Notes: generated by a model from the letters alone, not told the origin. A stretch of DNA of 64,000 nt from Burkholderiales bacterium Ga0074133 (GCA_001464865.1 LNEG01000183.1:3921-67920), one strand, 5' to 3'. Numbered from the stretch's first letter, positions 1 to 64,000 are shown. Numbers and translations: made by a program.

Positions 1-541
1 CATAGACCCGCACACTGGGGCTGTGGAAAGCATCCACCAGCGCCTGGCGCACCGTGGCGTGGGCGCTGGCAGCCACCAGCGCCGTGGGCTGGCCCAGGGC
101 CACTTCCTGCGCAAAACTGGGGCCGCTGAGCACGCCCGCCAGCAACTGCGGGGCTACGCTGGCCTGCACCTCGTGGGCAAGCAGGCCGAAAGTCTCTGGT
201 CCGTCCGCGGGCGCAGCCTCAAAGCCCTTGCACAGCCACGCGGCCGGAACGCGCACGCCCTGCAGCGCCTGCAGCATGCCGCGCAGCGCCGCCATGGGCG
301 TGGCCACGATCACCAGGTCGGCATCGGTCAGCAGTGCACCGAAAGGACCGTCGGCCACGGAAAGAGAGGCGGGAAAAGGAATGCCAGGCAGGTAGCGGGC
401 GTTGTGGCGCCCGCTTCGCATCTCGCCGGCCTGTACGGCATCGCGGGCCCAGAGGGTGACCGCATGGCCCGCGGGATGCTGGGCCGCGCTCATCGCCACG
501 GCCGAACCCCATGCACCAGCACCCAGTACTATGATTTTCAT
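1..541 (-). CDS. gpsA: NAD(P)H-dependent glycerol-3-phosphate dehydrogenase (3' end runs off the window)
   Basis: Manual translation from ATG at 541: [16 protein letters not shown]...LIVATP...WLCKGFE...[13 protein letters not shown]...RVY; follows secB as in the usual grxC-secB-gpsA order. Not in the ORF track. Confidence 0.93.
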
Positions 542-592
542 AGCTATGAGTGCTTATGAATCAAGCGCCTGGGGCCAAAACGACCCCAATCT
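528..592 (+). repeat. GCTAY-N7-RTAGC dispersed repeat, copy A (overlaps gpsA start codon)
   Basis: ACTATGATTTTCATAGC (528-544) TATGAGTGC TTATGAATCA AGCGCCTGGGGCC AAAACGACC; same layout as the other copies. Confidence 0.7.
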
Positions 593-597
593 GCCGA

Positions 598-1056
598 TCA
601 CTGCGTGATGATGGGCGAAGGCTGGCCAGCGGCCTGGGCCTGCTGCTGCTCGTACATGGCCTGGAAGTTGATCTCGGCCAGGTTCACGGGCGGAAAGCCT
701 GCGCGGTTGATGATGTCGGCCACGTTGCCACGCAGGTAGGGGTAGACGATCTGCGGGCAGGCGATGCCCATGATGGGGCCCATCTGGTCTTCGGGGATGT
801 TGCGGATCTCGAAGATGCCGGCCTGCTTGGCTTCGACCAGGAACACGGTCTTGTCCTTGATCTTGGTCTGCACGGTGGCGGTCACGGCCACTTCAAACAC
901 GCCTTCTGCGACAGGGGTGGCTTCCACGCCAAGCTGGATGTCCACGCTGGGCTGTTCCTGCTCCAGGAGGATGCCGGGGGAGTTGGGTTGCTCCAGCGAC
1001 ATGTCCTTGAGGTAGACGCGCTGGATCTGGAACACGGGATTTTCTTGGTCGGCCAT
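598..1056 (-). CDS. secB: Protein-export chaperone SecB
   Basis: [19 protein letters not shown]...[10 protein letters not shown]...[10 protein letters not shown] signature. Confidence 0.97.
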
Positions 1057-1090
1057 GGTGAAGTCTCTTTGCTTTTACGGAATTGCTGGC

Positions 1091-1127
1091 AAAACAAAAC
1101 CCGCCGCGGGAAGGTTCTCGCAGCGGG
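1091..1127 (-). terminator. Probable intrinsic terminator downstream of grxC
   Basis: On the minus strand, stem CCCGCTGCG/CGCGGCGGG followed by TTTTGTTTT. Confidence 0.55.
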
Positions 1128-1164
1128 CACATGGGGCCGCATTATGCCGCCCCGTTGAACGGTG

Positions 1165-1425
1165 TCAGGCGGCGCCCAGCAGGGGCATCAGCCCACCGCG
1201 ACCATCCAGCGCGACCAGGTCGTCATGGCCGCCCACGTGGGTGTCGCCGATGAAAATCTGCGGCACGGTGCGCCGGCCGGTGATCTCCATCATGTGGTTG
1301 CGCGCGGCGGGGTCCATGTCGATGCGGATCTCCTCGATCTGCTCCACACCCTTGGACTTGAGGATCTGCTTGGCACGGATGCAATAGGGGCAGACAGCGG
1401 TGGTGTACATCTTCACGGGTTGCAT
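1165..1425 (-). CDS. grxC: Glutaredoxin 3
   Basis: MQPVKMYTTAVCPYC...TVPQIFIGDTHVGG; CPYC active site. The true gene is the last 86 aa of the 485-aa track ORF. Confidence 0.95.
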   Translation of the reverse strand: MQPVKMYTTAVCPYCIRAKQILKSKGVEQIEEIRIDMDPAARNHMMEITGRRTVPQIFIGDTHVGGHDDLVALDGRGGLMPLLGAA

Positions 1426-1466
1426 GGCGAACTCCTGTGTATTGAAACAGTGCAGGTAAGGCCCGT

Positions 1467-1874
1467 TCAGGCTTTTTCTACAGGCAGGCTGGCTTCGCGC
1501 CAGGCCTTCATGCCGCCGGCCATGGCCTGGGCCTTTTCGTAGCCAAGCTTTTTGGCGATGCCCACAGCACGATTCGAGCGCGCGCCGCTGGCGCACACCA
1601 GCACCACGGGCACGGCCTTGTTCTTCACCAGGCCGGGCAGGCGCTCTTCCAGCTGGTTGAGCGGCACGTTCTTGGCGCCGCCCACATGTCCCAGCGCGAA
1701 CTCTTCCGTCTCGCACACGTCGACGACGACGGCTTTTTCGCGGTTGATGAGCTGCACAGCACCCGCTGGCGTCAGCGAGCCGCCCCCTGCACTTTTGAGC
1801 GTGGGCCACAGCAGCATGCTGCCCGAAGCCAGTGCGACGACGATCAGATACCAGTTTTCGATGATGAATTTCAC
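1467..1874 (-). CDS. Rhodanese-like membrane protein (YibN-like)
   Basis: GTG start; N-terminal TM ([21 protein letters not shown]); [28 protein letters not shown] loop; upstream of grxC. Confidence 0.88.
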
Positions 1875-1947
1875 AAGGTTTCCTAGGGTTGGCGAACGCC
1901 GTAATTTTAGAATGCCTGATTTTGACCCGCATTTCCCTGGGGACCCC

Positions 1948-2691
1948 ATGTACAAACTCGTTCTGATCCGCCACGGCGAATCCACCTGGAACCTTGAAAA
2001 CCGCTTCACCGGCTGGACTGACGTGGACCTCACGCCCACTGGCGTGTCGCAGGCCATGTCGGCCGGCAAGCTGCTCAAGGCTGAGGGCTACGAGTTCGAC
2101 CTGGCGTTCACCAGCGTCCTCAAGCGCGCCATCCACACGCTCTGGTACGCGCTGGACGAAATGGACTGCACCTGGCTGCCCGTGGTCAAGGACTGGCGCC
2201 TGAACGAGCGCCACTACGGCGCCCTGCAGGGCCTGAACAAGGCCGACATGGCCAAGCAATACGGCGACGAGCAGGTGCTGGTGTGGCGTCGCAGCTATGA
2301 CACGCCTCCGCCCGCACTGGAGGCGGCCGACCCCCGCAGCGAGCGCAGCGACCGCCGGTACGCGGGCCTGGCTGAAGGTAGCGTGCCCCTGACGGAATGC
2401 CTCAAGGACACCGTGGAGCGCGTGCTGCCCTTCTGGAACGAAGCCATGGCCCCGGCCATCCGCTCGGGCAAGCGCGTGGTGCTGGCTGCGCATGGCAATT
2501 CCATTCGCGCCCTGGTGAAATACCTCGACGGCATTTCCGAGTCGGACATCGTCGGCCTGAACATTCCCAATGGGATTCCGCTGGTATATGAACTGGACGC
2601 CGATCTCAAGCCCATCCGCCACTACTATCTGGGCGACGCGGAAGCAGCGGCCAGGGCTGCAGCCGCTGTGGCTTCGCAGGGCAAAGCGTAA
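1948..2691 (+). CDS. gpmA: 2,3-bisphosphoglycerate-dependent phosphoglycerate mutase
   Basis: [33 protein letters not shown] motifs. Confidence 0.97.
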
Positions 2692-2825
2692 ACGCCGTGT
2701 AAAGCTGGGCCGGATGAGGCGTTTTGCGCCCGCCAGCCCTTTGAAAGTGCGGGCCTGCGCGGAACCGGGGCGCCTTCGGGCTCTCCAAGGTGTATATTGA
2801 TTTTTGTACCGGTAAAAGGTGTTGC

Positions 2826-4262
2826 ATGGGCCACAAACTGAAAATTGCGGGATGGGTATCGGTGGGGGTGGTGGCAGGCGCTCTCACCACGGTGTCACTC
2901 CAGACGGTGGCGCGCGGCGCCATGGCCCCCCTGCCGCTGGAAGAGATCCAGCAGCTTTCTGCGGTGTTCGGTCTGGTCAAGACCGACTACGTGGAGCCGG
3001 TGGACGACAAGAAGCTGATCACCGACGCCATCACCGGCATGGTTGCCAGCCTGGACCCGCATTCCCAGTATTTCGACAAGAAGTCCTTCAAGGAATTCCG
3101 CGAAGGTACGTCGGGTCGATTCGTCGGCGTGGGGATCGAGATCACCCAGGAAGAGGGCCTCATCAAGGTCGTTTCGCCCATCGAGGGCTCGCCCGCTTTC
3201 CGTGCGGGCCTGATGACCAATGACCTCATCACCAAGATCGACGACACGGCCGTCAAGGGCCTGTCGATCAACGAGGCCGTCAAGCGCATGCGCGGTGAGC
3301 CCAACACCAAGGTCACGCTCACCATCTTCCGCAAGGATGAAAACCGCTCGTTCCCGGTGACGATCACGCGCGAAGAGATCAAGACCCAGTCCGTCAAGGG
3401 CAAGGTGGTGGAGCCTGGCTATGCCTGGATACGCCTGTCGCAGTTCCAGGAGCGTACGGTCGATGATTTCGTGCGCAAGGTCGAGGAGGTGTATCGCCAG
3501 GAACCCAACCTCAAGGGCCTGGTGCTGGACCTGCGCAACGACCCGGGTGGCCTGCTGGATGCCGCCGTGGCCGTCTCGGCCGCCTTCCTGCCCGCGAACG
3601 TGACGGTGGTGACCACCAACGGGCAGCTGGCCGACAGCAAGGCCACGTACAAGGCCTCGCCGGATTACTACCAGCGCCGCGGCGGAGGCGATCCGCTCAA
3701 GCGGCTGCCTACCGCACTCAAGTCCGTGCCGCTGGTGGTGCTGGTCAACGAAGGCTCGGCCTCGGCCAGCGAAATCGTGGCTGGCGCGCTGCAGGACCAC
3801 AAGCGCGCCACCATCATGGGCAGCCAGACTTTCGGCAAGGGCTCGGTGCAGACGGTGCGCCCCCTGGGGCCTGACACCGGCATCAAGCTGACCACGGCCC
3901 GCTACTACACCCCGAGCGGCAAGTCGATCCAGGCCAAGGGCATCGTTCCTGACGTGATGATCGACGAGTCGGAAGAGGGCAACATCTTTGCGTCGCTGCG
4001 CATGCGCGAGGCCGACCTTGAAAAGCACCTGGGCAGCGGACAGGGCGAAGAAAAGAAGGACGCGGCCCGTGAAAAGGCGCGCGAGGAAGCCCGCAAGCGC
4101 CTGGAAGAAGAATCCAAAAAACCCGTGGCCGACCGCAAGGCGCCCGAGTTTGGCAGCGACAAGGATTTCCAGCTGGTGCAGGCCCTCAACCAGCTCAAGG
4201 GTCGCCCGGTGATCGTGAGCAAGGTCCTCGCCGAACGCAAGGAAGAAAAGAAAGAGAATTGA
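2826..4262 (+). CDS. ctpA: S41 family carboxyl-terminal processing protease
   Basis: Signal anchor, PDZ (GVGIEI), LDLRNDPGGLL, SASASEI (Ser) and TFGKGSVQ (Lys). Confidence 0.93.
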   Translation: MGHKLKIAGWVSVGVVAGALTTVSLQTVARGAMAPLPLEEIQQLSAVFGLVKTDYVEPVDDKKLITDAITGMVASLDPHSQYFDKKSFKEFREGTSGRFVGVGIEITQEEGLIKVVSPIEGSPAFRAGLMTNDLITKIDDTAVKGLSINEAVKRMRGEPNTKVTLTIFRKDENRSFPVTITREEIKTQSVKGKVVEPGYAWIRLSQFQERTVDDFVRKVEEVYRQEPNLKGLVLDLRNDPGGLLDAAVAVSAAFLPANVTVVTTNGQLADSKATYKASPDYYQRRGGGDPLKRLPTALKSVPLVVLVNEGSASASEIVAGALQDHKRATIMGSQTFGKGSVQTVRPLGPDTGIKLTTARYYTPSGKSIQAKGIVPDVMIDESEEGNIFASLRMREADLEKHLGSGQGEEKKDAAREKAREEARKRLEEESKKPVADRKAPEFGSDKDFQLVQALNQLKGRPVIVSKVLAERKEEKKEN

Positions 4263-4282
4263 GTTTTCTCGCGCTCAGCCTG

Positions 4283-4316
4283 AAAGGCCGGACTTCTTGC
4301 GGAAGCCGGCCTTTTT
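4283..4316 (+). terminator. Intrinsic terminator after ctpA
   Basis: AAAGGCCGG...CCGGCCTTT stem followed by a T run. Confidence 0.75.
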
Positions 4317-4349
4317 CATGCCCCCTTCCTCCTGCCTTCCCGCACAGCC

Positions 4350-5099
4350 ATGACCGACGACCAGCTCCTGCGCTACTCGCGCCACATCCTGCTTGACGAG
4401 GTAGGTATCGAAGGGCAGCAAGCCATGCTGGATGCGCACGCGCTGGTGATCGGTGCGGGTGGCCTGGGATCGCCCGCAGCGCTTTACCTGGCCTCGGCCG
4501 GAGTGGGGCGCATCACGCTGGTCGATGACGACGACGTTGACCTCACGAACCTGCAGCGGCAGATTGCGCACACCACCGCGCGCGTGGGTATGCCCAAGGT
4601 GGAGTCGGCCGCGCAGGCGATGGCCGCCATCAACCCTGAAGTGCAGGTCAGTGCCGTGCGCGCACGTGCCGACGCGGCGCTGCTCGACACCCTGGTGGCG
4701 CAGGCCACGGTGGTTCTCGATTGCTGCGACAACTACGCCACGCGCCAGGCAGTCAACGCGGCGTGCGTGCGCCACCGCGTGCCGCTTGTCTCGGGCGCCG
4801 TGATCCGGTTTGATGCGCAGATCAGCGTTTTCGATCCGCGGGCCGATGCTGCCCCTTGCTATGCATGCATTTTCCCGCCTGACGCCGAGTTTGAAGAGGT
4901 GCGTTGCTCGACGATGGGCGTCTTTGCGCCGCTCGTGGGGGTGGTGGGCGCCATGCAGGCCGCCGAAGCCCTCAAGCTGGTGGCAGGTATCGGCACCAGC
5001 CTGGCAGGGCGCATGCTGATGCTCGATGGCCGTTCCATGGAGTGGAGCACGATGCGCATGCAGCGTGCGCCCGATTGCCCGGTATGTGTTGCTCGGTAG
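4350..5099 (+). CDS. moeB: MoeB/ThiF family adenylyltransferase
   Basis: RYSRHILL, GAGGLG, DLTNLQRQI, two CxxC (CYAC, CPVC). Confidence 0.88.
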   Translation: MTDDQLLRYSRHILLDEVGIEGQQAMLDAHALVIGAGGLGSPAALYLASAGVGRITLVDDDDVDLTNLQRQIAHTTARVGMPKVESAAQAMAAINPEVQVSAVRARADAALLDTLVAQATVVLDCCDNYATRQAVNAACVRHRVPLVSGAVIRFDAQISVFDPRADAAPCYACIFPPDAEFEEVRCSTMGVFAPLVGVVGAMQAAEALKLVAGIGTSLAGRMLMLDGRSMEWSTMRMQRAPDCPVCVAR

Positions 5100-5111
5100 G
5101 ACCGCTCCTAC
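5096..5111. promoter_or_regulatory. Palindrome GTAGGA-CCGC-TCCTAC, candidate operator
   Basis: Perfect 6-bp inverted repeat with 4-bp spacer, about 85 bp upstream of the receiver gene; near-identical copy at 8381-8396. Confidence 0.5.
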
Positions 5112-5195
5112 ATACCCCGCCCGTCATGGCTGGCAAAATCAAATCGGATGAGCGCCTAAATTAGGCATTCAGCCGTGGTCGCCTTGCACGGTTGC

Positions 5196-5636
5196 ATGAA
5201 TGGATCGCCTGTGAAACTCCGCACCTACATCGTTGAAGACAACGCCACCATCCGCGAGAACCTGATTGGAACGCTGGAGGAACTGGCGTCGGTGGAAGCA
5301 GTGGGTGTTGCAGAGACTGAAGATGAGGGCAAAACCTGGCTGAGCTCCCACGGTGAAGAGTGGGACCTGGCCATCGTGGATCTGTTTCTCCGGCAGGGGA
5401 GCGGTCTCGGGGTTCTGGCTGCTTGCCGCGCCCGGCGGCCCGGCCAGCGCATGGTGGTGCTGAGCAACTATGCGACGCCCGATGTGCGCATGCGCTGTGC
5501 GCAACTGGGCGTGGATGCCGTGTTCGACAAGTCCAACGAGATCGATGCGCTGGTGGAGTACTGCATTCAGCACAGCAGCGGGCATTCGGGCGCCGATTCG
5601 GGCAAGCCTATGGTCATGTCCGGCCACTCTGCCTGA
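5196..5636 (+). CDS. Single-domain response regulator (receiver only)
   Basis: IVEDN, AIVDLFL (phospho-Asp), FDKS; no output domain. Start could be ATG 5196 or GTG 5211. Confidence 0.88.
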   Translation: MNGSPVKLRTYIVEDNATIRENLIGTLEELASVEAVGVAETEDEGKTWLSSHGEEWDLAIVDLFLRQGSGLGVLAACRARRPGQRMVVLSNYATPDVRMRCAQLGVDAVFDKSNEIDALVEYCIQHSSGHSGADSGKPMVMSGHSA

Positions 5637-5640
5637 CGCC

Positions 5641-5710
5641 CACCCCGCCAAACTTCCAGGCGGGTGTCGTGCGCGTTTTTCTTTTCTCTTCCCTTTCTTC
5701 TTTTCTCTGT
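5641..5710 (+). terminator. Hairpin plus long pyrimidine tract between convergent regulator genes
   Basis: CACCCCGCC/GGCGGGTG imperfect stem, then TTTTTCTTTTCTCTT... Confidence 0.4.
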
Positions 5711-5760
5711 CGTCGGTCCGGGCGTCCCAGCCGGGCGGGCCCCGGCTGAGTTCGCGCATG

Positions 5761-6393
5761 TCAGTCGATCAGGCGATTCTTCAGTGCGTAGTACGTGAGA
5801 TCGCTGTTGGACGACAGGCTCATCTTCTCCATCAGGCGCGTGCGGTAAGTGCTCACCGTCTTCACGCTCAGCGACAGTGCCTTGGCGATATCGCCTGCTG
5901 TCTCGCCCTTGGCCAGCTTGAGGAACACCTGGAATTCGCGCTCCGACAGCTGCTCGTGCGGCGGTGCGTCGTCCTTGCGGTTGAGCTGTTGCGCCAGCAG
6001 TTCGGCCACGGCGGGCGTGAGGTAGCGGCGGCCCAGTGCAATGGTACGAATCGCTTCCACGATTTCGGAGGGTTCGCATTCCTTGTTGAGATAGCCGCTC
6101 GCTCCCTGGCGAATCAGGTTGATCGCGTAGTGCTCTTCGGGGTAGCCGCTCAGGATGAGGATGCCCATGTCGGGTGCCTTGGCGCGCAGCATGGCCAGCG
6201 CATCAAGCCCGCTTTGACCCGGCATGGAAAGGTCCATCAGCAGCACGTCGATTTCCTTGTTGCGCACCAGGTCGATGGCCTCGCGCCCGTTGCCGGCCTC
6301 GCCTTCTACGCGCAGGTCCACATGTTCCGACAGAAACTGCCGCAGGCCGGAGCGAACAATCGCGTGGTCATCCACAATGCCAATCTTGATCAT
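5761..6393 (-). CDS. NarL/FixJ family response regulator (REC + LuxR HTH)
   Basis: IVDDHAIVRSGL, LLMDLSMP, LSEREFQVF...IAKALSLSVKTVSTYRTRLMEK. Confidence 0.93.
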   Translation of the reverse strand: MIKIGIVDDHAIVRSGLRQFLSEHVDLRVEGEAGNGREAIDLVRNKEIDVLLMDLSMPGQSGLDALAMLRAKAPDMGILILSGYPEEHYAINLIRQGASGYLNKECEPSEIVEAIRTIALGRRYLTPAVAELLAQQLNRKDDAPPHEQLSEREFQVFLKLAKGETAGDIAKALSLSVKTVSTYRTRLMEKMSLSSNSDLTYYALKNRLID

Positions 6394-6529
6394 CGATCTT
6401 TCTTTCGCGGGGCGGCAAAGCCAGCCCCGATGCGTATTGGTTGTACAGCGTCGCTAGCCGCACGCCGCGCCCTGCAACAGGGTGTGACGACGACCGAAAC
6501 ATAAGCATTCATTATCCAGAATAGAGCGC

Positions 6530-7936
6530 ATGAATCTCAAACAGAAGGCCCTCCGTTGGTTGCCAAAAGTACGCCAGATGGCGCTCAGTCTGCCCATGGC
6601 ATTGCTCGCCGCGATGGTGCTCGTGGGCATCAATGAAACGGGTCACATGCGATCGCAGGACGCGGTCCAGCAGATGGAGTTCGGACTGCTTGCGCGCAAG
6701 AACGTGAGCACCCTTTTGCAGAGCATGCTCGATGCCGAAACCGGCCAGCGCGGGTATCTGCTGACCGGCGACGAAACCTATCTCGCGCCCTACAGCGCGG
6801 CGGTTTCCACCGTGCATTCGAACCTCGACAACCTGCGCACGCAGTTCATGGCAGAGCCCAGCGACATGCAGGAATTTGCCTACCTGTCGCGGCAGGTTTC
6901 GCGCAAGCTGGCCGAAATGGAACTGAGCGTGCGCCTGCGCAGGCAGGGCAATGAAGACGCCTGGAAATTCGTGCTCCATACCGACCTGGGACGCGAGCAG
7001 ATGGATGCGATTCGCAGCCATGCGCAGGAGCTTCTCAAGCGCAGCGACGTCCGTCTGGAAGCCGGCCGCCAGCAGATTGAAGAGTCGCTGATGCTCTCGC
7101 GCATCGGCATTGCCACCGTCACGGCCATCGGGCTGCTGGCGTTCTACATGTACCTGCGCCAGGCACACGCGGTGCTGCTGGTGAACCAGCGCGAGCAGGC
7201 CTTGCTCGAGCGCGAGCGAGACCGCCTGGAAGGGCTGGTGAAACAGCGCACGGCCACGCTGTCCGAGCTTGCCAGCCACTTGCAGCAGGTGCGCGAGGAA
7301 GAACGCGGACACCTGGCGCGCGAGCTGCACGATGAGTTGGGCGCGCTGCTCACAGCCGCCAAACTGGACGTGGCGCGGCTCAAATCCAAGATCGACACGA
7401 CCGCGCCTGACGTCTCCGAACGGCTCAGGCACCTGACCGAAACACTCAACAGCGGCATCGCGCTCAAGCGCCGGATCATCGAAGACCTGCGCCCGTCATC
7501 GCTGTCGAATCTGGGCCTGACGGCGGCCATCGAAATCCTCACGCGTGAATACGCCGAGCGCGCCGGAATCGAGGTTGAAACCAGCCTCGAGGCGGTCAAG
7601 CTGCCCGATGCCTCGCAGCTCACCGTGTACCGCATGGTGCAGGAGGCGTTGACCAATATCGGCAAGTACGCCAAGGCGTCAAAAGTGCTGGTTTCGGTAC
7701 ACGGCTACCCCACCCATGTGGCCGTGCAGGTGCGCGACAACGGCGAGGGATTCGACCCCGCCACAGTGCGCCCGAATTCGCACGGGCTGTCCGGAATGCG
7801 CCATCGGGTGGAGGCTGCAGGAGGCCGCCTTTCCATCACTTCGCGGCCCGGAAACGGCACGCTGGTATCCGCTGTTTTGCCGCTCTCTGCCGGCGCGCAG
7901 GAGCTGCCGAAAACCAGCGATTCAGGGACCGCCTGA
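6530..7936 (+). CDS. CHASE3-domain sensor histidine kinase (HisKA_3)
   Basis: TM-LLQSMLDAETGQRGYLLTG (CHASE3)-TM; ARELHDELGA H-box; VQEALTNIGKYA, VRDNGEGF, HGLSGM. Confidence 0.93.
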   Translation: MNLKQKALRWLPKVRQMALSLPMALLAAMVLVGINETGHMRSQDAVQQMEFGLLARKNVSTLLQSMLDAETGQRGYLLTGDETYLAPYSAAVSTVHSNLDNLRTQFMAEPSDMQEFAYLSRQVSRKLAEMELSVRLRRQGNEDAWKFVLHTDLGREQMDAIRSHAQELLKRSDVRLEAGRQQIEESLMLSRIGIATVTAIGLLAFYMYLRQAHAVLLVNQREQALLERERDRLEGLVKQRTATLSELASHLQQVREEERGHLARELHDELGALLTAAKLDVARLKSKIDTTAPDVSERLRHLTETLNSGIALKRRIIEDLRPSSLSNLGLTAAIEILTREYAERAGIEVETSLEAVKLPDASQLTVYRMVQEALTNIGKYAKASKVLVSVHGYPTHVAVQVRDNGEGFDPATVRPNSHGLSGMRHRVEAAGGRLSITSRPGNGTLVSAVLPLSAGAQELPKTSDSGTA

Positions 7937-8380
7937 GCCCCCGAAATCGGTGTGGCATCTCATACAAATTGTTTCCATTTTGTAAGGGTCTCACGCCCGT
8001 TTTCAGGTTGGCCTGAAGGTCGGGCGTTGTTCCGTGCGTTTGCACCGTGGGCGCGAAAGGCGCGTGCTACGGGGGAGGCCGTGCAGCTGCTGGTGTGCGG
8101 TCAGTGATGTTCCGCAGCCGGTCACACCGCACACACACCACGATGCGCGGCGTAACAGCAAGGGGGCCTCGGCGCGAACCATCACGCCGTGTGCATCTGC
8201 GGGCTCGGGAGGTCTGCGGCTGTGCGACGACTCGCCATGGCACTGCTATCGCTGTGCTTTGTAGCTTGCAGGGCATCCCGATCCGCAGCGCGCGCCTGGC
8301 AGCTCGATCCGTGCATGGGCTCCCAGGGCGTTCTTCAAGGCTCCTTCTTTGCTCCTTGCCCAGCGCAGCCAGCGCGCCAG

Positions 8381-8396
8381 GTAAGAAACGTCCTAC
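8381..8396. promoter_or_regulatory. GTAAGA-AACG-TCCTAC, second copy of the candidate operator
   Basis: 11/12 match to the arms at 5096-5111, same spacer length; about 140 bp upstream of the DUF1328 gene. Confidence 0.5.
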
Positions 8397-8538
8397 AGAG
8401 AGTGCCCCGCGATGCCGACACGGCCCCGCGCCGCGGGATGGCATCGCTGGCAGGGTCGCTCGCCTACATTGAACTCCAGACGCCGAGAAGGCGGGCCCCT
8501 GACGCCGGAAAGCCGGTCCCTTCCATGAGGAGAGCGAG

Positions 8539-8703
8539 ATGTTGCACTACGCAGTTGTTTTTCTGGTGATCGCGCTGATCGCCGCCATCTTTGGATTTGG
8601 CGGCATCGCCGCCGGTGCCGTGGGCATCGCCAAGATTCTTTTCTTCGTCTTCGTGATCATGGCCGTTGTGACATTTGTCCTCAGCCTGGTGCGAAAGGGA
8701 TGA
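8539..8703 (+). CDS. DUF1328 (YtjA-like) small membrane protein, 54 aa
   Basis: Manual translation [54 protein letters not shown]; RBS GAGGAG. Too short for the ORF track. Confidence 0.92.
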
Positions 8704-8768
8704 CGGCACACCCCGCCGCTGGCCCATTCCGCACCAACCCCTTTTCCTCATTTCACAGGAGCAGTTCA

Positions 8769-9173
8769 ATGAACAATGACAACCTCAGCAACGCAGCCAC
8801 CACCGGCATTCGCAACCTCGCCGATGACGCGCTCAAGAGCGCGCAGGACACGGTGCAGTCCACGCGCCAGGCGGCGCACAGCACTCTGGACAAGGCCGAA
8901 GAGGGTGTGCATGCCCTGCGCGGCAAGGCGGACCCGATCATTGATGACCTGGCTGCCCGCGCCCAGGATCTGGCTTCGCGCAGCATTGACTACTGCGCTG
9001 AAACCAGCGCCAAGGCGCGCCGCCAGCTGCACGATGCCGCCAACGCCACCACACGGTATGTGGAGCAGCAGCCCGGCAAGGCGGTGATGATTGCGGCCGC
9101 TTCCGGTGCGGCACTCGCCACGCTCATGTTCTGGATGTCGCGCAGCCGCGGTCGCCGGGCCGGCACTTACTGA
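8769..9173 (+). CDS. ElaB/YqjD/DUF883-like tail-anchored protein
   Basis: Helical Ala/Gln/Asp-rich body, then YVEQQPGKAVMIAAASGAALATL plus basic tail; RBS CAGGAG. Confidence 0.7.
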   Translation: MNNDNLSNAATTGIRNLADDALKSAQDTVQSTRQAAHSTLDKAEEGVHALRGKADPIIDDLAARAQDLASRSIDYCAETSAKARRQLHDAANATTRYVEQQPGKAVMIAAASGAALATLMFWMSRSRGRRAGTY

Positions 9174-9363
9174 TACGAATGCTGCCAGGTCCTGCACACC
9201 GGGGTGTGAAGGGCCTGGCACCGGCGACTGCCGCTTGCGCTGAATGACACCGCATGCGGCAAGCGCCGTCCCCGCATTTGCTGGCCACGGAGGGTGCAAC
9301 AGGCTGGCAAAGATGCAGTGTTTGCGCACCCGTGTCCCCACCATCGTTCCCAAGGAAAAAATC

Positions 9364-9681
9364 ATGAAATACGCACGTGCTATCGCTTTCGCCGCTGTCG
9401 CTGGCATCACCATCATCACGGCCACTGGCTGCTCGGTCGCGCGCAACCAGCAAACCGCTGGTTCGTACGTGGACGACGCTGGCATCACGGCGGCAGTGAA
9501 GGCCAAGATGGCTGAAGACAAGAACGTGTCGGCAACGTCGATCAGCGTCGAAACCCTCAACGGCACGGTACAGCTGTCGGGCTTTGCCAAGTCGCAGACA
9601 GAAAAGACGCAAGCCGAAAACATTGCGCGCAACACCAAGAACGTGCGCGAAGTGCGCAACAGCATCGTTGTGCGTCCCTGA
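9364..9681 (+). CDS. BON-domain (OsmY-like) lipoprotein
   Basis: Lipobox TATGC; YVDDAGITAAVKAKM...ISVETLNGTVQLSGF...VRNSIVV; RBS AAGGA. Confidence 0.9.
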   Translation: MKYARAIAFAAVAGITIITATGCSVARNQQTAGSYVDDAGITAAVKAKMAEDKNVSATSISVETLNGTVQLSGFAKSQTEKTQAENIARNTKNVREVRNSIVVRP

Positions 9682-9804
9682 TCCGTCCTGACCGCCCAAG
9701 CCCTGGATTGCACCGCGATGTAATGTGATGTGAAAGTGCCAGGCAGGCCGCGCACGGCGCGGCAGGCCGGGTCTGGCGCGTGGCCCGGGGTGATGGCAGT
9801 CGGA

Positions 9805-9848
9805 ATGGGGCACGCCCCGGGCGCAGCGTCCGGAGCCTGCCCGTTTTT
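9805..9848 (+). terminator. Probable intrinsic terminator after the BON gene
   Basis: GGGCACGCCCCGG/CCGGAGCCTGCCC imperfect stem plus GTTTTT. Confidence 0.5.
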
Positions 9849-9918
9849 CATGGGCGCAATGGTGCGCGCGAGCGTGGTGGCATCCAGTCGCCGCGCGGAT
9901 GGGTATAAGCTCAGGCAC

Positions 9919-11028
9919 ATGCGGGTTTTCAATTGCGACCATTGCGGTCATCTGGTTTTTTTCGACAGCGTCCGTTGCCTGCATTGCGGCAGCGAGCTGG
10001 CCTTTCTGCCCGACCAGATGTCGATGGCGGCGCTTACGCCTGCCCCGCAGGACGGGCCGGACCTGTGGCGTCGCAGGGGCCGTCGTGGCACGTCGGATTA
10101 CAGCGGGCGGCTGTACCGCATGTGCCGGCACCACACCAACCTGCAGGCGTGCAACTTTGCCGTGCCTGCCAACGACTTTGCCGACCTGTGCGTGTCGTGC
10201 CGGCAGACCCGCGTGCTGCCCGATCTGTCGGACGCCAGCAACCTGCGCCGGTGGAAACAGGTCGAGGCCGCCAAGCGGCAGCTTTTCTACACCCTGGCCC
10301 GGCTCGGGTTGGAGCCCGTGCCCGGCACCCCCGGCCCGGTTTTCGAGTTTCTGGCCGATCTGCCGGGTGGGCCGCCCGTCATCACCGGGCACCTGGGTGG
10401 CACCATCACCCTGAACGTGGCCGAAGCCGACGACGAGGAGCGCGCCCGGCGTCGCATTGCCCTGGGCGAGCCCTATCGCACGCTCATCGGTCACCTGCGG
10501 CATGAGTCCGGCCACTTTTACTGGGACCAGCTCGTGCGCGACGGTGGCCAGCTGGAAGGGTTTCGCGCCGTCTTCGGCGACGAGCGCGCCGACTACGGGG
10601 CCGCGCTGAATGCGCACTACGCCCGCGGCCTGGACCTGGGTGACTGGGCCACGCGCCACGTGAGCGCCTATGCCGCCTCGCACCCCTGGGAAGACTGGGC
10701 CGAGACCTGGGCTCATTACCTGCACATGATCGACCTGCTGGAGACCGCCGCCAGCTACCAGACCGGCGTGACCGTACCCGATCCGAATTCGCCCGCACGG
10801 CACCATGTGACCGATCCGTTTGCCGTGCCCCGCCCGCTGTTTCAGGACATGGTGCGCCAGTGGGTGCCGCTCACGCTGATGCTCAACAGCCTCAACCGAA
10901 GCCTGGGGCAGGACGATGCCTACCCGTTTGCACTGTCATCCGGCGCCATGGTGAAGCTGCGCTTTGTGCACGATCTGGTGCAGGCCCAGTTTCAGCGTCG
11001 CGCACCGCAGGGCGGCACGCCGGGCTGA
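9919..11028 (+). CDS. Putative zinc-binding metallopeptidase (zinc ribbon + Peptidase_Mx-like)
   Basis: N-terminal CDHC..CLHC, further Cys pairs, HESGH (HExxH), SAYAASHPWEDWAETWAHYLH. Confidence 0.85.
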   Translation: MRVFNCDHCGHLVFFDSVRCLHCGSELAFLPDQMSMAALTPAPQDGPDLWRRRGRRGTSDYSGRLYRMCRHHTNLQACNFAVPANDFADLCVSCRQTRVLPDLSDASNLRRWKQVEAAKRQLFYTLARLGLEPVPGTPGPVFEFLADLPGGPPVITGHLGGTITLNVAEADDEERARRRIALGEPYRTLIGHLRHESGHFYWDQLVRDGGQLEGFRAVFGDERADYGAALNAHYARGLDLGDWATRHVSAYAASHPWEDWAETWAHYLHMIDLLETAASYQTGVTVPDPNSPARHHVTDPFAVPRPLFQDMVRQWVPLTLMLNSLNRSLGQDDAYPFALSSGAMVKLRFVHDLVQAQFQRRAPQGGTPG

Positions 11029-11085
11029 ACGGGGCGGGCTTGCCCGGCGTCGTTCCGGGGTGCCTGGCGGGGTGTTGGGGGCCGA

Positions 11086-11148
11086 ATTTGAGCCAAAACG
11101 GCTCCAGGTCCAGGTATCTATTGCACCTTTTGCTATCAAAATAATAGT
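11086..11148 (-). repeat. Dispersed repeat copy B
   Basis: GCTATCAAAATAATAGT at 11132-11148, preceded by the reversed body; between convergent genes. Confidence 0.8.
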
Positions 11149-11203
11149 GGCTGAGGGGCGGTGGCATTGCCATACCGTCTGACGCCCCGTCCCTGCCTTG
11201 GCT

Positions 11204-12046
11204 TCAGAACTCGTGGTTGTCGATCAGGCGTGTGCTGCCCAACCGGGCTGCGCCCAGCGCTACCAGGTCACCGGGGCCATCGCCCGCAGCGGGGGCCATC
11301 AGGTCGGAACGGCGGCGCACCGTCAGGTAGTCGGGCTGCCAGCCGCGCGCTTGCAGCGCCTGCATCGCCTGGGCTTCCAGCGCAGGGGAGGGTGATGGGG
11401 CCGCCGACCAGGCCTGCGCCAGCGCCCGCAAGGCCTGCGACAGGGCCACGGCCTCCTGTCGCTCCTCGGGGCTGAGGTAGCCGTTGCGTGAGCTCAGTGC
11501 CAGGCCGTCCGGCGCGCGGCTGGTCTCGCCCGCCACGATCTGCACCGGCAGCGCAAATTGCCGCACCATGTGCCGTATCACCATGAGCTGCTGGTAGTCC
11601 TTCTTGCCAAACACGGCCGTGCCGCCGCTGGCACCCAGCACGCAGGCAAACAGCTTCATGACCACCGTGCTCACGCCCACGAAGAAGCCCGGACGGAAGT
11701 GGCCCTCCAGCATGTCGGCCAGGGCGGGGTCGGGGTGCACCTTGAAGGTCTGCGGCTCGGGGTACAGATCGGCCTCGCGCGGGGCAAACAGCACATCGCA
11801 ACCCGCTGCGCGCAAGGCAGCGCAGTCGCCCTCCCAGGTGCGCGGGTAGCTGTCAAAGTCTTCATGCGGCAGAAACTGCAGGCGGTTCACAAAGATGCTG
11901 GCTACCGTGGCATCGCCCAGCGGGCGCGCCTGCCGCACCAGGGCGATGTGGCCCTCGTGCAGGTTGCCCATGGTGGGCACAAACGCCGGGTGGCGGCGTG
12001 ATGCAAGGGCTTCGCGCAGTTCGGCAATGGTGTGGGCGATCAGCAT
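11204..12046 (-). CDS. panC: Pantoate-beta-alanine ligase
   Basis: [42 protein letters not shown]. Confidence 0.97.
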
Positions 12047-12202
12047 GGGGTTCCGATGTCGATGGAGGTTGGGTGACGGCTACCGCTGGATGACACGACG
12101 CCCGTTGCGCAAGCCTGCTGGCAGCGTTTCGGGTCGATCCTGCCGCAGCCCTGCGTGACGCGTTGAAAGAGGCGCGCCGGTCAGGCAAGGGCTGGCAGGG
12201 GC

Positions 12203-13135
12203 CTACCAGGCATGCACCGCGTTGTCAGGGAAGCGGCCCTGCTTGACGGCTTGCACATACGCCTCGATGGCGCCGCGCACGCTGCCTGCGTCCTGCATGA
12301 AGTTGTGCACGAACTTCGGCATTTTTCCGAGGTTCATGCCCAGCATGTCATGCAACACCAGCACCTGGCCGGCCGTGCCGCTGCCCGCGCCGATGCCGAT
12401 GGTGTGGCAGTGCGTCAGCTCGGACGTGAGATCGGCGGCCAGCGCGGCGGGCACCATTTCCAGCACCAGCATGGCGGCACCGGCGTCCTGCAACGCGTGC
12501 GCCTCGTTGCGCAGTGTTCGTGCCGCGCTGTCGGTCTTGCCCTGCACGCGGTAGCCGCCCAGGGCGTGCACCGTCTGGGGCGTCAGGCCCAGGTGGGCGC
12601 ATACCGGTACGCCGCGCTGCACGAGGAATTCGACCGTGGGCGCCGTCCAGCCGCCGCCCTCCAGCTTGACCATGTGCGCGCCCGCCTGCATCAGGGTACA
12701 GGCGCTGCGCAGCGCCTGTTCGCGGCTCTCGGCATAGGTGCCGTAGGGCAGGTCGGCCACCAGCCAGGCAGTGCCTTGCACGCGGTGCAGGCCGCGGGCC
12801 ACGCTGGCGGTGTGGTAGGCCATGGTGTCGAGCGTCACGCCCACGGTGCTGGGCAGCCCCTGGCACACCATGCCCAGCGAGTCACCCACCAGAATGCATT
12901 CCACACCTGCCGCATCGGCCACGGCGGCAAAGGTGGCGTCATACGCCGTCAGCATGGTGATCTTGTCGCCGGCCTCGCGCATCTGCGCCAGCCGTGGCAG
13001 GCTCACGGGGCGGCGCTGCGGCAGGGGCGAGGCCGGCGGCAGCGTGCCGTAGGGGGTGCCGGCAGGCGCCGTGGCTGCAGCGGTTTCTGCCGCCGCTGCC
13101 TTCAGTCTTGCCGTGTCTGCCTGGGGTGTGTTCAT
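12203..13135 (-). CDS. panB: 3-methyl-2-oxobutanoate hydroxymethyltransferase
   Basis: [43 protein letters not shown]. Confidence 0.97.
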
Positions 13136-13251
13136 CGCTTGATCGCACTTCGCGGGAAAAAAATTGCCGCGAGTCTATGCGACGGCGGCAATGGCCGCGG
13201 CGGCCATGGGCCATGGCCTGTGGCCTGTAGGCGGGGGCGGCGTGCGGTGGG

Positions 13252-16200
13252 TCAGGTGGCGGCTTCGCCGAGGTGGGTGGGCTGCAGCACGCGCTGCAGC
13301 GGTTCGGGCCTGTGCAGGAAAAATCCCTGGACGTCGTGTATTCCGATCTCGTGCACGCGCCGCAGCACCGCTGCGTTGTGCACGAACTCGGCCACGGTGC
13401 GCAGGTTCAGCACGCGCGCCAGGTCCACGAAGCAGCGCACCGCCACGTCATCCAGCGGGTCTTCCACGAGATCGCGAATGAAGTGGCCGTCGATCTTGAG
13501 GATGTCCACGCGCAGGTTCTTGAGGTAGCTGAACGAGGACGCGCCCGCGCCGAAATCATCGAGCGCGATGCGAACCCCCAGGTGGCGCATCTGGCCGATG
13601 AAGACGGCGGCATCGGCCAGATTGGTGATGGCGGCCGTTTCCGTGATCTCCAGGCACAGGCGCTGGCAGATCTCCTGGCCTGCTGCGGTCAGAAGCTCGG
13701 CAGCCTGCCGGTGGAACGCCCTGTCGCCGATGGACTGGCCCGACAGGTTGATGCACACCATGTGGACTCCGTCCAGCGTCGGCAACGCCTTGAGCGCGTT
13801 GACCGTGTGCCGCAGCACCCAGCGGTCCATCCGCGAGGCCAGATGAAAGCGCTCGGCCGCCGGGATGAACAGGGCCGGGGAAATGATGGAACCGTCGCCG
13901 TCGAGCATGCGCAGCAGGATCTCGCAGTGCAGGCCGGCGTCGTCGGAAGCGGGCTCGCCGAGGACCATCGCGGATGCTGCATCCCCCGCCGCATGAATGC
14001 GTTGCGCGAACAGCACGAAACGGTCTTCGTCCAGCGCTTGCTCGATGCGGGTCGCCCACTGGGCATTGCCGTGGTGGGCGGTGGCGTCGGTGTCGGTGTC
14101 CACCCAGACATGCACGCGGTTGCGGCCGCCCTCCTTGGCGGCGTAGCAGGCGGCGTCTGCGGCCTGCAGGGCCGCTGCGCTGCCCGAGATATTGCCGCTG
14201 AGCGGAAGCAGTCCGATGCTCGCACCCACGCGGAAGCGGCGGTTGTCGTGCTGGTAGCGGTATTCGTCGATGCGGTCGCAGATCTTCTGCGCCACCTGCA
14301 CGGCGTTTTCGGCAGGGCAGCGCTCCAGAAGGACGGCGAACTCGTCGCCGCCCAGGCGGGCCAGCGCATCGCGCGAGCGCACGGTCTCGGTCAGCAGGCG
14401 GCTGACTTGCTGGAGCAGTTGGTCCCCGGCTGAGTGTCCGCAGGCGTCGTTGACCAGCTTGAACTGGTCCAGGTCCAGGAACAGGAGGGCGTGCTCGGCG
14501 CCATGTTCATCGGCGCTGGCCAGCAGGCGTTGCAGCCGGTGCTCAAACTCGGTGCGGTTCAGCAGCCCCGTGAGCGCATCGTGCGTGGCCCGGTAGGTCA
14601 TCTCGCCGCTCAGGCGGCGTTGCTCTGTCACGTCATGGAACACCAGCACCGCGCCGAGCACCTCGCCCGTGTCGCGGCGGATGGGAGCGGCTGAGTCTTC
14701 GATGGCCCGCTCGGACCCGTCGCGTGACACCAGCACGGTGTCCCCTGCCAGGCCGCTGGCAAGGTGGGTCTCCAGGCAGCTGAGCACGGGGTTTTCTACG
14801 GAGGTGCGCTGTTCTCCGTGCAGGATGTGAAAGACCTGGGTGATCGGCTGGCCCAGCGCTTCGGCCGTGCTCCAGCCGGTCATCCGCTCGGCCACCGGGT
14901 TCAGCCAGGTGACCACGCCCCTGGCGTCCGTGGTGATCACCGCATCGCCGATGGACTGCAGCGTGACCCGCATCAGCTCGTGCTGCTCGGTCAGCCTGGC
15001 CGTCAGGTTGTGCAGGTGCGTCACGTCCTGGAAAGCGCCCACCAGGCGCACTGCTGCACCGTGCGAGAACTCGACGCTGCCGACGGCACGCACCCAGATG
15101 CGCTCTCCGTCGGCTCGGATCAGTGGCAGCTCCAGATCCCATCCGCTGCCGCCTGCCAGCGCATGGGCCACGGCCTGCTCGATGACGGGCCGCGCTTCTG
15201 GCGCATAGAAATGGATGGCGGTTTCCAGGTCGGGCTCGTAGTCATCCGCAACGCCGTGGATCTTGCGTGTCTGGGGCGACCAGGTGAGCTTGCGCGTGGC
15301 CAGATCCAGCTCCCACCCGCCCACGCCGGCAACCGCGCCGGTGCGACTCAGCAGGTCCTGGCTGCGCTGCAGCGCCAGGGCCTGCATCTTCCGCTCGGTG
15401 ATGTCGGCCGTGACCCCGTAGAGCCATTCCGGCTTTCCGTCGGGCGTCCACGTGGTGATGCGGCCGCGCTCCTCGATCCACACGTAGTGCCCGTTCTTGT
15501 GTTGCAGGCGTATTTCGGATTCATAGCGCGGCGTGCGTCCCTCCAGGTGGTCTTTCAGGTGCTGCTGGTTGGCATCGACGTCATCAGGATGCGATATGGC
15601 ACGGCGAAACTCGCCGGTGGTGGGGGTGAGCTCGTCCAGCGTGTATCCGAGTTTTTGGGCCGATGTGACATCCACGCGCACCTCGCCTGTCTGCACATTC
15701 CACTGCCAGGTGCCGATACCGGTGCCTTCCAGAATGGAGGCCAGGCGCCAGCGCTCCTGCTGCAGCGCACGCTCGATGGCGCGCTGGTCAGTCACGTCTT
15801 CCACCGAGCCGACATAGCCCGGTGCCAGCTGCGGCCCCAGGTCTGACGTGGGACGGGCACGCGAACGCACGGCGCGCACGCTGCCATCGGGCCGCAGCAC
15901 CCTGAATTCCATGTCCAGTTCGGTGCCGCTGCGGGCAAACGCCTGCCACTGTTCGATGACCTGGGCGCGGTCGTCCGGGTGCAATGTGCTGCCCCAGCCC
16001 TGGCCCAGGCTCTCCTGCAGGGTCAGCCCGAAAATGCTTTGCCAGCGTTCGTTGGTGTAGTTGCACAGGCCGTCCAGGTCGGTGGCAAACACGCCCAGCG
16101 GGGAGACATCGCTCAGCGCCTTGTACCGCGCCTCGCTGTCGGCCAGCAGCGCCGCGGCATGGCTGGACTCGGCCCGCAGGGCCCGCTCTTCGAGCAGTGC

Positions 16201-16689
16201 GCGCCGGCCTTCCAGCAGCTGCACTGCCGCGCGCGAAAGCATGCGCAGGATGTCCCGCTGCGCCCCGGTCAGCTGCCGTGGCGTTTGATCGATGACGCAC
16301 AGCGTTCCGGCACGCGTGCCATCCCCCAGCGTCAGCGGGGCACCTGCATAAAACCGGATGTCCGGTTGGCCCGTGACCAGGGCGTTGTCGGCAAAGCGGG
16401 GGTCGGCGGTGGCATCCGGCACCTCGAACACCTCGTCTCCCAGGATGGCATGGGCGCAGAAGGCTACCTCGCGCGGAGTCTGCTCCACGCCCGGCAGGCC
16501 CAGATTGGCCTTGAACCATTGCCGGTCGGCATCGACCAGGCTGATGAGCGAAATGGAGCTGCCCGTGACCGCTGCGGCGGCCTCCACCAATGCATCAAAT
16601 GCATCTTCGGCGGGCGTGTCAAGAATCTGGAGCCGCTCCAGCGAGCCAAGCCGCCGGGACTCATCAGGTGGAAGTGGCGCAGCTGACAC
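13252..16689 (-). CDS. GAF-PAS(x4)-GGDEF-EAL c-di-GMP signalling protein
   Basis: N-terminal GAF (REVAFCAHAI...IRFYAGAPL), four PAS segments, RSRD I-site with ARLGGDEF, EILLR, LEITE, DDFGAG, KIDGHF, QGF. Confidence 0.94.
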   Translation of the reverse strand: MSAAPLPPDESRRLGSLERLQILDTPAEDAFDALVEAAAAVTGSSISLISLVDADRQWFKANLGLPGVEQTPREVAFCAHAILGDEVFEVPDATADPRFADNALVTGQPDIRFYAGAPLTLGDGTRAGTLCVIDQTPRQLTGAQRDILRMLSRAAVQLLEGRRALLEERALRAESSHAAALLADSEARYKALSDVSPLGVFATDLDGLCNYTNERWQSIFGLTLQESLGQGWGSTLHPDDRAQVIEQWQAFARSGTELDMEFRVLRPDGSVRAVRSRARPTSDLGPQLAPGYVGSVEDVTDQRAIERALQQERWRLASILEGTGIGTWQWNVQTGEVRVDVTSAQKLGYTLDELTPTTGEFRRAISHPDDVDANQQHLKDHLEGRTPRYESEIRLQHKNGHYVWIEERGRITTWTPDGKPEWLYGVTADITERKMQALALQRSQDLLSRTGAVAGVGGWELDLATRKLTWSPQTRKIHGVADDYEPDLETAIHFYAPEARPVIEQAVAHALAGGSGWDLELPLIRADGERIWVRAVGSVEFSHGAAVRLVGAFQDVTHLHNLTARLTEQHELMRVTLQSIGDAVITTDARGVVTWLNPVAERMTGWSTAEALGQPITQVFHILHGEQRTSVENPVLSCLETHLASGLAGDTVLVSRDGSERAIEDSAAPIRRDTGEVLGAVLVFHDVTEQRRLSGEMTYRATHDALTGLLNRTEFEHRLQRLLASADEHGAEHALLFLDLDQFKLVNDACGHSAGDQLLQQVSRLLTETVRSRDALARLGGDEFAVLLERCPAENAVQVAQKICDRIDEYRYQHDNRRFRVGASIGLLPLSGNISGSAAALQAADAACYAAKEGGRNRVHVWVDTDTDATAHHGNAQWATRIEQALDEDRFVLFAQRIHAAGDAASAMVLGEPASDDAGLHCEILLRMLDGDGSIISPALFIPAAERFHLASRMDRWVLRHTVNALKALPTLDGVHMVCINLSGQSIGDRAFHRQAAELLTAAGQEICQRLCLEITETAAITNLADAAVFIGQMRHLGVRIALDDFGAGASSFSYLKNLRVDILKIDGHFIRDLVEDPLDDVAVRCFVDLARVLNLRTVAEFVHNAAVLRRVHEIGIHDVQGFFLHRPEPLQRVLQPTHLGEAAT

Positions 16690-16730
16690 AAGCGTTCCTG
16701 AAGTTGCCGCTGCGTTGTCGCGGACGTGGT

Positions 16731-16748
16731 TGCGGAGTTACCTCCGCA
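16731..16748. promoter_or_regulatory. Perfect inverted repeat TGCGGAG-TTAC-CTCCGCA
   Basis: 7-bp arms in the divergent GGDEF-EAL / nadC intergenic region; function unknown. Confidence 0.3.
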
Positions 16749-16967
16749 TTCTCCCCCCACCCGCCGGTCCGGCGCCACCCGGTGTGTCTTCCCCGCCGGC
16801 GGCCTGTGGAAAAAACTTGACGTATGGTTCGTCTGGCAGTAACGGGCTGGGGGAGCGGTCTTTCGGTAGCCGTTATGCTCGCCCCCCACGCGCCCGCGGC
16901 TTTCGCTGGGGGCGACGGCTTTCCCGGCCGACAATGCATCCGGAACCCAACCACTGTGCACACCCCG

Positions 16968-17816
16968 ATGACAGACAACGAAGTGGCCGCGCTGGCCCAA
17001 GCCGATGTGGAACGCGCCCTGGCTGAAGACGTGGGCGGCGGCGACCTGACCGCCGGCCTGATCGACCCCGCCCGCCGCGCCCGCGCGCGCATCCTGGCCC
17101 GCGAGACCGCCGTGATCTGCGGCGCGCCCTGGGCCGAGGCCGCGCTGCGCACCCTCGATCCCACCATGCAGATCACCTGGCATGTGGCCGAAGGCCAGCG
17201 CTGCCAGCCCGACCAGGTGGTGCTGGAGCTGGAGGGCAATGCCCGCGCGCTGCTGTCTGCCGAGCGCACCGCGCTCAATTTCATGCAGCTGCTGTCGGCC
17301 GTTGCTACCAAGACCCGCACCTATGTGGATGTGGTGGCGGGCACCCGCGCCCACATCGTGGACACGCGCAAGACCATCCCCGGCCTGCGTCTGGCGCAAA
17401 AGTACGCCGTGCGCGTGGGTGGCGGCACCAACCACCGCATCGGCCTGCACGACGCGGTGCTGATCAAGGAGAACCACATTGCCGCCGCCGGTGGCGTGAC
17501 AGCCGTGCTGAAAGCCGCGCAGGCCGTGGCTGCGCAGGCGAAATTCATCGAGATCGAAGTGGAGACGCTGGAGCAGCTGGCCGAGGCGCTGGACGCGGGC
17601 GCGAAGATGGTGCTGCTGGACAACATGCCCCTGCCCACGCTGCGCGAGGCGGTGCGCATCAATGCCGGTCGCGCCATCCTGGAGATCTCCGGCGGCGTCA
17701 CCCTGGCCGGCCTGCGCGAGCTGGCCGAAACCGGCGTGGACCGCATCTCCATCGGCACGCTGACCAAGGACGTCAAAGCCACCGATTTCTCCATGCGCCT
17801 CCAGGAGCTGGCATGA
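16968..17816 (+). CDS. nadC: Nicotinate-nucleotide diphosphorylase (carboxylating)
   Basis: [50 protein letters not shown]. Confidence 0.97.
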
Positions 17817-18943
17817 GCACCATCACCCTCCACCGCATCGATGTGGAATACGAGCAGCCCGACGAGGCGGCCGCAGGCTCTGTCTGCTCTACCAAGCATG
17901 CCTGGGCGCGCGTGCCGCCCGAGCCGTCGCAGGCCGAGCGCGCGGCGCTGAAAGACAAGATCCGCCACCTGCTGAAAGAAAAGAACGCAGTCATGGTGTC
18001 GCACTACTACGTGCACCCCGACCTGCAGGACCTGGCCGAGGAAACCGGCGGCATCGTGAGCGATTCGCTGGAGATGGCGCGCTTTGGCCGCGACCACGCC
18101 GCGCAGACGCTGGTGGTGAGCGGTGTACGTTTCATGGGCGAGACGGCCAAGATCCTGAGCCCGGAAAAGACCGTGCTCATGCCCGACCTCGATGCCACCT
18201 GCAGCCTGGACCTGGGCTGCCCCATCGACGAGTTCAGCGCCTTTTGCGATGCCCACCCCGACCGCACGGTGGTGGTGTACGCCAACACCAGCGCGGCGGT
18301 GAAGGCGCGGGCCGACTGGCTGGTCACATCGAGCTGCGCCCTCGAGATCGTCAGCGCCCTCAAGGCTGCCGGCCAGAAGATCCTGTGGGCCCCAGACCGC
18401 CACCTGGGCGCGTACATCCAGCGCGAGACCGGGGCCGACATGGTGTTCTGGAACGGCGCCTGCATCGTGCACGACGAGTTCAAGGCGCTGGAGCTGGAGC
18501 TGCTGAAAAAGGAGCACCCCGGCGCCAAGGTGCTGGTGCACCCCGAAAGCCCTGCCGATGTGGTGGCGCTGGCCGACGCGGTGGGCTCCACCAGCGCCAT
18601 CCTCAAGGCCGCACGCGAGATGGATGCCACCGAATTCATCGTGGCCACCGACAACGGCATGATGCACAAGCTGCGCACGCTCAACCCGGGCAAGACCTTC
18701 ATCGAAGCCCCCACGGCGGGTAACAGCGCCACGTGCAAGAGCTGCGCGCACTGCCCCTGGATGGCGATGAACGGCCTGGCCGATGTAGCCCGCGTGCTGG
18801 AGACGGGCGCCAACGCCGTGCACGTCGATGCCGCGCTGATCCCGCGCGCGCGCCAGCCCATCGACCGGATGTTGGCCTTCACCGCCGCCCTCAAGAACGG
18901 GCAGCCCACGGCCGCCCTGGTGCCGCACCTGGGCGCTGCATAA
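17813..18943 (+). CDS. nadA: Quinolinate synthase
   Basis: [40 protein letters not shown]; ATGA overlap with nadC. Confidence 0.97.
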
Positions 18944-18961
18944 CGCCCTGGCGGTCTTTTT

Positions 18962-19022
18962 GCTACAAAATATATAGCTATCAGGGCAATTGATACCTGG
19001 GCCTTAGGCAGTTTTGACCGAT
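18962..19022 (+). repeat. Dispersed repeat copy C (tail overlaps the putative pabB start)
   Basis: GCTACAAAATATATAGC TATCAGGGC AATTGATACC TGGGCCTTAGGC AGTTTTGACC. Confidence 0.8.
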
Positions 19023-20867
19023 ATTTCGCTGATCGACTTCACGCAGGCGCTGAGCGGCGACGCGCAGCCTCTGCGCCACGCGTTCGGCCCGCCGCGCCAG
19101 GTGCTGGTGGCCCGCACGCTGGCGCAGGTGCGTGGTGTGCTCGACGCCGTGCACGCCGCCGCCCGGCGCGGCCACTGGTGTGTGGGCCATGTGCGTTACG
19201 AGGCGGCGCCTGCCTTCGATGCCGCCCTGCAGACCCATGCTCCGGATGGGCCGCTGGCCTGGTTTGGCGTGTACGACGCGCCCCAGCCCTGGCCCGTGTC
19301 TGCCAGCCCCGGCAGCGCGGCGCAGGTGCACTGGGCGGACAGCCTGGTGCGTGCAGACTTTGACGCCGCGCTCGCCCGCATCCAGCGGGCGATTCGCGAT
19401 GGTGATCTGTACCAGGTCAACTACACAGCGCCGCTGCATGGCGCGCTGCACGGCAGCCCGGAGGCGCTGTTCGCGGCCCTGCAGCGTGCGCAGCCCGGCG
19501 GCTATGCAGCCCACATCCATGCGGGCGACGAGCAGATCCTGTCGGTCTCGCCCGAGCTCTTCTTTGACTGGCGCGAAGTTACCGAGGAGGCCGACGGGCC
19601 GGGCGGCACCGGCGAAGGCGAGATCCTGGCCCGCCCCATGAAAGGTACCGCACCGCGCGGCGGCACCCCCGCGCAAGACCAGGCCAACGCCGAGCACCTG
19701 CGCACGGCACCCAAGGAGCGCGCCGAGAACGTGATGATCGTGGACCTGCTGAGGAACGACATCTCGCGCATTGCCACGCCCCACAGCGTGCGCGTACCCG
19801 TACTTTTCGCCACCCAGGCGCTGCCCACGGTGTGGCAGATGACGTCGGACGTGCGCGCCCGTACACGCGCCGGAACCACGCTGACCGACGTGTTTGCGGC
19901 GCTGTTCCCCTGCGGCTCGGTCACCGGCGCGCCCAAGGTGCGCGCCATGCAGATGATCCGCGCGCTGGAGCCGTCGCCCCGCGGCGTGTATTGCGGCGCG
20001 GTGGGGGTGGTGCGGCCGGCCGGTCCGCCCGGTGCCGACGGCCAGCATGCCGTGGCCGCCACGTTCAACGTGCCGATCCGTACCGTGCTGCTGCGGCGCG
20101 AGGCCACCCGCGAGGGCGCCCGTGATGGAGGAGGGCAGACCCTGCAAGCCACCTGCGGCATCGGCAGCGGCATCACGGCCGATGCGCAGCCCGATGCAGA
20201 ATGGCACGAGTGGCGCCACAAGCGCGCCTTTGTGGAGCGAGCCAGCATGCCGTTCGAAATTGTGGAAACCCTGGGCCTGCACGACGGAAAGTTCTTGCAC
20301 GCCGACCGGCACATGCGCCGCATGGGCGAGGCGGCCGCGCACTTCGGATTTGCGTGGAGCGTGCACGCAGCCCGGCAAGAGCTGCAGATCGCGTCCCTGC
20401 GTCATCTGGATGGCGACTGGCGCGTGCGCCTGCTGCTGGCGGCCGACGGCCAGTTCCACTTTGAAGTGTTTGCGCTGCAGCCCACGGCCGCGCCCGTGCG
20501 CCTGCAACTGGCCGACCGCCCCTTGGCCGAAGCCCACAGCGAGTTCGTGCGCTACAAGACCACGCGGCGCGCGCACTACGCGGCGTTTGCGCCGGTAGCC
20601 GGCTCAGGCGTGTTCGACACCGTGCTGTGGAACGAGGCAGGCGAGATCACCGAAACCACCTTTGGCAACATCGCTGCTTTGCTCGACGGCCGCTGGATCA
20701 CACCGCCGCTGGCCTGCGGCCTGCTGCCCGGCGTGGGTCGCGCCGTGGCGCTGGCCGAAGGCCGGGTGACCGAGGCCGTGCTGCATGTGGACGATGTGCC
20801 GCGCGTGGAGGCCTGGGCTTTCGTCAACAGCCTGCGCGGCTGGCTGGACGCGGCGCTGCAGCGCTGA
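19014..20867 (+). CDS. pabB: Fused aminodeoxychorismate synthase component I / ADC lyase (PabB-PabC-like)
   Basis: GDLYQVNY, SVSPELF, RPMKGT, KERAENVMIVDLLRND, FPCGSVTGAPK; C-terminal class IV aminotransferase-like domain (YKTT, ETTFGN, GLLPGV). TTG start is uncertain. Confidence 0.88.
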   Translation: MTDISLIDFTQALSGDAQPLRHAFGPPRQVLVARTLAQVRGVLDAVHAAARRGHWCVGHVRYEAAPAFDAALQTHAPDGPLAWFGVYDAPQPWPVSASPGSAAQVHWADSLVRADFDAALARIQRAIRDGDLYQVNYTAPLHGALHGSPEALFAALQRAQPGGYAAHIHAGDEQILSVSPELFFDWREVTEEADGPGGTGEGEILARPMKGTAPRGGTPAQDQANAEHLRTAPKERAENVMIVDLLRNDISRIATPHSVRVPVLFATQALPTVWQMTSDVRARTRAGTTLTDVFAALFPCGSVTGAPKVRAMQMIRALEPSPRGVYCGAVGVVRPAGPPGADGQHAVAATFNVPIRTVLLRREATREGARDGGGQTLQATCGIGSGITADAQPDAEWHEWRHKRAFVERASMPFEIVETLGLHDGKFLHADRHMRRMGEAAAHFGFAWSVHAARQELQIASLRHLDGDWRVRLLLAADGQFHFEVFALQPTAAPVRLQLADRPLAEAHSEFVRYKTTRRAHYAAFAPVAGSGVFDTVLWNEAGEITETTFGNIAALLDGRWITPPLACGLLPGVGRAVALAEGRVTEAVLHVDDVPRVEAWAFVNSLRGWLDAALQR

Positions 20868-20912
20868 ACGGGCTGGGTCTTTCCAGCAGCGTTGCACGCT
20901 GTCTGCAGCCAA

Positions 20913-20975
20913 AAAAGGGTGTTGTTGGCCGCTGGTCCCCGCTCTATTTGCCTTGAATGCTATTAAAAATATAGC
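20913..20975 (-). repeat. Dispersed repeat copy D
   Basis: GCTATTAAAAATATAGC at 20959-20975; minus strand continues ATTCAAGGC AAATAGAGCG GGGACCAGCGGCC. Confidence 0.8.
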
Positions 20976-21048
20976 AAACGGCCCGTGGTGCTTTCGGGCT
21001 GGTGTGGCACGCCCGGACCCGGACCCGTGTGCTGCACCTCTTGCGACG

Positions 21049-21408
21049 TCAGATGCGTTCCTTGGCGTACGAGCCGCGGTCCATGTCGACCACTTCCACG
21101 CTCAGCTGCACCATCACGCCCTGGGGGCGCGGCGTCAGGTCGCGCAGCACGGCGGCAATGCGGCCGGACAGGTCCTTCTTGGCCTCGGGCGTGCGGCCGG
21201 AGAGCAGGCGCAGCTGCGCATGCACGAAGGCACGGTTGGCGGGCGCAGTGCCGATCTCGAAACTGTCGGCCACGACAAAGCGGGTCTTGAGGTCGGCCTC
21301 GTCCTGCACTTCAGGGTGCGCGCACAGCGTGGCGTTCAGTGCAGACAGCGTTTCGGCTTCCGGAAAGTGGGGCAGGTTGCCGGAGTATTCGACGGTGAGG
21401 TGAGGCAT
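21049..21408 (-). CDS. 5-carboxymethyl-2-hydroxymuconate isomerase-like tautomerase
   Basis: MPHLTVEYSGNL (N-terminal Pro), DLKTR, FVHAQLRLLSGRT, QLSVEV. Confidence 0.85.
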   Translation of the reverse strand: MPHLTVEYSGNLPHFPEAETLSALNATLCAHPEVQDEADLKTRFVVADSFEIGTAPANRAFVHAQLRLLSGRTPEAKKDLSGRIAAVLRDLTPRPQGVMVQLSVEVVDMDRGSYAKERI

Positions 21409-21532
21409 TTTGAAAGGTCCGGATGCGGGGTTGTCGACGGACGCCGCGCCCTGTCGGGCTGGCGCAGCGCACCGCAGCCGGGCGCGCCGCGTGCCAGTTT
21501 AGGGCAACTCGAAAAACACGTTGAACAGGTTC

Positions 21533-22207
21533 TCAGAGCCAGCTGGCGGGCAGCTCGAACGCCAGACGGCGGGGCTCGGGTAGTTCCAGATGGGGCACCT
21601 GGGCCAGCAGGGGGGCCTGCAGGCGCTGGTGCAGGCAGTCAATCATCTCGTCGGCTGCTTCCATGCCTGCTTCGGGCTGGTTGGCCACCCAGCCTGCCAG
21701 CTCCAGCCCGCGGGCGCGGATCGCCTCGGCCGTGAGCAGCGCGTGGCTGAGCCCGCCCGCGCGCAGGCCCACCACCAGCACGACGGGCAGTGCCAGCGCC
21801 ACGGCCAGGTCGGCGGCAGTGTGGGTGCCGTTCAGCGGGTCCATGAATCCGCCCGGGCCTTCGACCACCACGGCGTCGGCCTGGGCAGCCAGCGCCCTGT
21901 AGCTTTGCACCAGCATGGCCACATTAATCTGCACGCCAACGCGCGCGGCGGCAATCTGCGGGGGCAGGGCGTCGGCCAGCAGCACGGGGTTGTCCAGTGC
22001 CGCGGGCACGGCCACGGTGGAGGCGGCGCGCAGGGCCAGCGCGTCCTCGCACGCCCAGTCGTCACCCCAGGGCACCAGACCTGTGGCCACGGGCTTCATG
22101 CCCACCGCACGGGGGTAGTGTGGTCCCAGCGCGTGGAGCAGCCCGGCGGCCACCAGCGTCTTGCCTACGCCAGTGTCGGTGCCGATTACAAAACATCCTG
22201 GGGTCAT
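21533..22207 (-). CDS. bioD: Dethiobiotin synthase
   Basis: FVIGTDTGVGKT, GMKPVATG, VVVEGPGG, VLVVGLRAG..HALLT, GWVAN. Confidence 0.9.
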   Translation of the reverse strand: MTPGCFVIGTDTGVGKTLVAAGLLHALGPHYPRAVGMKPVATGLVPWGDDWACEDALALRAASTVAVPAALDNPVLLADALPPQIAAARVGVQINVAMLVQSYRALAAQADAVVVEGPGGFMDPLNGTHTAADLAVALALPVVLVVGLRAGGLSHALLTAEAIRARGLELAGWVANQPEAGMEAADEMIDCLHQRLQAPLLAQVPHLELPEPRRLAFELPASWL

Positions 22208-22274
22208 CCGGTTTCCTTGTTGCAAAGCGTGCTCTGCCAATGGGGTGGGGCCCGCTGTGCGCAGGCCGCAGCAA

Positions 22275-22649
22275 TCAGGGCTGCGGGAATTCCAGCACGC
22301 AGCTGTCGCCCAGCGCCTCGCGCCACACGCGCACGCGGCTCACGCTGGCGCGCAGGTCGGCCGGCAGTGCCTGGGCGATGAAGACGCACAGGTTTTCCAG
22401 CGTGGGCGTGCCCAGGCCGGGCACTTCGTCGAGCATGTGGTGGTCGAGCTGCTCGCGCACGCCCTCCAGCCCGCGGCGCAGCAGGCCCAGGTCCTGCACC
22501 ATGCCGGTGGCAGGGTCGAGCGGGCCGGTGAGCGAGACCTCGGCGTGGTAGGTGTGGCCGTGCACGCGGCGGCTGCCTTCGGCCTCGATCTGGCGGCGCA
22601 GGGTGTGGGCGGCGTCAAAGAAGAAGCGCTGGGAGATGGTGAACAACAT
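22275..22649 (-). CDS. queD: 6-carboxy-5,6,7,8-tetrahydropterin synthase
   Basis: FFFDAAH, HGHTY, LDHHMLD, PTLENL; directly downstream of queE. Confidence 0.9.
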   Translation of the reverse strand: MLFTISQRFFFDAAHTLRRQIEAEGSRRVHGHTYHAEVSLTGPLDPATGMVQDLGLLRRGLEGVREQLDHHMLDEVPGLGTPTLENLCVFIAQALPADLRASVSRVRVWREALGDSCVLEFPQP

Positions 22650-22672
22650 GGGAACGGACGATAGAGGCTGTG

Positions 22673-23308
22673 TCAGCGGATGCCGGTGAGCTTGTGGGTC
22701 TGCAGGCTTAGGCGCCACGCAGGGCGTGCCATGCAGGCGCTGATGCAGGCGGCGATGTTCTGGCGCTGCAGCAGGCCATCCATGGGCTGCAGAAAACGGT
22801 GGGTGAACTGCGTGTCCTGCTCCAGCGCCTGCAGGTCAAAGCCGGGCTGGGGCCAGACCAGTTTCAGCTCCTGCCCGCTGCGCTGCACCCAGGGGGCACC
22901 CGCCTTGGGGCTGATGCACAGCCAGTCGATGCCCTCGGGCGCGGCGATGGTGCCGTTGCTCTCCACGGCAATGCGGCACTGCTGGGCATGCAGTGCGTCG
23001 ATCAGGGCCGTATCGACCTGCAGCAGGGGCTCGCCGCCGGTCAGCACCACCAGCCGGTGGCTTGCGCCTGCGGGCCATTGGGCAGCGATCAGTTCGGCCA
23101 GCGCCGTGGCTGTCTCGAATTTGCCGCCCAGCGTGCCGTCGGTGCCCACAAAGTCGGTGTCGCAAAACTGGCAGATGGCCTGCGCGCGGTCTTGCTCGCG
23201 GCCCGTCCAGAGGTTGCAGCCGGCAAAGCGGCAGAACACGGCAGGCGTGCCCGCCTGGCCGCCTTCGCCTTGCAGGGTGTAGAAAATTTCCTTGACGCTG
23301 TAGGTCAT
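22673..23308 (-). CDS. queE: 7-carboxy-7-deazaguanine synthase (radical SAM, CX14CX2C type)
   Basis: KEIFYTLQGEG, CNLWTGREQDRAQAICQFCDT (CX14CX2C as in Burkholderia-type QueE), LTGGEP, SLQTHK. Confidence 0.95.
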   Translation of the reverse strand: MTYSVKEIFYTLQGEGGQAGTPAVFCRFAGCNLWTGREQDRAQAICQFCDTDFVGTDGTLGGKFETATALAELIAAQWPAGASHRLVVLTGGEPLLQVDTALIDALHAQQCRIAVESNGTIAAPEGIDWLCISPKAGAPWVQRSGQELKLVWPQPGFDLQALEQDTQFTHRFLQPMDGLLQRQNIAACISACMARPAWRLSLQTHKLTGIR

Positions 23309-23370
23309 GAGTGTCCTTGCGCGTGGTTTGCTGAGGCATCGGCCCATACGACCGGCGCGGGCAGGGCGAG

Positions 23371-23521
23371 GGACACCGAGCAAGGGCCGCCCCGCAGCGA
23401 GGGTGTCGTCCCGCTTGAGGGGCTGAGGGCCGCGGCTCCAAGCCTGCCTGCGCAGGCTTGGACGTGCCTGAAGGGCCGCTGACTCGGGCAGCGGCACCGA
23501 GGCGCGAAGCGACTCAGGGGG
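23371..23521. repeat. Compound multi-hairpin intergenic element (REP-like)
   Basis: Stems GACACC/GGTGTC (23372-23407), CCAAGCCTGC/GCAGGCTTGG (23438-23461), GCCGCTG/CAGCGGC (23475-23495); only one copy in the window. Confidence 0.5.
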
Positions 23522-23525
23522 TATT

Positions 23526-25112
23526 TCATTTCACCGGGGGGACGAGGATGGTGGGGGCTGCGGGCGCAGCCACTTCGGGGTAGTCGCGGCTGTAGTGCAG
23601 GCCCCGGCTTTCGCGGCGCAGCTGGGCGCTTTTCACGATCAGGTCGGCCACCTGCACCAGGTTGCGCAGCTCCAGCAGATCGCGCGTGACGTGGAAGTGC
23701 GCGTAGAACTCCTGGATCTCCCCCTGCAGCATGGCAATGCGGTGGGCGGCGCGCTCCAGCCGCTTGTTGGTGCGCACGATGCCCACGTAATCCCACATGA
23801 AGCGGCGCAGCTCGTCCCAGTTGTGCGAGATGACCACCGATTCGTCGGCGTCCTGCACGCGGCTGGCGTCCCAGGCGGGTACGGCAGGTGCCTCGGCTGC
23901 GGGCGCTGCGGCGATGGCCTGCGCGGCGGCGCGCGCGAACACCATGCATTCGAGCAGCGAGTTGCTGGCCAGCCGGTTGGCGCCGTGCAGGCCGGTGCAG
24001 GCCACTTCGCCCACGGCATACAGGCCGGGCAGGTCGGTGCGGCCGGCCAGGTCGGTCAGCACACCACCGCAGGTGAAGTGGGCGGTGGGTACCACCGGGA
24101 TGGGCTCCTTGGTGATGTCGATGCCCAGTGACGCGCAGTGCGCGAGGATGTTGGGGAAGTGCTCCTGCAGGAATGCGGGGCTCTGGTGCGAGATGTCGAG
24201 GTGCACGCAATCGAGGCCGTGCTTTTTCATCTCGAAGTCGATGGCGCGGGCGACCACATCGCGCGGGGCCAGCTCGGCGCGCGGGTCGTGGTCGAGCATG
24301 AAGCGCGTGCCGCCAGCGGATGGCGGCAGCTTGAGCTGCCCGCCCTCACCGCGCACGGCTTCGCTGATGAGGAAGGACTTTTCGTGCGGGTGGTACAGCC
24401 CCGTGGGGTGGAACTGGATGAACTCCATGTTGGCCACGCGGCAGCCCGCGCGCCAGGCGGCGGCAATGCCATCGCCCGTGGCGGTGTCGGGGTTGGTGGT
24501 GTACAGGTACACCTTGCCTGCGCCGCCGGTGGCCAGGATGGTTTGTGGCGCGCGGAAGGTCACGACCTCGTCGGTGTCGCTGTCCAGCGCGTACAGGCCC
24601 AGGCAGCGGTTGCCCGGCAAGCCCAGCTTGCGCGTGGTGATCAGGTCCACCAGCGTGTGCTGCTCAAACAGCGTGATGCCGGGGGTGGCGCGCACCACGT
24701 CGATCAGCGTGCGCTGCACGGCCGCGCCGGTGGCGTCGGTCACGTGGGCGATGCGGCGCGCGCTGTGGCCGCCCTCGCGCGTCAGGTGCAGCTGGTCGCC
24801 TTCGAGCGTGAAGGGCACGCCCAGCTGGCGCAGCCAGGCGATGGAGGCCGGGGCGTTTTCCACCACAAAGCGCGTGGTGGCCAGGTCGCACAGGCCGGCG
24901 CCCGCCACCAGCGTGTCTTCGATGTGCGCGGCAAAGCTGTCGTCATCGGCCAGCACCGCGGCAATGCCGCCCTGGGCCCAGCCGCTGGAGCCGTCCTTGA
25001 GCGTGCGCTTGGTGATGACCGCCACGCGGTGCGTGGGCGCCAGGTGCAGTGCGGCCGAAAGGCCTGCGAGGCCGCTGCCTACGATGAGAACGTCGAAGTC
25101 GTGGGATGCCAT
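23526..25112 (-). CDS. nadB: L-aspartate oxidase
   Basis: IVGSGLAG, SGWAQGGIAA, TREGGHSARRI, MEFIQFHPT, ELAPRDVVA, LHGANRLASNSLLEC, ESRGLH. Confidence 0.96.
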   Translation of the reverse strand: MASHDFDVLIVGSGLAGLSAALHLAPTHRVAVITKRTLKDGSSGWAQGGIAAVLADDDSFAAHIEDTLVAGAGLCDLATTRFVVENAPASIAWLRQLGVPFTLEGDQLHLTREGGHSARRIAHVTDATGAAVQRTLIDVVRATPGITLFEQHTLVDLITTRKLGLPGNRCLGLYALDSDTDEVVTFRAPQTILATGGAGKVYLYTTNPDTATGDGIAAAWRAGCRVANMEFIQFHPTGLYHPHEKSFLISEAVRGEGGQLKLPPSAGGTRFMLDHDPRAELAPRDVVARAIDFEMKKHGLDCVHLDISHQSPAFLQEHFPNILAHCASLGIDITKEPIPVVPTAHFTCGGVLTDLAGRTDLPGLYAVGEVACTGLHGANRLASNSLLECMVFARAAAQAIAAAPAAEAPAVPAWDASRVQDADESVVISHNWDELRRFMWDYVGIVRTNKRLERAAHRIAMLQGEIQEFYAHFHVTRDLLELRNLVQVADLIVKSAQLRRESRGLHYSRDYPEVAAPAAPTILVPPVK

Positions 25113-25177
25113 GGCTTGCGTGTGATGAAAAGGGTGGCGCCGCGGCCACCGGCCAGGGCGGTGGGCAACGGGGGGCG

Positions 25178-26041
25178 CTAGGCCGGCGTGTAGGCCAGGC
25201 GCACGTAGATGGGCGCAAACGCTTCGGCCTGCGTGATCTCGATCAGCGTCTCCTTGGCCAGCTCCAGCAGCGCGATGAAGGTCACAACGAGCACGGTGCT
25301 GCCGTCTTCGGGGTGGAACAGTTCTTCAAACTCCACGAAGCGGCGGCCCTGCAGCGTCTTGAGCACCATGCTCATGTATTCGCGCACCGAGAGTTCTTCG
25401 CGCGTGATCTTGTGGTGCTGCACCAGCTTGGCGCGCTTCAAAATGTCGCGCCATGCGTCCTGCAGCTCCACGACGTGCACGTCCGGGAACCGTGGCTGCA
25501 GGCTCTGCTCGATGTAGACCTGCGCCTTCAGGAAGTCGCGCCCGTACTGCGGCATGTGCGACAGGCGCATGGCCGCCATCTTCATCTGCTCGTATTCGAG
25601 CAGGCGGCGCACCAGCTCGGCGCGGGGGTCTTCGGGTTCGTCGGCGCCTTCCTGCTTCTTGGGCGGCAGCAGCATGCGGGACTTGATTTCGATGAGCATC
25701 GCCGCCATCAGCAGGTACTCGGCCGCCAGCTCCAGGTTGCGGCTGCGGATTTCGTCCACATACGCCAGGTACTGCTTGGTCACCCCCACCATGGGGATGT
25801 CGAGGATGTTGAAGTTCTGCTTCCTGATCAGGTAGAGCAGCAGATCGAGCGGGCCTTCGAAGGCTTCGAGGAAGACCTCGAGCGCATCGGGCGGGATGTA
25901 CAGGTCCTGCGGCAGCGCGAACAGCGGCTCGCCGTACAGCCGCGCCAGGGCCACCTGGTCCACCGCCAGCGGCATGCCGTCGGCGCCCAGTGCGTGCGCG
26001 CCGGGCAAACCGGCAGCCTCGGCTTCGCTCGCAGGGGTCAT
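25178..26041 (-). CDS. scpA: Segregation and condensation protein A (kleisin)
   Basis: FEGPLDLLLYLIR, AAEYLLMAAMLIEIKSRMLLP, VVTFIALLEL. Confidence 0.95.
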   Translation of the reverse strand: MTPASEAEAAGLPGAHALGADGMPLAVDQVALARLYGEPLFALPQDLYIPPDALEVFLEAFEGPLDLLLYLIRKQNFNILDIPMVGVTKQYLAYVDEIRSRNLELAAEYLLMAAMLIEIKSRMLLPPKKQEGADEPEDPRAELVRRLLEYEQMKMAAMRLSHMPQYGRDFLKAQVYIEQSLQPRFPDVHVVELQDAWRDILKRAKLVQHHKITREELSVREYMSMVLKTLQGRRFVEFEELFHPEDGSTVLVVTFIALLELAKETLIEITQAEAFAPIYVRLAYTPA

Positions 26042-26049
26042 GGGTGTTT

Positions 26050-26113
26050 GCTATCTAAATGGTAGCTGCAGGTGCAATCAAAACAAGCACCTGGGGCCGG
26101 TTTGACTGCAAAA
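26050..26113 (+). repeat. Dispersed repeat copy E
   Basis: GCTATCTAAATGGTAGC TGCAGGTGC AATCAAAACA AGCACCTGGGGCC GGTTTGACTGCAAAA; perfect internal stem CAGGTGC/GCACCTG. Confidence 0.85.
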
Positions 26114-26171
26114 GCTCCCGTAGCGGGCCGCCATGGATGCATCAGTCAAATGGGGGGCTGTGCCAGCGCGT

Positions 26172-26378
26172 TCAGTCGCCGCTGGTCTGGTACACGTAGG
26201 GCTTTTGCGGCACGCGGGCTTCGCTGTACTCGCCCCAGACCTTGCGGTCCACTGCCTTGTCCCACAGCAGGGAACGGCCCAGCTGCTGCTGCTTTTCAAG
26301 CTCGGGCTTGCTCACCTTGAGGGCATTGATGAACTGCGTGGCGTCGGACTGGTAGTCGGGGCGGCGAAAAATGGACAT
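26172..26378 (-). CDS. DUF3460 family protein
   Basis: YQSDATQFINALK...QQQLGRSLLWDK...ARVPQKPYVYQ pattern; upstream of scpA. Confidence 0.85.
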   Translation of the reverse strand: MSIFRRPDYQSDATQFINALKVSKPELEKQQQLGRSLLWDKAVDRKVWGEYSEARVPQKPYVYQTSGD

Positions 26379-26421
26379 GGACTGGTAACCTCTCTGGGCT
26401 GGATTTTACCGGGACTCCGCC

Positions 26422-26934
26422 ATGCACCTGCCTTTTCGCCCTGTGGCCGTCGCGGCCGCCCTTGTTTCACTGCTGCTGGTGGCCGCCTGCGATCCGCAGC
26501 GCATCAGTGAACTCCGGGAAGGCGTATCGACCGAAGCCGACGTGCGCGACCGGTTTGGCGTGCCCGACAACACATGGAACGAGCCCGGCGGCGCGCGCAC
26601 GCTGGAATACAACCGCCAGCCCGCGGGCCAGGTCAACTACATGATCACCGTGGGCCCCGATGGCCGCATGACGGCGCTGCGCCAGGTGCTGACGCCCGAA
26701 AACTTTGCCCGCGTGGTGCCCGGCATGGGCATGGACGAGGTGCGCCGCCTGCTGGGCAAGCCAGCCAAGGTCACGCCCTACACACTGAAGAACGAAACCC
26801 ATGCAGACTGGCGCCACCTGGAAGCACCGAACCAGCCGCGCGTGTTCACGGCGGTGTACGGGCCGGACCAGCGCGTGCTGCGCGCGCAAAGCGGTGTGGA
26901 CCAGGACGCGCCGGAGTTCAAGGGCGGGCGCTGA
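26422..26934 (+). CDS. BamE/SmpA-OmlA-like lipoprotein with two repeats
   Basis: Lipobox LVAAC; two related modules (LREGVSTEADVRDRFGVP; VVPGMGMDEVRRLLGKP). Confidence 0.75.
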   Translation: MHLPFRPVAVAAALVSLLLVAACDPQRISELREGVSTEADVRDRFGVPDNTWNEPGGARTLEYNRQPAGQVNYMITVGPDGRMTALRQVLTPENFARVVPGMGMDEVRRLLGKPAKVTPYTLKNETHADWRHLEAPNQPRVFTAVYGPDQRVLRAQSGVDQDAPEFKGGR

Positions 26935-27089
26935 CGCACCGCTCAGGAAAGCCCGGGCAAACGGCTGGCGCGCAGCTTGCTTGGTGTGCGTGCTGTCTGA
27001 TCACTGCCTGCTGGCGCACGGGTGCCGTCTGCGCGCCTGCCTGAACTTTTTACCCCGCTCCCCGTGCTGGGGGGCTGACTTTTGATTCC

Positions 27090-27710
27090 ATGGAACCTGC
27101 CACTTCGCCCCCCACATCCCTGCGCCACGGCGCGTTTGAAGACGCACAGGCGTTGTTTGCCGGCACGCTGTTTGTGGCCATGGCGCTGATGCTGTTCAAC
27201 CAGGCCGGGCTGCTGGTGGGCGGTACGGCGGGTGTGGCCTTCCTGTTGCACTACGTCACGGGCATCTCGTTCGGCAAGCTGTTCTTTGTGGTCAACCTGC
27301 CGTTCTACTGGTTCGCCTGGACGCGCATGGGGCGCGAATTCACGATCAAGACGTTTGTGTGCGTGGGCCTGTTGTCGCTGCTGACCGAGCTGTTCCCGCA
27401 TGTGATGCATGTGGACTACCTGAACCCGCTGTTTGCATCGCTGCTCGGCGGGTTACTGCTGGGCACCGGCTGCCTGTTCCTGGCGCGCCACCGCTCCAGC
27501 CTGGGCGGCGCCACCGTGGTGTCGCTGTACCTGCAAAGCCGCTACGGCATGCGGGCGGGCAAGGTGCAGATGATGATCGACGGCACCGTGGTGCTGATGG
27601 CGCTGTTAGTCGTGCCGCCCGAGCGCGTGGCGTACTCGGTGCTGGCCGTGCTGGTGATGAGCGGGTTCTTGTGGATCAGCCACCGGCCGGGGCGGTACGT
27701 CGGGCATTGA
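27090..27710 (+). CDS. YitT family membrane protein
   Basis: GGTAGVAFLL, FFVVNLPF, GTGCLFLARHRSSLGG, IDGTVV; multiple TMs. Confidence 0.88.
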   Translation: MEPATSPPTSLRHGAFEDAQALFAGTLFVAMALMLFNQAGLLVGGTAGVAFLLHYVTGISFGKLFFVVNLPFYWFAWTRMGREFTIKTFVCVGLLSLLTELFPHVMHVDYLNPLFASLLGGLLLGTGCLFLARHRSSLGGATVVSLYLQSRYGMRAGKVQMMIDGTVVLMALLVVPPERVAYSVLAVLVMSGFLWISHRPGRYVGH

Positions 27711-27746
27711 CGCACCCGACACCTTGCAGCCCTTGCAGGCCTGACG

Positions 27747-28010
27747 CTACGGCGCCTGACCGCCGGTGTCGCGCACCGATTCGCGGATGACGATGCCGCT
27801 TGCGTCCGGCTTGTGATCGCCGCCCAGAGCATCGGCTGCCATGCCGATGCCCTTGCCCGCCACCTTGGCCGTGCCGACAGCGGCGCTGGCCGCCAGGCCA
27901 ACGGCCGAGGCCGTCACGCTGACGGCGGTGCCTGTGACCGCGATCGCGGTGCAGCCCGGCAACAGGGCCAGGGCTGCCAAAGCAGCGCACCACGCCACGG
28001 CAAGGCGCAA
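27747..28010 (-). CDS. Small putative lipoprotein (start uncertain)
   Basis: TTG 28010 gives MRLAVAWCAALAALALLPGC (lipobox) then TAIAVTGTAVSVTASAVG... Confidence 0.6.
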   Translation of the reverse strand: MRLAVAWCAALAALALLPGCTAIAVTGTAVSVTASAVGLAASAAVGTAKVAGKGIGMAADALGGDHKPDASGIVIRESVRDTGGQAP

Positions 28011-28046
28011 CGCAGCGCGCCACGGCAAGGCGCAACGCAGCGCGCC
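27994..28046. repeat. 25-bp tandem duplication
   Basis: GCCACGGCAAGGCGCAACGCAGCGC at 27994 and 28019. Confidence 0.9.
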
Positions 28047-28100
28047 GTGAGACGCTTGCGCGCCCGCCTGCCGGCAGTGTGGCGGGGGCAATCTGCAAGC

Positions 28101-30200
28101 TCAGCGCACCCGCATGCCGGGCGTCGCTCCGGGCCAGGGGTTCAGCACGAAAATGCCGGGGTTGGCCTTTTCGTCGCCATGGCTCGCAGCCAGCACCATG
28201 CCTTCCGAGACGCCGAACTTCATCTTGCGTGGGGCCAGATTGGCCACCATCACCGTGTGCTTGCCCACCAGGTCTTCGGGCTTGTAGGCGCTTGCGATGC
28301 CTGAAAAGACGTTGCGCGTGCGTCCTTCGCCCACGTCCAGCGTCAGGCGCAGCAGCTTGGTGGAGCCTTCGACCGGCTCGCAGTTCACGATCAGCGCAAT
28401 GCGCAGGTCGATCTTGGTGAAGTCGTCAATGGTGATGGTGGGGGCCAGTTCCTCACCACCCGGATGGGCGTCGGCTGCTACGGTTTCAGTAGCTTCTGGC
28501 GCTTGTGCTGCCTGGGCTGGGGCCTCAAACAGTGCTTCGAGCTGCTCGGGCGTCACGCGCTGCATCAGGTGCTGGTAGGGCGCAATGGCCTGCACGTCGC
28601 CGGCCACGTCCCAGCGCTGCATGTCCACGCCCACAAAGCCTTGCACGGCCCGGGCCAGGCCCGGCAGCACGGGCGACAGGTAGCGCGTGAGCGCCGCAAA
28701 GGTGTTGATCAGCACCGAGCAGACCTGGTGCAGGGCCTCGTTGTTGTCAGGGTTCTTGGCCAGGTCCCAGGGCTTGTTCTGGTCCACATAGGCGTTGACC
28801 TTGTCGGCCAGAAGCATGATCTCGCGCGTGGCCTTGCTGTACTCGCGCGTCTCGTACATCTGCGTGATGGCGCTGCTGGCGCCGCGCACTTCAGCCAGCA
28901 GGGCCGCGCCCGTGGTGCCGAAGTCGCTGGTCAGCTTGCCGTCAAACCGCTTGGTCAAAAAGCCCGCTGCACGGCTGGCAATGTTCACGTACTTGCCGAT
29001 CAGGTCGCTGTTCACGCGCAGCATGAAGTCTTCGGCGTTGAAGTCGATGTCTTCATTGCGGGCGCTCAGCTTGGCGGCCAGGTAGTAGCGCAGCCACTCG
29101 GCGTTCATACCGAGGCTCAGGTACTTGAGCGGGTCCAGGCCCGTGCCGCGGCTCTTGCTCATCTTCTCGCCGTTGTTCACGGTCAAAAAGCCGTGCACGA
29201 ACACGTTGTTGGGCGTCTTGCGGCCGGAAAAATGCAGCATCGCCGGCCAGAAGAGCGTGTGGAAGGTGACGATGTCCTTGCCGATGAAGTGGTACTGCTC
29301 CAGGGCCGGGTCGGCCATGTAGGCGTCGTAGCTTTCGCCGCGCTTTTCCAGCAGGTTTTTCAGCGATGCGAGGTAGCCCACGGGCGCATCGAGCCACACA
29401 TAGAAATACTTGCCTGGCGCGTCCGGAATCTCGATGCCGAAGTAGGGCGCGTCGCGGCTGATGTCCCAGTCGCCCAGGCCTTCGCTTTGTGTGCCGTCGG
29501 GGTTGGTGCGAACCGTGAACCATTCCTTGATCTTGTTGGCCACCTCCGGCTGCAGCTTGCCGTCCTGCGTCCAGTTCTCCAGGAATTCCACGCAACGCGG
29601 GTCGGAAAGCTTGAAGAAGAAGTGCTCGGAGTGCTTGAGCTCCGGCTTGGCGCCCGACAGGGCCGAGAACGGGTTGATCAGGTCGGTGGGCGCATACACC
29701 GAGCCGCACACCTCGCAGTTGTCGCCATATTGGTCCTTGGCGTGGCACTTGGGGCATTCGCCCTTGATGTAGCGGTCGGGCAGGAACATGTTCTTCTCGG
29801 GGTCGAAGAACTGCTCGATGGTGCGCACTTCAATCAGCGAGCCGTCGGCACGGTCACGCAGGTCGCGGTAGATCTGGCGGGCCAGCTCGTGATTCTCTGG
29901 CGCGTCGGTGCTGTGCCAGTTGTCAAAGCTGATGTGAAAGCCGTCCAGGTACTGCTTGCGGCCCGCCGCAATGTCGGCCACGAACTGCTGGGGCGTCTTG
30001 CCGGCCTTTTCGGCGGCAATCATGATGGGCGCGCCGTGGGTGTCGTCGGCGCCCACAAAGTTGACGGCGTTGCCCTGCATCCGCTGGTACCGCACCCAGA
30101 TGTCGGCCTGGATGTATTCCATGATGTGGCCGATGTGGAAGTTGCCGTTGGCGTACGGCAGGGCGGTGGTCACGAAGAGTTTGCGGGCGGATGACGTCAT
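28101..30200 (-). CDS. metG: Methionine--tRNA ligase
   Basis: [13 protein letters not shown], Zn knuckle (CPKC..CEVC), KMSKS, C-terminal tRNA-binding domain. Confidence 0.98.
28477..28524 (+). repeat. Dispersed repeat copy F, inside the metG linker
   Basis: GCTACGGTTTCAGTAGC TTCTGGCGC TTGTGCTGCC TGGGCTGGGGCC; encodes [16 protein letters not shown] on the minus strand. Confidence 0.65.
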
Positions 30201-30448
30201 GGGATGCGGCTTTCTCAGGCGGAACCCGTGATTTTAGAGCGGTGACGCCGCGCGCATGCTTTGCTGGTCCCAAGAGGTTTCGCCGTTGGTGGCGCAATAC
30301 CCGCCCGGGTTCATGGGGTGGACAAAGGGCGGCATACTTTCCCCAGAAGCCGCGCCCCGCATGCGCCCTTGCCGCTTTGACAGACCCTTCCCATTCGCTG
30401 ACTCGCAAACGCTCATGCTGCGACTCCGCCTCTTTCACCCCTTCAAAA

Positions 30449-31273
30449 ATGTCCGACCGCGCTTTGCGACTTGTCTTGCCCTTTGCGGTTCTTGCGCTCA
30501 GCGCCTGTCTGTTGTCTGCACAGGCGGCCCCGGTGACCACTGTGATCGCCGAGGACTCGTTTGCCTACACCACAGGGCAGAGGGTCGTTGGACAAAATGG
30601 AGGCGTGGGCTGGAGCGGTGCCTGGGTCTTTGAAAACGCAAACTTTTCGCAACTTGTGGTCAACGCTGCGGGCCTGACGGTGCCTGGTGTCTCCAGCAGT
30701 GGCGGGGGGCTCATGTACGCTCTCAACGGCGCCCTTCCATTGGGGCACGCCGCCCGCTCTTTGCCGCAGCAGGACACCGGAGTGGTGTTCGTGCAGTTTT
30801 TGTCGCAGTTTGGAACGCAATCGGGTGGTGGTTCGCCATCGGTGCGGTTCGGATCAGGGTGGGTCGGCAACAACGGAGGTTGCGGCAGTCCGGTCTATGC
30901 GCTGATCGACACGACGGCTGGCGTGTTCGAATGCACTACCGTGCCTCTCGCGACATTGAGCGCTGTAGTGCTTCGAATCGACTACACCGCCCAGACCACG
31001 CAGATGTGGGTGCTGCCCAGCCTCAGCGGGTTCGATTACCTGAACCCGCCCGCGCCCACGGTACAGCGCGCCGGATTTGCGCCAGTTTTCAGCCGTTTTT
31101 CCCTCTACGCTCGCAACCCGGCTCTCATCGATGAGCTGAGAGTGTTCCGTGTGGCGAACGTGATTCCCGCAACGCCATTGCCGGTGCCTGTGGACTCGAG
31201 GGGCGCCTTGGGTGCATTGAGCGGCCTGATGTTGCTGGCCGGCTGGTGGTACAAGCGGCGGAGGCCAGGCTGA
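30449..31273 (+). CDS. Secreted protein with IPTL-CTERM/PEP-CTERM-like C-terminal sorting signal
   Basis: Signal peptide ending AQA; C-terminus PLPVPVDSRGALGALSGLMLLAGWWYKRRRPG (Pro motif, TM, Arg cluster). Confidence 0.75.
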   Translation: MSDRALRLVLPFAVLALSACLLSAQAAPVTTVIAEDSFAYTTGQRVVGQNGGVGWSGAWVFENANFSQLVVNAAGLTVPGVSSSGGGLMYALNGALPLGHAARSLPQQDTGVVFVQFLSQFGTQSGGGSPSVRFGSGWVGNNGGCGSPVYALIDTTAGVFECTTVPLATLSAVVLRIDYTAQTTQMWVLPSLSGFDYLNPPAPTVQRAGFAPVFSRFSLYARNPALIDELRVFRVANVIPATPLPVPVDSRGALGALSGLMLLAGWWYKRRRPG

Positions 31274-31316
31274 AGCACCGACCCGCAGCGGCTTCGCAGG
31301 ATACGGTCATGCTTGC

Positions 31317-32591
31317 TCAGGTCCCCGGATCGTGGACGGCATCGCCGCGATCGTTCCACCCGAAAAATGCACACACCTCGCCCCGCATGGCCAGCGTGTC
31401 GGCTCGCCCCAGGGCCATCAGCTCCTGCGTGTAGTTGGCTTCAAACAGCAGGTAGCTGGCCAGCGCGGCCCCGCGCACGTCGGCCATGTTGGAGGTGACG
31501 CCCAGGGCGCCCAGCATGGCGCGCACGGCTGGCGGCAGGTCGCCCACATGGCGGGCGGCCACGGCGTCCAGCCGCTGCGAGGGGGCGATGACCAGCAGCT
31601 CGATGGGGCGCAGCGGACTGTGCAGGCGCTTTTCTTCAGGGATGAGCGACAGCGTCTGGTTGATGCGCTGCACGCGCTCCACATCCACCGCCAGCGCGTC
31701 CAGGAAGATGTTGGACAGCGCGTGGCCGGCAATCTGCGCCAGCGTGGGGTAGCTGGGCGTAGGGTTGGCGCTGGCGTCGCCCTTGGGCTCGTGCATGCGG
31801 CCTGCGCCGATGACCAGGATGCGCTCGGCCCCCAGGTGGATGGCCGGGGCGATGGGTGCCGACTGGCGCATGGAGCCGTCGCCAAAATATTCGGTATGGC
31901 CCTCCACCTCGATGCCCTTGGCCGGGAACACGAAGGGGATGGCCGACGAGGCCAGCAGGTGTTCGTGCGTGATGCGGTCAGAGGCGGCCTTGCGCTGCGA
32001 GCGCACCCAGGGCTGCACCGGCGAGGCGGCTTCAAAGAAGGTGACGTGCTCGCCCGAGCTGTAGCTCGATGCCGTGACCGCCAGCGCGGTGAGGTGGCCC
32101 TTGCGGATGAGCCGCGGCAGGCGCACCAGCGGCACCATCTTGACCAGGAGCTTTTCCAGCGGGGCGTTGTCGAGCAGCGAGCGCGGCCGCATGCGGCGCC
32201 ACCGCGCCAGCACCCAGCCCAGTGACAGCAGCGTGAGCCAGCGCGCCCCGCTGCGCATCACGCTGATCGAGTCCGCGCCGTAGACCTGGTTGGCATGAAA
32301 GTGCCGCCACACCCTGGCGATGCGGCGCACGGCCCGGTCGAAGTTGTCGGCCCCGCAGGCCAGCGCCGCCGCGTTGATGGCGCCGGCCGAGGTGCCGGTG
32401 ATGATGGGAAAAGGGTTGGGCTCTTGCCCCGCGCCACAGGCCTGGCGCAGATCGGCAATGGCTTCGAGCACGCCCACCTGGTAGGCAGCGCGCGCGCCGC
32501 CGCCGGTCAGCAGCAGGCCGGTGGCGGGTGGCTGGGTGCCCGGTGTGGGCGGCGTGGCGCGGGCAGGGCCGGTGTGCTGGCGTGGTGGCAT
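31317..32591 (-). CDS. Patatin-like phospholipase
   Basis: LTGGGARAAY, GTSAG (Ser), ASSAIP, DGS (Asp). Confidence 0.92.
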   Translation of the reverse strand: MPPRQHTGPARATPPTPGTQPPATGLLLTGGGARAAYQVGVLEAIADLRQACGAGQEPNPFPIITGTSAGAINAAALACGADNFDRAVRRIARVWRHFHANQVYGADSISVMRSGARWLTLLSLGWVLARWRRMRPRSLLDNAPLEKLLVKMVPLVRLPRLIRKGHLTALAVTASSYSSGEHVTFFEAASPVQPWVRSQRKAASDRITHEHLLASSAIPFVFPAKGIEVEGHTEYFGDGSMRQSAPIAPAIHLGAERILVIGAGRMHEPKGDASANPTPSYPTLAQIAGHALSNIFLDALAVDVERVQRINQTLSLIPEEKRLHSPLRPIELLVIAPSQRLDAVAARHVGDLPPAVRAMLGALGVTSNMADVRGAALASYLLFEANYTQELMALGRADTLAMRGEVCAFFGWNDRGDAVHDPGT

Positions 32592-32698
32592 GGGGGCTGG
32601 GTGGCAGGGGATCTGCCTTCGCGCCCCGAGTTTGGCGGGCGCCGCACCCGTCCATCATCTGGGAAAACCCGCATGTGGCTTGCACGCCGCTGCCTGAA

Positions 32699-32750
32699 GC
32701 GACCCGGGCGGGCGACCCGGGCGGGCGACCCGGCCAGGCGACCCGGCCTG
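32699..32750. repeat. 13-bp tandem repeat, 4 copies
   Basis: GCGACCCGGGCGG x2, GCGACCCGGCCAG, GCGACCCGGCCTG. Confidence 0.9.
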
Positions 32751-32751
32751 G

Positions 32752-33333
32752 CTACTTGCGCAGCAGCAGCACGGCCACTGCATCGCCTTGCAGGACGGTG
32801 ATGCCGTGGTCGCGCGCGAAGATGCGGGCGTTGTCGCTCAGCTGGCCGTGGCTGGCCAGGTAGATGCCCGCAGACGCACCCTGTTCCTGCATGGCGGCGT
32901 GCAGCTCGCGAAGCGGCTCGACGCCATGGGTGGCGGCCTTCCAGCGGCGGGCGCTGACCAGCGTGATCGTGCTGCCCAGCCTGAGCACCAGGTCGACCGG
33001 CCCCGGCTTGGCGCTCGCAGGGCGTTCCACCGTGCAGCCAGCGCTTGTCCATGACGTGGCCAGCGTGTCTGAAAAAGTGCGCCAGGGCATGCTGGCGATG
33101 GCGTCCATCATCTCCGCCACGCGGGCCGGGTTGGGCGCCTGCAGCTGGCGCCAGGCCGCCACGCAGCCCACGACGAAGATCGGGAAACCCGCCAGCGCAC
33201 CGACCACGAAGTATTCGTCCGGCAGCAGCGCGCGTGCTGCCAGCACGATGACCCCCACCACCACGAAGCTGATCCACCACGGCGAGCGCAGCAGCATCGC
33301 AAACAGGGACTTTTCGGCCATCTTGAATTTCAC
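32752..33333 (-). CDS. Membrane-anchored Mrr_cat-like (restriction endonuclease fold) protein
   Basis: Two N-terminal hydrophobic helices; PVDLVL...LVSARRWK...GVEPLRELHAAM...AGIY...LSDNARIFA; GTG start with AAGGA RBS. Confidence 0.75.
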   Translation of the reverse strand: MKFKMAEKSLFAMLLRSPWWISFVVVGVIVLAARALLPDEYFVVGALAGFPIFVVGCVAAWRQLQAPNPARVAEMMDAIASMPWRTFSDTLATSWTSAGCTVERPASAKPGPVDLVLRLGSTITLVSARRWKAATHGVEPLRELHAAMQEQGASAGIYLASHGQLSDNARIFARDHGITVLQGDAVAVLLLRK

Positions 33334-33453
33334 GGGGTCCTTCTCTTTCTCGTCGGTTGTCGGGCGGCAGGGGCTGCGGCGTGCGCATTGTCCTTCAGCG
33401 GCAGGGGCCGGGCGCTTGGGAATAGACTACCGCCCTCTTCTGGAGTTAATTGA

Positions 33454-34545
33454 ATGGCAGTCACCGAGCAGGGCCTTCTGGCCGCACTTTCCAGCGTTCT
33501 GGATCCGCACACGGCCAAGGATTTCGTCAGCACCCGCGCGCTGCGCAATGTGCAGATCAATGGCGGCGATGTCGCCTTTGACGTGGAGCTGGGCTATCCC
33601 GCCAAGAGCATCGTGCCCGACCTGCGCCGCCATCTGGTGACCGCGGCCAAGGGCGTGCCGGGGGTGGAGAACGTCTCGGTCAACATCACGACCAAGGTGC
33701 AGGCCCACGCCGTGCAGCGCGGCGTGCAGCTGCTGCCGCAGGTCAAGAACATCATTGCAGTGGCCTCGGGCAAGGGCGGCGTGGGCAAAAGCACCACCGC
33801 CGCCAACCTGGCCCTGGCCCTGGCGGCCGAGGGCGCCAGCGTGGGTGTGCTGGATGCCGACATCTACGGCCCCAGCCAGCCCATGATGCTGGGCATCAAC
33901 CGCCGCCCCGAAAGCGACGACGGCAAGACCATGGAGCCGCTGGAAAACTACGGCGTGCAGGTCATGTCCATCGGCTTCCTGGTGGACCAGGACGAAGCCA
34001 TGATCTGGCGCGGCCCCATGGCCACCCAGGCGCTGGAGCAGCTTTTGCGCCAGACCAACTGGAAAGACCTCGACTACCTCATCATCGACATGCCCCCCGG
34101 CACCGGCGACATCCAGCTCACGCTTTCCCAGCGCGTGCCCATGACCGGCGCGGTCATCGTCACCACCCCGCAGGACATCGCCCTGCTCGATGCCAAGAAG
34201 GGCATCAAGATGTTTGAAAAGGTGGGCGTGCCCATCCTCGGCATCGTCGAGAACATGGCGGCGCATGTGTGCAGCAACTGCGGCCATGTGGAGCACATCT
34301 TTGGCGCCGACGGCGGCAAGAAGATGGCGGCCGAATACAACATGGACTACCTGGGCGCGCTGCCGCTGGACATGAGCATCCGCCTGCAGGCCGACAGCGG
34401 CAAGCCCACCGTGGTGGCCGACCCGGATGGCGACGTGGCCAAGATCTACAAGAAGGTGGCGCGCGACGTGGCGGTGAAGATCGCGCAGCAGGCCAAGGAC
34501 TTTTCGAGCAAGTTCCCGACGATCTCGATCAGCAAGAACACCTGA
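33454..34545 (+). CDS. apbC: Mrp/ApbC Fe-S cluster carrier ATPase
   Basis: VASGKGGVGKST, DADIYGPS, IWRGPM, DMPPGTGD, CSNC. Confidence 0.96.
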   Translation: MAVTEQGLLAALSSVLDPHTAKDFVSTRALRNVQINGGDVAFDVELGYPAKSIVPDLRRHLVTAAKGVPGVENVSVNITTKVQAHAVQRGVQLLPQVKNIIAVASGKGGVGKSTTAANLALALAAEGASVGVLDADIYGPSQPMMLGINRRPESDDGKTMEPLENYGVQVMSIGFLVDQDEAMIWRGPMATQALEQLLRQTNWKDLDYLIIDMPPGTGDIQLTLSQRVPMTGAVIVTTPQDIALLDAKKGIKMFEKVGVPILGIVENMAAHVCSNCGHVEHIFGADGGKKMAAEYNMDYLGALPLDMSIRLQADSGKPTVVADPDGDVAKIYKKVARDVAVKIAQQAKDFSSKFPTISISKNT

Positions 34546-34570
34546 CCTCCCGGCGGCGCCTGGCTGGCCC

Positions 34571-35527
34571 ATGAACCTGCTCGCCTCCCTGCGCTACCTG
34601 GTGGCGCTGCACGAGCACCGGCACTTTGGCCGGGCGGCGCAGGCCTGCCACATCACGCAGCCGGCCCTGTCCAATGCGCTGCGCGCGCTGGAGCGGGAGT
34701 TTGGCGTGGTGGTGGTGCGCCGGGGGCGCAGCTTTGAGGGCTTTACCCCCGAGGGCGAACGCGTGCTGGCGTCAGCCCAGCGCATGCTGCACGAACACCA
34801 GGTGCTGCAGCAGGACCTCAGCAGCGACGCTGCCCGGCCGCGCGGCACGCTGCGGCTGGGCGCAGTGCCCACCGCTATGCCCATCCTGGCGCGGTTTGCA
34901 GCGCAATTGCAGGCGCGGCATTCGGGCATCGTGCCGGTGGTGCTGTCGATGAGCTCGCAGGCGCTGGAGGCCGGGCTCGACAACATTTCGCTGGACCTGG
35001 CCCTGGGCTACACCGACCGCATGCCCGCACGCGGCGCGCAGCTGCAGGCCTGGCCGCAGTATGTGGAGCATTACTTCTTGCTGCGCCGCGCACCGCCTGC
35101 CACCGATCAAAACGTGCGCGGGTTGCAGATAGGCCCGCCCATCGGCTGGGCCGACGCTGCCCGCCTGCCGCTGTGCCTGCTCACGCCCGAGATGCACAAC
35201 CGCAGCCTGGTCGACGGCGCCTTTCGCAGCGCGGGCGCCAGCGTGCAGCCGGCCATGGAAACCGATTCCGTCCTGACACTGGCGCTGAGCGTGGTGGCGG
35301 GCGGCGTGTGCAGCGTGCTGCCCGGCGCCCTGGTGGACGCCGTGCGCGGCCACGACGGGCTGGAGGCCCTGCCGCTCACCGGCCCGGTGCTGACCACCCC
35401 CATCGGCTTCATGTCGCACCGGCAGGTGCAGCCCACGCGGGCGCTGGATGCGGCGCTGGCCCTGGCGCAAGACGATGGCTGGCTGCAGCACGCCGCCGCG
35501 CACAGCGGTCTGCTGCAGCCGGGCTGA
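34571..35527 (+). CDS. LysR family regulator (FdsR-like by context)
   Basis: HFGRAAQACHITQPALSNALRALE HTH; directly upstream of the FDH genes. Confidence 0.92.
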   Translation: MNLLASLRYLVALHEHRHFGRAAQACHITQPALSNALRALEREFGVVVVRRGRSFEGFTPEGERVLASAQRMLHEHQVLQQDLSSDAARPRGTLRLGAVPTAMPILARFAAQLQARHSGIVPVVLSMSSQALEAGLDNISLDLALGYTDRMPARGAQLQAWPQYVEHYFLLRRAPPATDQNVRGLQIGPPIGWADAARLPLCLLTPEMHNRSLVDGAFRSAGASVQPAMETDSVLTLALSVVAGGVCSVLPGALVDAVRGHDGLEALPLTGPVLTTPIGFMSHRQVQPTRALDAALALAQDDGWLQHAAAHSGLLQPG

Positions 35528-35587
35528 CACCCGGGCTGCTTGGTCGCCCGAAAGTTCATTCAAAAGATTGGCTTCGGCGCAGGGTTT

Positions 35588-35604
35588 GATTACTTTTGGT
35601 GATC
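35588..35604. promoter_or_regulatory. Candidate LysR-type box GATTAC-N5-GTGATC (T-N11-A core)
   Basis: Imperfect inverted repeat in an AT-rich patch about 100 bp upstream of the NAD-FDH operon. Confidence 0.4.
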
Positions 35605-35704
35605 GACCCATGTGCGCAATCAATTTGACGCGGACCGATGGCGGGCCGGACACTGCGGCGGCGCCCGGGCTCAGTACGGGCGCCTTGAACAGAACCGCCC
35701 CGCC

Positions 35705-37603
35705 ATGCACCTCGCCCCCGAAGCCCCCACCGTAGCCGCCGTGTCAGTCGCCGACATGCGCGAGCGCATCCGCCGCAAAAGCCACCTCAAGGGCCGCCAG
35801 CCCGACCACGCCGCCATGGCCGAGGTGGCGCCGCTGCTGGGCCCGCGCCCGGCGGGGGGCTACCGGCGCGACCTGCTCATTGAATACCTGCACCGCCTGA
35901 ACGACCACTTTGGTGTGCTGCACGACCGGCACCTGGTGGCACTGGCCAGGCAGATGAACCTGCCGATGGCCGAGGTGTATGAGGTGGCCAGCTTTTATCA
36001 CCACTTTGAAGTCGTGCGCGGCGAGGATGCCGTGGCCCCGCGCCTGGTGCTGCGGGTGTGCGACAGCCTGAGTTGCAGCATGGCCGGCGCACGCGAATTG
36101 CTTGAAGCACTGCCGGCACGGTTGAAAGCCGCCGGGCAGGGCGATGTGCAGGTGCAGGCCGTGCCCTGCGTGGGCCGGTGCGAACAGGCCCCCGTGGCGG
36201 TGGTGCACCAGTGCCCGGTGCCGCACGCCACGGTGGCCAGGGTGCTGGAAACGGTCGATTTGATGCCAGATCGGGCGCAAGCCGTTCACGCACCATCCCT
36301 GGCAGCTATCAATTTTGATGTGGCTGCGCTGGCTGGGCACAGTGTTCCGGCGCAGCCGGAAGGCATCACTCCCGCCCACACCGACCTGGCCACTTACCGT
36401 GCACACGGCGGCTACCAGACGGCTGCCGCCCTGGTCAACGGTGAGATGGATGCCGAGGCGGTGCTCGCGGCCATGGAAGACTCCGGCCTGCGTGGCCTGG
36501 GCGGGGCGGGCTTTCCGGCCGGGCGCAAATGGCGCATCGTGCGCGAGCAGCCTGCCCCACGGCTGATGGCCATCAACATCGACGAAGGCGAGCCTGGCAC
36601 CTTCAAGGACCGCACGTACCTCGAACGCGATCCGCACCGCTTTCTGGAAGGCGTGCTCGTCGCCGCCCAGGTGGTGGGCACCGAGGCCATCTATATCTAC
36701 CTGCGCGACGAATACCATGGCTGCCGCGCGCTGCTGCAGCGCGCCCTGGACGACCTGCGCGCCCAGCCACCCTGCCCACTGCCGCACATCGAACTGCGGC
36801 GCGGTGCGGGCGCCTACATCTGCGGCGAAGAGTCGGCCATGATCGAGAGCATCGAAGGCAAGCGTGGCGAGCCCCGCATGCGCCCGCCCTACATCGCCCA
36901 AGTGGGGCTGTTTGGCCGCCCCACGCTGGAGCACAACTTCGAGACGCTGTACTGGGTGCGCGACATCGTCGAGCGCGGGCCGGCGTGGTTTGCCGGCTTT
37001 GGCCGCCACGGTCGCAAAGGCCTGCGCAGTTTCAGTGTGAGCGGCCGGGTGAAGCACCCGGGCGTCAAGCTCGCGCCTGCAGGCATCACGGTGCAGGAAC
37101 TCATCGACGAATACTGCGGCGGCATGCAGGACGGCCACGAGCTGTATGCGTATCTGCCGGGCGGCGCTTCGGGTGGCATCCTGCCCGCCCGCCTGAACGA
37201 CATTCCGCTGGAATTCGACACCCTGCAGCCCTACGGCTGCTTCATCGGATCGGCTGCCGTCATCGTGCTCAGCCAGCACGACCGGGCGCGCGACGCGGCG
37301 CTGAACGTGATGCGCTTTTTTGAGCACGAAAGCTGCGGCCAATGCACCCCCTGCCGTGTGGGCACGGCCAAGGCGGCCACGCTGATGGAGGCACCGCAGT
37401 GGGATGAGGAGCTGCTCGACGACCTGGCGCAGGTGATGGCCGATGCGTCCATCTGCGGCCTGGGCCAGGCAGCGCCCAACCCCATCCGCTGCATCCACAA
37501 ATACTTTGCGCACGAAGTGGGTGAGGGGCCCTGGCCGGGCGACCTGCCCAGGCCCCGCAACAGCCCGCTGGCAGAGCAGCTGCCGATGGGAGGCCAGCCA
37601 TGA
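35705..37603 (+). CDS. NAD-dependent formate dehydrogenase beta subunit (fused NuoE-like + NuoF-like)
   Basis: VCDSLSC..CVGRC (2Fe-2S), SGLRGLGGAGFP, NIDEGEPGTFKDR, GAGAYICGEES, ESCGQCTPC..SICGLG. Confidence 0.9.
   Translation: MHLAPEAPTVAAVSVADMRERIRRKSHLKGRQPDHAAMAEVAPLLGPRPAGGYRRDLLIEYLHRLNDHFGVLHDRHLVALARQMNLPMAEVYEVASFYHHFEVVRGEDAVAPRLVLRVCDSLSCSMAGARELLEALPARLKAAGQGDVQVQAVPCVGRCEQAPVAVVHQCPVPHATVARVLETVDLMPDRAQAVHAPSLAAINFDVAALAGHSVPAQPEGITPAHTDLATYRAHGGYQTAAALVNGEMDAEAVLAAMEDSGLRGLGGAGFPAGRKWRIVREQPAPRLMAINIDEGEPGTFKDRTYLERDPHRFLEGVLVAAQVVGTEAIYIYLRDEYHGCRALLQRALDDLRAQPPCPLPHIELRRGAGAYICGEESAMIESIEGKRGEPRMRPPYIAQVGLFGRPTLEHNFETLYWVRDIVERGPAWFAGFGRHGRKGLRSFSVSGRVKHPGVKLAPAGITVQELIDEYCGGMQDGHELYAYLPGGASGGILPARLNDIPLEFDTLQPYGCFIGSAAVIVLSQHDRARDAALNVMRFFEHESCGQCTPCRVGTAKAATLMEAPQWDEELLDDLAQVMADASICGLGQAAPNPIRCIHKYFAHEVGEGPWPGDLPRPRNSPLAEQLPMGGQP
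36259..36321 (-). repeat. Dispersed repeat copy G, in the NuoE/NuoF linker
   Basis: Minus strand ACATCAAAATTGATAGC TGCCAGGGA TGGTGCGTGA ACGGCTTGCGCCC GATCTGGCATCAAA; tail matches copy L. Confidence 0.7.
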
Positions 37604-40524
37604 GCGCGGTCCCCATCCCGCAAGGCGTGGCCTTTGAGCTGGACGGCCAGTCCGTCACTGCCCACCCCGGCGAAACCATCCTGAAGGCCGCGCAGCGCCA
37701 CGGCGTGGACATCCCGCATCTTTGCTACGCCGACGGGCTGCGCCCCGATGGCAACTGCCGCGCCTGCGTGGTCGAGATCGCCGGTGAACGCACCCTGGCG
37801 CCCAGTTGCTGCCGCGCGCCGACGGAAGGCATGAAGGTGCAGGCGGCCAGCCCGCGCGCCCGCAAGAGCCAGCAAATGGTGGTGGAGATGCTGCTGTCGG
37901 ACATGCCCGATGTGGGCTACCGGTGGAATGACGGCGTTGCGAATGCTCCTGATTTGATAGCTAAAAGGCATGATAACGAAAGGGCCTGTGGCCGATTTGA
38001 CCTGAAAACCGCCGAAAAGGCCGGTCAGCACGGCGAACTGAGCGCCTGGGCGGACCGCCTGGGCGTGGCGGTGCGCCCGGCGCTCCAGGCCCTGCGCCGC
38101 GCCCAACCCGCGCCCGACCTCAGCCACCCCGCGATGGCCGTCAACCTGGACGCCTGCATCCAGTGCAACCGCTGCGTGCGCGCCTGCCGCGAAGAACAGG
38201 TCAACGACGTCATCGGCTACGCGCTGCGAGGGGCAGACAGCAAGATCGTCTTCGACCTCGACGACCCCATGGCCGAGAGCACCTGCGTGGCCTGTGGCGA
38301 ATGTGTGCAGGCCTGCCCCACGGGCGCGCTCAGCCCCAAGACGCACATCGGCTCCCAAAAGGTGGACCGCAAGGTCGATTCGGTCTGCCCGTTCTGCGGC
38401 GTGGGCTGCCTCATCACCTACAACGTGCGCGATGAAAAAATCATCAGCGTGGAAGGCCGCGACGGCCCGGCCAACCACGGCCGCCTGTGTGTGAAGGGGC
38501 GCTTTGGGTTTGACTACGCCCACCACCCCGACCGCCTCACGGTGCCGCTGATCCGCAAGCCCGGCGTGCCCAAAGAGGTGCGGCCCTACGGTGCCGACTG
38601 GCGCGATACCTTCCGCGAAGCGACCTGGGACGAGGCGCTAGACATGGCCGCAGGCCAGCTCAAGAGCCTGCGCGACACGCACGGCCCCAAGGCGCTGGCG
38701 GGCTTTGGCTCGGCCAAGGGCAGCAATGAAGAGGCCTACCTGTTCCAGAAACTGGTGCGCACCGGCTTTGGCAGCAACAACGTGGACCACTGCACGCGGC
38801 TGTGCCACGCGTCCAGCGTGGCGGCGCTGCTCGAAGGCGTGGGCTCGGGCGCGGTGAGCAACCCGGTGAACGACGTGGAGCACGCCGAGCTGATCTTCGT
38901 GATCGGCTCCAACCCCACCGCCAACCATCCCGTGGCGGCCACCTGGATGAAGAACGCCGCCAAGCGCGGCGCGAAGATCGTGCTGGCCGACCCGCGCGTG
39001 ACCGACATTGGCCGCCACGCCTGGCGCACGCTGCAGTTCAAGGCCGATGCCGATGTGGCTATGCTCAATGCGCTCATCCACACGGTGATCGACGAGGGGC
39101 TGGTGGATGAGGCCTTCATCCAGGATCGCGCCAACAACTTCGAGGCCCTCAAGGCCAACGTGATGGGCTGCAGCCCCGAAGCCATGGCCCCCGTGTGCGG
39201 CATCCCGGCCGAGACGCTGCGTGAGGTGGCGCGGGCGTTTGCCACATCGAAGTCCTCCATGATTCTCTGGGGCATGGGCGTGAGCCAGCACATCCACGGC
39301 ACCGACAACGCACGCTGTCTGATCGCGCTGTGCGCCATCACCGGCCAGATCGGCAAGCCCGGCTCGGGCCTGCACCCGCTGCGCGGCCAGAACAACGTGC
39401 AGGGCGCGAGCGATGCGGGCCTGATCCCCATGATGTTCCCCAACTACCAGCGCGTGGACAACGCCGGGGCGCATGCCTGGTTTGAAGACTTCTGGGGCAC
39501 CAAGCTGGACGAAGCGCCGGGCTACACCGTGGTCGAAATCATGCATAAGGCCCTGGCACCCGACAGCGACCCGCACAAGGTGCGCGGCATGTACATCATG
39601 GGCGAGAACCCGGCCATGAGCGACCCCGACCTGAACCACGCGCGCCACGCGCTGGCCAGCCTGCAACACCTGGTGGTGCAAGACATCTTTCTGACCGAAA
39701 CGGCCTGGCTGGCCGATGTGGTGTTGCCCGCCAGCGCCTGGCCCGAAAAGACCGGTACGGCCAGCAATACCGACCGCATGGTGCAGATGGGCCGCCGCGT
39801 GCTCAATCCGCCGGGCGATGCGCAGCCGGACCTGTGGATCATCCAGCAGATCGCCGCGCGCATGGGGCTTGGCTGGAACTACGAAGGCGAAGAGTCCGGC
39901 GTGGCCGCTGTCTACGACGAAATGCGCCAGGCCATGCACACGAGCATCGAGGGCATCACCTGGGAGCGCCTCGCGCGCGACTCCAGCGTGACCTACCCCT
40001 GCCTTACCGAAGACGACCCGGGCCAGCCCATCGTCTTCACCGAAAAATTCCCCACGCCCACGGGCCGCCTGCAACTGGTGCCAGCCAGCGTGATCCCGGC
40101 GGCGGAAAAGCCCGATGCCGACTACCCCCTGGTGCTCATCACCGGCCGCCAGCTGGAGCACTGGCACACCGGCAGCATGACGCGGCGCAGCACGGTGCTG
40201 GACGCCATCGAGCCCATGGCCACGGCCTCGCTTCACGGGGACGAGCTGGCGCGGCTGGGTGTGCAGCCGGGCGCCCTGGTGGGCATCCGGTCGCGCCGGG
40301 GCATGGTGAAGGTGCGCGTGCGGCTTGATGACGGCACGCCGCGCGGCACGGTGTTCATGCCCTTTGCGTATGTGGAGGCGGCGGCCAACCTGCTGACCAA
40401 CGCGGCGCTGGATCCGTTCGGCAAGATCCCGGAGTTCAAGTACTGCGCGGTGGCTGTGGAAGCGCTGCACGATGGGGCGCCAGCGGCTTCGGCGGGCGAC
40501 TTGCAACGCCTGACGCAGCCCTGA
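37600..40524 (+). CDS. fdhF: NAD-dependent formate dehydrogenase alpha subunit (FdhF-like, Mo/W-bisPGD)
   Basis: 2Fe-2S, two ferredoxin motifs, CPFCGVGC..LCVKG, VDHCTRLCHASS (Cys ligand), PLRGQNNVQG; no Tat signal. Confidence 0.93.
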   Translation: MSAVPIPQGVAFELDGQSVTAHPGETILKAAQRHGVDIPHLCYADGLRPDGNCRACVVEIAGERTLAPSCCRAPTEGMKVQAASPRARKSQQMVVEMLLSDMPDVGYRWNDGVANAPDLIAKRHDNERACGRFDLKTAEKAGQHGELSAWADRLGVAVRPALQALRRAQPAPDLSHPAMAVNLDACIQCNRCVRACREEQVNDVIGYALRGADSKIVFDLDDPMAESTCVACGECVQACPTGALSPKTHIGSQKVDRKVDSVCPFCGVGCLITYNVRDEKIISVEGRDGPANHGRLCVKGRFGFDYAHHPDRLTVPLIRKPGVPKEVRPYGADWRDTFREATWDEALDMAAGQLKSLRDTHGPKALAGFGSAKGSNEEAYLFQKLVRTGFGSNNVDHCTRLCHASSVAALLEGVGSGAVSNPVNDVEHAELIFVIGSNPTANHPVAATWMKNAAKRGAKIVLADPRVTDIGRHAWRTLQFKADADVAMLNALIHTVIDEGLVDEAFIQDRANNFEALKANVMGCSPEAMAPVCGIPAETLREVARAFATSKSSMILWGMGVSQHIHGTDNARCLIALCAITGQIGKPGSGLHPLRGQNNVQGASDAGLIPMMFPNYQRVDNAGAHAWFEDFWGTKLDEAPGYTVVEIMHKALAPDSDPHKVRGMYIMGENPAMSDPDLNHARHALASLQHLVVQDIFLTETAWLADVVLPASAWPEKTGTASNTDRMVQMGRRVLNPPGDAQPDLWIIQQIAARMGLGWNYEGEESGVAAVYDEMRQAMHTSIEGITWERLARDSSVTYPCLTEDDPGQPIVFTEKFPTPTGRLQLVPASVIPAAEKPDADYPLVLITGRQLEHWHTGSMTRRSTVLDAIEPMATASLHGDELARLGVQPGALVGIRSRRGMVKVRVRLDDGTPRGTVFMPFAYVEAAANLLTNAALDPFGKIPEFKYCAVAVEALHDGAPAASAGDLQRLTQP
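37945..38009 (+). repeat. Dispersed repeat copy H, inside the FDH alpha subunit
   Basis: GCTCCTGATTTGATAGC TAAAAGGC ATGATAACGA AAGGGCCTGTGGCC GATTTGACCTGAAAA; encodes APDLIAKRHDNERACGRFDLK. Confidence 0.8.
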
Positions 40525-40607
40525 CGCGCCGATGCTGCAGCGCAGCACCGGGGGCTTTCCGGGCATTGCGGCCTGCGCCGCGACGGACGGGGGTAAAGTC
40601 CTGCCCC

Positions 40608-41201
40608 ATGACCGAGCGCCCCTACACCGATGTTGCCGTGATCATGCGCCGCGAGCGCCTGGACAACCGCTGGCAGCCCTGGCGCTGGTCGCTCGACAGC
40701 GTGGTGATCAACGAGCCCGCATTCGGCACCGAGCCCCGTGCGCTCATCACCGATACGAATGCACAGCGCTGGCTGTTTCCGGGGTTTCGCGTCGAACTGT
40801 TCCGCGACGATGCCGAGGGCTACCACCTCAACCTCACGTCACCGGCACCTTGCTGGTTTGTGATGTGGCGCATGGACGAAGACACGGGTGACGGCACCGA
40901 GCCGCTGGCCCGGCCGGTGGCTGTAAGCCTGAGCTACCACGACGCTGGCCGGTGGCTGGATGCCCAGGATTCGGTGGAGCAGGTACCCGCACCCGAGCCC
41001 GTGCTCGACGCCATGCGCGCCTTTGTGGCCGAGCACTACCAGCCCGAGCCCAAGCGCCGCAAGCGCCCCGATAGTTTCAAGCCGCTACAGGACCGGTTTG
41101 GCAACCCGGCGTCTGTCTCGACCGACAAGCAGCGCGGCGGCGGTGCTGCGGCAGGCGGCGACCAACCGGCTGGTGCGCGTGAGGGAGGCCACCATGGCTG
41201 A
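40608..41201 (+). CDS. DUF3305 domain protein
   Basis: VAVIMRRE..RWQPWRW, VELFRDDAEGYHLNL, VSLSYHDAGRWLD; FDH neighbourhood. Confidence 0.85.
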   Translation: MTERPYTDVAVIMRRERLDNRWQPWRWSLDSVVINEPAFGTEPRALITDTNAQRWLFPGFRVELFRDDAEGYHLNLTSPAPCWFVMWRMDEDTGDGTEPLARPVAVSLSYHDAGRWLDAQDSVEQVPAPEPVLDAMRAFVAEHYQPEPKRRKRPDSFKPLQDRFGNPASVSTDKQRGGGAAAGGDQPAGAREGGHHG

Positions 41202-41922
41202 CGGCTTCCTGGGCCGCTGGTCGCGGCGCAAGCAGGATGTGCGCGAAGGCAAACCGCTGGAGGAGCCGCCTGCGCCCGCGCCGCGAACGCCTGTCCCTGC
41301 TGCCGCGGTGGCGTCCACTGCAGGCCAGGCACCCGCTGCCGGCCTGGCTGCAGCCGGCCAGCCTGACGGTGCCGTGGCGCCACCCCCCCCTCCTGCCCCC
41401 TCGCTGGAAGATGCCCAGGGACTCACGCCGCAGTCCGACTTCAAGCCGTTCGTGGCGCGTGACGTGGCCCCGGAGGTGCGCAACCTCGCCATGAAGAAGC
41501 TGTTTGCCGATCCGCACTTCAATGTGATGGACGGGCTCGACATTTACATCGGCGACTACTCCCAGCCTGACCCGATGCCCGACGGCATGCTGCGCAAGAT
41601 GGTCAGCGCGCACACGCTGGGCTTTTTCGAACATGAAAAGAAGCAGGGCGATGCCGCCGCCCCGGCCGACACCGTGCAAATTGCGACGGCCGCGCCCCGG
41701 GATGATGCGGGGGCGCAACCCATCCCTGACGTGGCACAGTTGCCCATCGCCGACGCTGCCCCGGGCGTTCCCATCAGCCAGCCTGACCTTGCCAGCGCGT
41801 CTGCAGCAGACCCGTTGGCCCTGTCAGCCAGCCATATCCAACATGACGACCAAGACGCTCATTTGCGACTGCAACCAGACAATGCCCCTCAACGCCAAGG
41901 CGTTGGGCGTGGCACTGCATGA
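41194..41922 (+). CDS. DUF3306 domain protein
   Basis: FLGRWSRRK, SDFKPF, AMKKLFADPHFNVMDGLDIYIGDY. Confidence 0.88.
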   Translation: MADGFLGRWSRRKQDVREGKPLEEPPAPAPRTPVPAAAVASTAGQAPAAGLAAAGQPDGAVAPPPPPAPSLEDAQGLTPQSDFKPFVARDVAPEVRNLAMKKLFADPHFNVMDGLDIYIGDYSQPDPMPDGMLRKMVSAHTLGFFEHEKKQGDAAAPADTVQIATAAPRDDAGAQPIPDVAQLPIADAAPGVPISQPDLASASAADPLALSASHIQHDDQDAHLRLQPDNAPQRQGVGRGTA

Positions 41923-43951
41923 AGACCTGACCCTCCACTCCACGCTGTGCCGCCGCGAGGCGGGCGCGTTCCAGCAGGCGATCCGCTCGGGCGACCAGGT
42001 GGTGGTGGCCTGCACCCAGGAGCAGCGCCTGTTTGCCGAGCTGGGCGAGCAGACCGAAGGCGCGGTGTCCCCCATCCGCTTTGTGAACATCCGCGAAACC
42101 GGCGGCTGGAGCCGCGATGCCGGCGCAGCTACGCCGAAGCTGGCTGGCCTGCTGGCCGCAGCGCGCCTGCCCGACCCGCCCCCGGTTGCCACGGTCACGT
42201 ACAAGAGCGCAGGCAAGCTGCTGGTCATCGGTCCGCTGGATGCTGCCGAGAAGGTGGCGGGCATGGTGTCGGACGTGCTGGACGTGACCGTGTTCACCCA
42301 GGGCCCGGGCAACGCGGGCGGCGCACAGGCGCGCCGCTACCCGGTGCTGGGCGGGCGCATCACCGGCCTTACGGGCTGGCTGGGCGCGTTCGAGGTGAAG
42401 TGGAAGGCCGACAACCCGATCGACCTGGACCTGTGCACGCGCTGCAATGCCTGCGTGGCCGCCTGCCCCGAAAACGCGATCGGGCTTGATTACCAGATCG
42501 ACATGAACGCGTGCACGTCCCACCGCAGCTGCGTCAAGGTCTGCCAGGTGGCGGGCGCCATCGACTTCACGCGCGAAGCGTCCGAACAGCAGGACAAGTT
42601 CGACCTGGTGCTGGACCTGCGCCCGGCCAGCGCCACGCCCACCTTTGTGCAGCACGCCACGCCGCAGGGCTACTTCCGCTGGGATGGCACCGACCTGTCG
42701 ATGCTGCTCAAGCTGCGCGAGATGGTGGGCGAATTTGAAAAGCCCCGCTTCTTTGCCTACAAGCAAAAGCTGTGCGCCCACAGCCGCAACGAAACCGTGG
42801 GCTGCAACGCCTGCGTGGACATCTGCTCGGCCGAGGCCGTCAGCAGCGACAAGAGCCGACAGCGCATCGTGGTGAACCCCAACCTGTGCGTGGGCTGCGG
42901 CGCCTGCACCACGGTATGCCCCACCGGCGCGCTCACCTATGCCTACCCCGCAGCGGCCGAGCAGGGCCAGAAGCTCAAGACGCTGCTGTCCACCTACGCC
43001 GCAGCGGGCGGCAAGGACGCCGTGCTGCTGCTGCACAGCCAGGAGCGCGGCCAGGCGCTGGTGGAAGAACTGGGCCGCGCCGCGCAGCTCAAGGTGGCCA
43101 AGGGTGTGCCGGCCCATGTGATTCCGGTGGCGCTGTGGCACACGGCCAGCACCGGCGTGGACCTGTGGCTGAGCGCTATTGCTTATGGTGCGTCGCAAGT
43201 CGTGCTGCTGACCACCGACGAGGAGGCCCCGCAGTACCTCGATGGCCTGCAGGCCCAGATGGACATCGCCCAGGCCATCCTGCGCGGGCTGGGCTACACG
43301 GGCACCCATGTGCAGCTGGTGCGTGCCAGCCATCCCACCGCGCTCGATGCAGCGCTGCAGGCGCTGGGCCAGACGCGCCAGAAGGTTCCGGCCACTGCCG
43401 CCCGGTTTGCCGTCGCGCCCGAAAAGCGCAGCACGCTGGAGATGGCGCTTGACCACCTGATCGAACACGCGCCAACACCCGCAGCCAGTCTGCCCGCCGC
43501 CATCGCGCTGCCCGCAGCGGGCTCGCCGCTGGGCACCATCGAGGTCAATAAGGACCGCTGCACGCTGTGCCTGAGCTGCGTCAGCGCCTGCCCCGCCAGC
43601 GCCCTCCAGGACAACCCGCAGCTGCCCCAGCTGCGCTTCATTGAAAAAAATTGCGTGCAGTGCGGCCTGTGCGCCACCACCTGCCCCGAAGACGCCATCA
43701 CGCTGCAGCCGCGCCTGCTGCTGTCGCCCGAGCGCGCGCAGCTGCGCGTGCTCAACGAGGCCAAGCCCTGGGCCTGCATTCGATGCAGCAAGCCGTTTGG
43801 CACCGTCAAGGCCATCGAGGCCATGCTGGGCAAGCTGGCGGGCCACGCCATGTTTCAGGGTGAGGCGCTGGAGCGCCTGAAGATGTGCAGCGATTGCCGT
43901 GTGATCGACCTGTATTCCTCCAACAGCGAATCGAAAGTGACGGACCTGTGA
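41843..43951 (+). CDS. Multi-4Fe-4S ferredoxin-like protein
   Basis: Several CxxCxxCxxxCP motifs; N-terminal VVVACTQE...FVNIRETGGW segment. Confidence 0.88.
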   Translation: MTTKTLICDCNQTMPLNAKALGVALHEDLTLHSTLCRREAGAFQQAIRSGDQVVVACTQEQRLFAELGEQTEGAVSPIRFVNIRETGGWSRDAGAATPKLAGLLAAARLPDPPPVATVTYKSAGKLLVIGPLDAAEKVAGMVSDVLDVTVFTQGPGNAGGAQARRYPVLGGRITGLTGWLGAFEVKWKADNPIDLDLCTRCNACVAACPENAIGLDYQIDMNACTSHRSCVKVCQVAGAIDFTREASEQQDKFDLVLDLRPASATPTFVQHATPQGYFRWDGTDLSMLLKLREMVGEFEKPRFFAYKQKLCAHSRNETVGCNACVDICSAEAVSSDKSRQRIVVNPNLCVGCGACTTVCPTGALTYAYPAAAEQGQKLKTLLSTYAAAGGKDAVLLLHSQERGQALVEELGRAAQLKVAKGVPAHVIPVALWHTASTGVDLWLSAIAYGASQVVLLTTDEEAPQYLDGLQAQMDIAQAILRGLGYTGTHVQLVRASHPTALDAALQALGQTRQKVPATAARFAVAPEKRSTLEMALDHLIEHAPTPAASLPAAIALPAAGSPLGTIEVNKDRCTLCLSCVSACPASALQDNPQLPQLRFIEKNCVQCGLCATTCPEDAITLQPRLLLSPERAQLRVLNEAKPWACIRCSKPFGTVKAIEAMLGKLAGHAMFQGEALERLKMCSDCRVIDLYSSNSESKVTDL

Positions 43952-44577
43952 GCGCCAACCCATCCCTGATCCCACCCGGCAGCTCCGCGCTTGACGAAGA
44001 GACCGCCCGCGCCGAGCTGTACGGGTTGCTGTCGCAGCTGTACTACGCGCCCCCGGGGCCCGAGGTGCTGTCGGCCCTGCGCGTGGCCGTGACCGAGGCG
44101 CCCGCCGAGGGCGGATTTCTGCAGGAGCCATGGCAGCAACTGGTAGCCAGCGCCCGGGCGCTGAGCGACGCAGACATTGCGCGCGAGTTCGACCGCCTGT
44201 TTGGCGGCGTCGGCAAGCCCGAGGTGTACCTGTTCGGCTCGCACTACCTGAGCGGCTTCCTGAACGAGAAGCCGCTGGCCCGCCTGCGCGCCGATCTGGA
44301 TCGCCTGGGCCTGGCGCGCGACGAGGCCATGCCCGAGACGGAAGACCACATCGCCTACCTTTGCGAGGTGATGCGCTACCTGATTGCCGGCGATGACGTG
44401 GGCGTGTGCAATCTCTCATCCCAGCGTGAATTTTTCTCAACCCATGTGCAGCCGTGGGTGCTGCGACTGTGCGAGGCCTTGGCAACGCATCGCAACGCGC
44501 ACTTTTATGCATGTCTTGCAGGGTTAACCCAGGCATTTGTGTCTGTGGAAACCCAGGGCTTTGACATGCTTGACTGA
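43948..44577 (+). CDS. TorD/DmsD family redox enzyme maturation chaperone
   Basis: ARAELYGLL, EFDRLF, GSHYLSG, ETEDHIAYLCE, FFSTHVQPW. Confidence 0.9.
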   Translation: MSANPSLIPPGSSALDEETARAELYGLLSQLYYAPPGPEVLSALRVAVTEAPAEGGFLQEPWQQLVASARALSDADIAREFDRLFGGVGKPEVYLFGSHYLSGFLNEKPLARLRADLDRLGLARDEAMPETEDHIAYLCEVMRYLIAGDDVGVCNLSSQREFFSTHVQPWVLRLCEALATHRNAHFYACLAGLTQAFVSVETQGFDMLD

Positions 44578-44720
44578 CCTGAACCTGACAGATTTCCCCG
44601 GCGTCACCCGTAAAAGGTGACTGCTTTGGTGGGGGGTGTAAGCGTCGATTGCAGCGACTTACACAACGTCATAGACTGTATGAAATCCGTTTCATAGCCG
44701 CCAGCCATTCTGGAGACACC

Positions 44721-44930
44721 ATGCAGAACCGCCAGCCCAATTCCTCGCGCCGCAACTTCTTTGCCGGCGCCGCCACCGTCGGCGCTGCAGCAGCAGCCGT
44801 CGTGGCAATTCCCCACGTGGCCACGCCTGTGGCCGCTGAACCAGAGGCGGCGCGCCAACCCCCCGAAAAAGGCGGCGGCTACTACCTTTCGGCACACGTG
44901 AAGCATTACTACAAGACCACTCAACTCTGA
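44721..44930 (+). CDS. Small Tat-signal protein preceding the FDH alpha subunit
   Basis: SRRNFF twin-arginine motif; GYYLSAHVKHYYKT C-terminus; RBS GGAG. Confidence 0.85.
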   Translation: MQNRQPNSSRRNFFAGAATVGAAAAAVVAIPHVATPVAAEPEAARQPPEKGGGYYLSAHVKHYYKTTQL

Positions 44931-44944
44931 TAGCGGGGCCAGCC

Positions 44945-47911
44945 ATGTTGCTTACCAAGAAGTCATCGCAGGCCGCGCAGGGCGCATCGTCTGCATCGCC
45001 GTTTGTCCACAGCCTGCGCCGGGGCCTGTCGCACGCGCTGCCCACCATGGACCGCCGCTCGTTCCTGCGCCGCTCCGGCCTGGGCGTGGGGGTCGGCATT
45101 GCCGCCACCCAGCTCACCCTGGTGCGCAAGTCCAATGCGGCCGAAGGCGCCAAGGTTGCCATTGGCGACACCAAGATTGAAGTTCGCCGCACCATCTGCA
45201 CGCACTGTTCCGTGGGCTGTGCGGTCGATGCGGTGGTGGAGAACGGCGTGTGGGTGCGCCAGGAACCCGTGTTCGATTCCCCCATCAACCTCGGCGCGCA
45301 CTGCGCCAAGGGTGCCGCACTGCGCGAGCACGGCCATGGCGAGTACCGCCTGCGCTACCCGATGAAGCTGGTCAACGGCAAGTACGAGCGCATCAGCTGG
45401 GACACGGCCCTCAACGAGATCACGGCCAAGATGCAGGAGCTGCGCAAGGCCAGCGGCCCAGACAGCGTGTACTTCATCGGCTCGTCCAAGCACAACAACG
45501 AACAGGCTTACCTGCTGCGCAAGTTCGTGAGCTTCTGGGGCACCAACAACTGCGACCACCAGGCGCGTATCTGCCACTCCACCACGGTGGCCGGCGTGGC
45601 CAACACATGGGGCTACGGCGCCATGACCAATTCGTACAACGACATGCAAAACAGCAAGGTCGCCCTGTACATTGGTTCGAACGCCGCCGAGGCGCACCCC
45701 GTCAGCATGCTGCACATGCTGCATGCCAAGGAAACCGGCTGCAAGATGATCGTGGTGGACCCACGCTTCACCCGCACGGCCGCCAAGGCCGACGAGTTTG
45801 TGCGCATCCGCTCGGGCACCGACATTCCATTCATTTTTGGTGTGCTGTACCACATCTTCAAGAACGGCTGGGAAGACAAGAAGTACATCAGCGACCGTGT
45901 CTACGGCATGGAAAAGGTGCGCGAGGAAGTGCTGGCCAAATGGACGCCGGACAAGGTGGAAGAAGCCTGCGGCGTCAAGGAAGAACAGGTCTTCCGGGTC
46001 GCCAAGATGATGCACGACAACAACCCGGGCACCATCGTGTGGTGCATGGGCCAGACGCAGCACACCATCGGCAATGCCATCGTGCGTGCCTCGTGCATCC
46101 TGCAGCTGGCGCTGGGCAATGTGGGCAAGACCGGCGGCGGCACCAACATCTTCCGCGGCCACGACAACGTGCAGGGAGCGACCGACGTGGGCCCGAACCC
46201 CGACTCGTTGCCCGGCTACTACGGGCTGGCCGAGGGTTCGTGGAAGCACTTTGCAGCCGTATGGGGCGTAGACTTCGAGTGGATCAAGAAGCAGTACGCG
46301 TCGCCCGCGATGATGTCCAAGAACGGCATCACCGTGTCGCGCTGGATCGATGGCGTGCTTGAAAACAATGAGCTGATCGACCAGGATTCCAACCTGCGCG
46401 GCGTGTTCTTCTGGGGCCATGCGCCCAACTCGCAGACCCGCGGTCTGGAGATGAAGCGCGCCATGGACAAGCTGGACCTGCTGGTGGTGGTGGACCCCTA
46501 TCCATCGGCCACGGCCGCCATGGCCGCCATGCCCGGCAAGGCCGAGGACCTGAACCCCAACCGTGCGGTGTACCTGCTGCCCGCTGCCACGCAGTTTGAA
46601 ACCAGCGGTTCGTGCACGGCGTCCAACCGCTCCATCCAGTGGCGCGAGAAGGTCATTGAGCCCCTGTGGGAGAGCCGTTCGGACCACATGATCATGCACC
46701 AGTTCGCCGAAAAGCTGGGCTTTGCCGCCGAGCTTTCCAAGAACTTCAAGATGCAGAAGGTCAAGGGCATGGACGAGCCCGTGCCCGAGGACATCCTGCG
46801 CGAAATCAACAAGAGCGTATGGACCATCGGCTACACCGGCCAGAGCCCTGAGCGCCTGAAGGCGCACATGCGCAACATGCACCTGTTCGACGTCAAGACG
46901 CTGAAGGCCAAGGGCGGCAAGGACAAGGAAACCGGGTACGACTTCGGCGGCGACTATTTTGGTCTGCCATGGCCCTGCTATGGCACGCCTGAACTCAAGC
47001 ACCCTGGCTCGCCCAATCTGTACGACACCTCCAAGCACGTCATGGAAGGCGGCGGCAACTTCCGCGCCAACTTCGGTGTGGAAAAAGACGGCGTGAACCT
47101 GCTGGCCGAGGATGGCTCGCACTCGGTGGGCAGCGAGATCACCACCGGCTACCCCGAGTTCGACCATGTCCTGCTCAAGAAGCTGGGCTGGTGGGAGGAC
47201 CTTTCGGACGCGGAAAAGACCAAGGCTGAGGGCAAGAACTGGAAGACCGATCCGACCGGCGCCATCATCCGCGTGGCGCTCAAGCACGGCTGCCATCCGT
47301 TTGGCAACGCCAAGGCACGCGCTGTGGTGTGGAATTTTCCCGATGCGATTCCGCAGCACCGCGAACCGCTATACGGCACCCGGCCCGACATGATGGCCAA
47401 GTACCCGACGCATGATGATCGCAAGGCCTTCTGGCGTCTGCCCACGCTGTACAAGACCGTGCAGCAAAAGAACATCGCGGACAACCTCCACGAGAAGTTC
47501 CCGCTCATCATGACTTCGGGTCGCCTGGTGGAGTACGAGGGTGGCGGTGAAGAAACCCGCTCGAACCCATGGCTGGCCGAGCTGCAGCAGGAGTCGTTTG
47601 TCGAAATCAATCCGAAGACGGCAGCCGACCGCGGCATCCGCAATGGCGAGCGTGTGTGGATGACCTCGCCAACGGGGGCGCGCATCAACGTTCAGGCCAT
47701 GGTCACCGAGCGCGTGGCACCCGACACGGTATGGATGCCATTCCATTTCTCGGGCCACTGGCAGGGCAAGGACATGCTGGCGTACTACCCCAAGGGCGCA
47801 GCCCCTGTGGTGCGTGGCGAGGCTGTCAACACGGCCACGACCTACGGTTACGACACCGTGACCATGATGCAAGAGACCAAGACCACGATCTGCAACGTGG
47901 AGCGGGCGTGA
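44945..47911 (+). CDS. Periplasmic formate dehydrogenase alpha subunit (Tat-exported)
   Basis: MDRRSFL Tat motif, CTHCSVGC..HCAKG, CDHQARICHSTT (Cys, not Sec), IFRGHDNVQG. Confidence 0.93.
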   Translation: MLLTKKSSQAAQGASSASPFVHSLRRGLSHALPTMDRRSFLRRSGLGVGVGIAATQLTLVRKSNAAEGAKVAIGDTKIEVRRTICTHCSVGCAVDAVVENGVWVRQEPVFDSPINLGAHCAKGAALREHGHGEYRLRYPMKLVNGKYERISWDTALNEITAKMQELRKASGPDSVYFIGSSKHNNEQAYLLRKFVSFWGTNNCDHQARICHSTTVAGVANTWGYGAMTNSYNDMQNSKVALYIGSNAAEAHPVSMLHMLHAKETGCKMIVVDPRFTRTAAKADEFVRIRSGTDIPFIFGVLYHIFKNGWEDKKYISDRVYGMEKVREEVLAKWTPDKVEEACGVKEEQVFRVAKMMHDNNPGTIVWCMGQTQHTIGNAIVRASCILQLALGNVGKTGGGTNIFRGHDNVQGATDVGPNPDSLPGYYGLAEGSWKHFAAVWGVDFEWIKKQYASPAMMSKNGITVSRWIDGVLENNELIDQDSNLRGVFFWGHAPNSQTRGLEMKRAMDKLDLLVVVDPYPSATAAMAAMPGKAEDLNPNRAVYLLPAATQFETSGSCTASNRSIQWREKVIEPLWESRSDHMIMHQFAEKLGFAAELSKNFKMQKVKGMDEPVPEDILREINKSVWTIGYTGQSPERLKAHMRNMHLFDVKTLKAKGGKDKETGYDFGGDYFGLPWPCYGTPELKHPGSPNLYDTSKHVMEGGGNFRANFGVEKDGVNLLAEDGSHSVGSEITTGYPEFDHVLLKKLGWWEDLSDAEKTKAEGKNWKTDPTGAIIRVALKHGCHPFGNAKARAVVWNFPDAIPQHREPLYGTRPDMMAKYPTHDDRKAFWRLPTLYKTVQQKNIADNLHEKFPLIMTSGRLVEYEGGGEETRSNPWLAELQQESFVEINPKTAADRGIRNGERVWMTSPTGARINVQAMVTERVAPDTVWMPFHFSGHWQGKDMLAYYPKGAAPVVRGEAVNTATTYGYDTVTMMQETKTTICNVERA

Positions 47912-47948
47912 GCGCGCGGCAAGCCACCCCTGACCAGGAGACACAAAA

Positions 47949-48566
47949 ATGGCACGAATGAAATTTATCTGTGACGCAGAGCGTTGCATCGAGTGCAACA
48001 GCTGCGTGACCGCCTGCAAGAACGAGCACGAGGTGCCGTGGGGCGTCAACCGCCGCCGCGTGGTCACCCTCAACGACGGTGTGCCGGGCGAGAAATCGAT
48101 CTCGGTGGCCTGCATGCACTGCAGTGATGCACCGTGCATGGCCGTCTGCCCGGTCAACTGCTTTTATCGTACTGAAGAGGGTGTGGTGCTGCATGACAAG
48201 GACGTCTGCATCGGCTGCGGCTACTGCAGTTACGCCTGCCCGTTTGGCGCGCCCCAGTTCCCGTCGTCCGGCACCTTCGGTGTGCGCGGCAAGATGGACA
48301 AGTGCACCTTCTGTGCGGGCGGCCCCGAGGCGCATGGCAGCCAGTCCGAGTTCGAGAAATACGGACGCAACCGTCTGGCTGAAGGCAAGCTTCCGGCCTG
48401 CGCTGAAATGTGCTCCACCAAGGCGCTGCTGGCTGGCGACGGCGATGTGGTGGCTGACATCTTCCGCAACCGTGTCGTGCAGCGCGGCACGGGCGCAGAG
48501 GTGTGGGGATGGGGTACGGCGTATGGATCGCAAAAGGCGGCGCAGCCTGCAGGAGCCAAGTCATGA
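47949..48566 (+). CDS. Formate dehydrogenase Fe-S beta subunit
   Basis: CIECNSCVTAC, CMHCSDAPCMAVCP, CIGCGYCSYACP, KCTFC. Confidence 0.93.
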   Translation: MARMKFICDAERCIECNSCVTACKNEHEVPWGVNRRRVVTLNDGVPGEKSISVACMHCSDAPCMAVCPVNCFYRTEEGVVLHDKDVCIGCGYCSYACPFGAPQFPSSGTFGVRGKMDKCTFCAGGPEAHGSQSEFEKYGRNRLAEGKLPACAEMCSTKALLAGDGDVVADIFRNRVVQRGTGAEVWGWGTAYGSQKAAQPAGAKS

Positions 48567-48802
48567 TCAACCGCACACCATTCATTCTTGCGGCCTGTGT
48601 GGCGGCCTTCACGCTCGCGGCCTGCGGCGAAAAGCCGCAGACCGGCATGGGCGTGCGCACCGATGTCGTCCCGTACGCCGGTACCGGCAGCAATTTCACC
48701 GAACCCGGCTGGAAGGCCGGTGACAGGACCAGCTGGGAAGCCCAGCTCAAGACGCGTCAGCAGTACGGTCAAAACGAATACACCCGCAGCCAAGCCAAGT
48801 GA
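48563..48802 (+). CDS. Small lipoprotein in the FDH operon
   Basis: Lipobox LAAC; WKAGDRTSWEAQLKTRQQYGQNEY; ATGA overlap with the beta gene. Confidence 0.8.
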   Translation: MINRTPFILAACVAAFTLAACGEKPQTGMGVRTDVVPYAGTGSNFTEPGWKAGDRTSWEAQLKTRQQYGQNEYTRSQAK

Positions 48803-48810
48803 GGTCGACC

Positions 48811-50028
48811 ATGAAACACATCATGTGGTCCCTGGCACTCGCGGGCTCGATGGCCTGGGTGCCGGCGCATGCCCAGACGGCCACATCGGCCGCCCCGGCA
48901 GGCGATGCAACGGCACCCGCCGCTACGGCCCAGGCTGCTCCCGCCGCCGTGGGCGGTATCAAGAGCCAGAACATCTTCGAGATCAGCCCGGATGCGAGCG
49001 CCGACCCCAAGTACGCCGGGCAGACCAACGGTGAACGAGCCCAGGTACAGCCCGGCAACAACGCGCCCATGTGGCGCCAGGTGGGCCAGGGCGTTACCGG
49101 CTTTAGCAGCCTGCCTGTGAGTCAGGCGCCGGAAGCGGGCAACCTGATCCAGCCGTTTGTGCAGTATCCCGGCTCGCGCTACACCAATGCGGGTGATGCG
49201 TGGCGCCAGGTGCGCAACAACTGGATCATCCCCTATGGTGCGGCGCTTTTTGCCATCGTGTTGCTGGCACTGGGCATCTTCTACTTCACCAAAGGTTCAC
49301 TGGGCCACGCGCATCCGGATGGGGTTGGCCCCAGGCGCATCGAGCGGTTCACCCCGTTTGAACGCGCCGCCCACTGGTCCAACGCGTTTGCTTTCATCGC
49401 GCTGGCCGTCTCCGGCATCGTGATGGCGTTTGGCAAGTTCTTCCTGCTGCCCATCATGGGCGCCACGCTGTTTGGCTGGTTGAGCTACGCGCTCAAAAAT
49501 GTGCACAACTTCGTCGGGCCGCTGTTTGCCGTCTCGCTGCTCGTGATCATCATCACGTTCGTGAAAGACAACATCGCGAGCCGTGCCGATTTCGTGTGGC
49601 TGGCCAAGGGCGGCGGCATGCTGGGCAAGGGCCACCATCAGGTACCTTCGCACCGCTTCAACGCAGGCGAGAAAGGCCTGTTCTGGTGGGGTATCACCAT
49701 CCCTGGCATCTTTGTAGTGGCCTCGGGCCTGGTGCTCGACAAGCTCATCCCCGGCTTTGGTGACGTGCGCAGCGACATGCAGATCGCCCACATGATCCAC
49801 GCCACACTGGCAATCTGGATGATGGCGCTGCTCTGCGGACACATCTACATGGGCACCGTGGGCATGAAGGGCGCCTACAAGGCCATGCGAACCGGTTATG
49901 TGAGCGAAGGCTGGGCCAAGGAGCATCACGAGCTCTGGTACGACGATGTGCAGGCTGGCAAGATCCCGCGCCAGCGCAGCGCCACCCCTTCGGAAGAGGC
50001 ACCCGCGGCCAAACCCGTTCAGGCATGA
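48811..50028 (+). CDS. Formate dehydrogenase gamma (cytochrome b) subunit with periplasmic extension
   Basis: Signal peptide; RFTPFERAAHW, HNFVG, FNAGEK, HIYMGT, WAKEHHELWY. Confidence 0.93.
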   Translation: MKHIMWSLALAGSMAWVPAHAQTATSAAPAGDATAPAATAQAAPAAVGGIKSQNIFEISPDASADPKYAGQTNGERAQVQPGNNAPMWRQVGQGVTGFSSLPVSQAPEAGNLIQPFVQYPGSRYTNAGDAWRQVRNNWIIPYGAALFAIVLLALGIFYFTKGSLGHAHPDGVGPRRIERFTPFERAAHWSNAFAFIALAVSGIVMAFGKFFLLPIMGATLFGWLSYALKNVHNFVGPLFAVSLLVIIITFVKDNIASRADFVWLAKGGGMLGKGHHQVPSHRFNAGEKGLFWWGITIPGIFVVASGLVLDKLIPGFGDVRSDMQIAHMIHATLAIWMMALLCGHIYMGTVGMKGAYKAMRTGYVSEGWAKEHHELWYDDVQAGKIPRQRSATPSEEAPAAKPVQA

Positions 50029-50042
50029 GGATGAGTAGCACC

Positions 50043-50462
50043 ATGAAAAACCGAGTACATCACCACCCCGGCCGCCGTACGCTTTCGGCGGTGGCAGGCC
50101 TGTGCGCCCTGGCCTTCTGCGGCGCTGCGCTGGCCAAGCTGCCGCCTCCTTCGCCGGAGGCTGCGGCCAAGGCCGCGGAAGCTGCTGCACGCACTGCATG
50201 GGCTGGCAAGCTGGACAACTACAAGCTGTGCCTTGCACAAGACCGCGTGGCCAACCACTACCGCAAGACCACGCCCGCGGCCAAGGCGGCCAGCGCGTCG
50301 CCTGCGGCGTGCGCCGACCCGGGGCCTTTTGCCTACACCCCGCCTGCGGCCAAGCCGCTGGAATCCGCAGGCGCCCATTCGCCTCCGGGCACTGCCAGCA
50401 GCCCCCCCAACACGAAGGCGACCCAGGCTGCACCTGCGGCGGCCTCTGCTCCGAAGTCCTGA
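50043..50462 (+). CDS. Exported hypothetical protein at the end of the FDH operon
   Basis: GRRTL n-region, AALA cleavage site; YKLCLAQDRVANHY; second Cys in ACADPGPF. Confidence 0.7.
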   Translation: MKNRVHHHPGRRTLSAVAGLCALAFCGAALAKLPPPSPEAAAKAAEAAARTAWAGKLDNYKLCLAQDRVANHYRKTTPAAKAASASPAACADPGPFAYTPPAAKPLESAGAHSPPGTASSPPNTKATQAAPAAASAPKS

Positions 50463-50523
50463 CGGATGCCCGGCACTGCGCCCTTCAACGGGGGCGCGGT
50501 GGGTGCCCTGTGCGTCGCACGAC

Positions 50524-50556
50524 AAAGCCGCGCCTGCGACTGCAGCGCGGCTTTTT
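50524..50556 (+). terminator. Intrinsic terminator of the FDH operon
   Basis: AAAGCCGCGC/GCGCGGCTTT stem plus T run. Confidence 0.7.
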
Positions 50557-50750
50557 CAATGGAGGGTGCCTGTGCGCTCAACTGCGCAGCTTGCGCGGCG
50601 CCCAGAGGTCCGGGTCCGCGTCCCTGCAGCTTGCTCGCGCCTGACAGATGCCGTTGCGCAATCCGGCGTGGTCGGGGCCAATACGCTCGATCCACTCTGC
50701 TGCAACGCCACCGTCTCACGTACCGGGTCGCCGATCCGTATAGTCCTGCC

Positions 50751-51797
50751 ATGACCGACCCATCTTCCTGCGCTTCATCTGCCGGCCCCGGCAGCCTGCC
50801 CCGCCTGACGCGGGCCCGCGCCCCGCTGACCCATGCCGTGCAGGTCATCAATGAACGAGGCGAGCGTGAAGATGTGCACATACCCGCCGAACGCCCGCTG
50901 ACGGTGTACGTGGACAAGCGGGAACTTGTGACCCTGATGACCCTGGGTGCCGAACCCGAATTGCTGGTCCTGGGCTATTTGCGCAACCAGCGGTTGGTCG
51001 ATTCGGTGTTCGACATCGAGTCGATCACGGTGGACTGGGAGGTCCATGCGGCCGCGGTTCGCACACACCACGGCATCGCCCGCATCGAGGAGCGCACCGC
51101 CAGCAAGGTGGTCACCACGGGTTGCGGGCAAGGCAGCGTGTTTGGCGGATTGATGGACGAGGTGGACCGCATTGCCTTGCCAGAGGCGAGACTTTCGCAG
51201 GCCGAGCTGTACGGCATCGTCAATGCGATACGCCTCAAGGAAAGCACGTACAAATCCGCAGGCTCGGTGCACGGCTGTGCGCTTTTTCGCGGCGCAGAGC
51301 TGCTTACCTTTGTCGAAGACGTGGGCCGCCACAACGCCATCGACACCATTGCCGGCTGGATGTGGATGAACGGTGAGGCTGGAATCTCTGAAACAGCGCA
51401 CGGCGCAGGGCAGGGCGATACGCTGGGGGCGAACCCCAGTGATCTGCCTGGCTCAGAAGCCATGCCTGCGAATGCCCACACACCGGCACACGGAGCGGGT
51501 CACACCCCCATGCAGGGTGCCGACAAGGTTTTCTACACCACGGGCCGGCTCACCAGCGAGATGGTGATCAAGTCTGCCCAGATGGGCGTGCCCATCGTGG
51601 TGTCGCGCAGTGGCATGACGCAGATGGGGCATTCCGTGGCGCAGCAACTGGGACTGTGCGCGATTGGCCGGGCCACCAACCGCAGGTTCGTGTGCTACAG
51701 CGGTGCAGACCGGCTCATCCTTCAACCCGAACTGGCGCAGGCCCCGGTGATGGCCACCCAGGAGGCCGGCGAGACGTCGGCTGTGGCCGCGCGCTGA
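50751..51797 (+). CDS. fdhD: FDH accessory sulfurtransferase
   Basis: ERPLTV, LMTLG, TTGCG, AGSVHGCA, EDVGRHNAID, TTGRLTSEMVIK. Confidence 0.93.
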   Translation: MTDPSSCASSAGPGSLPRLTRARAPLTHAVQVINERGEREDVHIPAERPLTVYVDKRELVTLMTLGAEPELLVLGYLRNQRLVDSVFDIESITVDWEVHAAAVRTHHGIARIEERTASKVVTTGCGQGSVFGGLMDEVDRIALPEARLSQAELYGIVNAIRLKESTYKSAGSVHGCALFRGAELLTFVEDVGRHNAIDTIAGWMWMNGEAGISETAHGAGQGDTLGANPSDLPGSEAMPANAHTPAHGAGHTPMQGADKVFYTTGRLTSEMVIKSAQMGVPIVVSRSGMTQMGHSVAQQLGLCAIGRATNRRFVCYSGADRLILQPELAQAPVMATQEAGETSAVAAR

Positions 51798-51932
51798 AAC
51801 TGGCGCGTGGCTGAACGTGCTGCATCGCTGCGGCAGCGCCTGCACTGGTCAGCCTCTGAACCGCATGGCTGCTGACCCGCAGGCGATGCCGTTACCGCCA
51901 ACCTGTCACTGGTCGGTGGCATCATTCCGGCC

Positions 51933-53747
51933 ATGAAAGACCTGACCGTTCCCGGATCGTGGGCCGACACCCTGCCCAGCCAATGGGGCCCCATTTCTCC
52001 CGAGATTGAAATCCCGCTGCCTGGCACGCAGGGCGGGCCGCAAGGGGCGGGCACCCCGAGAGGTATGCAGCCGCCAAGCGCTGCAGCGGTCACCCGCCTC
52101 CCGCTGGTGATCTGGCTGCGTGAGGGCTTGCGCGCCACGTTGTTTCGCATGCCGCGCACCGGGGCAGCCAGCCCCACGCCGTGGCAGCTGCTGGTGCTCT
52201 CGCTGCTGGGCGCAGCGCTGCTGCTGGCCGGCGCGCGCCTGGAAATCCCTGGCCCGGCGCAGTTTGATGCGCGCGCCTGGCTGGGCCCCATGTGGAGCAC
52301 CCTGGTGCTGCTGTGGTGCGCGTGGTGGGCCATGCGCACGCCCGCGGGCAGCGCGGCAGACGGTGCGGGCGACCCCGCTACCGCCGCGCCCCGCGGCGGG
52401 CTGGCGGCGTGGTATGCACTGATGATGTGGGCGCCCATGGTGCCCACCCTGCTGCTGTATGGTCTGCTGGGGGCCTCGGCCCGCTGGCCGGCGATGTGGG
52501 CCCACCCGGCCGCTGACATCGCCTTCTGGGTGGCCTATGCGCTGCTCACTGTCTGGGTCATCGCCGCGCTGGTGGTGGTCAGCGGCCGTTTCATGCGGTC
52601 GCGGCTGCATACGGTTGCCTTTTCGCTGGCGCTGGTGGGTGTGGTGGTGGTCGGCATGTGGCAGTTTCCCGAGCGCCCCTGGGCCCCCGCGGCCGACTCG
52701 TTGGCGCTGGACGCTACCGGGGCGGGTGCCACCGACGCAGCAGCAGCACCGCCTGTGCTGGCGCTCACGCAGTCTGTTTTCGAGACGCAACAGTCACTCT
52801 GGCGTGAGCAGCTTTTGGCCCTGGCCCCCGAGCGCCCCGGCGTGACCGACGTCTACGGGCTCGTGTTCGCACCGTATGCCGACGAGAACGTGTTCCGGCG
52901 CGAAAGCACCATGGTCAGCGAACTGCTGGAGCAGCGGTTTGATGCCGCCGGGCGTGTGATGCACCTGCTCAACCACGCGGAAACCGCGGCATCGCATGCC
53001 TGGGCCACCCCCGAGAACCTGCAGCGCGCACTGGCAGCATTGGCCGGGCGCATGGACCGCGCGCAAGATGTGCTGGTGGTCTACATGACCTCGCACGGTG
53101 CCCGCAACCATGAGCTCGCTGCATCGCACGGCCCGCTGCAGGTGGCGCCCGTGACGCCCGAGATGCTGCGCCGCTGGCTGGACGAGGCCGGTATCCGCCA
53201 CCGTGTGATCGCTGTGTCGGCCTGCTACTCGGGGGGCTGGGTGGAGCCGCTGGCCACGGACACCACCCTGGTGATGACTGCCGCAGACGCCACGCATACG
53301 TCGTACGGTTGCGGCGCCCGCTCTGATCTCACGTTCTTTGGACGGGCGGTGTTCCACGAACAGCTGCGCCAGACGCATTCGTTCGAGCAGGCTTTTGCTG
53401 CTGCGGTGCCGCTCATCCAGCAGCGTGAGGTGGATGCGGGAAAGGCGGACGGGTTTTCCAATCCGCAGATCCGTGTGGGTGAGCGCATCCGCCCGGTGCT
53501 GGCGGCCCTGGCAGCGCGGCTGGCCGATGCGGGCCCGCATGCCGCGCCGGTGGATGGGGTGGACGGGATGAGCGCTGGCCGCAGCAGTGAAGCCGGCAGG
53601 GTTGCGCGCGCCCAGGTCGCGGCCATGGATGCCGGTCTGGGCACCAGCGGCCACGCCGAAGCCCCCGGCGCAGCCGAAACGGTGAAGGGCGCAGTGCCCG
53701 CCAGTAGCCCGCCCGTGGCCCTCGCCGGTACGCCTGCAAAGCCCTGA
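51933..53747 (+). CDS. Membrane-bound C13 family cysteine peptidase
   Basis: About 6 TM helices, then FRRES, YMTSHG (His), SACYSGG (Cys), TSYGC, SNPQI. Confidence 0.85.
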   Translation: MKDLTVPGSWADTLPSQWGPISPEIEIPLPGTQGGPQGAGTPRGMQPPSAAAVTRLPLVIWLREGLRATLFRMPRTGAASPTPWQLLVLSLLGAALLLAGARLEIPGPAQFDARAWLGPMWSTLVLLWCAWWAMRTPAGSAADGAGDPATAAPRGGLAAWYALMMWAPMVPTLLLYGLLGASARWPAMWAHPAADIAFWVAYALLTVWVIAALVVVSGRFMRSRLHTVAFSLALVGVVVVGMWQFPERPWAPAADSLALDATGAGATDAAAAPPVLALTQSVFETQQSLWREQLLALAPERPGVTDVYGLVFAPYADENVFRRESTMVSELLEQRFDAAGRVMHLLNHAETAASHAWATPENLQRALAALAGRMDRAQDVLVVYMTSHGARNHELAASHGPLQVAPVTPEMLRRWLDEAGIRHRVIAVSACYSGGWVEPLATDTTLVMTAADATHTSYGCGARSDLTFFGRAVFHEQLRQTHSFEQAFAAAVPLIQQREVDAGKADGFSNPQIRVGERIRPVLAALAARLADAGPHAAPVDGVDGMSAGRSSEAGRVARAQVAAMDAGLGTSGHAEAPGAAETVKGAVPASSPPVALAGTPAKP

Positions 53748-53787
53748 GCGAAACCTTTCCCTTTTGGTTTGCGCTAAGGTCCGGGCC

Positions 53788-56307
53788 ATGAACCTGTCAT
53801 TCTTTCGCCTGGGCTGGCGTACGCTGGCGCGTGACCTGCGCGCCGGGGAGCTTCGCCTGCTGATCGTGGCCGTCACGCTCGCCGTGGCGGCGCTCACCTC
53901 GGTCGGCTTCTTTGCCGACCGCCTGCAGGGTGGCCTGCAGCGCGATGCCCTGCAGTTGCTGGGTGGCGATGCCGTTGTGGCCAGCGACAACGCCACCCCG
54001 CCCTCGATCGTCGAGCGCGCGCGCTCCCTGGGGTTGCAGAGCGTGACCACGCTGGGTTTTCCCACCATGGGCCGCGCCAGCGATGCGCAGGGCGGCGCCA
54101 CCAAGCTGGTGGCCCTGAAAAGCGTGCAGCAAGGCTATCCGCTGCGCGGCACCCTGCGGGTGGCAGATGCCCCGGGCGCGCCCGATCAGCCCACACGCGA
54201 CATCCCCGCGCCCGGGGATGTGTGGGTGGATGCGCCCCTGCTCGAATCGCTGAACCTCTCGATGGGCGACAAGCTGCTGCTGGGTGATGCGCAGCTGCGC
54301 ATCGCTCGGATCATCGTGATCGAGCCAGACCGGGGCGCGGGCTTCATGAGCTTTGCGCCGCGCGTGATGGTCAACGATGCCGACCTGCCTGCCACCGGCC
54401 TGGTACAGCCTGCCAGCCGCCTGACCTACCGTTTTGCCGTCACAGGCCCGGCGGCCGCCGTGAAGGACTTCACCCGATGGGCCGAGGCCGAGGTGCGCAA
54501 GCCCGAGGTGCACGGCGCACGGCTGGAATCGCTGGAGAGTGGCCGCCCCGAAATGCGCCAGACGCTGGACCGCGCACAGAAATTCCTGAGCCTGGTTGCG
54601 CTGCTCGCGGCCCTGCTGTCTGCCGTGGCCGTGGCCCTGGCGGCACGCGGCTTTGCGGCCGAGCACCTGGATGCATCGGCCATGCTGCGCGTGCTGGGCC
54701 AGAGCCAGCGCACCATTGCCGGGGCCTACACCACCGAGTTCGCACTCATAGGCCTTTTTGCGAGCGCGCTGGGCGTGGCACTGGGCTACGTGGTGCACTA
54801 CGCCTTTGTGCTGCTGCTGGCGGGGCTGGTCGAGTCGGCCCTGCCCGCTGCCAGCCTGTGGCCGGTGGCCTTCGGGCTGGGCATGGGGCTCACGCTGCTG
54901 CTGGCCTTTGGCCTGCCGCCGGTACTGCAACTGGCCCAGGTTCCGCCGCTGCGGGTGATCCGCCGCGACGTGGGTGGGCTCAAGCCCGCCTCGATGGCGG
55001 TGCTCGGCGTGGGCGTGGCAGGCTTTGCCGCGCTGCTGCTGGCGGTCAGCAGTGACATCCGGCTGGGGCTGATCGCCGTAGGCGGCTTTGCGGGTGCGGT
55101 CGCGCTGTTTGCAGCGCTGTCGTGGCTGGCCGTGAAACTGCTGCGCAAGAGCGTGAACGAGTCCACCGCGCCGCGCTGGCTGGTGCTGGCCACACGGCAG
55201 ATCTCTGCGCGCCCCGCGTATGCCGTGGTGCAGGTCAGCAGCCTGGCGGTGGGGCTGCTGGCACTGGTGCTGCTGGTGCTGCTGCGCACCGACCTGGTCC
55301 AGAGCTGGCGACAGGCCACGCCGCCAGATGCGCCCAACCGTTTTGTCATCAACGTCATGCCCGACCAGGCCGCGGCGTTCCAGCAGAACATCAAGGATGC
55401 GGGGGTGGAGCGCTACGACTGGTACCCGATGATCCGCGGGCGGCTGGTGGCCATCAACGGGCAGCCCGTGGGCCCCGACAACTACACCGAAGACCGCGCC
55501 AAGCGCCTGGTAGACCGCGAGTTCAACCTCTCCAACGCCGTGGAAGCGCCTCCGCACAACCAGGTCACGGCGGGGCGCTGGACGCCCGGCGAGGAAGGCG
55601 CCATCAGCGTGGAGGACGGCATTGCTGAAACGCTGGGCCTCAAGATGGGCGACAGCCTCCGGTTTGACATGGGCGGCGTTCAGGCCGAGGCGCGCATCAC
55701 CAGCCTGCGCAAGGTGGACTGGGGCTCCATGCGCGCCAACTTCTTCGTGATGTTCCCCGTGGCGCAGGTCAAGGACGTGCCCGTGACCTACCTGGCTGCC
55801 TACCGCGCGCCCGAGGTCACCGGATTCGACAACGCCCTGGTGCGCCAGTTTCCCAACATCACCAACGTGGACATGGGCGCCACCATCGCCCAGGTGCAGC
55901 GCGTGCTGGAGCAGGTGATCCGCGCGGTGGAGTTCCTCTTTGCCTTCACCCTGGCGGCCGGCCTGGTGGTGCTGTTTGCCGCCGTGACGGCCACGCGCGA
56001 AGAGCGTGCGCGCGAATACGCCATCATGCGCGCCGTGGGCGCGCGCGCCAGCCTCTTGCGCCAGGTGCAGCGGGCCGAATTGCTGGGCGTGGGCCTGCTG
56101 GCGGGTTTCCTGTCCAGTGCGGTGGCCGTGGGCGTGGGCTGGGCCCTGGCACGCTATGTGTTTGACTTTGCCTGGACCGCATCGCCCTGGGTTCCACTGG
56201 CCGGGGCGGTGGGCGGCGCGCTGCTGGCGCTGGCTGCGGGCTGGTGGGGCCTGCGCGAAGTGCTGCAGCGCCCGGTGGTGGACACCTTGCGCCGCGCTGC
56301 CGAGTAG
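53788..56307 (+). CDS. FtsX-like ABC permease (YbbP family)
   Basis: LARDLRAGELR, YPLRG, PNRFVINV, VDWGSM, two FtsX-type TM blocks. Confidence 0.9.
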   Translation: MNLSFFRLGWRTLARDLRAGELRLLIVAVTLAVAALTSVGFFADRLQGGLQRDALQLLGGDAVVASDNATPPSIVERARSLGLQSVTTLGFPTMGRASDAQGGATKLVALKSVQQGYPLRGTLRVADAPGAPDQPTRDIPAPGDVWVDAPLLESLNLSMGDKLLLGDAQLRIARIIVIEPDRGAGFMSFAPRVMVNDADLPATGLVQPASRLTYRFAVTGPAAAVKDFTRWAEAEVRKPEVHGARLESLESGRPEMRQTLDRAQKFLSLVALLAALLSAVAVALAARGFAAEHLDASAMLRVLGQSQRTIAGAYTTEFALIGLFASALGVALGYVVHYAFVLLLAGLVESALPAASLWPVAFGLGMGLTLLLAFGLPPVLQLAQVPPLRVIRRDVGGLKPASMAVLGVGVAGFAALLLAVSSDIRLGLIAVGGFAGAVALFAALSWLAVKLLRKSVNESTAPRWLVLATRQISARPAYAVVQVSSLAVGLLALVLLVLLRTDLVQSWRQATPPDAPNRFVINVMPDQAAAFQQNIKDAGVERYDWYPMIRGRLVAINGQPVGPDNYTEDRAKRLVDREFNLSNAVEAPPHNQVTAGRWTPGEEGAISVEDGIAETLGLKMGDSLRFDMGGVQAEARITSLRKVDWGSMRANFFVMFPVAQVKDVPVTYLAAYRAPEVTGFDNALVRQFPNITNVDMGATIAQVQRVLEQVIRAVEFLFAFTLAAGLVVLFAAVTATREERAREYAIMRAVGARASLLRQVQRAELLGVGLLAGFLSSAVAVGVGWALARYVFDFAWTASPWVPLAGAVGGALLALAAGWWGLREVLQRPVVDTLRRAAE

Positions 56308-56457
56308 CCTGTCGTGCCGATGGGCATGGCGCGCGCCAGGGCGTAGCGGCTGACGCCTGGGCGTCTGTCCGCGCACTGCCCTCGCACGCATGATGTCCCC
56401 TTGTGTCCGGGGACTGTCGCCCGCATCTCCCGGACTGGCCTGCATTCCATATTTGCC

Positions 56458-56892
56458 ATGACTTCAGAACCTACCGACACAGGCGCCGCCGCTGGCGACG
56501 GATCCGTTTCCCCTGCCAACCCGTTCGAGTGGATGGGTGGCGAAAGCCGCGTGCGGGCCCTGACCGAGCGCTTCTACGACCTGATGGACCTGGAGCCCGC
56601 CTACAGCGAACTGCGCGCGGCCCACGGGTCAGAGCTGGCCCAGGCCCGTCAAAAGCTGTTCATGTTCCTGTGCGGATGGCTGGGCGGGCCTTCCTACTAC
56701 ACCGACCAGTTCGGCCACCCGCGGCTGCGGGCGCGACACATGCCGTTTGCCATCGGCATCAAGGAGCGTGACCAGTGGGTGGCCTGCATGGACCAGGCCA
56801 TGTCCGAGACCGGTGTGCCCGCCGACTTGCGCACGCGGCTGCGCGAAAGCTTCATGGGTACCGCGGACTGGATGCGCAACAAGGGCGTCTGA
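56458..56892 (+). CDS. Group II truncated haemoglobin
   Basis: FYDLM, LFMFLCGWLGGP..Y, GHPRLRARHMPFAIG, WVACM. Confidence 0.93.
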   Translation: MTSEPTDTGAAAGDGSVSPANPFEWMGGESRVRALTERFYDLMDLEPAYSELRAAHGSELAQARQKLFMFLCGWLGGPSYYTDQFGHPRLRARHMPFAIGIKERDQWVACMDQAMSETGVPADLRTRLRESFMGTADWMRNKGV

Positions 56893-56920
56893 CCGCTCGT
56901 CCATCAATCAAGCGCTGATT

Positions 56921-56984
56921 GCTATCGAATAAATAGCAATCAGGGCAATCAACGCCTTGGCTACACGCCGAAAAGGCTTGAAAA
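56921..56984 (+). repeat. Dispersed repeat copy J
   Basis: GCTATCGAATAAATAGC AATCAGGGC AATCAACGCC TTGGCTACACGCC GAAAAGGCTTGAAAA. Confidence 0.8.
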
Positions 56985-57381
56985 GACCTGTGCACAGCCT
57001 TTTTCAGTCTTTCGTCCAGGCTTGGGACGCACGTTTTGTCACCGCTGTTTCGAGCCGCGAGGCTGGCCTGGGCCCGGGAGCCCAGCGCAACAGCCCCGGG
57101 GCATGCGGACAGCCCCTGCAAAGCCCCAGCACAGGCCCTTGAGTGGCACTGCGCGGCCATCGCACGCCAACGCTTCGCCCGCTGCAACTGGAAACACTTT
57201 GCAAGGTTTCCGCCTTCCGGATGCCCAATAATTCCCTTTTGGCGTGAGGGATTTGCGCAGGCGGTCAACCCCGCAGCGGCGGCCCCGTTAGACAGGGGCA
57301 GCCTGGCATCGGCAACACCGCCGGGCGCGCCGCTGGCGCATCCCGCACAACGCGGCTATGTCAAACAACAAGGGAATTTTC

Positions 57382-58440
57382 ATGACGTCTCACTCAATGT
57401 GGCTTCGCTGGTGGGCGGCCCTGCTTCTGGTGCTGGGTCTGGTGGCACCGGCCATGGCCCAGCGTGGTGGCGACGATGGCGCTTATCAGATCCTGAGTGC
57501 GCGCTACGGCACGCGCGAGGGCAACGTGGATGTGACCGACCGGCTGCGTGACCTGGCCCGGCGCGACGTGGGCATCCGCGTGAGCAACGACACCTTTGGC
57601 GTGGACCCCCACCGCAACCACTCCAAGATGCTGCGCATCCATGCGCGCGACCCGCGGGGCCGTACGCGTACCTTTGAATACCCGGAAGGCAGCTATGTGG
57701 ACGGCAACCAGTTCACCGCCTGGTCCAGCGGCAGCTGGGGGCAGGGCGGTGGCAACGGCAGCTGGAACGGCCATTCCGGCAACGGCCGGCCCGACGACGG
57801 GCGCGATGACGGCGAGTTCCGCATACTGCAGGCCGTGTACGGCACGCCCGATCACCATGTGGATGTGACGCGCCGACTGCGTGACCTGGCCCGCAGCGAC
57901 CGAGCCATCGAGCTGACCAACAACACCTTTGGCGTGGACCCGCACCGCGGCCAGCGCAAGACACTGCGCATCTACGTGCGTGCCCGCGACGGCCAGACCC
58001 GCCTGTTCGAGTACCCCGAGGGCAGCACCATTGACGGTGCGCGTTTCACCGGCTGGGGCGGCGGCAGCTGGGGCAACGAAGGCTGGAACGGCGGATGGGA
58101 CGGTAACGGGGGCGGCAACCAGGGCAGCTTTGGTGGCAGCGGCGGCTCGTATCCCCAGCCGGGCTTCGGCGGCAGCGGCGGGTCGTATCCGCAGCCGGGC
58201 TTTGGCGGCGGGCTGGAAATCGTGAATGCCGTCTATGGCGCCGGGAACCGCGCCGTGGACATGACCGACCGGCTGCGCGCCCAGGTGCAAGGCGACCGGC
58301 TGTCGGTGCGCGTGGAAAACGACCTGGCTGGCTACGACCCGGCCCCCGGCACGCCCAAGATGCTGTGGGTGACCTACCGCGTCAACGGCCGCGAGTACCG
58401 CGTGAACGTGCGCGAATCCGATTACCTGCGACTGCCCTGA
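57382..58440 (+). CDS. Secreted protein with three DUF3395-like domains and Gly-rich linkers
   Basis: Signal peptide ending AMA; three repeats of I..A.YG....VD.T..L...DP.....K.L....; 36-bp tandem repeat at 58132-58203. Confidence 0.8.
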   Translation: MTSHSMWLRWWAALLLVLGLVAPAMAQRGGDDGAYQILSARYGTREGNVDVTDRLRDLARRDVGIRVSNDTFGVDPHRNHSKMLRIHARDPRGRTRTFEYPEGSYVDGNQFTAWSSGSWGQGGGNGSWNGHSGNGRPDDGRDDGEFRILQAVYGTPDHHVDVTRRLRDLARSDRAIELTNNTFGVDPHRGQRKTLRIYVRARDGQTRLFEYPEGSTIDGARFTGWGGGSWGNEGWNGGWDGNGGGNQGSFGGSGGSYPQPGFGGSGGSYPQPGFGGGLEIVNAVYGAGNRAVDMTDRLRAQVQGDRLSVRVENDLAGYDPAPGTPKMLWVTYRVNGREYRVNVRESDYLRLP

Positions 58441-58477
58441 CGACTGCCGCCCTTTCGGAGTGGCTTGTGCGGTCACG

Positions 58478-58518
58478 AAGCCGCCAGCGTCCTGCGCCAG
58501 GGCGCTGGCGGCTTTTTT
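58478..58518 (+). terminator. Intrinsic terminator
   Basis: AAGCCGCCAGCG/CGCTGGCGGCTT stem plus T run. Confidence 0.8.
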
Positions 58519-58674
58519 GCGACCGCGGGCGTGGTGAACCCGCGCAAGGCATCCGGGCGCCGGCAGATGGCAGGTGACCGGCCGCAGACGGCAGTCCGCG
58601 AGGTGAAGAGGGCCGGTGCGAGACCTGAAGCCATGGCCGTGCCCTGCCGCGCGCGCCTGGTTCAGCACTTTTTT

Positions 58675-58735
58675 GCTATCGATAAAATAGCACCCAAGGC
58701 ATTTGAATAAAAGGCTACAGCCGGATTCCGCCTGG
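58675..58735 (+). repeat. Dispersed repeat copy K
   Basis: GCTATCGATAAAATAGC ACCCAAGGC ATTTGAATAA AAGGCTACAGCC. Confidence 0.78.
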
Positions 58736-58737
58736 TT

Positions 58738-59412
58738 TTACCGGTTCCTGCGCATCACCGGCTGCAGCAGCACCACCAAAGCCCCTGCGCCCCCATCGGC
58801 GGGGCGGGCCTGCACAAAGGCCAGCACTTCCTTCTTTTGCACCAGCCAGCGCTGCACGCGCCCCTTGAGCACCGGCGTCTTGCCCGGCGAGCCCAGTCCC
58901 TTGCCATGCACCACCCGCACACAGCGCAGGCCGGTGCGGTGGGCCAGGCGGATGAAGTGGCCGAGTGCCTCGCGGGCCTCGTCCGTGCGCAGGCCGTGCA
59001 GATCCAGCTGGCGCTGGATGCTCCAGTGCCCGGCCCGCAGCTTGTGCGTCACGTCGCGGCCGATGCCCGGGCGGCGAAAGCTCAGCTGGTCGTCGGTGTC
59101 CAGCAGCGTGGACACATCAAACTCGTCGCTGATGGCCTCCACCAGCACGCGCTGCTCGTCCAGTTCACGCTGCACGGGCAGCGGCTCGGGTGGCTCGGGC
59201 GTGTGCCAGCGGCGGTCATGCTGGCCACTCAGGGGCTGCACGGGCCCCACGGCCAGCTGGAACATGTTCTTCTCGGCCCGGGCGCGGCGTTCCGCCTCGG
59301 CACGCTCCTGGCGCAGCCGGGCCTCGCGCGCGGCACGCTCAGCCAGCGCTTCGCGCAGCGGCTTCAGATCCTGCAGCGATCGGGCTTTGAGCGGGCTCGT
59401 GATGATCATCAT
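58738..59412 (-). CDS. Smr/MutS2 C-terminal domain protein
   Basis: LDLHGL, VVHGKGLGS, VLKGRVQRWL, GGAGALVVLL. Confidence 0.93.
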   Translation of the reverse strand: MMIITSPLKARSLQDLKPLREALAERAAREARLRQERAEAERRARAEKNMFQLAVGPVQPLSGQHDRRWHTPEPPEPLPVQRELDEQRVLVEAISDEFDVSTLLDTDDQLSFRRPGIGRDVTHKLRAGHWSIQRQLDLHGLRTDEAREALGHFIRLAHRTGLRCVRVVHGKGLGSPGKTPVLKGRVQRWLVQKKEVLAFVQARPADGGAGALVVLLQPVMRRNR

Positions 59413-59462
59413 GAAGCCGTCGGTTGTACCCGAATACCGCGCACTGCCGTGTCTGCCGGCAC

Positions 59463-60680
59463 TTAACGCTCTGGCGGCGTGGGGATGTACTCGGCCGCGA
59501 TGAACTGCGTGGACTGCGCCGGGTTGAAGTTGTCGTCGCTCACCAACACCAGGCTGCGGCCGCCCCCCGGCAGCGGCGGGCCCCAAGTCATGCCCTCCAG
59601 GTTGTCCACCGGTGCAATGCCCAGCGCGGCAAAGTCAGCCACGAGCGTCTTGGGCACCGGCACATGGTTGCCCGGCACCAGCTGCGCGCGCGCCAGGGTG
59701 TTGGTGCCTGCGCGCGTGTCGATGCGGTACAGCCGCACTGCAAAACCCGCGCCTGCGCTGTAGCTGCGCTCCAGCACCAGCAGGTGGTGCTTGCCATCGG
59801 CCAGCACCTCGCTGATGCCCACGGTCTCGGGGCCGACGGGCAGTGGCCGAGGGTGCTGCACCGCGTCGGGCTGGTAGGCGATCTGGCGCAGGGGGCGGCC
59901 GCTGGCGAGGTCCACCAGGGTCAGGCGGACCGGGCCGCCCGGTGCCGCGTGGGTGGGCAGCGGGCCGTCCTGCACCCAGGGCAGTTCCATGGCCAGCCAG
60001 GCCTTGCGCACCCCGGGCAGCAGGGCCAGGCCCTCCAGCGTGCCGTTGTTGCGCGGGCCGCTGCGCCGGTCGGCCGCGGGCTCGAAGCTGGCGGGCAGCG
60101 GGATGTCGCGCACGGCCGCGCCGTCGGCGGCGCTCACGCGCAGCCTGGGGCCGAAGCCGCGTGCAAAGTCGCCTTCGCTGGTCCACACGAACTGCTTCGC
60201 ACCGGGCAGCCAGCGCACGGCTTCGGCATCCGGGACGTCGATGTGACCGGCGGCGCGGCGCGAGGGCGCGTACGGCACGCCCGCGGCATGCAGCAGGGTG
60301 CGCACCTGGAGCCACTGCGGCGGCTGCAGGGCCTGCGCGTCCAGCGCGATGCGGGCGGTGTACACCCGGGCCGGTGCGCGCGACGAGCGGTCGTCGCTGA
60401 TCAGCAGGTACTGGTCGCTGGCGGCGTCGTAGTCAATGCCCGAGAGCCCGCCCAGCGGGGTGCCCAGCACCTCGATGCCGCTGGGCACGTCCACGGTGCC
60501 GATGATGCGCAGCGCGGGGCCTTTGGCGGGGCCGTGCGCCGGGCCGTCAGCAGCAGCGATGGCCGTCGGCGCACCTGCGGTGGTCACCACGGGCTGCGAG
60601 CGGATTCCGCAGCCGGCGGCCATCATCACGGCCAGCACGGTGCCCAGCGCCATCCGGGCCGTCATCCAGGCGGGTTTCAC
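59463..60680 (-). CDS. Esterase-like activity of phytase family lipoprotein
   Basis: Lipobox AAGC; [49 protein letters not shown]. Confidence 0.88.
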
Positions 60681-61390
60681 AGCAGTCCCTTTTCCGCCAT
60701 CGACAGCGCCTGGCCTGGCGCCACGATGACGTGATCGAGCACGCGCACGTCGACCAGCGCCAGCGTGGTCTTCAGCGTCTGGGTCAGTGCTTCGTCGGCC
60801 CGGCTGGGCTGCACGCTGCCGCTGGGGTGGTTGTGCGCCAGGATGACGGCGGCGGCCTGGTGGTGCAGCGCACGCAGCACCACCTCGCGCGGGTACACGC
60901 TGGTCTGGGTGAGGGTGCCGCGAAAGAGTTCTTCCATCGCGACCAGCCGGTTCTGGCTGTCCAGGAAGAGCACGGCAAACACCTCGTGCCCCTTGGCCGC
61001 CAGGTGCAGCTGCAGGTAGTGCTTGACGGTGTCGGCCGAGTCAAAGACCTCGCGCTCGCGCAGCTGCTGGGACAGGGCGCGGCGGGCCAGCTCGAGCACG
61101 GCCACCAGTTCGGCGCGCTTGGCGGGGCCCAGGCCCTTGATGCGTGCCAGGTCGGCGGTGGTCGCGTGCAGCAGACCGGCAATGCCGCCAAAGCCCCCAC
61201 CAGGCTTGCCGGTGGCCGGGTCTGTGGCGGGTGGGTCGAGCAGTTCCTGGGCCATCTGCAGCACGCCCTTGCCCACGATGCCGGTGCGCAGCAGGATGGC
61301 CAGCAGCTCGGCATCGGCCAGTGCGCCGGGGCCGCGCGCCAGCAGTTTCTCGCGCGGCTGGGCGTCCGCGGGCAGGTCTTTGAGGGCCAT
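60677..61390 (-). CDS. radC: RadC/JAB (UPF0758) protein
   Basis: [15 protein letters not shown], HhH (IKGLGPAK), YPREV, AHNHPSG..PSRAD, LDHVIV. Confidence 0.95.
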
Positions 61391-61489
61391 GGATGGGGTG
61401 GATGCGTAAGGCGCGGGCCGCGCCTGGCTGCGCTGTCGGGAGGGCTTTGCCCGGTTTTCTACAATGCAGGCCAGTTTATCGGTACTTTC

Positions 61490-61954
61490 ATGACCTCCAT
61501 CGCACCCACGCTCCCCACCGTTCAGCCCGGTTCCTTCCTCACCTTGCACTACCGCCTGGCCGGTCCGTCGGGGGACGTGATCAACACCTTTACCGACAAG
61601 CCCGCCACCCTGTCGCTGGGCACCGGCGAGCTCTCGCCCGCGGTAGAGCAGCGCCTGCTGGGCCTGGCCGAAGGCACGCGCGCCACGTTCGAGCTGCCCG
61701 CCGGCGAGGCCTTTGGCGAGCGCAATGCCGACATGCAGCAGTGGGTGGCGAGGAAGCTGCTCAACCAGCTGGGCGATCCGGATGAAAAGTACAGCGTGGG
61801 CGATGTGGTGCAGTTCCCCACACCCGACGGCCTGGGTAGCTACGCCGGAGCCGTGCAGCAGGTGCGGGACGATGGCGCGGTGCTGTTTGACTTCAATCAC
61901 CCGCTGGCAGGCCAGCCGGTCACGTTCGAAGTGCAAGTGATCGGCATCCTGTGA
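61490..61954 (+). CDS. fkpB: FKBP-type peptidyl-prolyl isomerase (SlpA/FkpB)
   Basis: [26 protein letters not shown]; stop overlaps the ispH start. Confidence 0.9.
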
Positions 61955-62949
61955 TGAACGCCCCGCAGGAAATCCTTCTGGCCGAGCCCCGCGGCTTCTG
62001 TGCTGGCGTCGACCGCGCCATTGAAATCGTTGAGCGCGCGCTGCAAAAGTTTGGTGCGCCCATCTACGTGCGCCACGAAATCGTGCACAACACCTACGTG
62101 GTCAACGACCTCAAGGCCAAGGGCGCGATCTTCATCGAGGAGCTGGCCGATGTGCCGCCGGGCGCCACGCTGGTCTTCAGCGCCCACGGTGTGAGCCGCG
62201 CCGTGCAGGAAGAGGCCGTGGCCCGGGGCTTCAGCATTTTTGACGCCACTTGCCCGCTGGTGACCAAGGTGCACGTCGAGGTGGCCAAGCTCGCCAAAGA
62301 GGGCTACGAATTCATCATGATCGGCCACAAGGGCCACCCCGAGGTCGAGGGCACCATGGGCCAGCTCGACCACGGCATCCACCTGGTGGAAGACGTGGCC
62401 GATGTCGCGCGCGTGCAGCCGGTGCAGACCGAGAAGCTGGCGGTGGTCACGCAGACGACCCTGAGCGTGGACGATGCCGCCGAGATATCGGCCGCCGTGC
62501 GCGCCCGTTTCCCGCAGGTGCGCGAGCCCAAGCAGCAGGACATCTGCTACGCCACCCAGAACCGGCAGGATGCCGTCAAGGTGCTGAGCCCGCAGGTGGA
62601 CGTGGTGATCGTGGTGGGCAGCCCCACCAGCTCCAACAGCAACCGCCTGCGCGAGCTGGCCGCGCGCCTGGGCACGAAGGCCTACATGGTCGACAGCGCC
62701 GAAGAGCTGCGCACAGAGTGGTTTGACGGCGCCGCGCGCGTGGGCCTGACGGCCGGCGCATCGGCCCCCGAAATCCTGGTGCAGCAAGTCATCGAGCGCA
62801 TCAAGGCACTGGGGGCGGTGTCGGTGCGCACCATGGCGGGCATCGAGGAAACCATCAAGTTCCCGCTGCCCAAGGGCCTGAAGATCGACGCCGCCACGGG
62901 GCTGGAGATCAGCCAGCGCATGCCCGAGACGGGGCCTGGGGCGCACTGA
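61954..62949 (+). CDS. ispH: 4-hydroxy-3-methylbut-2-enyl diphosphate reductase
   Basis: [52 protein letters not shown]. Confidence 0.97.
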
Positions 62950-63134
62950 CCCACATCTGCACCCACCCCCCCACACTGCGCCAGACCGCGCCAAAAACCG
63001 TTCGGACTGAGCCTGTCGCAGCGCCGCGCGGCGGGTCGGCATCGTCCCGCGTGCACGGTTGTTGATGGTCTGCGCGGTGGGGTGGCGTCAGTGCCGGCGG
63101 CGCACAGCCTTGGTTGGGCTGTGCGGCGTTGGTT

Positions 63135-63195
63135 GCTATTAAATAAATAGCAATAGGTGCAAATAAATAAAGGACTTGTGGCCGATCTGGCATGT
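63135..63195 (+). repeat. Dispersed repeat copy L
   Basis: GCTATTAAATAAATAGC AATAGGTGC AAATAAATAA AGGACTTGTGGCC GATCTGGCATG. Confidence 0.82.
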
Positions 63196-63223
63196 ATTTG
63201 TGCCTTGTGGTCCTCTGCGGCGG

Positions 63224-63937
63224 CTACAGCGCCGTCGCCGGTCCGCTCCACAGGTCCAGTGGCGGGTCGGCCGCCACCGCCCGAAGAATGTCGGTGCGCG
63301 AGATGAATCCCGCCAGCACGCCTGCCTCATCCGTCACCGGAAGACCCGGCAGCCCGGTGTCGAGCAGCACCGCCGCCACGCGCCGCAGGGCGGTGTCTGC
63401 GGCCACGGTGGGCACGGGGCTGAGCATCACCTCCGACACGGGGCGGCGGGCCAGCTCGATGGCCTGCTTGATCGCGCCGGGCTCGGGCAAGAGGTCCAGC
63501 GGCGCCATGTCGGCCCGCAGCAGCAGGCCGATGACGCGGCCCAGTGCATCCACCACCGGGGCCTGCGCCACCTGGTTCTCGGCCAGCGTCTGCCAGGCAT
63601 CGTTCACGCGGGTGTCGGGCGGCACGCTCAGGCCGCCCACGGTCATCACGTCGCTCACGCGGGTGAGCGGCTGGCGGGCGGGTTGCGGGCCATGCTCCGT
63701 CTGGGCATAGGCATTGACGGCATCCTGCATCCGCAGGTTGACGGAAGGGCGCACAGGGGCGTGCGCACTGGCTGGGGACAGCGCACCCGATGAACCGGAA
63801 AAGGGCGGGTCTTCGCGCTCCTGCGCCCGGGTGCGCAGGGCCTGCGGGCGCTGCACGCTGCGCACGGCGGAGATGCGCGACAGGTTTTCGGGCCCCCCGC
63901 GGAACATCTGGCCCGAAGGGCCGAACACAAAGAACAT
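63224..63937 (-). CDS. CBS-domain protein
   Basis: Two CBS motifs (VSDVMT...QAPVVDALGRVIGLL; VSEVML...GLPVTDEAGVLAGFISRTDIL). Confidence 0.88.
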   Translation of the reverse strand: MFFVFGPSGQMFRGGPENLSRISAVRSVQRPQALRTRAQEREDPPFSGSSGALSPASAHAPVRPSVNLRMQDAVNAYAQTEHGPQPARQPLTRVSDVMTVGGLSVPPDTRVNDAWQTLAENQVAQAPVVDALGRVIGLLLRADMAPLDLLPEPGAIKQAIELARRPVSEVMLSPVPTVAADTALRRVAAVLLDTGLPGLPVTDEAGVLAGFISRTDILRAVAADPPLDLWSGPATAL

Positions 63938-64000
63938 GGTCTCTCCTGTGGTACGGGCCGCGCCCGCCGGCCGCTTGAACGCGCCATGCCCCGGTTATCG

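Follow-up and report, generated by a model that had tools for sequence, protein, structure and literature searches.

A putative protein recognition site in an apparently ancient ~68-bp repeat of the Comamonadaceae

REPs and other short dispersed repeats are common, and whether hosts retain them for any function is usually unclear. The USS of Pasteurellaceae and the DUS of Neisseriaceae set a short core that does not vary within an AT-rich context, occur in both orientations at even spacing, prefer certain frames inside genes, and form family-wide signals with local variants; we know of no evidence for sequence-biased DNA uptake in the bacterial family considered here. Classical REPs are imperfect GC-rich palindromes of 20–40 bp, numerous and largely extragenic. 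One end of the palindrome bears the tetranucleotide GTAG or CGTC (PMC3733652). A 2017 survey (PMC5217627) listed two relevant motifs: ATAGCT(N)22CAAAAG, with 125 copies in Polaromonas naphthalenivorans CJ2, of which 81% are intergenic and 34 fall between convergent genes, and GCTTAT(N)5AAGCG, from Acidovorax ebreus TPSY. The CJ2 motif corresponds to a dyad arm plus the tail of the element described below, and the TPSY motif to its hairpin; the survey lists pentamer pairs only and assigns no function, and the full unit, its family-wide spread, its intragenic copies and selection on it are absent there. Apart from these fragments, we found no description of the element in the literature on its sequence or on REP/RAYT systems in Acidovorax, Polaromonas and Rhodoferax.

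The element resembles the REP/BIME repeats of enterobacteria and pseudomonads, and the REPIN–RAYT system, in its hundreds of short palindromic intergenic copies favoring gene 3′ ends, its hairpin beside a short conserved tag, and its lack of target duplication; it also shares with them long-lived vertical inheritance and a copy adjoining a single-copy Y1 (RAYT-like) gene. Unlike in those systems, conservation is dominated by an AT-rich dyad instead of the GC hairpin, and the GTAG/CGTC tag is missing (TAGC follows a G in only 12% of copies). The units are single and evenly spaced, unlike BIMEs or inverted pairs, with about 12% translated within genes, and the RAYT-like gene survives in genomes from which the element has disappeared. 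Rickettsia palindromic elements (RPEs) likewise lie in frame in housekeeping genes, add a peptide to tolerated linkers and are kept at orthologous sites, but they are unrelated in sequence and host, whereas the present element is mostly intergenic and what is conserved is the DNA sequence, synonymous positions included. The short invariant core in AT-rich surroundings, both orientations, even spacing, preferred intragenic frames and family-wide spread with local variants recall USS and DUS, from which the element differs in its tenfold lower density and in being a discrete 68-bp unit of insertion origin.

Membership, architecture and genomic placement

The window, by which we mean the whole 64,000-nucleotide stretch analyzed here, had been described in an earlier note as holding 11 copies of one repeat. 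An nhmmer profile was seeded with the window copies and then iterated over the whole 4.34-Mb genome (an Acidovorax MAG), yielding 416 copies (207 on the plus and 209 on the minus strand), while the same search of the reversed genome gave 0 matches. All 11 window sites are members of one ~68-bp family: the genome's own profile detects 10, and the eleventh, the GC-richer copy F, is recovered only by a broad-family profile built from 145 copies from about 50 related genomes. Within the window, the strict pattern GCTAY-N7-RTAGC has 7 matches, against 0.03 expected from shuffled sequence. The predicted hundreds of copies per genome are borne out here, in 21 of the 24 Acidovorax sampled, and in about one-third of the genera of the GTDB family. 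A mis-spaced version of the pattern, sought in the related genome G253, occurred at background level only, and a "GAGC dialect" considered as an explanation for the element-poor genomes showed no enrichment. The layout, the 8 plus and 3 minus orientations and (on crude gene calls) the four copies between convergent genes all agree with the earlier description, which we correct in two respects: the second stem is not general among this genome's copies, as set out below, and three of the 11 copies are intragenic, in metG, fdsB and fdsA.

The unit consists, in order, of an AT-rich dyad (TTGCTAT-N7-ATAGCAA, core GCTAT-N7-ATAGC), a variable GC hairpin, GGCC, and a TTTGAC..AAAA tail, and its information profile over the 416 copies ends abruptly on both sides. 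Constraint is strongest in the A/T run plus the TTGATAGCT half of the dyad, where AGC is invariant in 416/416 copies (A16, G17 and C18 each 100%) and the tag ATAGC is conserved at 0.87 for the first A, 0.94 for T, and 1.00 for each of A, G and C. The Watson–Crick fraction of the dyad arms equals the independent expectation; the dyad is kept as sequence, not through compensation. In the conserved copies within genes the left arm is degenerate, which means that the site need not be one for a symmetric dimer; partial conservation extends to the hairpin and tail as well, which a simple operator model does not account for. The GC hairpin belongs to the broad-family consensus and is degenerate in this genome. 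Among the 416 copies, only adjacent columns correlate in the covariation and mutual-information analysis, and every candidate stem register has a Watson–Crick fraction at expectation. Thus, of the second stem described earlier, the perfect CAGGTGC/GCACCTG pairing of copy E is present as stated, but neither covariation nor folding extends it to this genome's copies in general. A copy's own halves nevertheless fold better than swapped halves (−5.5 vs −4.8 kcal/mol here, a gain of ~0.65; −10.0 vs −8.7 kcal/mol in the broad family).

Placement was assessed with home-made, crude gene calls, on which the element occupies 21% of convergent, 9% of tandem and 6% of divergent gaps, preferring the first and avoiding the last. 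Most copies are intergenic, mainly just past gene ends, and those in tandem gaps show no preference in orientation relative to transcription (98 vs 92). The ~12% of copies inside genes are in frame, with one tolerated frame per orientation (26/32 and 17/20). Copies occur singly (of 401 occupied gaps or genes, only 2 contain more than one) at a density of about 1 per 10 kb, and they are spaced more evenly than chance (median gap 6.5 vs 4.8 kb; 6 gaps below 1 kb vs 27 by chance), a regularity that could reflect nothing more than the preference for operon ends. No replication-strand bias is seen against either GC skew or gene-strand majority (odds ratios ~1), and among 212 full-length copies no target-site duplication exceeds chance for k = 2–6 at several offsets.

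These properties delimit the comparison with named families. High copy number and a mostly extragenic position are as in REPs, and the lineage-limited distribution is in keeping with the REP/MITE-like element proposed in the earlier note; the classical REP tag, however, is lacking, and a MITE is rejected because terminal inverted repeats are lacking (the ends read aaTTGCTAT.. and ..CAAAAt), as is target-site duplication. The pair of inverted REPs that forms the mobile unit of a REPIN is likewise not seen, with two copies in just 2 of 401 occupied units. Rfam gave 0 matches at the gathering score over the whole window and none at E<=1 for three copies.

Copies in the window and their orthologs

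All 10 profile-detected window copies are found at the same sites in G253, a relative that is ~90% identical in DNA. Copy A (526..592, plus strand; profile match 529–590, 43 bits) is intergenic, and its dyad overlaps the start and first codons (MKIIV..) of a minus-strand gene ending at 541; orthologous copies are present in G253, G016 and G014, and those in G002, G240 and G009 have decayed in situ. Four copies lie between convergent genes: B (11084..11150, minus; match 11084–11147, 49.6 bits), D (20911..20977, minus; match 20925–20977, 38 bits), J (58673..58733, plus; 34 bits) and K (63133..63194, plus; 46.7 bits). These, like copy I between tandem plus-strand genes (56919..56984, plus; 42 bits), have orthologs in G253, and in some other genomes the gap of copy D holds an oppositely oriented copy. 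Copy C (18960..19026, plus; match 18960–19020, 48.9 bits) is located between nadA and a pabB-like gene, both named from Pfam assignments, and the pabB-like open reading frame has its earliest possible start codon in the TTG of the TTTGAC tail; orthologous loci of Acidovorax, Simplicispira, Polaromonas and Comamonas granuli carry a copy at the same position. Copy E (26048..26113, plus; 50 bits), which carries the perfect 7-bp second stem, lies between two minus-strand genes, and G009, G252 and G271, although element-poor, retain its ortholog.

The remaining three copies are intragenic. Copy F (28477..28527, plus) lies antisense inside metG and is detected by the broad-family profile at E=3e-4 (16.9 bits), with a look-alike copy in locus L010. 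Copy G (36257..36323, minus; match 36257–36316, 26 bits) is in frame and antisense in fdsB, in the linker that joins the NuoE-like to the NuoF-like domain, where the protein has ~29 residues more than the M. extorquens FoDH1 beta subunit. Copy H (37944..38009, plus; 45.6 bits) is in frame and sense in fdsA, in the linker that follows the 2Fe-2S domain. It originated as an insertion, in that the filled site exceeds the empty one by 21 codons (63 nt): 32 fdsA orthologs carry the copy, and G252, G271 and G240 are without the 21 codons there. The copies tested in this respect are insertions, and none showed codons replaced at constant length.

Stasis, codon-level constraint and decay

An AT-rich element in a very GC-rich genome should fade fast if its copies are neutral, and the fading seen in two related lineages, set beside near-unchanged copies in most, provides an unusually clean test. 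The near-unchanged state includes synonymous positions of the two formate dehydrogenase genes. In fdsB, 27–29 of the 29 Acidovorax orthologs keep the copy G codons GCT ATC AAT TTT GAT, and GC3 there is close to 0; in fdsA, the copy H codons CCT GAA TTG ATA GCT are kept in 88–100% of orthologs, with GC3 of 0–0.1 vs ~0.9 in the flanks. Rare A/T-ending element codons are thus retained across 29–32 Acidovorax while flanking synonymous sites vary, in a comparison that comprises two genes from related, non-independent genomes. The antisense copy of fdsB and the sense copy of fdsA are equally conserved. At sites A and E in G002 and G240, by contrast, length is kept while GC rises from 0.37–0.58 to 0.66–0.79 (0.66–0.68 for copy E, with no change in length), and the decayed orthologous copies of these two element-poor species can still be aligned.

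These comparisons show that the element formerly spread as a discrete ~63–66-bp unit, in either orientation and without target duplication, and that where constraint is lost, copies melt in place into genomic GC. The element is now static, and we read it as kept by purifying selection acting on the DNA sequence itself. Action on DNA rather than RNA is favored because the copies are balanced between strands (207 vs 209) and within tandem gaps (98 vs 92), and because the two fds copies behave alike. On balance, we favor the reading that this is an ancient, vertically inherited ~68-bp Comamonadaceae repeat under DNA-level selection and a putative protein recognition site. The element would act as double-stranded DNA and be recognized by a putative lineage-specific trans-acting protein, perhaps as a dimer on the dyad, in a REP/BIME-like role, and the factor may have been lost or changed in element-poor lineages. 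Among the options raised earlier, a nucleoid-protein site best fits the DNA-level conservation, the protein itself being putative.

The RAYT-like gene and alternative explanations

The genome has one Y1_Tnp gene (Pfam, 43 bits), located outside the window, which scores 75.8 bits against NCBIfam REP_Tyr_transpos, just under the cut-off of 80. A fixed-orientation copy abuts its 3′ end; the same arrangement recurs in about 19/20 element-rich genera and is absent from most element-poor ones. Only this one of the gene's two flanks bears a copy, and the occupied gap is also the gltB upstream region. Conserved motifs downstream of the gene are unique in the genome and form no repeat family. In a REPIN/REP-type explanation, this single-copy Y1 (HUH) transposase would have spread, and would perhaps maintain, the element through single-stranded hairpin DNA, with the TAGC immediately 5′ of the hairpin as a GTAG-like tag. 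The adjoining copy speaks for this, as do the excess of G:T over A:C pairs in the stem and the better folding of the plus strand, and the combination of tag and hairpin, absent target duplication and a vertically inherited single-copy gene fits REPIN–RAYT (PMC3116915, PMC5581495). We nonetheless judge it unlikely: 192 of 201 genomes of the family have the gene intact, with or without the element, as do the element-poor Acidovorax G002 (at 80% identity), G240, G009, G252 and G271, and this near-universal presence tracks the element at neither family nor genus level; only one flank bears a copy, replication-strand bias and a GTAG/CGTC tag are missing, units are not inverted pairs, and there is no turnover at 10% divergence. 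That the copies are instead DNA-uptake signals, with a short core and AT-rich flanks favored by the uptake machinery and kept by recombination drive as for USS and DUS, would agree with the invariant core within a weaker extended consensus, the neutral orientation, convergent-gap enrichment and even spacing, the one frame per orientation in genes, and the lineage-restricted conservation at orthologous sites. It is improbable given a density roughly tenfold below that of USS/DUS, the sharp ends of the unit, and an fdsA copy derived from a 63-nt insertion, not point mutation; moreover, competence genes do not separate element-rich from element-poor genomes among the five tested (ComEC is in all, and TfoX_N is missing only in G002).

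The structured-RNA option of the earlier note (a terminator, 3′-end stabilizer or small RNA) draws on the preference for gene 3′ ends, the hairpin of many copies and the better folding of own halves. We dropped it, as quite improbable, because stem registers are at expectation and only neighboring columns correlate; orientation is also independent of transcription, the unpaired AT-rich dyad half is better conserved than the stem, the stem of some orthologs has decayed while dyad and tail remain, and Rfam offers no match. An intrinsic terminator in particular, a GC hairpin with a U run immediately behind it and oriented with the gene upstream, is rejected on the 98 vs 92 orientations and on the stable flank hairpins, which go with the 3′ ends of the neighboring genes and not with the element. 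Neutral leftovers of an extinct MITE-like burst would explain the missing transposase, the lack of recent gain or loss and the high divergence among copies, yet rare codons ending in A or T, like the AT-rich core, persist in 29–32 species against a strong pull toward GC, G002 and G240 show drift to genomic GC at the same sites, and AGC never varies; we find such a relic very improbable and consider it already refuted by the codon and decay comparisons.

Returning to selection on a protein recognition site, the pattern points to a factor that reads a specific sequence at hundreds of places in a large bacterial family of environmental importance. We tentatively suggest, at lower confidence, that the copies form an evenly spaced genome-wide signal, read by a putative protein in part of the Comamonadaceae only, for nucleoid organization, chromosome maintenance or DNA-uptake recognition, and that loss of the reader in the Acidovorax lineages G002 and G240 freed hundreds of sites to decay. 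If so, the reader should be findable by comparing gene content between element-rich and decayed genomes. The copies also bear on annotation, as they add ~21 residues to proteins and provide the start codons or first codons of some genes.

Family size, anatomy and distribution

The motif GCTAY-N7-RTAGC occurs seven times in the window, against 0.03 occurrences expected from dinucleotide-preserving shuffles. An nhmmer profile seeded with 9 of the 11 window sites named in an earlier note (all 11 were inspected as sequence) and iterated over the whole Acidovorax genome (G000) converged on 416 copies, 207 on the plus and 209 on the minus strand; the same profile gave no matches in the base-reversed genome, bearing out the expectation in that note of hundreds of copies. 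This profile recovered 10 of the 11 window sites, and the eleventh, a GC-richer copy within metG (copy F, 28477..28527, plus strand), was found (E=3e-4) only with a broad-family profile, for which 145 copies from about 50 related genomes were used. The sites thus form one family, as had been proposed, with the proposed split of eight plus and three minus copies; the placement of four in convergent gaps agrees with our crude home-made gene calls. G000, identified as an Acidovorax through its orthologous loci, comprises 4.34 Mb in 255 contigs at 65% GC, with the window at C183:3921-67920. The family is real and abundant.

Information per position is flat outside the unit, rises sharply at aaTT|GCTAT and drops after ..CAAAAt, delimiting an element of about 68 bp. 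Of the two dyad arms, the right one hardly varies across the 416 copies (A 0.87, T 0.94, then A, G and C each 1.00), the left one is less conserved (0.67-0.94), and the 7-bp centre is rich in A/T without self-complementarity. At the inner dyad pair, C-A and T-G combinations are seen and the compensated C-G is almost absent; the dyad is kept as sequence rather than through compensation. The second stem described in the earlier note is perfect in copy E (26048..26113, plus strand), but is not maintained column by column across G000: the Watson–Crick fraction equals the independent expectation in every register, and the folding advantage of a copy's own two halves over swapped ones is just 0.65 kcal/mol. 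A clear GC stem of 9 bp does stand in the consensus of the wider family, GCTATTAATTTGATAGCTGCTAGCGCTT..AAGCGCTAGAGGCC (own halves -10.0 kcal/mol versus -8.7 when swapped), though this pairing, too, is mostly conserved sequence.

In the 3' flanks of full-length copies genome-wide, a second CTGnAGGCC-like or GC-hairpin segment often stands about 28 nt past the element's GGCC (for example, at window 26114-26140 and 38010-38040), with weak profile peaks at 68-70 and 77-80. Because this segment tracks the 3' ends of neighbouring genes, it probably represents their terminators; it could conceivably be part of a longer element variant.

The strict palindrome numbers 190-344 per genome in 20 of 24 sampled genomes of the same genus, and 145 in one that is 74% complete. 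Counts across the GTDB family are bimodal, with about 60 of 166 genera carrying 50-730 copies and the rest fewer than about 20; element-poor Acidovorax genomes retain 19-49 palindromes. No enrichment was seen in other families of the order.

Stasis, codon conservation and decay

The main new result on the element is the combination of stasis at orthologous sites, selection on the DNA and decay in place. Orthologous loci had been suggested as a place to look for presence/absence and target-site duplication. In the closest of the genomes compared (G253, about 90% DNA identity), a copy is present at the orthologous site for all 10 profile-detected window copies; flank duplication at element copies is not above chance. 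Acidovorax, Simplicispira, Polaromonas and Comamonas granuli all have copy C (18960..19026, plus strand) at one shared position, in the gap that separates nadA from a pabB-like gene; the spacer adjoining it is not conserved.

Copies G (36257..36323, minus strand) and H (37944..38009, plus strand) lie in frame within interdomain linkers of fdsB and fdsA, respectively, which have 29 and 35 residues more than the solved Methylobacterium FoDH1 subunits. The fdsA site carries the element in 32 Acidovorax orthologs, and three element-poor genomes (G252, G271 and G240) are shorter there by 21 codons; at this site, therefore, the element is an insertion rather than an overwrite. Ortholog conservation of the fdsA element codons is high (CCT 0.88, GAA 0.94, TTG 0.88, ATA 0.97, GCT 1.00), at a GC3 of 0-0.1 versus about 0.9 in the flanks; the antisense copy in fdsB keeps GCT in 29/29, ATC in 28/29, AAT in 28/29, TTT in 29/29 and GAT in 27/29, with GC3 near 0 except for ATC. 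The codons kept by the element across fds orthologs are rare ones in G000, and synonymous sites flanking the elements vary freely in the same alignments: selection acts on the element DNA itself, whichever way the copy faces. Some fds orthologs, those of G000 included, have lost the hairpin part to decay and retain the dyad half and tail.

In the fdsA product (window 37600-38100), the 2Fe-2S domain is not followed by the His-Cys motif that belongs to the NuoG-type extra 4Fe-4S cluster. As the solved FoDH1 alpha subunit aligns likewise (..LLvaDqPe..) and also lacks the motif, its absence is a trait of this FDH type, not an effect of repeat insertion.

Among element-poor species, the copy at site E is retained in G009, G252 and G271; in G002 and G240, the site is alignable at the same length, with a GC of 0.66-0.68 versus 0.37-0.48 in carriers. 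Site A (526..592, plus strand) follows the same pattern (0.71-0.79 versus 0.49-0.59). Since decayed sites remain alignable at unchanged length with raised GC, copies are lost through in-place AT-to-GC drift, not excision, the outcome that relaxed constraint predicts.

The window and G253 are otherwise collinear over 64 kb at 86-94% identity. Window 13058-16965 (about 3.9 kb, with a 1146-aa minus-strand ORF at 13252-16689) has no counterpart in G253, which holds just about 215 bp at the syntenic position; this block is a lineage-specific gain or loss. G253 has about 4 kb of additional DNA beside window 21408-22274 and about 1.2 kb beside copy K (window 62957-63219).

Genomic placement

By gene calls from a home-made caller using ORFs and codon usage, on which the gap classes rest, copies occupy 21% of convergent gaps (104 copies), 9% of tandem gaps (190 copies, 98 in one orientation and 92 in the other) and 6% of divergent gaps (29 copies). 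Another 52 (12.5%) lie within ORFs whose coding potential keeps to a single frame before and after the copy, and each orientation has a dominant frame (sense 26/32, antisense 17/20). Element orientation bears no relation to local GC skew or gene-strand majority, and stable flank hairpins follow the 3' ends of neighbouring genes rather than the element. Relative to a type-matched random draw of gaps and genes, neighbour spacing is more even (median 6.5 kb versus 4.8 kb; CV 0.74 versus 0.99; 6 versus 27 gaps below 1 kb). Copies are not enriched at contig ends, so assembly breaks do not account for this; even spacing as a real feature is only suggestive, since operon-end preference could still yield it.

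Translation signals come from two copies. A minus-strand gene ending at 541 has its ATG and initial codons (MKIIV..) within the copy A dyad (window 526-545), a stretch that stays conserved in element-poor genomes as the remainder of the element decays. For the pabB-like ORF, the earliest start codon available is the TTG in the copy C tail (19014-19016).

Identity and candidate factors

The readings offered in the earlier note include a REP/MITE-like element and a structured RNA module. The first holds in part: the element is abundant and behaves like an ancient REP-like insertion, now kept at the DNA level by the host or a putative trans-acting factor, but it is neither a MITE, given flank duplication at chance level, nor a tagged REP, and both identities were rejected. 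The RNA reading is not supported: Rfam gave no match over the window at gathering score and none for three copies at E<=1, rejecting an Rfam RNA identity, and the second stem has no excess Watson–Crick pairing in G000. The REP/RAYT literature searched does not cover these genera, and no description of the element's sequence strings was found in the literature searched, apart from a 2017 motif survey (PMC5217627). That survey lists two unexplained motif pairs, one from Polaromonas naphthalenivorans (ATAGCT(N)22CAAAAG) and one from Acidovorax ebreus (GCTTAT(N)5AAGCG), both of which are pieces of this element.

A link to a RAYT-like gene, which the earlier note had suggested seeking between flanking copies, seems unlikely. 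G000 has a single Y1_Tnp gene (NCBIfam model for REP-associated tyrosine transposases: 75.8 bits, just short of the cut-off of 80), whose 3' end does adjoin a degenerate copy, and a copy stands at the same place and orientation in about 19/20 element-rich genera and few element-poor ones. However, the gene is found in 192/201 family genomes and is intact in element-poor Acidovorax as well, and the gap 3' of it doubles as the gltB upstream region, with its own unique conserved motifs. As other correlates, ComEC and TfoX_N did not discriminate element-rich from element-poor genomes. The conserved motifs in the RAYT-like gene/gltB gap (G000 contig C46:26234-26415, or L081:2160-2340, outside the window) are AATTGGGGTCAGATTCCAATTA and TTAGGGACACATCAA; their forms are common to element-rich and element-poor genera, occur within G000 only at this gap, and are probably gltB regulatory sites.
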